Below, in pieces: positions 1 to 31,401 of a stretch of DNA of 31,401 nucleotides (positions within the stretch are counted from its first letter, which is position 1; every line of letters begins with the position of its first letter). The translations under genes were made by a program, and so were the position numbers. A model generated the notes under the pieces. That model worked only from the letters and a program-made list of their open reading frames with translations. It did no database searches and was not told the origin of the DNA. Source of the stretch: Amoebophrya sp. A120 (lineage: Eukaryota; Protista; Dinoflagellata); assembly GCA_905178155.1 (NCBI GenBank), contig CAJINV010000037.1, forward strand, positions 75,754 through 107,154, in the 5' to 3' direction.

Positions 1-1100
1 GGGGACACGGAGCAAAGCCGCGGCCAGAACCCTTTTCCGCCGCACTGGCACACGGAACAAAACCGCGCCCCCCCCAGAATTGGGCGAGGGCGGTGCCCGG
101 CCGGGTTTTTACGCAAACTTGCAAGGGGACACGGAGCAAAGCCGCGGCCAGAAACCTTTTCCGCCGCACTGGCACACGGTCGGAGCAAAACCGCTCCCCC
201 CCAGAATTGGGCGACGGCGGTGCCCGGTTTGTCGCGCAAACTGGCACGGGGACACGGAGCAGAGCCGCGGCCAGAACCGCCTCCGCCGCACTGGCACACG
301 GAGCAAAACCGCGCCCCCCCCAGAATTGGGCGAGGGCGGTGCCCGGTTTCTCGCGCAAACTGGCACGGGGACACGGGGCAAAGCCGCGGCCAGAACCCTT
401 TCCGCCGCACTGGCACACGGAGCAAAACCGCTCCCCCCCAGAATTAGGCGACGGCGGTGCCCGGTTTCTCGCGCAAACTGGCAAGGGGACACGGAGCAAA
501 GCCGCGGCCAGAACCCTCTTCCGCCGCACTGGCGCACGGAGCAAAGCCGCTCCCTCCCCCCCAGAATTGGGCGAGGGCGGTGCCCGGTTTCTCCCGCAAA
601 CTGGCACGGGGACACGGAGCAAAGCCGCGGCCAGAACCGCTTCCGCCGCACTGGCACACGGAGCAAAACCGCTCCCCCCCCCCCAGAATTGGGCGAGGGC
701 GGTGCCTGGTTTCTCCCGAAAACTGGCATGGGGGTGCACGGCGCAAAAGTGCGGCCCGAAGCTTCGCAGAATCAGCCGGGCGAAGGCGGTGCCTGCCCAC
801 TTTCTCGCGCAGACTGGCTCGGGGACATGGGGCAAGGCCGCGGCCTGCGCTTAGTTTCCCAGACTTGGGCGCAGGCTGTGCCCGGTTGGGTTTCTCGCGC
901 CAACTGGCGTGGGCACACGGAGCAAAACCATGGCCAGAGGCTCCCCAGAGTATGGCGAAGGCGGTGCGTGGCTTCTCGCGCGAACAGGCACGGGGACACG
1001 GACGAAAACCGCGGCCCGAAGCTTCACAGAGAAAGAGTCGGGCAGCCGACGGCGTTGCCTTCCCGGTTTCCCGCGGAGACTGGCAGGGGGACACGGACGA
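1..1100. repeat. GC-rich tandem repeat, about 120-bp unit (about 6 good copies over 1-729, decaying copies to about 1100)
   Basis: GGGGACACGGAGCAAAGCCGCGGCCAGAACC-type unit starts at 1, 125, 248, 367, 485 and 608, with degenerate starts at about 821, 911, 992 and 1087. Each unit has two related half-units. Confidence 0.92.
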
Positions 1101-1714
1101 GCGGGCTGCCAACGTCTGCCGCCGGCTAGCTTCCAAAAGTCCGCCAGCGCTTTCAGAAATCCGGGACCGGCCTCGCGACGTTGGTCGGCGGCTTGCGGGA
1201 TTCCGGCCGGCGCAGACATCCAAAAGCGCGGCCGCATTGGCCAAAGAAAAGCCGGGCGGCAACTTCCGCAAGGCTGGGGGCCGCTTCCTTCCGCAGGTGT
1301 GCCGCCGGCTTTTAGAAGTTAGGCCGCCCGCCCAGCGCTTCGCTCCTAAAGTAGGGCCGCCAGGCAGCGGCGCCCAATAGCCCGGCGCCGACTTCCAAAG
1401 AAACGCCTGCCATCAGCTTGCAGGCCGGTGTCGGAGTCCTGCAAGTGGAAGCGAACACGCCACCCCTCGGGCGCCCATCGGGGCGCCCTATGTGGTAGCC
1501 CGCTGGGGATGGCGCGGCGCTGGCCATTCCTCTACTTCGCGACGCGCGTCCCCGTTGCGGTTGCGTTCGAATGTCGCGAGGAGCAAGCCCGCCCGGCCTC
1601 GGAAACTGCTCCGACGGACCGCCCAATGCCCTCCAAAGATGCAAGGTCTCTGCACGGGGGCCCCAGCCCCCGTGCTCGGACCTTGTTTGTCATGCGCAAT
1701 CCTATGAGAGTTGG

Positions 1715-2326
1715 CTAGATCATGCACTCTTGCATCACAGATTTCCATATTCTATTGTAACGTTTGAGATTGTAACACCTGAGCGGGTTATAAGCGGATG
1801 CGCTGTTTTCTGCGTCGAAGAGGTGTAAGCCCAAGTCAAACGGGGTTCTTCCGGGATTTGGTGCACTGATCCCATGAAAGTCCCGGCTGACCACCACTTC
1901 CATCAAAATTGCATTCGTGTGCTGGTGTTCGTCCTGAGAACCGGCTTCGTAATCGTCGATGCGGACTAACTGGAGTTTATTTTCCATTTCTGGCGCCAGG
2001 AGCGAAATTTCGGCTTCAGTCTGGATGAAACTTGGAAGGTTCGTATTGTTCTGCCCCGCCACTGCACCTGTTGCATTGGCAGGAGGCGTAGTTGCAACTG
2101 GCCCAGCAAGTAAATCCTGTTTCAACCTGCTTTTCAAGAAACCATCCGTAGCGTTTGCCCCTGTTCCAATCATTATTTGCACCTGTTGTTTGTATTGCGT
2201 TTCAAAATTATTCGCACTGCTTGGAATGGTAGCACTACTCCCCGTGGTCCCACAACTCCCGAATCGCCCGACCACGTTCGCCACAAACCCCTGCCAATTG
2301 CAATCGAACGCGTTTAATTTTTTCAC
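1715..2326 (-). CDS. Giant gene, last visible exon (may end near 1750 at another introner)
   Basis: In frame with the EGF exon after removing 262 nt: ...RPECV|KKLNAFDCNWQ. Confidence 0.75.
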   Translation of the reverse strand: MKKLNAFDCNWQGFVANVVGRFGSCGTTGSSATIPSSANNFETQYKQQVQIMIGTGANATDGFLKSRLKQDLLAGPVATTPPANATGAVAGQNNTNLPSFIQTEAEISLLAPEMENKLQLVRIDDYEAGSQDEHQHTNAILMEVVVSRDFHGISAPNPGRTPFDLGLHLFDAENSASAYNPLRCYNLKRYNRIWKSVMQECMI

Positions 2327-5300
2327 TATGCAATGCAGATGTGTCTGGGTCTAGAAACCTGCTATGCTGAATGGTCATGATTGAGTGCTCCTTTCACCGC
2401 AGTGTAGCATGACAAATTTTCACATGCTTTCTGATGCTTAGTACGCTGCATTACAACCTACGATTTTTCAAGACGAAATTGTGGCCTTTTTGTTGCTTTT
2501 ATGCAATACAGATTTTTCAGGAGTGCTGGACACACAATACAGGTTCAACTCCTTTCCAGACCCAAACACATTTGCGATGCATATCCACACATTCCGGCCG
2601 TTTCGTCGTGCCGTTGAGAACTTCACTGTATTTCGTCTGATCACAGCTGCAAGTGTGGTTGCGAAACGCGTCTGTGCACTTGTTATCCATCTTGTTGAAT
2701 TGCGAACACGGGTTGCCGTCTGCACCGGGGACCAAGCAATCATCCACATCCTGGCAATACTGGTGCTGGGTCTGGTCGAAAATGCTGGTTTGGTAACCCT
2801 CGTCGCACTCGCACTGGTAGATGAGCGTGGTCCTGTTTTTATTTTTTGCATGAGTAGTTTTGGATTTTTTGTTTTCAATTTTCATCAGGCGCACGCATAG
2901 ACGCTAATTTTGGGCAAATCAAGATGCGACCACAAGGCTCAAAATTCTGTTAAACACGGCGGCACGCCAGGTTTTCAACGTCTTTAATTTGCCCCAAGTT
3001 ATCGTCTGTGCGTGCGCTTGTATCAGCCGCCGTTTTTCAATCGCAAAAGTCGAGTATACCGTCGTGATTCAGAAAAAAGATCATTTTTTCTGAGTACCAT
3101 ACCACCGTGATTCCGAAAAGTAGCAGTGAAACGATGAAACTTAAACATCAGAATAACCCGTACCGCCGTGATTCGCGACGATTAAACTGATTCCCGCCGT
3201 GATTCAAAGTAGCGATAAAATTGAAAACAAAATCAACGCAACACGGAAAACCAATTGATTCAAAGTACTTATGTACCGATTCCAACTGCAGTTATTCACG
3301 ACCTCCGCCCCGTACCGGTCGACTCCTAATCCGCTTCTGAAATCTTGACACGGGTCCGGCGGAAAGCCCGCCACCATCGTCGCGTTCCGGATTTCCTCAA
3401 CTGTTTTCCCCTTGAACGGATTGCCGCACTCGCAACTAACGTCGTTCACCAAATCGGTGCAGACATTTTCAAACCCGTACGGCCCACAGGGTTCGTCAAA
3501 CTCGTCGCACTCGTTGATTTCCATACAAGTGGTCGGATGGGGTTCCGGGAAACAAGCGGTTTTTTGACTCCTGACTCTTGTCGTGTTCTGAAACGGGTTC
3601 TGCTGCAAGTCGTAGAGAGGAGACTGATACACCACTTCTGTAAAGAAGAACGCGAGGTCTTGGTACGTCAAAGTGGTGTAATACGTGAAGTTGTATTGCT
3701 GCACTGCGGTTGCTGAATCTGAAGAACTGGGCATGGTATAATTCGAGTCGTTTGTGCCGTTCGCGTCAGAAGTCGTTGTCATATCGTTGCTGCTATTACT
3801 CCCGCCTGCTGACATCGCGAGTAATCGCAGGAAATGCTGCAGCGACATTCCGTTGGCCGCTGCAGAAGAAGCGGCGGCGCTGCTGAAGAAGGCTTCGTGC
3901 TTGGTCGTTGTGCCAAGAACTGTTGACCCACCGGATATTTTTTGCTGTTGGATGGACACATCAAAAGCCATCTCTTCTTCCTCGAATTCATCTGACAAAG
4001 CGACCATCATCGCGTCGTCAATCATCGCAGAGTCGCTTCTTCTACCATTCTGGTTTACTACCGCCCCGTTGCTGTTGCCTGTCATCCTTCGCACCCTATT
4101 GACAAAATCCTTCAGCCTGCGGATCGTGTGTTGCCCCGCTTGCACTGACCCGTTGACATAGACGTTTGTCGTGCTGTTTGTCGTGACAGCAGTCCCATTC
4201 GTGTCATTGGTGTCGTTGAAAACGTCTGGCGGACAGACTGGCGTGTCGTTCCGATACCCCGGCGCGCAGATGCAGTAGTAGCTGCCATACGTGTTGTGAC
4301 AAGAATGGTCTTCGGTGGTGTCGTAGGAAAATTTGTTGAAGTCAAACATTCTCCGCTCCAGCCCTTCTCTGATATCTCCACAGGGGCGGAGTTCCAGACA
4401 TTCGTCGATGTCCACACAAGATTCTTCGACCAAAGCGGGCGTTGTCACCACCGTTTCGTTGATACTAGGATCAAACATCGTCGCTTCTGGTCTCACTTCC
4501 GTAAACGTTTTCCGAAATCCCGGGGCGCACCCACAGGTGTAGTTATTCACTCCGTCGAAACAGCGGTTGGGCGGGACGAGTCCGCACGGCATGTCCGCGC
4601 AATCATCGATGTTGTAGCAGGTTTGGTTTAGCCGGTTTTCGAATAAAATTTCGTTGTCGAACGGGTTGAAACTGTAGTTCGTCGAAGTGAGATTAAACCC
4701 GATCCCGCATTCGCATTCGTGTCCGTCTAGTCGGTTGTGGCACTTGTTGTAGCGACTGTGGCCGCAGACGGGCTGCTTCGTGGGGTTTAGGGGGTTTTGT
4801 CCATCCGCGTTTTCGGGGGCGCAGTCGTTGATTTCCTCGCAAATTTCTAAACCAAATTCGTCGATCGCAAGCTGGAAACCAAGTCCGCAGGGGGATCGGG
4901 GGGAAAAATGAAACTATTGCCCTAGCCAGCGCCTCGGAAAAATCTTTTGGAAAATGAGTAGCAACAGGGTCGACGGGTGAAAGAATGAGTCAATGAATGC
5001 GGGGCGACAAAGGCCACCTATCGCTTCCGATTGATCCGGGGTGGGACCGGGGTGGGACCGGGGTGGGACTCGGGTGGGACCGGGGTGGTTGCAGGCGCAA
5101 AACCACTTACACGCCCTCCACAACAGAAACCTGTGGCCGCGACCTGTTTCTGGTCTCCCCGGATTGGACAAGATTTGTCGTACGACAAAACAGGTTCTGT
5201 CGTACGACAAACCCGAATTGTGTCGCACGACAAACCAAACCTGTCACCAGACAGGCAGAAACAGCGCGGGGGAAGAAATCTGTCATGCCAATTTTCTAGA

Positions 5301-8300
5301 AATGACATCACAGATCGCCTGTTGTTGCTCAGGACAAATGAATCTTGCAGACGCAAAGCAAGCCCTCAACAACCAAAAGCGGCGGGGGTGGGGCGGGGGT
5401 GNNNNNNNNNNNNNNNNNNNNNNNNNNNNNNNNNNNNNNNNNNNNNNNNNNNNNNNNNNNNNNNNNNNNNNNNNNNNNNNNNNNNNNNNNNNNNNNNNNN
5501 NNNNNNNNNNNNNNNNNNNNNNNNNNNNNNNNNNNNNNNNNNNNNNNNNNNNNNNNNNNNNNNNNNNNNNNNNNNNNNNNNNNNNNNNNNNNNNNNNNNG
5601 GGGTGGGGCAGGGGTGGGGCAGGGGTGGGGCAGGGGTGGGGCAGGGGTGGGGCAGGGGTGGGGCAGGGGTGGGGCAGGGGTGGGGCAGGGGTGGGGCAGG
5701 GGTGGGGCAGGGGTGGGGCAGGGGTGGGGCAGGGGTGGGGCAGGGGTGGGGCAGGGGTGGGGCAGGGGTGGGGCAGGGGTGGGGCAGGGGTGGGGCAGGG
5801 GTGGGGCAGGGGTGGGGCAGGGGTGGGGCAGGGGTGGGGCAGGGGAGGCTTTATCAATTTTCCGAAGTATGCAACAATTACAATATGGCAATAATTTCGC
5901 GCCGCCATTTCATAACTTGCAGGTGTAGGTCAACTCCCAATTGTCATCCGTGCACTCATTTGTCGTGTTAAACGTCTGAAACAGTCCCCTACCGTCATAA
6001 CCCCCGATCTGCCGCCGGTCGAAATCTTCGTACGTGATTGTCAACTTGCACGGATCATCCGCGCACGTCCGTGGCGGCCGGTACTCCTTGCAACTGGGTT
6101 GCTCCGGTACCGGACTCGAGTTTGGATCAGTTTGTTGCGCACCACCACCTCTCGACAAAGCATCTCGATCAACCATCCCGAATGTTCTGTCTTCATTCCG
6201 TTCATTCACCATACCACATTCCTGCTTCAAACACCCGCGCAACTCCGTAAACAACGTACAGCAGACGTCTTCGTACCTGGGTAGGTACTTCGTAGAGGAA
6301 TAGTTCCCGTCCGACATTAATCGGTGTTTTTCCGAATATTTCAAATCCCTGATGTCCAGCCCGTTCGAGATCGACGCGTCGAAATGCTTCGTGAGTGTGT
6401 ATTCCACTAGATGCTGCAGCACCGTTTGGTTGATGTCATCATCAAATGCGTGCTGAAAAAGGAGTTGCTGGATATCGTTTGTATTCCCTCCCGCCGCAAC
6501 AGCAGCATTTGTGTAGTTCGACATGTTCGAGCTGTTGGAACTACTGTTAGAATCGTTCAACATCATCCCAGAACTACCCGTATCGTCGCCATCATCAGCG
6601 GAAGTTGCTGTTCCGTTCGGATACACGATGCCAAAAGGATTGTTGAACGGGGTTTTCTATCCTGTGTAAAAACGTCCCCACCCCAGAGTTGTCATGCAAA
6701 TGCGCAATGGCAGGAGCATCTGTAATGCGCATCTCCATGGGAGGCATTTCCAATCGTGTTTTGACATTTGTAATGCTGTAAACAGGATGAAAAAGTGGCT
6801 TTCTCATGCGGCTTTCCTTGCTAGCCAGCACTACACTGCAGATGTAAACTTGTCATGCAGAACTCCCAGAACTTGGGAATTTGTGGTGCAGAGTTCCCAT
6901 CTTGACTATGGTGTGGGGACGTTTTCACATAGGATATTTTCACCATGCAGGTGGACCTTTGACAGCGGGAAAACAGCAAATCCGTGATCTCGTAGTAACT
7001 CGGCCGGATGCTTGAAAATTCCATATCAAATGTAAAAATGTCTGGGTCTGGAAGGATGCAAGGTTTGTCATGCACATTTTGCATGAGTCCTGATGTCTGT
7101 GATGCATGCCCTAGCGTCACAGATTATGTGAGGGCTTTCTCATGCCTATACCGCATGAGAAATGCCCTCTCGAAATGGCAAAAACTGGACCTCTTTTGCT
7201 GCTCATGCAATACAAATTTTTTACAATCCAAAAACAGCATCACAAGTTGCATTCTTCCAGACCCAGACATTTTTACAAGCCGTATTCCACGTTTTGAAAC
7301 AACATGCTCTGCTGGTCCAAAAAACCCGTGAAACGATTCACCGTGAAATTCGCAAAATTCTCCTCGTACACACTGCAGTTCTCCTGCTGTGTTTCGTTGG
7401 CTGGAGGTAACTGTTCTCTTACGATGAAACTTGGCGGAATTTTGTCGAAAAAGCTGTGCTTGAAACATTTTTCTTCGCACCGGTCTTGAAATTTCTGCTT
7501 CTGGGTAAGCTGCTTGTAGGCTGGCTTCTTTGCGGCGGCGAGTGCAGCGGATGTATTTGTCATGGCAACTGCAACTGCAGAAGATATCATCCCGCCCAAT
7601 CTGTTGCTTCCCGTCGCATCTCCGTACAGTTCGGTAATCAATTCCTTATCCGATTTGATCACCACTTCCGATTGGAAGACAAAGGGGATCCCGAGGACTG
7701 GCCCTTCCGTTCTGTTCACCGCTGTTCCTCCCGTTTCGTTCCCGGAAGTCTCGTTTCCTGTCATGTTCGACGAATTTGTCATGTTGGAATGATTTCCACC
7801 TGCACTCGCGTGCTTGTGCGCGGCTAGTAACCTCAGTCTCACGTTCTGTCCAAACATTTCCTCATCCTCGAAAAATTCGGTGAGCTCGTTTTTCGGCGCA
7901 GAATCGTATTCATTTTCGAAAACATCTTCTTGCTCCAGGTCGACATCTTGGTCGACTGTGTCTGACCCCGCCAGGAGACGAGCACTAGTGGCCGCACCTG
8001 ATCGCACGGGGCTTGCCTCCCTCGTAATTATCTCCCCATCACTCCCAACCGCAACCGCCTGCGCCCTCGAGGACGGGACGGCGTTTTGGAGGAACAGCAA
8101 ATCCCCACTCACCATCCCAGTCGCAGCAGTAGCAGAGGTGATCCAGGTTTTGAACTCGGTCGATCCGAAGAACCCGTTACTGCTGCTGGTCCCACCACCA
8201 CCAGCCTCAAACCGCGGAAAAATCCTGTCCAAAACCACACTCCGCATATTCTCCGCCGCTTTGAAATTCCAGAAGTGGCCGATCTCAAACCCGAACGTGA

Positions 8301-11300
8301 TTTGACACGAATCGGAATGTTGACTCGTCGTCACGTTCGTAATTTGGAAAAAATCGGTCCCGTTTTTCTGGCTGTTGGTCGAGTCTGCTTGGGATAAGAT
8401 GGGGTAAAAATTAGTTGAATACGAGCTGTTTTTCATGTACTCGGATTTGTACACGAAATCCTTCACGGCGTTCGAAAACGCTTCCTTGAACTTCAAAACC
8501 CGCTGTTGTCGCAAACTCGCGTGGGCGAGGAAGGGGGTAGAGCTTAACGCCGATGAAGAACTACGTGTGCTGGCGTTCGTCCCGCCAGTTGTGCTAGAAA
8601 CTACTGCGTTGAGATCCGTGAAGAAGAGATCCGGGCACATCAAGGTTCTTCTTGGCGATGTAGATGATGTTGAAGTCGAACTCCCAGTCGACCCCGCCGC
8701 ACTGCTCGTCCCGTTCTGACTCCCACTACTAGTATTGCTGCTGTTGCTACTTGTTTCAGCGCTGGTTGTAGTATTGCTGCTGTTGCTTGTACTACCACTT
8801 CCACTGCTACCGCCTGCGCTGTGTCCCGCCAGTTCTCGCAAGGAATGCGGACCGCCACCATGACCGCCGCCGCTGCTACTATTGCTACTCGAGGAAGAGG
8901 AATTGCTAGAACTAGAGTTGTTGCCGGTCGTCGTAGCATCACCACTGCCACTGCTGCTGTTCCCGGAGGTAGAAGAGGAGTGGTTAGTACCTCCACTGGC
9001 AGCTGCCGCTCCGGTCGTGCCGTCCTGATCCGCAACAACTTCCTCATACCCCAAACTGTAAACCAACGTCGTCCTCCCCTGCAACACAAAGTGCGTCACG
9101 TCGTTCACTGGTGGTTCTGCGACCATCGGGAAGAACTCCTGTTCGTTTTGCCCGGCTGATGCTACGGCTAAATCTTTCCAATAAACCAAATCCGGACAAT
9201 AAGCCAAAATCTGCTGTTTCTCCTGCTCATACTCCAAGCCAAAGGGACTGTCGCAGTTTCGGTCGAGGCATTCCAAATAGTGGTAGAAGTAATCCGAACA
9301 GCAGGTATCCTGGATATTTCATCAAAGTCAAAAATCCCCCCTCCCCATATCAAAACCGAAATCTGTGATGCGGGATTTGTGTACACGGGATTTGTGTACA
9401 CAAATCCAATCTGTCTCGCAGTAGAGGACTGCAGGCAGATGCAGCGCCTGAGTAGGGGCGTTCTGCTGTAGACACCTAGCAAGGCAGGCATATCCTCTAC
9501 TGTAGGCGATACGGCATTACAAAGTTTTGCGAAGCGCGGCCGATTCTCTGGCTTTGCCTTCTTGCAAAACAGGGGCGATTTGTGGTCACAGATCAGCATC
9601 ACAAATTTTCAGTAGTGCCCCTTTTCGGTATGGGGAGGGGGGATTTTTCCTCTCAATATATTTGTTGAGCTGTTCGAAGACACAATAGCCGTTCCGTTCG
9701 CAGCCGCATCACACACTTCCGGCATAGCGTTCGCCCCGCTCAGTCGGTAAAACGTCGACGTTACTGGCCAGCTGAGCTTTTCGTGGTAGTCTGCGCCTGT
9801 CGAGGTCAGCGACCCGCTCGCCCGGCAGAACTGCTCTTTACACTGGCTGTAGGACATGCCCGGCGCGGTCTCGTTTTCCGGGGTCGAACTTGGTAAGACC
9901 GGGGGGAAAGTCTCGTAAGTCCGAGCAACGTCGAGGTAGAAGAAACTGCTAGAAGTTGTACTCATATCAGCACTAGTATTGGTCGTGGACGTTGTATTGC
10001 TGCTATTGGAAGATGTCAACGCCCCTCCGAGCTGCAAGTGCTGCATAAACGGCGCTGTGTCTAGGAAGAAAGTTCCACCATAATTAGTAGTTTCGTTACT
10101 TGATGTTCCCGTTGTCACCGCAGGCACGGAGAAATAGCCAGAATCTGCCCCCTTCCGGAACTTCTCATCTAAACTCCCGTCAAACGACATCCCGATCTGG
10201 GACGAAAGTTCGAAATACACTAGCAGTTGTTGCACGTTCGAATTCATTTTATCCTCAAGCCTCCTGACCTCCAAAAAGTTGAAGCTTTTCGAAATCAAGT
10301 CTTTCGTCGTGTTACTACTACTTCCATTTTCCTCGATAAAGGCTGCGCCAAGCGCTTCCGAAAGTTTTTCCGAGACGTGCCTTTCGAAAAACCGCTTCGC
10401 AACCCCACTGTGCTCCTGCTCGCCCGCCAGGTTTCCACCGGAAAAGGCGGCTAGAACGTCCACTGTCACGGCCATCGGCGCTGTTCTGTTTTCCGCAGTC
10501 GCAAGCGCGACGGCCGCTGCTTCGTGGTCTTGTAGGAAACTTGTGGCGTCAACAGAGTAGTAGCCTTTGATGGATTTCACATTCAAGCTCGTTGGCTGGA
10601 TCTGCAATAGAGGATTCGCTGACGCAGCGATCGTCGCATTGCTCGCATTCCCATCTGATGCACCACCTGCTGGCGATACTGCTGTTGCCGTTGCATTCCC
10701 ATTCGTGACGAAAAACGAGGAAAAATCCGCACACTGTCCGTTCTGCAGCGAACTCGTTGCGTTTTCGTAATTCGCCGCAATCGCATTGAATTCTTGCATC
10801 AGGCTCCCAGACGTCGCTAGCGTTTCGTCGCTCTCGTCGTACCAGCCTCCGTGAGAAATTCTAGGGTACAGTGCTTCATCGGCCAGGTTCGCGACACAGG
10901 ACTGCGAATTGTTTGCCGCCAAACTCTGCATACAGAAATAAACGTCGCGGAACGGGAGGTACGTTGCAACTGGAGCTGCTGCTTTCGCACCTGGTGAAGC
11001 AGCAGTAGAAACCACCGGTGTATGGGAAAGTGCTACTCGACCGTATAGGTGGTCGCTCGTGAACGCTGGTCCCGACGAGGATGAAACCGTTGCTGTGCTC
11101 GTTGTGTTATTTTCACCAGCAGCAGCTCCTGCCGTCGTAGAAACAGGCGGCGCTCCACCCAGACAGCACTTCCCATTTTGCGCAAACTGCAACATACTGC
11201 TGTACATAGACGACGTTGCTGCGGAAGAAGTAGATGCTGTTGCGTTTCCATCACCACCCGCTGGTGACACCACCGCGGCTGTGTTGAAAATATCGCTCCT

Positions 11301-14300
11301 CGTGAAGGGAAAGTACTGCGAAGTGTGCTTGCTCAACAAAGAGCTTGATGAAGACGTCTCGTTCATTCCTGCTCCTGTTCCTGTACTTGTTCCTTGATCC
11401 ACCGTGAAGCAATCCCGATACTCCGCCAAAGTTACCGCCTGGTGTTGAAACTTCTCTGTCACCAATCTTGGCGCGTTCGGGACAAACCGGTTGTAGATGT
11501 GCTTGTCAAGACTTTGCTGGGAAGATGTTACCGAAGACGAACCGGCTCCAATCTCCATCCCAACCACATCATCCGCGTTGTAAAACCGGTGGTCCAACGG
11601 TTTCTCCGCCACAAACGCCATCTGCGCCTTCTCGTCGGAGAAATGCCGGAACTGGTAACTCGGCGGATGAACCACGCAGCGGTAAAATTCGCACGAAAGG
11701 CGTCCCGGGAAGGAAAAAACGTCCTTCGCCAGGTCAGAAGTTGTCTTCGGATGGTACACGACCTGATTCTTCGCGAATTCGTTTGAGGCAGACGTGGTGT
11801 TGTCTTCGGGATTGAAAACATCCTCGCTGACACCGAAATTTGGTGGAATGTTCGGGAAGGCCTGTTCGAACAAGGTTGGCGTGCTGCTGTTCGTATCTCC
11901 CCCGCCGCCCGCACCGCTGACAAAATCACTTGCTGTGAAGTTGTAGTCCATGGACGACGCGTCAGCCATAGCTGCATTCATCCCCGTCGCTGTTACTACA
12001 GGAAACCACCCTAAGTTCACGCGGAACGTCACCGACGTACAAAGCTCCGCGTCTGGGTAAGGGCAGCAGATCTCCGGCTCCACTGGAGATCCTTGTGCGG
12101 CTCCTCCCGTGCCGGGGGCGGGACTTTGTGATGCAGAATCGCCACCAGCACCCGCATATCAAAATGAAAAATCCCCCCTCCCCATATCAAAACGGAAATC
12201 TGTGATGCGGGATTTGTGTACACAAATCACATTTGTCTTGCAGGAAAGCATGGCACGCAGATGGCAAGCCTAAGGGAGGGCCTTTTGGTGTGGGGCCTAG
12301 CATGGCAGACGTCTGCCCTGGAGGCCTGGCAGCATTACAAACCGCATGCATATCGCGGCGGCCTCTCTGGATTTGCCCTCTGGCAAGACAGACCGGATTT
12401 GTGGTCACAAATCTGCATCACAAATTTTCGGAAGGACATGTTTTCAATATGGGAAGGGGGGATTTTTCCTTGCAATACCGCAGTTGTGTCTGTCGTGTTG
12501 GTCCCGTTTGCTGTGTCGTTCACCGCGTCGTCTTCCTCAGAAACAGGGCCTACCCTGCTTGTGTTGGATGACGTGTTCGTGGTCGTATTCGACCCATTTG
12601 ACGTATTCGTGTAGTTGGAACTTGTTCCCATGTCATCTTCATCATACTGCGTTCCGTCGGAGGTTGTATTCGACGCAGTAGAGGAATTTCCAACCTGATC
12701 CGCAGTTGCGTCAGAAGTATTCGAAGCCGACGTTGTATTCGAAGAATTTACAGGCTGCTCTCCTGCCCCTGACCCCGTACTAGAGCTTCCGCTACTACAA
12801 GCCTTCACGACCGCAGCGTCAACTTTCACCTGGTCGACCCAGAGCCACGACAGCTGCTGACCAGCAGAAGTAGATGAATTTCCAAGAACCCGCTGAATTT
12901 GTTCCTGCTTCTGCGTCAGAAAGAGTTCCTCCAGTGTCGCGCCCCAATACACCCCCGCCTGGTAGGAAAGTTTCTCCGGTAATATTTTTAGATCACTCGC
13001 AAAAGAACTTGAGACTGTTGCGAGTTCTGTCCGCAACTGAGTCACTTCCGCGGTGTAGCCGGGCGACGTCGAGACTGCTTGCTGATACTGAGAAGAACTT
13101 GTTGTAACTCCACCATGATCAGTGACTACACTACTGCTCCGTCTGATCTCTTCAGGGTCCAGCGTGACCTGCGCAGTGGTGCTTCCCAGGTAGAGCTGCT
13201 CTTGGAAATTTGGTCTTGGCGTACTAGATACGGCTGCTGAGGAGGACGACGACGCAGATGTAGTCGCCACCGCCGTCGATGTGCTACTATTAGACGCATT
13301 CGACGTATTGGTCTCATTGCCATGCCCAGCTGCACCCCCACTAGGTTGCCCTCCTGCTACAGCACTAGAAACTGCATCGCCCACCCCAGCACTCGCAATC
13401 CCAGTCGACGGAAAGACCAGCGTGATTTTCTGCGATAACCTTTTCTTCATCACCGTCTCCGAAAATTGCACCCCGCACTTCTGCTCGATGATGGTCTGTG
13501 TGCTACGGGTGAAGTAGGAGCTCGTGACTGTGGGGGATTGATCATGATCACTTGCCTGTTTTATCGGCAATGACTCGGAAAGCGCAAGCGCTTGCAGCTC
13601 GAAATCTCGCTGCTGTTCGACCGTCGGAGATGAATTTTCAGTTCCGGAAGCCGCGACACAAGTTGCGTTACTCGTCGTCGTCCCAGTGTCGTTCGACGCG
13701 TTGACTGCAGCCGCAGCGGAGGTGGATCCCGCCTCCGAAGCACGCATGAGAAGTTTCCTCTCCTCCTGAAACAAACAGTGTCCCACGTAAGCGAACAAAA
13801 TGCAGCACTTCTGACTTGATCCCCCGAACCTGCTGTCGAAAGATGTCTCTTGCGGGAACAGATCTGAAGATGCTGCACTAGTTGCACTACCTGCTTCGCC
13901 CAACCCGGTAATCGCACACTCTTCGTCGAAGTGGCGAAGGCTCCCGTCGTAGTTTTTCTCCATGGAAACCCCGACTAGCTTCATCAGATACAAAGCCTCC
14001 TGGTACTTTGCTGCGCAGGTTTGTCTCGCTTGGAGCAGTCTGCTCTCGTTGCTGTTGCTCGATGTCGGCACAGGTACTGGACAGGCAGGTGTTGTCGTGG
14101 TGTTCGAATCTGATGAACTATCATCTGCTACGGCCACAACAGCTGAAGTGCTGGAGTTATTTGTCGTGTTCGTGGAATTGTCTTCTCCTCCAGTTACTAC
14201 CGCGGCACCTGCTGATGTTTGCGCAACAAAGTCCCTATGGTTCAAGTAGCCCCACATCGAAAGTTTCTCGTCCTTGTAATCGTAGTAATACCGGTATACC

Positions 14301-17300
14301 CGCCAGTCGCCACTGCTCATCACCCGCTTCGTCGTGTACTGCGTCGTGAAAGTCTCGATGTTTTGGTCGCATCCTGAGTAAAAACGTCCCCTCCACCCCA
14401 GAGTTGTATATGCAAATGCGCAATAACAGGGACATTTGTAATGCGCAGCATCCCCATGAAAGGCCTTCCCAATCGTGATTTGGCATTTGTAATGTTAACA
14501 AATTGGCTTTCTCATGCGGCTTGCCTTCCTACGCACCACTATACTACACACGGGAACTTGTCATGCACATCTCCCAAAGCTTGCCGATTTGTCTAGCAGA
14601 TTTCCCGTCTTGATTCTGGTCGTGTGGGGACGTTTTTCCTCACGATAGGTCCAGAGAGGTGTTCAGCGCATTTGTGATGGTCTCGTTGTTTGTGTCGATG
14701 TCGAGGGTGTTATGGATTGCAAATATGTCTGGGTCTAGAAGGATGCAACTTGTGATGCTGCGTCCCGATTCTAAAAAAATCTGCATTGCATGGGCAGCAA
14801 GAGTAGTCCAGAAGCTGCTAGGCGGAGGGGGCGTTTCTCATGCGGTATAGGCATTAGGAAGCCCTCACAAAACCTGTCATGCTAGGGCATCCATCACAGA
14901 CGTCATGGGTCATGCAAAACGTGCATGACAAACCTTCCATTCATCCCGACCCAGACATATTTGCATTTGATAGGTGTTATTGTGCATCGTGTTTTCCCGC
15001 GGGAGATTCTCACTCACCGTCGTGTTCACATCGGGCAATAACGGCGTTTGCAGCGCTGGCTGATATCTCGTGTCGTACGGCGTTGCGGTTAGCAATAACG
15101 GGTGTGAAATCGTAGCTGCGCCGTCCACCGAAGTGACGTTCGCGTTTTGCCTCCTTTTCATATGCATTGCAAATATGTCTGGGTCTGGAAACTTGTGATG
15201 CAAGGAAGGGAATAGTGAACTCACTATGATGCGCTGCCAAGCATGACAAGTTTTTTTCATGGCTCTGAGCTGCGTACTCCGCATGACAAACTGCGTTTTT
15301 GCATGACAGGGAGGAGGAGCTCTTCGCGGCCATGCAACACAGAGTTCAGGGTCATGCCAGACTAGCATGACAAATCCAGCAATCTCCCAGACCCAGACAT
15401 TTTTGCATTTGATATTTCAGCGCCTGGGCCAGATCCTCCCAAACGGTTTGCGAGTTCGGGTGGGAGGTGGCTTTTGCAGACAGAAATTGTTGCGAAAAAG
15501 TTGTACTAGAACCTGCAGGACTACTACTACTACTAGTGCTAATTCCAGCACCAGTACCCGCACTATCAGAGCTTTCGTCTTGCAGAATGAACCTCAACAA
15601 CAAATCCGCAAAGAAACAGTCAAATTCCGCTCGGTTTCCCGCTGACACGACCGCTAGCCTCCCGAGTTGCACCTTCGCGAGTAGCCCGTAGGTCGCCTTG
15701 TGTATCCTCAAGCTGTTCGCTTCGCTACTGTCTATCTTCAGTGCGGTCTGCAGCTGCTGTTGTGCTTGTGAGGTGGATGTGGCACCCGCACTGTTCGTCG
15801 TGGTTCCTGAACCTGTTGATTGCAGATTGCATTAACATGCCATCACATGTTTGTATTGCAAATTACCTACACAGCCCCTTAAAAGCGTGCAGTTAAGCTG
15901 TTTAGTTATTGACTTCCCTTCATGTAGTCACAACACTAAGCTGTCAGTATAAAGCTGTTGAGTCACAACAATAAGCTGTTTTAGTTAAAAACAACAACAG
16001 CACGCAGTTTAAGTCACAACACTAAGCTGTCACAACCTGCACGCTGTTTAATGATTGTACTGCATCACATGGAAGGGAACACAGCTTTTAAGCGGATTGC
16101 AGATGATGCAAGCACGGAAATATCCCGGCAGGTTTTTTCTCTTGTTTCGAATACCAGAAGAACAGGACGAGCCCCTGCGTGTCGTGGACAACATGCAAAC
16201 AGTAAAGCCAAACAGCGAGAAGGGGTACGATGCTGCGAAAGTGAGGAAACTCGTCACCCCGAACGTGAGGGAGGAGGCAGATAAAGCCCAGGAGCTTTAC
16301 GACGACATGATGAAACCACACTTGGCCATCGACTTCGAACAATTCTTCACCCTATGGGATAAGACCAACAAGGCTGCAAGATTTTTGGAGTACATTCAAG
16401 GACGAGGGAACACCCAGCTTGAGAATTCACTTATCTCGAGCGGAGGCGGTTCTGGCGACACTGGCAATGCGCTTCTCCGTGGTTTTCCTCAGTTTGAAAA
16501 GGGCATGTACTACCTGGACCAGTGGACGCAGGAGGCCTTCCAGCTTTATGGAAACGTCGTCAACATGTGCAACCATCTGATGCACAAGGTGACCGGTGGC
16601 GCATTGGTACCTCTCCCGGGGCAGGGCGGTAACGGAGGGTGGTGTAAGAAGAAGGAAATGACCCCCGAACAAGGCTGCCAGCCGGATAATCTCGCGGAAG
16701 AAATATTTGGGCCAATTCCGGAGGCTAAGAGCGCTGCGGATATATTCGAGGAAACCAAGAATGGGAAAGACGTTACGGTGAGGGTGAAGCCGCTGTTTGT
16801 AGTACGGCGCCCGATAGAGGTTTTAGAGCCGATCGAAATACCATATGTGATTGCACGGAAAAATCCTACGTACACAGGAGATCGTTGCGGCGTAGCTATA
16901 TCGAGAGGAAAAGCTGATAAGTATTTTCATTTGCCTGAAAAATAAATATGAATTTTTTCTGCACCAAAGTAAAATATTTTCTGAGCCGACGAACCGCATA
17001 GTACCTGAACCTGATGTGGCACCCGCACTGTTCGTCGTGGTTCCTGAACCTGTTGATCTAGAGCTTTAACACCCGTTAGCATGAGAAGTGGTGAATTTGT
17101 AGTGAATTTTGCATGCCAAATTGCAGATGAGCCCGCCGGGACATTGTCCCTCTTGGCCCTGTTCTGGGAAGTAGAAGGCCCTGCACCGCGCAGCAGCCGC
17201 GGGCTTTTGCGCAGTGGGCAGCCAGAGGACATGGCCGGGGCGCCGTTCTTTGGGCAGATTTTTGCGCCTCCCCGTTCTCGCAGAAGAGCACTGCAGCAGC

Positions 17301-20300
17301 CGCGGCAAAGACGCCAGAAATAAAGGCCGCGAAGCGCATACAACTAAGCAAGAAGGCAGGCAAGGACGAAAGGACCCGGCCGAGAGCTTTGACGCATTTT
17401 CCCGGCAGGCGCGTGAAATCTTGTGGCATTTTTCCGGCAGGCGCTTTGATGCATTTTCCGGCGGCAAGCTAGCGTCCGCGGCCGAATCGTGCCTCCCCTT
17501 CCGCCCGAGGCTACTCCCAGATATCCAAGTCCAAGCCGAGCCAACCACAACTCGTGAGAGCATACATGTTGAACTAGTGCCCCTGTGTTCAGGCGTCGCA
17601 CTCCCTTTCGACCATTCCAGAGAGGAACTTCTCAGGCAGACGCGCAGAAGAGTAAGAGCCACCCGATCCACCTTCTTTAGTTACATACGCACTGCACAGC
17701 CCGGCGAGCCCCCGCAAGACCACCTCTTTCGGTGCTGCAAGCGCCACCACGCGACGAGCAGCCCTTCACGCTATGTGGGATGCTTGGGCTCGTGTGTCTA
17801 ATACGTAGCGCACTTGTCTTTTAAGTAAATGAAAACGCAAGTGGTCATGCAATACAAATTCACTGCAAATTCACCCTTCTGTACGCTAACGACCGTTGAA
17901 GACATAACTGTTGTCGTCGTGGCACCCGCACTGTTCGTCGTGGTTCCTGAACCTGTTGATGTGGCACTATCAAAGGAGCAAGTGAATCACTTTCAAAAGA
18001 ATCATAGGGTCGAAAAAAAAAAAATTCGGAGCGTCCCCAACTGCCGTAGCGCCTGCAGCTTTTTTCCCCGCGCCAGACACAGCTGGTCGGTAGATTGCAG
18101 TGGGCGAATGCTTGAGAAGGCTGCGACCAAAAGCCCCAGGCGTCGCATTTTGGTAAGGAGAAGGCTGCGAGATGTAGTGCGCAGAAGATGCCATAGAAGA
18201 TACCCCAAGACCAGCCCAAAGCATCATACCGTGGGGCATAATGCTACTCCGCATGGTGCTACTGGCGCACTATTCTTACTTTTGCCCTACTCTACTGTTA
18301 CCAAGTGGCAGAAGTGGAACAGTGGAGGTGTAATCACTTGAGACGTGCAGCCTGTTTCAGACGAAAAAAAAGCCAAACCCACTTGATATCTGCTAGGGTG
18401 ATTTGACGCGAAAAAGACGTGTTTCGGGCATCAATTTGATGCCAAAAATCGCGGTTTTTTGCAGGGGTGATTCAAGCAGATACTAAGCGGGAGGAGTCAA
18501 ATGAATCATAGGGCTAATTGATAGCTACAAAACGCGAGGTGATTACACCTCTTTTTTTGCTTCGAAAAAGATGAATTTTTGGCAAAAATTGAGCTTTTTT
18601 CAGAAAATCCGACACCCTCGGGACGCTACGCCCGACGGTATGGAGGTGTAATCACTTCATTTTTATGGTGTCGCTTTTCCTATCTTTAGCAATGGGCTTG
18701 TGCTTGGTATTTTGGGTTGCGAATGCTTCCCCCGAGTTGTTTGCAAGCTATTCAGGCGCGATGGCCCCAGCGTCCACTCATGGCCATTGCGTTCGTCCCC
18801 CGTAGCCACCAACCAAATAGCGCAAACCTTATCGAGAAAGGCGCGACCTTCCTGAGGAGCGTCGCTGTGTCTCAGGTTGTTTGGTTGTATATATTGGGCG
18901 CTTCCTTATGCGTGCGAGCCGGGCCATGCACTGCGATACTTGGAAAGTTTTTTTTTTCCGTATGGTGATTCATTTGTAATGTGATTCATTTACCCCTGTG
19001 ATAGGCACCCGCACTGTTCGTCGTGGTTCCTGAACCTGTTGATAGTTCGCGGATTATTTGCTTTGCCTGCTCCTCGGAGACGACTATTGTGGATTTTCTT
19101 GTTTGTTCCTCCGTGTTGTAGTTGTCCTCCATGATCTCATCTCGCATCTCCTGCATCACAGCATCATCCGAACTAGATACAACCAACGCCCGGGAAGGGG
19201 AAGATGCTCCTTCGTCTCCCAGCATCACAGAGTCCTGTTCGACTTTTCTCCTCCCAATTTTCCTCCGTCTAACCCGCCTTTGCACCGTTTGCACGACCGG
19301 AACGACTTTTTTTACCACGATTTTTTTCCTTCTTCGGATTTGTCTCACTTGCCGCTTCGCAATTTGCTTCTCCTGGATCTCCTCCTCCATCCCGGCAGGC
19401 ATCATAGAACTCAAGATGAAGTCCTCGTCTAGAAGCCTCTCGTCGTCAAAAAACAACCTTGCCTGCACCGAAGACTCCAAGTCGCGGAGGGACCGCGCGC
19501 GGAGAAGGGAACTCGGGCTATAACTGCTGGAGGAAGAACTGCTACTATTGCTGCCATTCGCGCTGCTGTTCGTGTCATTCAGCACATCTTCGGTCCCGTT
19601 GGTTCCGTTCGTCTCTGTCACATTCGTTTCGTTGTATTCTGTTACATTCGACGTCTCGTTGTACTCTGTTACATTCGTCTCGTTGTAATATTCTGTTACA
19701 TTGGTTTCGTTGTATTGTGAGGAAAAATCCCCCCTCCCCATATCGAAAAGGCACGCTTCCGAAAGTTTGCGCTGCTGATTTGAGGTCACAAATCACGTTT
19801 GTCTTGCAAGAAGACAAGGGCAAAAGCTTCGCCCCAATTATGGAGGCGATTTGTCATGCTGTTGGGCCTAAAGCGGAGCCGTTTGCCATGCTGAACAACT
19901 AGACCGATACGCCCCTGCATAGCCTGGGGATCTGGCCGCGATGCCTTCCTGCAATACAAAGCCGATTTGTGTACACAAACCCCGCATCACAGATTTCCAT
20001 TTCGATATGGGGTGGGGGGATTTTTCCTTTTGATACGTTGAATTCGGTTTCATTCACGGTCACATTCGTGAAATTCGTGACATTTTCAGATATCCTAAGT
20101 AAGAACGCACCCACGCCAGAGTTGTAATGCAGATTTGCAAAGACAGAGAGACTTGTAATGCGCATCACCATGAGAGCCATTTCCAATCCTGTTTTGGAAT
20201 TTGTGATGCTGTGAACAGGATGAGCCGATGAATCTGTAATGCGGCTGCACTTGCTAACCTGCACTACACTGCAGACCTCAACTTGTCATGCGTGACTCAC

Positions 20301-23300
20301 AAAACTCCTAGGTTTGTGTTGCAACATCCCCTTCCTGACTCTGGTGTGGGTACGTTTTTACTCAGGATATCAGACTCGAAATATTCTGTGGTCTCGTTGG
20401 TCGAATTTGTCGTGTTGACGGGCACCACATCTTCTTCTTCCGAAGCTGCTTGTGGCGGCGGTATCCTCGCGAAGCTGAAGTAATCCCTGGTGTAATTCGT
20501 GAAGGTTTTTCTCGTCGTCACCACCTCCAGCCGGACAAATTTCTCGAATTTAACCTGGTTGTTTAGTAGAACGGAGAAATCGGTTTTGGCAAAGTCGTAC
20601 ATGCGCTGATAAAAGGAAGACGTTGTATTTATCTTGCTGTTTTCCCTGTACGACTTCAAAAAATCGTCCAGATAACTCCCAGCGAACGCGTTGAACGCAT
20701 TCCCCATCGCTTTCGCGAAGAAGTGGGCGAGCAAATCTTCGTTCTGAAGAAGCATGTCTGCGGTTTGCTCCGAGTTGGCTTCGAGTAGGAGTTTCCCCTC
20801 CAGAATCGCATTGCAGGAAGTGGATTTTTGTGCTGTGGTCTGGGTAGAAGTTTGCGTTGTGTTTGAAGAGGTAGCTGTTGTTCCTCGTGTAGTTCCGGCG
20901 TTGTAGGAATCTAAAGCGGTTGCTTCCGCGGAAATATCAACGACTGGCTGCTGTGGAGCGCCGGTGGTCGCAGTAACAGTAGCTGCTGACGCAGCCACTA
21001 CGTCCCGGAACAGCCAGAATGGGTTCCTTGACGATGTTGCTCCTCCTACCGCGACCGTGGCGCCTATTGTCGTGCTATTCGAAGTCGCACTCAAAGTGTT
21101 GTTCCCAGTTGCGTTTACGTCACTTTCGTCATCTGATACGGACCCAGCTGCAGTGCTGTTTGTCACATTAGAAAAATCTGTCTCATTGGAGGTTCCATTT
21201 ACCACAGAGGATGATGAATTCGTTACATTCATTCCCATGTCGGAGGAGGAAACCGCAGCATCGTCGTACTCGGTCGTTGTATTTGAACTGTTGCTATCGT
21301 TCGCCACTTGTGCTGCTGCACTACCTGCAACTACTACATCCAGCCTCGGATCCAGCGGCAGCCAAAGTTCGTTATCGTGACAATCTCTCACCGCCTGGAC
21401 GATTCTCGGGCACGTGAGAGGCTCGAAAAAGCCTGCAGATCTGCTTGGCAAAGTAAACGAAATCCGCAAACCTGTTGCACTATCTTCAAAAACTCTCGCT
21501 AATGGGTGGGGCGGTGGAGTCGTCGTTGTGGTTACCACTGCACCCTGTGATGTTGCTGGTGATGAATCCGATTCGCCACTGGCGCTTCCCGTGCTGTTGG
21601 AGTCATTCGCTGCTGACGACGTCGTATTCGAACCTAATATTCCAGAGCTGCTATCATCCTCGGTGGAGGACGTGGTGTTATAATTCCAAGACGTCGAGCC
21701 GTTGCTTGCATTGGTTTCGTTCGTCGTGGTACTATCCGATGCTGAGTAGTTGTAGTTCGACGTATTGCTTTCATTACCAACAGCAACTGCACTGTCGTCG
21801 TCATACGCGATCGCCTGTGAAGCATTGCTTGCAGAGGACCCTCCTGTCGCTGCCTGTGCATATATCTGTTCCCCGAGACCGGAAATTTCCGCCTTCAACC
21901 AGTCATAGAAGGCGAAAGAAAAACTGATTTCACTCGCACTCGTGTTCTGTTGAAAACAGTTCTGGTAAATGGAATTCGCGTTGGTGCCAGAAAGAACGTC
22001 TTTCACACTCTTATCAATTGCAAAAATGTCTGGGTCTGGAAGGATGCAATTTGTATTGCTAATTGTGGATTGAATTGAATTGAAGTAGCGACGCCCCCTG
22101 ACGTGCCTCGGTAGCCGATTGCTCTACCAACCGGAGGTGCTAAGTACATGCTTACTTCTTCCTTCGTCGAGCACCTTATTCGCCATACAAACCGTTCGGT
22201 GAGCAATTACCCGGACTGCCGGCCCAATTTGTGCCGGTTTTGGTGTTTTAGGGAGATACCCGCAACGCCCCCACGGAGTTGGCGAAACCCTGATAGCCAG
22301 CGAGACGCAACCCTTGGCGGACCTGAACGACCTGAGACCATCCCCACCTTTGGATGTGTTGTCTCCCGCTTGTGCTGCACGTTCTGCTTCGAGCCGCCCA
22401 GACCCTGTGCCCCGCGGGATCTCGGTTCGCACAATGTTGGTTAGTACGCATCGTATCCTGATCGCGGCCGGCGAGTTTGTAGTTGGGGGGGCTACTTCTT
22501 TTCTTGAGGGGTCGAGGTAGTGGCATTGCTAATTGTGGATCGTGCAAAAATCTGTGTTGCATGAATGCCAAAAGTTGTCCACTTTTGACCAAGTTGAGAG
22601 GAAGTTTCTTATGCAGATTAGGCATGATAGGGATCTCACCGAGTCTGTCATGCTAGGTCCTGCATTCCAGACGACATGGATCATCGAAAATCTGCATGAC
22701 AAGTCTCGGAATCTTCCAGACCCAGACATTCTTGCATTTGATAACTCTCCTGTTCTAGCAAATCCCAAATCAAATCCTCGTTGGTGGTAAAAGCCCGTTT
22801 CAATTGCGAGACGACAAGAGTCCCTTCCGGGTTTGGTACCACTGTGGTTTGCGCTTGTGTTGAAGATGCTGTGTCGATTATGAGGCTCGATCTTCTCACA
22901 TTGCTCTCCGTTACATAAGGCAACGGAGTGGTGGTGGTGGTGACTGCTACAGATTGGCCTGTAGTTGTTCCTGTGGCGTTGTTCCCATTTGGCGCAGCAC
23001 TCTGATTTGAGGAATTCGTGTCGTTTGTGCTGCTGCTGTTTCGATGATCCGCGTCAGAAGTGTTCCCGTCAGCACCAGCTGCGGTCGTATTCTGCATGTA
23101 GTACTCATCTTCCGTCAGCAGCAACGCTAGTAACTGCTGACTCGTCAGGGATTCTAAGCCGTAGCTCGTCTTCACCTGCTCCACCGTCTCAAATTTTGTC
23201 GAGCTAGAGGACGAAGCAGATGAGGAACTGGTAGCTGCAGCCATACTAGCAGTGGTGGTTGTTCCACTATTTCCTCCGCTGCCGTGGTAGCTACCGTAAA

Positions 23301-23511
23301 AGGACGGGCTTAATCGTTTCAAATACTTCGCTATTTCCATAGCTATCCTCCCCTGCTCGCACCGCTCCACGAAAAGAGATTCGCCGGTGACCATTGTAGT
23401 AGCAGCCTGGGATTGTTGCGCCAAAGCAGACTTGTAAAAGTGCTCGCGTCCTCCGGCTGCGAGGAGTGCTGCGAAGCCGGTGGCTATTACTTGTTTCCCT
23501 AAAAACTTCAT
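1715..23511 (-). CDS. Giant multi-exon secreted/surface glycoprotein (about 4,500 aa): S/T/N-rich mucin-like regions, Cys-rich blocks, C-terminal Ca-binding EGF repeats. 3' end probably outside the window.
   Basis: Long minus-strand ORFs join in frame when the mapped inserts are removed. Putative start at 23511 (MKFLGKQVIATGFAALLAAGG, signal-peptide-like). Very many N-x-S/T sequons. cbEGF starts DIDEC, EINEC, EINDC, NIDDC and DVDDC. Confidence 0.85.
2327..2583. mobile_element. Introner family A, copy A1 (257 bp), non-canonical intron
   Basis: TIRs TATGCAATGCAGATGTGTCTGGGTCTAGAAA / TTTCCAGACCCAAACACATTTGCGATGCATA. Flanks TTCAC/TCCAC (4 of 5 match). Removing 262 nt restores the frame. Confidence 0.85.
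2589..2832 (-). CDS. Giant gene exon, EGF repeats
   Basis: TTLIYQCECDEGYQ...YCQDVDDCLVPGADGNPCSQFNKMDNKCTDAFRNHTCSCD. Confidence 0.85.
2833..3276 (-). other. Canonical GT-AG intron (444 nt) with internal inverted repeats
   Basis: Minus strand AAT CG|GTACAT...AAACAG|G ACC gives in-frame NCSWNRTTLIYQCEC, which completes an EGF repeat. Confidence 0.8.
3277..4890 (-). CDS. Giant gene exon with several Ca-binding EGF domains
   Basis: Open frame CGLGFQ...CEEINDC...CYNIDDCADMPCG...CVDIDEC...SCHNTYGSYYCICAPGY...CMEINECD. Confidence 0.9.
5033..5088 (+). repeat. (GGGACCGGGGT)n 11-mer, about 5 copies
   Basis: Seen directly in the sequence. Confidence 0.8.
5600..5845 (+). repeat. (GGGGCAGGGGT)n perfect 11-bp minisatellite, about 22 copies, running into the gap; G-quadruplex-prone
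   Basis: Seen directly. G4 tracts are separated by 1-2 nt loops. Confidence 0.95.
5917..6657 (-). CDS. Giant gene exon
   Basis: KTPFNNPFGIVYPNGTATS...DVCCTLF...TCADDPCK...NECTDDNWELTYTC. Confidence 0.85.
6658..6936. mobile_element. Introner family B, copy B1 (279 bp)
   Basis: TIR TATCCTGTGTAAAAACGTCCCCAC / GTGGGGACGTTTTCACATAGGATA. Perfect TSD TTTTC. Removing 284 nt gives STCMVK|TPFNNPF. Confidence 0.92.
6942..7023 (-). CDS. Giant gene, 82-nt exon
   Basis: EFSSIRPSYYEITDLLFSRCQRSTCMV, in frame on both sides. Confidence 0.8.
7024..7284. mobile_element. Introner A2 (261 bp)
   Basis: TIR TATCAAATGTAAAAATGTCTGGGTCTGGAAGGATGCAA and its complement. TSD TTCCA. Removing 266 nt gives FQNVE|FSSIR. 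Confidence 0.92.
7290..9319 (-). CDS. Giant gene exon (S/G/T/N-rich)
   Basis: 667-aa ORF extended upstream by IQDTCCSDYFYHY. Confidence 0.9.
9320..9658. mobile_element. Introner family C, copy C1 (339 bp)
   Basis: TIR core AAAAATCCCCCCTCCCCATA / TATGGGGAGGGGGGATTTTT. TSD TATTT. Removing 344 nt gives SSTNI|QDTCC. Confidence 0.92.
9664..12156 (-). CDS. Giant gene exon
   Basis: 824-aa ORF extended upstream by AGAGGDSASQSPAPGTGG. Confidence 0.9.
12157..12477. mobile_element. Introner C2 (321 bp)
   Basis: Same TIR family as C1. TSD CCGCA. Removing 326 nt gives DTTA|GAGGDS. Confidence 0.92.
12483..14369 (-). CDS. Giant gene exon
   Basis: 662-aa ORF extended upstream by DQNIETFTTQYTTKR. Confidence 0.9.
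14370..14647. mobile_element. Introner B2 (278 bp)
   Basis: CATCCTGAGTAAAAACGTCCCC / GGGGACGTTTTTCCTCACGATA. TSD GGTCG/GGTCC, and the mismatch is synonymous. Removing 283 nt restores the frame. Confidence 0.9.
14653..14710 (-). CDS. Giant gene, 58-nt exon
   Basis: NTLDIDTNNETITNALNTSL, in frame on both sides. Confidence 0.78.
14711..14972. mobile_element. Introner A3 (262 bp), opposite orientation to A2
   Basis: TIR family A. TSD GGTGT. Its right arm is the reverse complement of the A2 left arm. Confidence 0.92.
14978..15160 (-). CDS. Giant gene exon (183 nt)
   Basis: KRRQNANVTSVDGAATISHPLL...ENTMHN. Confidence 0.8.
15161..15414. mobile_element. Introner A4 (254 bp)
   Basis: TIR family A. 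TSD TTTCA. Removing 259 nt gives QALK|RRQN. Confidence 0.92.
15420..15812 (-). CDS. Giant gene exon
   Basis: GSGTTTNSAGATSTSQAQQQLQTALKIDSSEANSLRIHKATYG...WEDLAQAL. Confidence 0.82.
15926..16030 (+). repeat. AGTCACAACACTAAGCTGT x3 upstream of the nested ORF
   Basis: Copies at 15926, 15961 (1 mismatch) and 16012, plus partial TAAGCTGT copies. Confidence 0.8.
16055..16945 (+). CDS. Intronless nested antisense ORF (296 aa, first ATG 16103); divergent SET-domain-like protein, possibly 5'-truncated
   Basis: Non-repetitive ORF. YYLD...YGNVVNMCNH...CQPDN and FVVRRPIEVLEPIEIPY match the spacing of the SET motifs GNxxRFINHSCxPN and AxRDIxxGEELxxDY. Match is by eye only. Confidence 0.5.
   Translation: MYCITWKGTQLLSGLQMMQARKYPGRFFLLFRIPEEQDEPLRVVDNMQTVKPNSEKGYDAAKVRKLVTPNVREEADKAQELYDDMMKPHLAIDFEQFFTLWDKTNKAARFLEYIQGRGNTQLENSLISSGGGSGDTGNALLRGFPQFEKGMYYLDQWTQEAFQLYGNVVNMCNHLMHKVTGGALVPLPGQGGNGGWCKKKEMTPEQGCQPDNLAEEIFGPIPEAKSAADIFEETKNGKDVTVRVKPLFVVRRPIEVLEPIEIPYVIARKNPTYTGDRCGVAISRGKADKYFHLPEK
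17005..17055 (-). CDS. Possible micro-exon (repeat unit) of the giant gene
   Basis: In-frame TGSGTTTNSAGATSGS. It could be skipped without a frameshift. Confidence 0.4.
17059..17906. mobile_element. TIR element family E (848 bp), non-autonomous
   Basis: About 45-bp imperfect TIR (CGTTAGCATGAGAAGTGGTGAATTTGTAGTGAATTT versus the complement near 17856-17891). No clean 5-bp TSD. CTGTTG is repeated 858 nt apart, which preserves the frame. Confidence 0.72.
17914..17967 (-). CDS. Possible micro-exon (repeat unit) of the giant gene
   Basis: In-frame ATSTGSGTTTNSAGATTT after removing element D. Confidence 0.5.
17968..19003. mobile_element. TIR element family D (1036 bp), introner-like
   Basis: TATCAAAGGAGCAAGTGAATCAC / GTGATTCATTTACCCCTGTGATA. 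TSD GGCAC. Removing 1041 nt keeps the frame. Internal TGGAGGTGTAATCACTT repeats at about 18323 and 18641, inverted at about 18539. Confidence 0.85.
19009..19712 (-). CDS. Giant gene exon with (NETNVTEY)n sequon repeats and a basic stretch
   Basis: NETNVTEYYNETNVTEYNETSNVTEY...KRQVRQIRRRKKIVVKK...IIRELSTGSG. Confidence 0.88.
19713..20035. mobile_element. Introner C3 (323 bp), inverted relative to C1 and C2
   Basis: TIR family C. TSD CGTTG. Removing 328 nt gives NETEFN|ETNVTEY. Confidence 0.92.
20041..20090 (-). CDS. Giant gene, 50-nt exon
   Basis: SENVTNFTNVTVNETEF continues the sequon repeat. Confidence 0.82.
20091..20369. mobile_element. Introner B3 (279 bp)
   Basis: TATCCTAAGTAAGAACGCACCCACGCCAGAGT / ACTCTGGTGTGGGTACGTTTTTACTCAGGATA. 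TSD TCAGA. Removing 284 nt gives YFES|ENVT. Confidence 0.92.
20375..22011 (-). CDS. Giant gene exon
   Basis: 569-aa S/T/N-rich ORF. Confidence 0.9.
22012..22743. mobile_element. Introner A5 (732 bp = 262-bp A element plus 470-bp nested insertion)
   Basis: TIR family A. TSD ACTCT. Removing 737 nt gives LEQES|VKDVL. Confidence 0.92.
22071..22524 (-). mobile_element. Probable 5'-truncated non-LTR retroelement or SINE nested in A5
   Basis: Perfect 16-bp TSD ATTGCTAATTGTGGAT (22055-22070 and 22525-22540). (TTCAA)-type short tandem tail at the minus-strand 3' end. No TIR. Confidence 0.75.
22749..23511 (-). CDS. Giant gene, probable first exon (signal-peptide-like start)
   Basis: MKFLGKQVIATGFAALLAAGG... 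In-frame ATGs also exist upstream, so the start is uncertain. Confidence 0.75.
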
Positions 23512-24133
23512 TTTTCTCCTTCTCCTCGGTTTGTGAAACATTTTCCAGGTCGCGTCCGCCCCTCGGGCTCCAGGATCTTCTGGTCGTGTGCAGCTGCCTT
23601 CTTGTGGTTGCCGCATCTTCGTGCAAGATGTGCTGGCGTGTCCCCTACTTGATGTCTTCTTCATTCCGTCTTATATCTCGTCGAGTGTCCGTGGTTCTCC
23701 CTCCATCTCTTTACCCACCGACACCGCTTGCGTTCCTTACTTTGAAAAAAAATTCTGGCACAACCAAAAACAAGTATTCATTCCGGAAAAGAAAAGAAGG
23801 GCAAGTCGTAGTTCGTCTCTTGCCGTAAGAACTACTTCTAGAACGCAGTAGTAGACGTAGTAGCAGCGCTACTTTAGAAGTACTTACGATTCATTTTTCA
23901 AGACCGCCTTGGTAACAAACTTTGTGTACAGGAGTTTGATGATCATATGGTTATGGATTGCACTTCAGCACTGGTTCATTCATTTAAGAAGATGTCTTGG
24001 TGAAACTGTTTTTTTTCTGACCACAGTTCGTCGGATTGCGGTCTACTTCTTGAAAAAAAAGCAACGACAAGAGGAAGCGCAAGCACGTCCGAGGGACAAG
24101 GACGGCTCAAACGAGACGGAATGGAGTTGGCTG

Positions 24134-24282
24134 TATCCTGTGCAAAAGTACCGCACTCGTAGTAATTGCAGTCATGCATTACAAATTTTTTTCTTAAGGT
24201 AAATCCGCATTACAAATTTTATTTCTCATGCTGGGGAAATTTGTAATGCATTTATACGAGTACGATACTTTCGCAGTTCATA
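24134..24282. mobile_element. Short TIR element family F (149 bp)
   Basis: TATCCTGTGCAAAAGTACCGCACTCGTA / TACGAGTACGATACTTTCGCAGTTCATA. Flanks GGCTG/GTCTG. Inner IR ATGCATTACAAATTT. Confidence 0.75.
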
Positions 24283-25041
24283 GTCTGGAGACGAAGACAT
24301 TGATTATTTTCTGTTCGAAATAAACTTTCTAAGAGAAGTAGAAGACGACGAGAGAACTAGAAGAGGACTTTCTATATTTCGCAGCGTAATCATCCTTGCA
24401 GCAGGAGCTCCAAAGCGGAATGAGAATGAAAAAAACTTCCACTAGAAAAATGACCTGCTAGCTGTACCGAGATCTGAGAAACGGAAGAACTTTGCTGAAA
24501 CAAGCCAGAACGTCGTAAAGAGGAACTTTCTTTTGGACACACAACAAAGAAAAGCTACGAACAAGTTGTACAAGGCAGACACTATTACAGGTGTCGAGAT
24601 CTTCTCTGTGGACACAAACGAAGAATTCAGACGAATGATCTTTACCTGTGACGAGGATGTTTTAGTTTACAAGACTGAATGTAGAAACCTACACCGCAAG
24701 AAAGATAAAACCTCAACAACACCTGCGAACCAAAAAACCAAGCCGAACAGCGAGTCCTAGCATCTACAGTGTGATGTCTGCCGCAACGTCGCAATTCTGG
24801 CATAATTTCAACTGCATTTTCACGCGTCTAGAAATCAGTAGCTTTTCAACAAGAAACACGCGTCTTGGAGGTGAAGACCGTTTTTTTTGTCTGAAAATCT
24901 CAGGCGCATCAAGTTGACGCGCGAGGCATAGCGATAACGTCCGAGATTATGTACAACAACTATCCATCATTTCACCGTGATGAGTGCCACCCGCCGTTCC
25001 AAATTTGGTATGCCCTCGTCTAACAGCTTCCGGAGGTCCTG

Positions 25042-25271
25042 CATCGTACGAAAAACGTGTTTCACTGGAACGATTTAATTTTGCGAGTTTTGCATTACAG
25101 ACTTGCTCCAGTACATTAGCAGTAGCACTACAAAGGAACAAATTTGTCATCAGAAAGCAAAACCAACAAATCGATTGTTTTGCAAGTGTAGCAAGCCAAA
25201 CACTTCTGCGACTGCGAATCATGCATTCTCTGCATTACAAGTTTACAGTGAAACATCATTTCCTTCCGATA
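25042..25271. mobile_element. TIR element family G (230 bp)
   Basis: CATCGTACGAAAAACGTGTTTCACTG / CAGTGAAACATCATTTCCTTCCGATA. Perfect TSD TCCTG. Confidence 0.78.
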
Positions 25272-25334
25272 TCCTGCTTTCCCTCCACCAGCAGCTTCCA
25301 TGCAGAGGAGCCCGTGTCATAAACCGCTTGGAGA

Positions 25335-25646
25335 AATCATGTGCAAACACGTACCCAACCGAGAGTTGTCATGCAGATCTTGCATGTTGTGGTTCTGCAG
25401 GTGGTCTCTAAGTGTAATGCGCCTTCCCATGAGACCTCGCATCTGGTACTCCTTTGTTGCAAAAATTTGTCATGCTCAAATCAGGATGATTAACATGATT
25501 CGTGATGAGGGAGCACTAGCCAAGCATCGCACTCTACTACAGATCTGAGTTTCCCATGCGGAACTGTAGTGGAAACCGATTGACTTCTGCACAGGAATCA
25601 CACTGTGATTACGGTCGTGTGGGTAAGTACGCTTTTGCACAGGATA
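25335..25646. mobile_element. Diverged B-like element B4 (312 bp)
   Basis: Left end resembles B1 (AATCATGTGCAAACACGTACCCAACCGAGAGTTGTCATGCA). Right end ...TTTTGCACAGGATA. Flanks GGAGA/GGGGA. Confidence 0.7.
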
Positions 25647-25809
25647 GGGGAAGCTTGCTGCCAGTGCCTGGTCATAAGAGTCGTGTGGTTCTTCAGGCCA
25701 GAAAAACAGAGCCATAGAAAACATGCACGTCGGGAGGCTGCATAAGAGCGCAGTATTCCAAGAAAAGCTCGCAGCTCTTGGCCATTTAGCCAAGGGAATG
25801 ATGTATGAA

Positions 25810-25842
<33 letters not shown>
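25810..25842. repeat. (GAT)11 microsatellite
   Basis: Seen directly in the sequence. Confidence 0.9.
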
Positions 25843-25844
<2 letters not shown>

Positions 25845-26457
25845 CGACCTACTACACTAATTCAGGTTTTATCTGATGAAAACAACCACGAAGCAAAATC
25901 ACAATAACGCTAATACCATCCTCCTCCGCTTTAATCTGTTCCTTCAAGTGCATGTATGAGAGTACACAACCCCTTCTCCTCCGCCGTTGAAGGGCATTAA
26001 CTGGCGTGATAAACCTATCTGCCGCAGCTGCATGACAAATCCGCATGACACGGCTTCTCCCTTCAGTTTGCTGGGGTTTCCTCGAAACTTGTCATGCGAA
26101 AAGCAAAAGTGCTTGTTCAAGGAAAAAGAAAATTACAAGATTTTGAATTGATTTTGCATGACAAGAAACGTGGTGGAAGTAGAGTTGTGCAAGGTCATAG
26201 CATCGAAAAGGCCCGGGCTTTTTCCTCTGCCGTTTCCAACTCTGCTTTCGTTTCCTTCAGCATGTCTTGCAAATTATGCACCTCCTTGCCCTATGCACTG
26301 CAAAAGCGTGATCGCATCCGCACTCGCAAAATGGCATGACAAATTTTGGTTCCAAAAACAAACATAGTAGAGTTGCTCATCATGCAGATAATTCACGTCA
26401 AAAGAACTGAGTCTTGTTCATGCGATTATATAATATTTTGCGACAGTCAATACGCGA

Positions 26458-26823
26458 CTACGATACTTTTTCCCGGCATATCCCCAATTTCCTCCCGTTG
26501 CTCCGCGCGATCCTGCCAAAACCCCGGGATTTTTTCTTCTGGTTACTGAGACCGCTGGTCAGCAATTCTTTTGTCAGCGACTCGATCTTCTGCAGTTGCG
26601 CGTAGAGGGAGGAGGTGCCGACTTTGAGCTGTCTCGCGTGCTCCTGGTCTTCGGATAGCACGTCGAAGTTGGTCCGGATAAGCTTGGTGCCGTGATGGTG
26701 AAGAGGGTGGTGATGTAGCGGGGGGGATGTACTGCTTGTAGCTGAACCTGTAGTGCAGTTTCCGCATGAGAAGTAGCTGTTCTTCCGTTGGAAAATCTCG
26801 TCGAAGAGAGCGTGGTACCTCAT
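26458..26823 (-). CDS. Possible first exon of an unidentified gene
   Basis: ATG-initiated 121-aa ORF with protein-like composition (His-rich patch, helical QLQKIESLTKELL). No family recognised. Confidence 0.35.
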   Translation of the reverse strand: MRYHALFDEIFQRKNSYFSCGNCTTGSATSSTSPPLHHHPLHHHGTKLIRTNFDVLSEDQEHARQLKVGTSSLYAQLQKIESLTKELLTSGLSNQKKKSRGFGRIARSNGRKLGICREKVS

Positions 26824-28080
26824 CTTTGATGTTTCTTCAAGTAGTCACTTATTTTCTACCGGCTGCTCTTGCGCTTTTGGTTATTACACGTGGGGATCGA
26901 AAAAACAAATTGAAGTTTGTTGTGTGACGAAAAGCGCAACCGCCACAACAGATACAAAGTGTGCAACTTCGTTCCTTTTGATACTTCTGGCGCTAATCTA
27001 CTTCATCATGATCTCGCTATTCCATAAGGAAAACGAGTCCAGTTCACGATAACGAGCCACGCAAACGTTTTGTGCAACGATTGGTTGCTTAGGTTACCGA
27101 TAACGATAAAAACGAGCAAGTCAATCACTAATAAAGCATCTGCTCTCCACAATCACGACAAACGAAAAGCAGCTGGTCATGTAACGATCATTATGATATG
27201 GCGATAATCATCTCTACGACAATGAAAGCGATAGCACGACAGATGTTGTAAATTGTTCGTGAGGGTGGTCGTAGTTACATTTCTCACGGGAAGGAACTAT
27301 CTTTGCCGGTTCTTGCAACGTGTCCGTGTCGGTAGCTGCTGCATTACCTTTTTCGCTTTTAATATGTTCAGTCTGTTTGTCCTCTTCACAATATCTATGG
27401 TGGATGGTGCTGGTACGGAGATCATGTGACGTGTGGAGCTTGTTCTTCGAGCTGCTTGAAATTCAGCACGATTACATGCAGTACCAATACATTTTCATCA
27501 TCTGACATTAGCAATAAAAAGTATCTATTGTCACCTACTTACTTTCCCAACACAAGAAAAAAGCTTCGTCCCGCTCATCTTGGATAATGTTGACACAGAA
27601 TTCTCGTCTAGTACTTCCAACGCCAACGGCAATGCAGCGCATTATATGCCGCGCAACTAGAAAAGATGGTCGAGGCAAAATTTGATTGTGCGGCTGGCTC
27701 GGAGTGCCAGGTTGCACAATGTTCGATAAACGAAAATGTGTTGCGAACGTATGATGAATAATTCTTAAAGTGTAGTTTCTTACCTACGAACCTCCCTGGT
27801 TGTAGACTTGTTGAAGACTGACTTGCCCTACGTTCCTTCTGGCTGATTACTTGATATTTGCACAAAATTCTATTTGCAGAATTGCTATTGAGGATGACGT
27901 GACTTCTACACGGAGAAAAGACTCGGTTTTCCTACCTACAACTTCATTGAAGCAAAGGCAATAAAGGGATTGCTCTTGTAGCTGATGTCATGTTTGAGGA
28001 ACAGCAGGTACAAAATTTCGCAAAGGCCGTCGGTCGTGCATGATAGCACGACGGCTCCACGAGGCTACGCGTGGAGTACA

Positions 28081-29091
28081 CTATTTCTGCCGTCCGCGGA
28101 ACCCGAGCATGGTTTTGTTGTCACTCCGCTTGATCGCATGCACGACGTGCTTCAGCGAGATCGTCGACTTTCCCGCGTGCTCGGCGAAGGCGACCATGTA
28201 CTTGGTAATATCCTGCAACCACAGCTGGAACAGATCGCGGATCTCTGGGATGACCTTCCGAGACAGACGGTTGATGCCGCCCCGCCGCGCCAACCGCCGG
28301 ATCGCCACCGGTTTCAAATCCGACATCTGGTCGACCAACTGCTGCTTCGGATACTGGGCCAAAAACTCGGTGCGGGTCAGGTACCGTTGTTCTGGTATCA
28401 ACTGCAAAAATGTCTGGGTCTGGAAACTTGTGATGCTGGGTGGCGTCTCATGATGAGGCTCCAAATGCTGGCTCAGCATGACAAGTTTCTGAGCTCCTCG
28501 GTGTTGCCTATTTCGCATGACAAACTGCGCTTCTGCATCACAGAAAAACGGAGCCCTTGGGTAACGTGCATGACAGATTTAACAGTCATGCCAGGCAAGC
28601 ATGACAAACACGAATTCTTCCAGACCCAGACACTTTTACATTTGATATCTGGCATCATGGTACAACTACTGCTTCCACCCGGGAATTGTTCTGGTAGATG
28701 AACCGGAGTCATGCTCGCCAGTTTCTCCTATCAAATGCAAAAATGTCTGGGTCTGGAACATTCTGAGACTTGTCATGCATGTTTTGCATGACCCAGGATG
28801 TCTGTAATGCACGACCTAGCGTCACAGATTTTTCCTGATGCCTACTCCGCATGACAAACGCCCTCCCCGCGTAGCACAAACTAGACTCCTCTTGCTGGTC
28901 ATGCAATACAGCTTTTTTTAGAGACCAAAATTAGCATCACAAGTTCAAATTCTTCCAGACCCAGACGTTTCTGCATTTGATATCTCCATATCGCTCACAA
29001 TCGCCTGGGAATCGGACTGCAGCTGTTGCTGTAACTGAAATTTTCCGTTGGTTTTGTTAACCAAAGAACCGGCCTTCTTGGAGCGGGCCAT
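28081..29091 (-). CDS. H4: Divergent histone H4-like protein, 164 aa, 3 exons (29091-28988, 28728-28653, 28395-28081)
   Basis: KPVAIRRLARRGGINRLS...EIRDLFQLWLQDITKYMVAFAEHAGKSTISLKHVVHAIKR...TMLGF aligns to canonical H4 KPAIRRLARRGGVKRIS...[20 protein letters not shown]...TLYGF. Both introners excise in frame back to ATG 29091, which has an in-frame stop upstream. Confidence 0.88.
28396..28647. mobile_element. Introner A6 (252 bp) in the H4-like gene
   Basis: TIR family A. TSD TCTGG. Removing 257 nt gives TMMPE|QRYL. Confidence 0.92.
28729..28982. mobile_element. Introner A7 (254 bp) in the H4-like gene
   Basis: TIR family A. TSD TCTCC. Removing 259 nt gives SDME|KLAS. Confidence 0.92.
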
Positions 29092-30341
29092 CTTGGTTGA
29101 ACGCGATCTTGTTCCGGGTGGACAACGAAATGATTCTTGTACGTAGTTCTTTTCAGAAAGTACGAAGGGACAGGTGGCGAAAATTTTTCCGGGAAGATTG
29201 ATCCTCTAGTAAGCATTTAAGCCATTTCATTTTCAAGAAGTAGAGTCACAGTTGCAATTGAGTTGCAATTTTCATGCCAACCCTCTCTCGCTTTTCCAGT
29301 CTCTCTGTTTGAAGTGTAGTAACGGCCCGAGCATAAACTACCCTGCCTACCGAAATACAGCCTGAAACTCTTCAGAAGTTTTGACGTTGGCTCCCTCTGC
29401 AGCTTCTGCTTTGCTCCTTTGCCGTTCTCGTCGGGACGAATGTTGTACGAAGCACCCTAGCATAGCAGTAGAACAAGAGAAAAGACTTTGTGAGAACAAC
29501 ACGCCGCAGGGTGGAAAAGTCGAACCACAGGGAGAAAACTGTAGCAGGCTAGTGTTGTACGGAAGTGGCAAATTTTTCGGCGAGACGAAGGTAATCTCTA
29601 ATTTGGTGTACACTTCCACAGTGGAATTGTTCTGTTCGTGTTGTCGTTTAATTTTCTATCTGCCCCTCCTCGGAAACAGGATGGATTCGATATTTATACA
29701 GGTCGTTATTTTCAAATTGTCTTACTGCTAGAGGACTCTCATAATTTTGTACAGATTGGATCTTTTCGCCATATGAAAAGTCACGTGCTAATCTCAAACT
29801 TTGCGAAGCGATATTCGGCAAACAAGAACCTTTCGCTTCTCGTCAGTAGTAGCTACATGAAGATGATGATTCTGCTACTAGGACCAACTCGTGGAGATGT
29901 TGCGACGTTTTACATACATACGTTACGGCTGATAAAATCGGCACAGGTTCGAAACACTGTTGAAATTCTGGTGGTTGTGAATAATCGAAAACAAACTTCT
30001 TGCAAGAAACAAAAATCGTAAATTCTGGTTTGGTACATTCGATTCTGGTTGTTCAAAACTCAACTTCTTGGATACTTGTAGTCGTACTGTAGTAAGTTGT
30101 AGCGAAGTCGTTGTCAATTTTCAAATTTAATTTTGTACGCATGATGCCATCAAGCGCTCTATAATTTCTTGTTAATTTCAAATTATCATTCGAATCTGAT
30201 TTCTTGCTAGGTTCGTAACAGCAGCTGTCTGCACTCCTAAATCAAAACTTCATGAAGTTGCCAGGCAACTCATGAACTTGTCATGGTCAGATCGGCATGA
30301 CAACCTCTTGACCGAACCTCCACCTTACACCCCAGATCGCG

Positions 30342-30603
30342 TATGGATTGTAAAAGTGTCTGGGTCTGGAAGATTGCAACTTGTCATGCTGTTTTCGGAG
30401 CCTAAAAAACTTGTATTGCATGACCAGCAAGAGGGGTACAGTTTTTGCTACACGGACAGGGCATTTCTCATGCGGAAGGTACATCAGGAAGATTTCTAAA
30501 AATCTGTAATGCTAGGGCATACATCACAGACTATCATGGGTCATGAGAAATATGCATGACAAATCTTGCATTCTTCCAGACCCAGACATTTTTGCGTTTG
30601 ATA
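30342..30603. mobile_element. Family A copy A8 (262 bp); host gene not identified
   Basis: TIR family A. Perfect TSD TCGCG. Confidence 0.9.
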
Positions 30604-30886
30604 TCGCGGGTAGTCTGACGAAACCAGGCCTTCTGCAGTATCCACAGGAAAAATTCCTCTAAGGTCAAGCCAAACTTGTCATGCTGGTACCACACGATGG
30701 ACCGCTGCATTTGGGAAAAATCAAAAATTTCCTTTTAGTAAGAATCCGCATGACAAATCCATCGTGGAATTGTGAAAACGCATGACAAATTTGGCTAGAG
30801 AACTAGTAGATTCTCCGCACATATTCCTCCTGGTCGTAGTCCTCCTCCTCGTAGTACTCTTCTTCTTCAAGTGTGGATTTGAAACA

Positions 30887-31040
30887 CTTCGCTGTTTGTC
30901 ATGCAGAATCCCCATTGAAGCGGGCTTTTGTCTTTGTCATGCAAAACACGCACGACCTTCGCTGTTTGTCATGCAGAGCTTGATCTGAAAACCTTCGCTG
31001 TTTGTCGTGCAGAACTTCCATTGATGAAGCAGGCTTTTGG
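30887..31040. repeat. CTTCGCTGTTTGTCRTGCAGA x3 direct repeats
   Basis: Copies at about 30887, 30957 and 30993. Confidence 0.75.
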
Positions 31041-31064
31041 CAGGAAGATAAATCACCTGCGAGT

Positions 31065-31401
31065 CAACTAATCCGCGGCACAACTTTTTGCCCACGGATC
31101 ACTTCGGATCAGTTGCATTTCCGTCCTGATACGACAGTTTTCTTGCAAGACCATGCAAAAAATCCCAGCAGCCCAAAAACAACTGATCCGCGGCCTCAAC
31201 CTCGCTAGTCCGGGTGGGATTCCGAAGCCTTGCAACTGAGGCCCAACTGATCCGCGACGCCATTTTTTGTCCGCGGATCAGTTCGGATCAGTTGCAGATC
31301 CGTCCTGATACGGCGGTTATATTGTAAGATCATGCAAAAAATCCCAGCAGCCCGAAAACAACTGATCCTGGGCCCCAACCTCGGTAGCCCCGATGGTATT
31401 C
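31065..31401. repeat. 179-bp tandem repeat (nearly 2 copies, runs off the window)
   Basis: Units start at 31065 and 31244. Internal CAACTGATCCG / CGGATCAGTTG inverted motifs. Confidence 0.85.

What the first reader, a model, noticed from the sequence alone, without database searches (positions are those of the whole stretch)
2327..30603. A multi-family system of TAT...ATA inverted-repeat elements removed as non-GT-AG introns by a one-TSD rule
Seen: 19 elements in at least 7 TIR families (A x8, B x4, C x3, D, E, F, G). Almost all begin TAT (a few CAT/AAT), end ATA and are flanked by a 5-bp duplication. At 14 of 14 testable junctions (12 in the giant gene, 2 in H4), deleting the element plus one TSD restores the frame and gives sensible protein. 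The deleted lengths fall in all three phases. No placement of the junction within any TSD gives GT...AG. Established (from memory): non-canonical introners with inverted and short direct repeats were reported in Amoebophrya genomes, with the splicing mechanism unresolved, so the phenomenon itself is probably not new. Inference: one excision machinery reads the paired ends and the duplication rather than U1/U2-type signals, so any transposon of this end type is a ready-made intron.
Basis: partly seen in the sequence, partly recalled or inferred. Interest (0 to 1): 0.92.

Follow-up and report, generated by a model that had tools for sequence, protein, structure and literature searches.

The report
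Known Amoebophrya transposon introns, cut mapped
Genes of the marine parasite Amoebophrya are interrupted by small transposon-like inserts that are missing from its transcript-like contigs together with exactly five flanking bases although they lack normal splice signals; the phenomenon is already published, and this window adds a likely position of the cut, one base before the insert and four after it.

Summary
Real, and already known. The window is Amoebophrya sp. A120 DNA. Its elements fit the published A120 introner elements (Farhat 2021: inverted repeats starting TAT-N7-AAA, 3-5-nt direct repeats). I find 20 elements with a 5-bp duplication (14 exact). Removing element+5 nt restores all 12 giant-gene junctions. 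Probable-RNA contigs from one sample skip exactly element+5 nt at 7 of 7 covered elements; the giant gene had no RNA cover. In a related strain, 62 of 65 callable junctions fit +5 and 103 of 123 copies have an exact 5-bp duplication. New here: duplications with one mismatch are still removed cleanly and bracket the cut. The upstream copy is kept through base 4 (RNA); one orthologue suggests base 5 comes from the downstream copy. The intron is therefore likely N-TAT...ATA-NNNN, keeping the +2U/+3A of this organism's GTAY donors. That favours a ruler from the paired ends, probably on a relaxed spliceosome, over reading the duplication, although an excess of synonymous mismatches is unexplained. 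The scan noted similar hairpin-bounded introns in other genomes.

The parts
2327..2583 (-). Family A element, 257 bp, duplication with one mismatch (sense base 4)
   Evidence: frame only
6658..6936 (-). Family B element, 279 bp, exact duplication
   Evidence: frame only
7024..7284 (-). Family A element, 261 bp, 5' end TAC, opposite orientation to 14711 and 22012
   Evidence: frame only
9320..9658 (-). Family C element, 339 bp, 3' end ATG
   Evidence: frame only
12157..12477 (-). Family C element, 321 bp
   Evidence: frame only
14370..14647 (-). Family B element, 278 bp, 3' end ATG, duplication mismatch at sense base 1
   Evidence: frame only
14711..14972 (-). Family A element, 262 bp
   Evidence: frame only
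15161..15414 (-). Family A element, 254 bp
   Evidence: frame only
17968..19003 (-). Singleton element, 1036 bp, inside a 42-nt coding repeat
   Evidence: frame only
19713..20035 (-). Family C element, 323 bp, opposite orientation to 9320 and 12157
   Evidence: frame only
20091..20369 (-). Family B element, 279 bp
   Evidence: frame only
22012..22743 (-). Family A element, 732 bp, with a ~470-bp internal insert; the same composite sits at another site in L066
24134..24282 (.). Singleton element, 149 bp, one mismatch; host gene and strand not established
25042..25271 (-). Singleton element, 230 bp, 3' end ATG; removed as 235 nt
25335..25646 (-). Family B element, 312 bp, 3' end ATT, mismatch at base 3; removed as 317 nt; upstream copy kept according to annotated protein P0002
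25668..25916 (-). Canonical GT-AG intron (GTAT donor), skipped in the same contigs
25955..26199 (-). Element found through RNA, 245 bp, mismatch at sense base 1; removed as 250 nt
26292..26480 (-). Element with weak TIR, 189 bp, mismatch at sense base 4; removed as 194 nt with only 1 nt of ambiguity (AT-GC or TA-CA ends)
28396..28647 (-). Family A element in the H4-like gene, 252 bp; removed as 257 nt
28729..28982 (-). Family A element in the H4-like gene, 254 bp; removed as 259 nt
30342..30603 (-). Family A element, 262 bp, opposite orientation to 28729; removed as 267 nt (strand inferred)
1718..23670 (-). Giant host gene, Ser/Thr-rich with EGF-like repeats near the C-terminus; 12 elements plus other introns; no RNA cover
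24950..26828 (-). Host gene, 203 aa, identical to annotated A120 protein P0002 after splicing (outer bounds approximate)
28084..29092 (-). Divergent histone H4-like gene with N-terminal extension (start approximate)
4894..5914 (-). Candidate non-canonical intron: TAT at the 5' end, no duplication (2 of 5 match), assembly gap inside; deleting it +5 nt gives an EGF-type C-x-C-x-x-G-F spacing
   Evidence: TIR not significant (9% of random 60-mers score as well); untested by RNA
17059..17906 (-). Inverted-repeat insert, TAT at the 5' end, no duplication; junction unresolved

Best explanation
These are Amoebophrya A120 introner elements, likely non-autonomous DNA transposons with a 5-bp target duplication, and they are missing from probable-RNA contigs as element plus 5 nt, likely because a relaxed spliceosome cuts at fixed distances from the paired ends, one base before the first UAU and four bases after the last AUA. 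Shown: the anatomy, the +5 removal at 7 junctions, and retention of the upstream copy through base 4 at one junction. Predicted: the ends pair into a long stem in either orientation. Inferred: base 5 comes from the downstream copy, so the intron reads N-UAU...AUA-NNNN and keeps +2U and +3A as in the GUAY donors here, while +1G and the final AG are dispensable. Inferred: because 1+4 equals the 5-bp stagger of the unknown transposase, each insertion restores the coding sequence whatever the target or phase; the duplication would be a by-product, not a signal.
For: Seven of 7 RNA-covered elements skip element+5, and the same contigs skip a GT-AG intron. Mismatched copies are cut cleanly: 26292 keeps the upstream copy through base 4, 25955 at base 1, and 25335 at base 3 according to P0002 (X9 shows one other letter in that piece). 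At L002 the A120 orthologue has the residue given by the downstream copy's base 5, and +5 splicing at 3 of 3 junctions aligns without indels. Canonical donors in the window are GTAT, GTAC, GTAC (one RNA-shown, two predicted); element 5' ends are TAT x19, TAC x1. First-base variants: 8 at 3' ends vs 1 at a 5' end, p=0.039, post hoc. Both orientations occur in one gene. Stems are predicted for all 19 elements folded (no shuffle control). All nine top A120 site pairs in Farhat Table S4 have T at +2, and register 4 reproduces them best (20 of 107 vs 0-11). Farhat found 83 of 89 spliceosomal proteins, including U1 proteins, plus U2, U4, U5 and U6 in A120.
Against: No lariat, branch point or spliceosome dependence was tested. 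U1 snRNA was not detected in A120. The upper bound of the register rests on one orthologue residue in a 91%-identical protein. Table S4 sites are probably biased by the aligner, so they are not independent. L123 has AAT at its 5' end inside an open frame, and counting TAC variants the polarity fades to 8 vs 3 (p=0.23). Mismatches between copies are synonymous in 11 of 14 (related strain) and 3 of 5 (window), above the 0.31-0.45 expected for a fixed cut with a neutral discarded copy (p<=0.011, post hoc). The RNA evidence is one sample, labelled RNA by guess, and P0002 may derive from the same data.
Confidence: 0.5

Rival explanations
1. Same ruler geometry, but a separate, non-spliceosomal hairpin-guided machinery cuts and ligates, as proposed for euglenid nonconventional introns.
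For: No 3' dinucleotide is needed; symmetric ends work in both orientations; U1 snRNA undetected; Euglena uses a paired motif with fixed spacers and yields circular introns.
Against: The 5' end matches canonical donors from +2 on, and variants lean to the 3' end. Farhat reports the same repeat organisation in 15% of canonical A120 introns, which suggests a continuum.
Confidence: 0.27
2. One reading: the machinery aligns the two 5-nt copies, so the cut can slide inside the duplication while always leaving one copy.
For: The excess of synonymous mismatches is what one expects if both copies sometimes reach the mRNA; duplications are well kept (103 of 123 exact).
Against: Three mismatched junctions are removed cleanly with the upstream copy kept each time. 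Candidate intron 4894-5914 needs a +5-type deletion with only 2 of 5 bases matching (weak, gap inside). Gene conversion from empty alleles could also give synonymous mismatches.
Confidence: 0.15
3. The joints are reverse-transcriptase template switches across hairpins flanked by short repeats, or removal happens in DNA.
For: A stem with direct repeats is the known signature of false introns (recalled). The run type is a guess, and the DNA controls were weak: X3 tables were cut and X4 barely covers the exons.
Against: One contig skips four elements and a GT-AG intron in a row, including a joint with only 1 nt of repeat. 19 of 20 retained elements carry stops in all three sense frames. Frames are conserved at 62 of 65 junctions.
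Confidence: 0.05

Closest known systems
Introner elements / non-canonical introns of Amoebophrya sp. A120 (Farhat et al. 2021, PMC7789003)
   Same: Same organism label. Inverted repeats start TAT, seven variable bases, then As; 3-5-nt direct repeats, with 5 bp in the Fig. S19 legend; many families; about 240 nt; non-GT-AG; hairpins; mechanism left open.
   Different: The text read treats splice sites as variable, 1-5 nt from the inverted repeat, with repeats of varying length. Here the duplication is uniformly 5 bp, removal is uniformly +5, and mismatched copies point to one register. The figures were not seen.
A120 TIR DNA introner families (Gozashti et al. 2025, PMC12130899, file sd07)
   Same: Families with lengths of 252-260, 278-279, 319-340, 148-149 and 730 bp and mostly non-canonical sites, matching families A, B, C and two singletons by length only. 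A TIR family with integrase-like ORFs is a candidate autonomous partner.
   Different: No sequence comparison was possible; their automated duplication calls range from 2 to 6 bp.
Euglenid nonconventional introns (Nomura et al. 2025, PMC12501133; review PMC11282704)
   Same: MITE-like, paired ends, duplication-like repeats, cut set by spacers from a paired motif.
   Different: Different motif (CDG/CHG) and spacers; circular products reported there, untested here.
Fritillaria borealis MITE-derived introns (review PMC11282704; PMC13326754)
   Same: Transposon-derived non-GT-AG introns handled by a changed U2-type spliceosome.
   Different: Preferred AG-AC/AG-AT ends and a conserved U1; here no end dinucleotide is fixed except T at +2.

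Membership tests
Amoebophrya A120 introner elements | Occurs in A120 | tested here: met
   Spliced 203-aa product is identical to an annotated A120 protein
Amoebophrya A120 introner elements | Inverted repeat starting TAT, 7 variable bases, then As | tested here: met
   TAT at 35 of 40 ends; AA at positions 11-12 at 32 of 40 ends
Amoebophrya A120 introner elements | 3-5-nt direct repeat at the boundaries | tested here: met
   5 bp: 14 exact and 6 with one mismatch of 20; 103 exact of 123 in the related strain
Amoebophrya A120 introner elements | Removed from RNA with non-GT-AG ends | tested here: met
   7 of 7 covered; 13 of 20 not covered
Amoebophrya A120 introner elements | Repeated families | tested here: met
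   A x8, B x4, C x3 in the window; 16 clusters among 223 elements in the related strain
MITE / non-autonomous TIR DNA transposon | TIR, fixed-length duplication, no coding capacity | tested here: met
   longest stop-free frame in 7 long copies 84-151 aa
MITE / non-autonomous TIR DNA transposon | Cognate transposase and empty alleles | not testable with these tools
   No genome held; no Pfam transposase hit in the 29 window frames scanned
Canonical U2 (GT-AG) intron | GT...AG ends | tested here: not met
   0 of 20; 6 of 107 by chance in the related strain
Spliceosomal intron (any) | Lariat and branch point; snRNP dependence | not testable with these tools
   needs bench work or lariat sequencing
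Euglenid-type nonconventional intron | CDG/CHG signature; circular product | tested here: not met
   Ends are TAT/ATA; product form untested

The most novel reading that the evidence does not exclude
The 'no splice signature' of Amoebophrya hides one strict code, N|UAU...stem...AUA-NNNN|, whose 1+4 ruler equals the transposase's 5-bp stagger, so tens of thousands of insertions from unrelated families are erased without a trace in any phase and orientation, by a spliceosome that has given up both +1G and the final AG or by a new hairpin-guided enzyme.
Probability: 0.4. Interest if true: 0.72.

Novelty: already known. Interest (0 to 1): 0.42.

Why it matters
The elements and their non-canonical removal are published. 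How they are removed is still open. A fixed register would turn the reported lack of a splice signature into one testable rule, would explain why insertions are harmless and spread so widely, and would fix gene annotation in these parasites. Mismatched duplications offer a way to map the true cut from existing RNA-seq, genome-wide.

Tried and rejected
No genome is held for the window or for five related loci, so no genome-wide count, empty-allele search or transposase search was possible. No RNA holder was listed for 19500-23700. Raw-read runs X5-X7 did not cover these genes: 133, 4 and 418 reads laid, nearly all on element copies from elsewhere. No annotated giant protein was found among proteins of 526-2000 aa (weak). 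A simple open-frame test on related loci discriminated poorly (121 of 167 for +5 vs 95 and 78 for controls); a window-trained codon model called only 14 of 223 (13 fit); both were replaced. The three viral-contig hits were not flanked by element ends. Target composition shows no AG or G enrichment, so co-option of canonical sites was rejected. In-frame cryptic GY-AG pairs lie within 12 nt of 12 of 21 junctions, but RNA did not use them at the 7 covered. Ribosome hopping was rejected because contigs lack the elements. The nested ORF P0001 gave no Pfam or Atlas hit. A representative-protein search for the H4-like protein was still queued at the end and was not collected.
Full report
Identity. 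An exon at 26482-26844 matches one protein at 100%, named 'unnamed protein product [Amoebophrya sp. A120]'. The spliced product of that gene equals it letter for letter. No whole genome is held.

Observation. A scan for inverted ends with a 5-bp duplication gave 18 elements. A stricter motif scan gave 13 candidates with TIR score >=25, against a mean of 0.04 in 100 shuffles. RNA joints added two, giving 20: families A x8, B x4, C x3 and five singletons. In the genes' sense, 5' ends are TAT x19 and TAC x1; 3' ends are ATA x16, ATG x3 and ATT x1. Fourteen duplications are exact and six have one mismatch. All three phases occur. Deleting element+5 nt gives stop-free runs of 1124, 2629 and 285 aa over the 12 giant-gene elements. 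Frame alone also allows +2. No placement gives GT-AG (0 of 20); GA-AG is possible at 2 and AT-AC at 1.

RNA. Three raw-read runs did not cover these genes. Contigs of X8 and X9 (one sample, RNA by guess) show joints at 7 elements and one GT-AG intron. The skips are 235, 317, 250, 194, 257, 259 and 267 nt, each exactly element+5. One contig skips four elements and the canonical intron together, which argues that it is mRNA. Thirteen of 20 elements, including the whole giant gene, are untested by RNA. The DNA controls were weak.

Second strain. One locus encodes a protein 91% identical to an A120 protein. Of 123 family A copies delimited without using the duplication, 103 have an exact 5-bp duplication and 115 have at most one mismatch; exact 4-bp or 6-bp duplications number 1 and 0; 238 of 246 ends are TAT. 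Of 223 distinct elements, 65 had both flanks callable by a codon model (128 short or unscored, 22 weak, 8 strand clash), and 62 need +5 mod 3 (p=3e-26). At L002, +5 splicing at three junctions aligns to the A120 orthologue without indels. Target bases are near background, and GT-AG is possible at 6 of 107.

Where the cut lies. An exact duplication hides the cut; a mismatch shows it. At 26292-26480 the RNA keeps the upstream copy through base 4, leaving AT-GC or TA-CA ends. At 25955-26199 it keeps base 1 of the upstream copy. At 25335-25646 P0002 carries the upstream base 3, which may not be independent of the RNA data. At L002 the orthologous residue matches the downstream base 5 (one case). 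Together these suggest an intron N-TAT...ATA-NNNN. Canonical donors here read GTAT, GTAC and GTAC, so +2 to +4 agree. All nine top A120 site pairs in Farhat's Table S4 have T at +2, and register 4 reproduces them best, but those sites are probably aligner-biased. First-base variants lie at 3' ends 8 times and at a 5' end once (p=0.039, post hoc; p=0.23 with TAC variants). Families A and C occur in both orientations within the giant gene, and stems are predicted for the 19 elements folded; the outermost three pairs are weak in 4.

Against this reading. Mismatches are synonymous in 11 of 14 cases in the second strain and 3 of 5 in the window, more than a fixed cut with a neutral discarded copy predicts. 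A minor sliding register or conversion from empty alleles could explain this. L123 has a non-TAT 5' end in an open frame. U1 snRNA was not found in A120. Nothing here tests lariats or spliceosome dependence.

Mechanism. Shown: anatomy and +5 removal. Predicted: the stem. Inferred: a fixed 1+4 ruler matching the transposase stagger. Least certain: the catalyst (relaxed spliceosome 0.5, separate hairpin-guided machinery 0.27, duplication-reading 0.15, artefact 0.05).

Literature. Farhat 2021 (PMC7789003): abstract, passages, sections 10, 11, 12, 16 and 32, supplement search and part 3 of 5; figures not seen. It already reports TAT-N7-AAA inverted repeats, 3-5-nt direct repeats, 29,850 repeated introns in 1954 families, and an open mechanism. 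Gozashti 2025 (PMC12130899): passages and parts 15-16 of 33 of one dataset; two files unsearched. Review PMC11282704: passages and section 6. Nomura 2025 (PMC12501133): abstract and discussion. PMC13326754: listing and two passages. Roy 2023 was seen only as a citation. Five searches showed no paper fixing the cut site; the library is partial, and Farhat's Figs 3, S19 and S23 may already show part of it.

Verdict. The added value is a uniform +5 rule, a likely register, and a cheap genome-wide test.

Noticed in passing
window 16055-16945 (+): A 296-codon open frame on the opposite strand inside a predicted GT-AG intron (15807-17004) of the giant gene; low DNA depth suggests single copy; no Pfam or Atlas hit.
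   Followed up: partly
window 22070-22545; L066 413-919: A ~470-bp insert inside a family A element, flanked by a ~16-bp repeat; the same composite (93% identical over 518 bp) lies at a different site in the related strain, so it appears to move as a unit.
   Followed up: partly
window 4894-5914: Intron candidate with an 11-bp G-rich satellite and an assembly gap, TAT at the 5' end, no duplication and no in-frame GY-AG nearby.
   Followed up: partly
window 17059-17906: Inverted-repeat insert without a duplication between copies of a 42-45-nt coding repeat; element+5 does not fit the frame under the simplest end definition.
   Followed up: partly
window 2883-3023: Small inverted-repeat element inside a predicted canonical intron (2833-3276) with an A-rich 3' end.
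   Followed up: no
window 28084-29092 (-): Strongly divergent histone H4-like protein with a long N-terminal extension, present in contig X8.
   Followed up: partly
window 25647-25667: A micro-exon of about 20 nt between a non-canonical element and a GT-AG intron, kept in RNA.
   Followed up: yes
window 1-733 and 31065-31401: Tandem arrays of 119-bp and 179-bp units at the window ends.
   Followed up: no
L001-L136: Excess of synonymous mismatches between the two duplication copies (11 of 14).
   Followed up: partly

What the first reader, a model, noticed from the sequence alone, without database searches (positions are those of the whole stretch)
7024..20035. Orientation-independent excision: the same family sits in both directions in one gene
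Seen: A2 is the reverse complement of A3 and A5, and C3 is the reverse complement of C1 and C2. All are frame-neutral under the same rule. Spliceosomal introns are polar (donor, branch point, acceptor). Inference: recognition is symmetric, through a TIR-paired stem that brings the exon ends together or through a transposase-like end-binding protein.
Basis: partly seen in the sequence, partly recalled or inferred. Interest (0 to 1): 0.82.

Follow-up and report, generated by a model that had tools for sequence, protein, structure and literature searches.

The report
Flip-proof transposon introns in parasitic dinoflagellate
Short mobile DNA elements with mirror-image ends sit in both directions inside one gene of the marine parasite Amoebophrya; they match an intron class already described in this organism, and they are likely cut out of the RNA either way round because both ends carry the same signals, not because the cut itself is symmetric.

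Summary
Observation confirmed. A2 is the reverse complement of A3 and A5, and C3 of C2 and C1, also when the terminal inverted repeats (TIRs) are trimmed off. All are TA..TA elements with a 5-bp target duplication. Removing the element plus one duplicate gives open frames of 2,626 and 1,106 codons. A neighbouring histone-H4-like gene matches a deposited Amoebophrya sp. A120 protein only under that rule. These are the introner elements of Farhat et al. 2021.

The inference of symmetric recognition does not follow. The TIRs show the same 22-28 of 30 end bases in either orientation, so a polar spliceosome would not notice a flip. Spliceosomal introners that work in both orientations are already described in Polarella. 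The junctions also look polar: in one register, 8 of 14 match the published commonest A120 boundary types on the sense strand, against 1 of 14 on the antisense strand (post hoc, small n).

No RNA read spanning a junction was seen. Best reading (0.55): a relaxed U2-type spliceosome helped by the TIR stem. Non-spliceosomal excision stays open (0.25). The scan's notes report similar hairpin introns in other dinoflagellates (unchecked).

The parts
7024..7284 (.). A2: 261-bp family-A TIR element, 5-bp duplication TTCCA; opposite orientation to A3/A5/A8, same as A7
14711..14972 (.). A3: 262-bp family-A element, duplication GGTGT; reverse complement of A2
22012..22743 (.). A5: family-A element, duplication ACTCT, same orientation as A3; 732 bp because of a nested insert (22071-22524) between two copies of a 16-bp duplication
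9320..9658 (.). C1: 339-bp family-C element, duplication TATTT; terminal base mutated at the end that is 3' in the transcript
12157..12477 (.). C2: 321-bp family-C element, duplication CCGCA; same orientation as C1
19713..20035 (.). C3: 323-bp family-C element, duplication CGTTG; reverse complement of C1 and C2
6658..6936 (.). B1: family-B element, duplication TTTTC; B1-B3 all lie in one orientation
14370..14647 (.). B2: family-B element with an imperfect duplication (GGTCG/GGTCC), useful for fixing the cut register
20091..20369 (.). B3: family-B element, duplication TCAGA
15161..15414 (.). A4: A-type TIRs with a different core (related to A6), duplication TTTCA
2327..2583 (.). A1: A-type TIRs, imperfect duplication (TTCAC/TCCAC); its mRNA junction would separate registers 0-1 from 2-5
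17968..19003 (.). D1: 1,036-bp TA..TA element, duplication GGCAC
5913..15820 (-). Host gene, downstream block: 2,626 open codons after removing B1, A2, C1, C2, B2, A3, A4 each with one duplicate; S/T/N-rich, no Pfam hit in the four exons scanned
19004..23670 (-). Host gene, upstream block: 1,106 open codons after removing C3, B3, A5; that both blocks form one gene is inferred from the shared 14-residue repeat unit at their facing ends
28081..29091 (-). Histone-H4-like gene with A6 (28396-28647) and A7 (28729-28982); its spliced product equals the deposited Amoebophrya sp. A120 protein P0001 only with element+5 removed at both

Best explanation
These are short TA..TA-ended elements with 5-bp target duplications that interrupt one reading frame in both directions, and they are likely removed from the pre-mRNA by a relaxed, direction-aware U2-type spliceosome that finds the same signals at both ends because the ends are inverted repeats. 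Shown: ends, duplications, both orientations, open frames after removal of element+5, agreement with a deposited protein at two sites. Inferred: (1) a cut-and-paste transposase supplied in trans inserts them without regard to strand; (2) the TIR stem, predicted at about positions 10-30, brings the ends together and may stand in for the U1 snRNA that was not found in this genome; (3) the cut lies 1 nt before the 5' TIR and 4 nt after the 3' TIR, so the element supplies +2 U, +3 A of the donor and a U-run near the 3' end, while the host's duplicated bases supply +1 and the acceptor dinucleotide; (4) insertions whose duplication resembles an acceptor are kept more often.
For: All 14 elements start with TA on the sense strand, 13 of 14 with TAT; position 11 from the 3' end is T in 14 of 14. 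End identity across orientations is 22-28 of 30. All nine commonest A120 non-canonical boundary types have T at +2 (PMC7789003 Table S4), which the element's first base supplies in the 1+4 register. In that register 8 of 14 window elements fall among those nine types on the sense strand (16.6% expected from exon 5-mers, P = 7e-4; about 0.008 after allowing for the 12 register/strand choices looked at), against 1 of 14 on the antisense strand (Fisher P = 0.013). The middle base of the duplication (acceptor -2) is A in 9 and T in 1 of 14 on the sense strand (P = 0.027), and A occurs with both element orientations (A3 and A5 against A7; C1 against C3). Terminal-base changes are at the 3' end in 2 of 14 and at the 5' end in 0 of 14. 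15% of canonical GT-AG introns of A120 share this DR/IR layout, and U2, U4, U5, U6 and 83 of 89 spliceosomal proteins were found. Polarella class 12 (5-nt duplication) uses the same geometry, with the last duplicated base plus the first element base as donor.
Against: No register gives GT-AG for any of the 14 elements examined, and 6 of 14 fall outside the nine common types. U1 snRNA was not detected in this organism. The polarity test is post hoc, n = 14, and rests on a published table whose junction placement inside direct repeats may be aligner-dependent. G.U versus A.C mismatches in the TIRs show no sense-strand bias (17:12, P = 0.46), so selection on an RNA stem is not shown. A candidate branch adenine 16 or 18 nt from the element's 3' end is absent in B3. 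No RNA junction read and no deposited protein for the large host gene were found, so splicing of A2, A3, A5 and C1-C3 is inferred.
Confidence: 0.55

Rival explanations
1. A non-spliceosomal, structure-guided nuclease and ligase recognises the TIR stem and cuts at fixed, staggered distances from it.
For: Strong predicted stems in both orientations. No GT-AG in any register. U1 snRNA not found and over 60% non-canonical introns. Euglenid TIR introns are released as circles, not lariats (review PMC11282704 section 6).
Against: Orientation independence needs no such machine. Sense-strand bias of the duplications and the invariant +2 U. Canonical GT-AG introns share the same layout. Outer 7-8 nt unpaired in A2 and A3.
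Confidence: 0.25
2. A transposase-like protein binds the element ends and directs removal, either from DNA (as in ciliate internal eliminated sequences) or as an adaptor on the transcript.
For: The ends are typical transposase substrates and element+5 removal equals precise excision.
Against: In run X1, which behaves as DNA, the eight longest listed pieces run from unique sequence into the elements without differences at depth 42-44, and none of the 15 joints shown (861 more not shown) skips exactly one element. Farhat et al. found no transposase in A120, although Gozashti et al. later describe an A120 family with integrase-like frames. DDE transposases act on double-stranded DNA (recalled).
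Confidence: 0.1
3. The large gene is a dead or silent copy, or one orientation is poorly spliced; the open frames only reflect recent clean insertions.
For: No deposited protein for this gene turned up in three searches. Frame restoration is automatic for such insertions.
Against: 2,626 and 1,106 codons stay open across ten insertions that are 18-33% diverged from their family mates and partly eroded at their ends. A7, in A2's orientation, is removed in a transcript-based gene model. The predicted full length (over 4,160 aa, inferred) lies outside the length ranges.
Confidence: 0.1

Closest known systems
Introner elements (IEs) of Amoebophrya sp. A120 (Farhat et al. 2021, PMC7789003)
   Same: Same organism by a 100% protein match. 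Inverted repeats starting TAT, 7 looser bases, then A-run; 3-5 nt direct repeats at the junctions; about 240 nt; non-canonical boundaries; hairpin proposed to join exon ends.
   Different: The paper's four uses of 'orientation' in the main text and the supplement passages shown all concern gene orientation. It does not say that one family occurs both ways round, and it leaves the junction register undefined. TIRs here are about 25-30 nt, longer than the 8-20 nt it reports.
Polarella glacialis and Aureococcus anophagefferens introners (Roy et al., bioRxiv 10.1101/2020.10.14.339549; Huff et al. 2016 only as cited there)
   Same: TIR/TSD elements that make introns in either orientation (classes 6, 8, 10, 2, 7, 3). 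Class 12 has a 5-nt duplication and the same 1+4 geometry.
   Different: Those keep near-canonical boundaries (GA/GC/GT donor, AG acceptor). Here only the +2 base is fixed and AG ends 3 of 14.
Euglenid nonconventional introns and Fritillaria borealis non-canonical introns (review PMC11282704 section 6)
   Same: MITE-like origin, TIR stem joining the ends, repeats at the junctions, non-GT-AG borders.
   Different: Euglenid ones leave as circles by an unknown route; Fritillaria ones are spliceosomal with AG-AC/AG-AT borders. Which route Amoebophrya uses is open.
IS3EU/GingerRoot DNA transposons (PMC10045372, passages)
   Same: TA..TA termini.
   Different: Their duplications are usually 6 bp, here 5 bp; no transposase was found in the window.

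Membership tests
Amoebophrya A120 introner element | Inverted repeats at the two ends | tested here: met
   22-28 of 30 terminal positions complementary in 14 of 14
Amoebophrya A120 introner element | 3-5 nt direct repeat at the junctions | tested here: met
   5 of 5 in 12 elements and 4 of 5 in 2, of 15 candidates examined; one (about 25330-25650) unresolved; random rate 0.0016
Amoebophrya A120 introner element | Repeat begins TAT, 7 looser bases, at least three A | tested here: met
   TAT in 13 of 14; A at positions 11, 12 and 13 in 13 of 14 each
Amoebophrya A120 introner element | Repeated across the genome | tested here: met
   30,400 of 264,029 contigs of run X1 lie on the 18-kb stretch, piled on the elements
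Amoebophrya A120 introner element | Removal from mRNA shown by RNA reads | tested here: inconclusive
   No exon reads in three RNA runs; indirect support at A6 and A7 from a deposited protein
Canonical U2 spliceosomal intron | GT-AG borders | tested here: not met
   0 of 14 elements in any of six registers
Canonical U2 spliceosomal intron | Branch point and lariat intermediate; U2/U6 dependence | not testable with these tools
   needs lariat sequencing or inhibition
Euglenid-type nonconventional intron | Stem joining the two ends | tested here: met
   predicted only; no covariation test
Euglenid-type nonconventional intron | Release as full-length circle | not testable with these tools
   needs circular-RNA sequencing
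IS3EU/GingerRoot | TA..TA termini | tested here: met
   both ends TA in 12 of 14
IS3EU/GingerRoot | 6-bp target duplication | tested here: not met
   5 bp at the TA..TA boundaries
IS3EU/GingerRoot | Cognate DDE transposase | not testable with these tools
   no whole genome held; the one candidate frame scanned had no Pfam hit

The most novel reading that the evidence does not exclude
Amoebophrya removes tens of thousands of transposon-derived introns with a machine that measures from an RNA stem rather than reading splice-site sequence: a non-spliceosomal nuclease-ligase that cuts 1 nt before and 4 nt after any TAT..ATA hairpin. Every insertion of these elements would then be silent in either direction, and this would be a second nuclear mRNA splicing system.
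Probability: 0.25. Interest if true: 0.85.

Novelty: already known. Interest (0 to 1): 0.36.

Why it matters
The elements and the hairpin idea are published, and either-orientation introners are known from another dinoflagellate, so the finding is not a new system. How Amoebophrya splices its non-canonical introns without a detectable U1 snRNA is still open in the papers I could search. This window adds two handles. Inverted copies of one family in one gene are a built-in control for orientation. Elements with imperfect duplications (A1, B2) can fix the cut position, which short reads cannot do inside a perfect repeat. The hint of a fixed 1+4 register with an invariant +2 U points to a polar, spliceosome-like reaction and is cheap to test genome-wide.

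Tried and rejected
No whole genome is held, so no genome-wide orientation count was possible. The run search listed no RNA holder. Three raw RNA runs under the same species label gave 125, 3 and 414 reads on 5900-23900, nearly all partial matches to element sequence from other loci and none in the exon-only bins; this is no evidence either way. Runs X7-X9 and the histone-like gene were not examined with reads. Protein searches for the large gene found nothing: 832-aa exon against 1,457-4,160 aa proteins, the same exon against all 50% representatives, first exon against 542-2,000 aa proteins. G.U versus A.C test of an RNA stem: 17:12, not significant. Frame analysis alone cannot tell d = 5 from -1, 2 or 8. 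A8 could not be placed in a gene and was left out of the strand tests; E1 (25042-25271) was left out because its gene context was not examined. Assembly artefact rejected: unique contigs of run X1 cross the listed element borders without differences. TIR-only similarity as the cause of the apparent inversion rejected. IS3EU membership not claimed (5-bp, not 6-bp, duplication). The 296-codon frame at 16055-16945 has no Pfam hit and remains unidentified. Huff et al. 2016 could not be read. No earlier notes on this genome.
Full report
Setting. The window is eukaryotic, about 50% G+C, with a very long S/T/N-rich gene and a histone-H4-like gene on the minus strand. The last exon of the H4-like gene is 100% identical over 104 aa to a 164-aa protein named by its sources as Amoebophrya sp. 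A120 (P0001). The window therefore comes from that parasitic dinoflagellate or a near-identical strain. No whole genome is held.

Anatomy. Self-comparison and a boundary search examined 15 candidates and resolved 14 elements of 252-339 bp (A5 is 732 bp because of a nested insert). Each has inverted ends and a 5-bp direct repeat on both sides, perfect in 12 and 4 of 5 in two (A1, B2); the random rate of an exact match is 0.0016, although the boundary search was free by 6 bases each way. A generic scan added D1 (17968-19003), E1 (25042-25271) and one weak hit. On the sense strand all 14 begin TA, 13 TAT; positions 11-13 are A in 13 of 14 each. In run X1, which behaves as DNA (depth 43-59 in exon bins), unique contigs run into the elements without differences, and 30,400 of 264,029 contigs pile on the stretch, mostly on the elements. 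The elements are real and high-copy.

The observation. A2 matches A3 on the opposite strand at 81.7% over 262 nt, and C2 matches C3 at 75.8% over 326 nt. With 50 nt trimmed from both ends the cores still prefer the opposite strand: A2-A3 155 against 34, A2-A5 91 against 21, C2-C3 117 against 47, C1-C3 51 against 37; shuffles reach at most 26 for these pairs. Alignments show colinearity over the whole length. Family A proper has A2 and A7 one way, A3, A5 and A8 the other; family C has C1 and C2 against C3; B1-B3 share one orientation, as do A4 and A6. Left in place, 12 of 14 elements shift the frame and the other two carry stops in all frames. Removing each element plus d bases gives 2,626 and 1,106 open codons for d = 5, and similar lengths for -1, 2 and 8, but not for other values. 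P0001 is reproduced only with d = 5 at both A6 and A7, 1 of 25 combinations. The A120 gene models were built from assembled transcripts and protein alignments (PMC7789003 section 25), so this is indirect RNA support for precise removal of A7, which lies in A2's orientation. There is no such support for the A3 orientation or for family C.

RNA evidence. No listed holder of the stretch is on record as RNA. Three RNA runs under the same species label had no reads in exon-only bins. Three protein searches found no product of the large gene; two were length-limited and a full model is probably longer than 4,160 aa (inferred). Excision of A2, A3, A5 and C1-C3 is therefore inferred from the open frames and from the class they belong to. 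Frame restoration by element+5 is automatic for such an insertion; the informative part is that long frames stay open across ten insertions, some with eroded ends.

Does orientation independence imply symmetric recognition? No. The first 30 bases of each element are the same at 22-28 positions in both directions (14 of 14). A machine that reads a donor at the 5' end and a U-run or branch region within 30 nt of the 3' end would see nearly the same sequence after a flip. Roy et al. (bioRxiv 10.1101/2020.10.14.339549, passages) describe Polarella classes that create introns in either orientation, as reported for Aureococcus. Gozashti et al. 2022 allow for opposite-orientation family members in their method (PMC9860276, passages).

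Signs of polarity. The cut can slide over six registers inside the repeat; none gives GT-AG for any of 14 elements. The nine commonest non-canonical boundary types in A120 (GT-AC, CT-AG, AT-AG, GT-CG, GT-AA, CT-AC, AT-AT, AT-AC, TT-AG; Table S4) all have T at +2. That fits the register in which the intron is one duplicated base, the element and four duplicated bases. In this register 8 of 13 elements matched those types on the sense strand and none did in the other five sense registers; on the antisense strand the counts were 1 of 13 in the same register and 2 of 13 in one other. With D1 added: 8 of 14 sense (16.6% expected from 11,544 exon 5-mers, P = 7e-4, about 0.008 after 12 looks) and 1 of 14 antisense (Fisher P = 0.013); the middle duplicated base is A in 9 and T in 1 (P = 0.027). 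A symmetric transposase target would give A and T alike (inference). A8 and E1 were left out for lack of a known gene strand. The test was designed after seeing the table, n is small, and how the published junctions were placed within repeats is not stated in the section I read. Polarella class 12 uses the same geometry with canonical bases, and 15% of canonical A120 introns have this layout.

The stem. A2, A3, C3 and C2 with 15-nt flanks fold with z of -8.7, -3.9, -7.6 and -8.9. Positions 15, 20 and 25, as sampled, pair with high probability in both strands in nearly all 13 elements folded; the outermost bases are weakly paired in 7 of 13 on the sense strand. A TIR folds this way whatever its role, and G.U versus A.C mismatches show no sense bias (17:12), so a function for the stem in RNA is not shown.

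Mechanism. Most likely (0.55) a relaxed U2-type spliceosome, with the stem juxtaposing the ends and the TIR supplying +2 U and +3 A. U2, U4, U5, U6 and 83 of 89 proteins are reported in A120, U1 snRNA is not; a review reports a U1-70K homologue in strain A25 (PMC12787238, passage). Rivals: stem-guided non-spliceosomal excision as suggested for euglenids (0.25), a transposase-like end binder (0.10), a dead gene or one unspliced orientation (0.10).

What is known. Farhat et al. 2021 (PMC7789003; I read the abstract, sections 10, 11, 12, 16, 25, 32, passages, and supplement passages including Tables S4 and S7; figures are not held) describe exactly these elements in A120, 29,850 copies in 1,954 families, and propose the hairpin. 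Gozashti et al. 2025 (PMC12130899, passages) treat A120 introners as diverse TIR and other transposons. I found no statement on element orientation for Amoebophrya. Huff et al. 2016, the final 2023 version of Roy et al., subscription papers, figure images and bioRxiv supplements were not seen and may bear on this. Also seen as passages: PMC11282704 (plus section 6), PMC13326754, PMC8469720, PMC10045372.

Verdict. A real and correctly described feature of a known intron class.

Noticed in passing
window 15776-19043: A 40-45-nt coding unit (14 residues, S/T/G-rich) occurs four times, separated by three long inserts. D1 follows the TA..TA/5-bp rule; the inserts at about 15821-17001 and 17059-17906 show no matching 5-bp duplication at their apparent ends, and how they are spliced is unexplained.
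   Followed up: partly
window 16055-16945 (+): A 296-codon frame antisense to the host gene inside a single-copy insert (depth 43 in run X1); no Pfam hit.
   Followed up: partly
window 22055-22540: A 454-bp insert nested in A5 between two copies of a 16-bp duplication, with a short (TGAAT)n run at one end; looks like a non-LTR or SINE-type insertion (resemblance recalled).
   Followed up: partly
window 28081-29091 (-): Highly divergent histone-H4-like gene with a long N-terminal extension; the next hits, H4-named or histone-fold, are only about 38% identical.
   Followed up: partly
window 3204-4913 (-): 569-codon frame with EGF/calcium-binding EGF matches, probably the 3' part of the large host gene, which would be a surface or secreted protein (inferred).
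   Followed up: partly
window 25042-25271 and about 25330-25650, 2886-3020, 30342-30603: Further TIR elements: E1 with a 5-bp duplication, a B-like end with unresolved boundaries, an inverted pair of another family, and A8 with no evident coding flank.
   Followed up: no
window 1-1100; 5036-5850; 31054-31401: A G+C-rich 120-bp tandem array, 11-bp G-rich tandem repeats around an assembly gap, and a 179-bp tandem pair.
   Followed up: no
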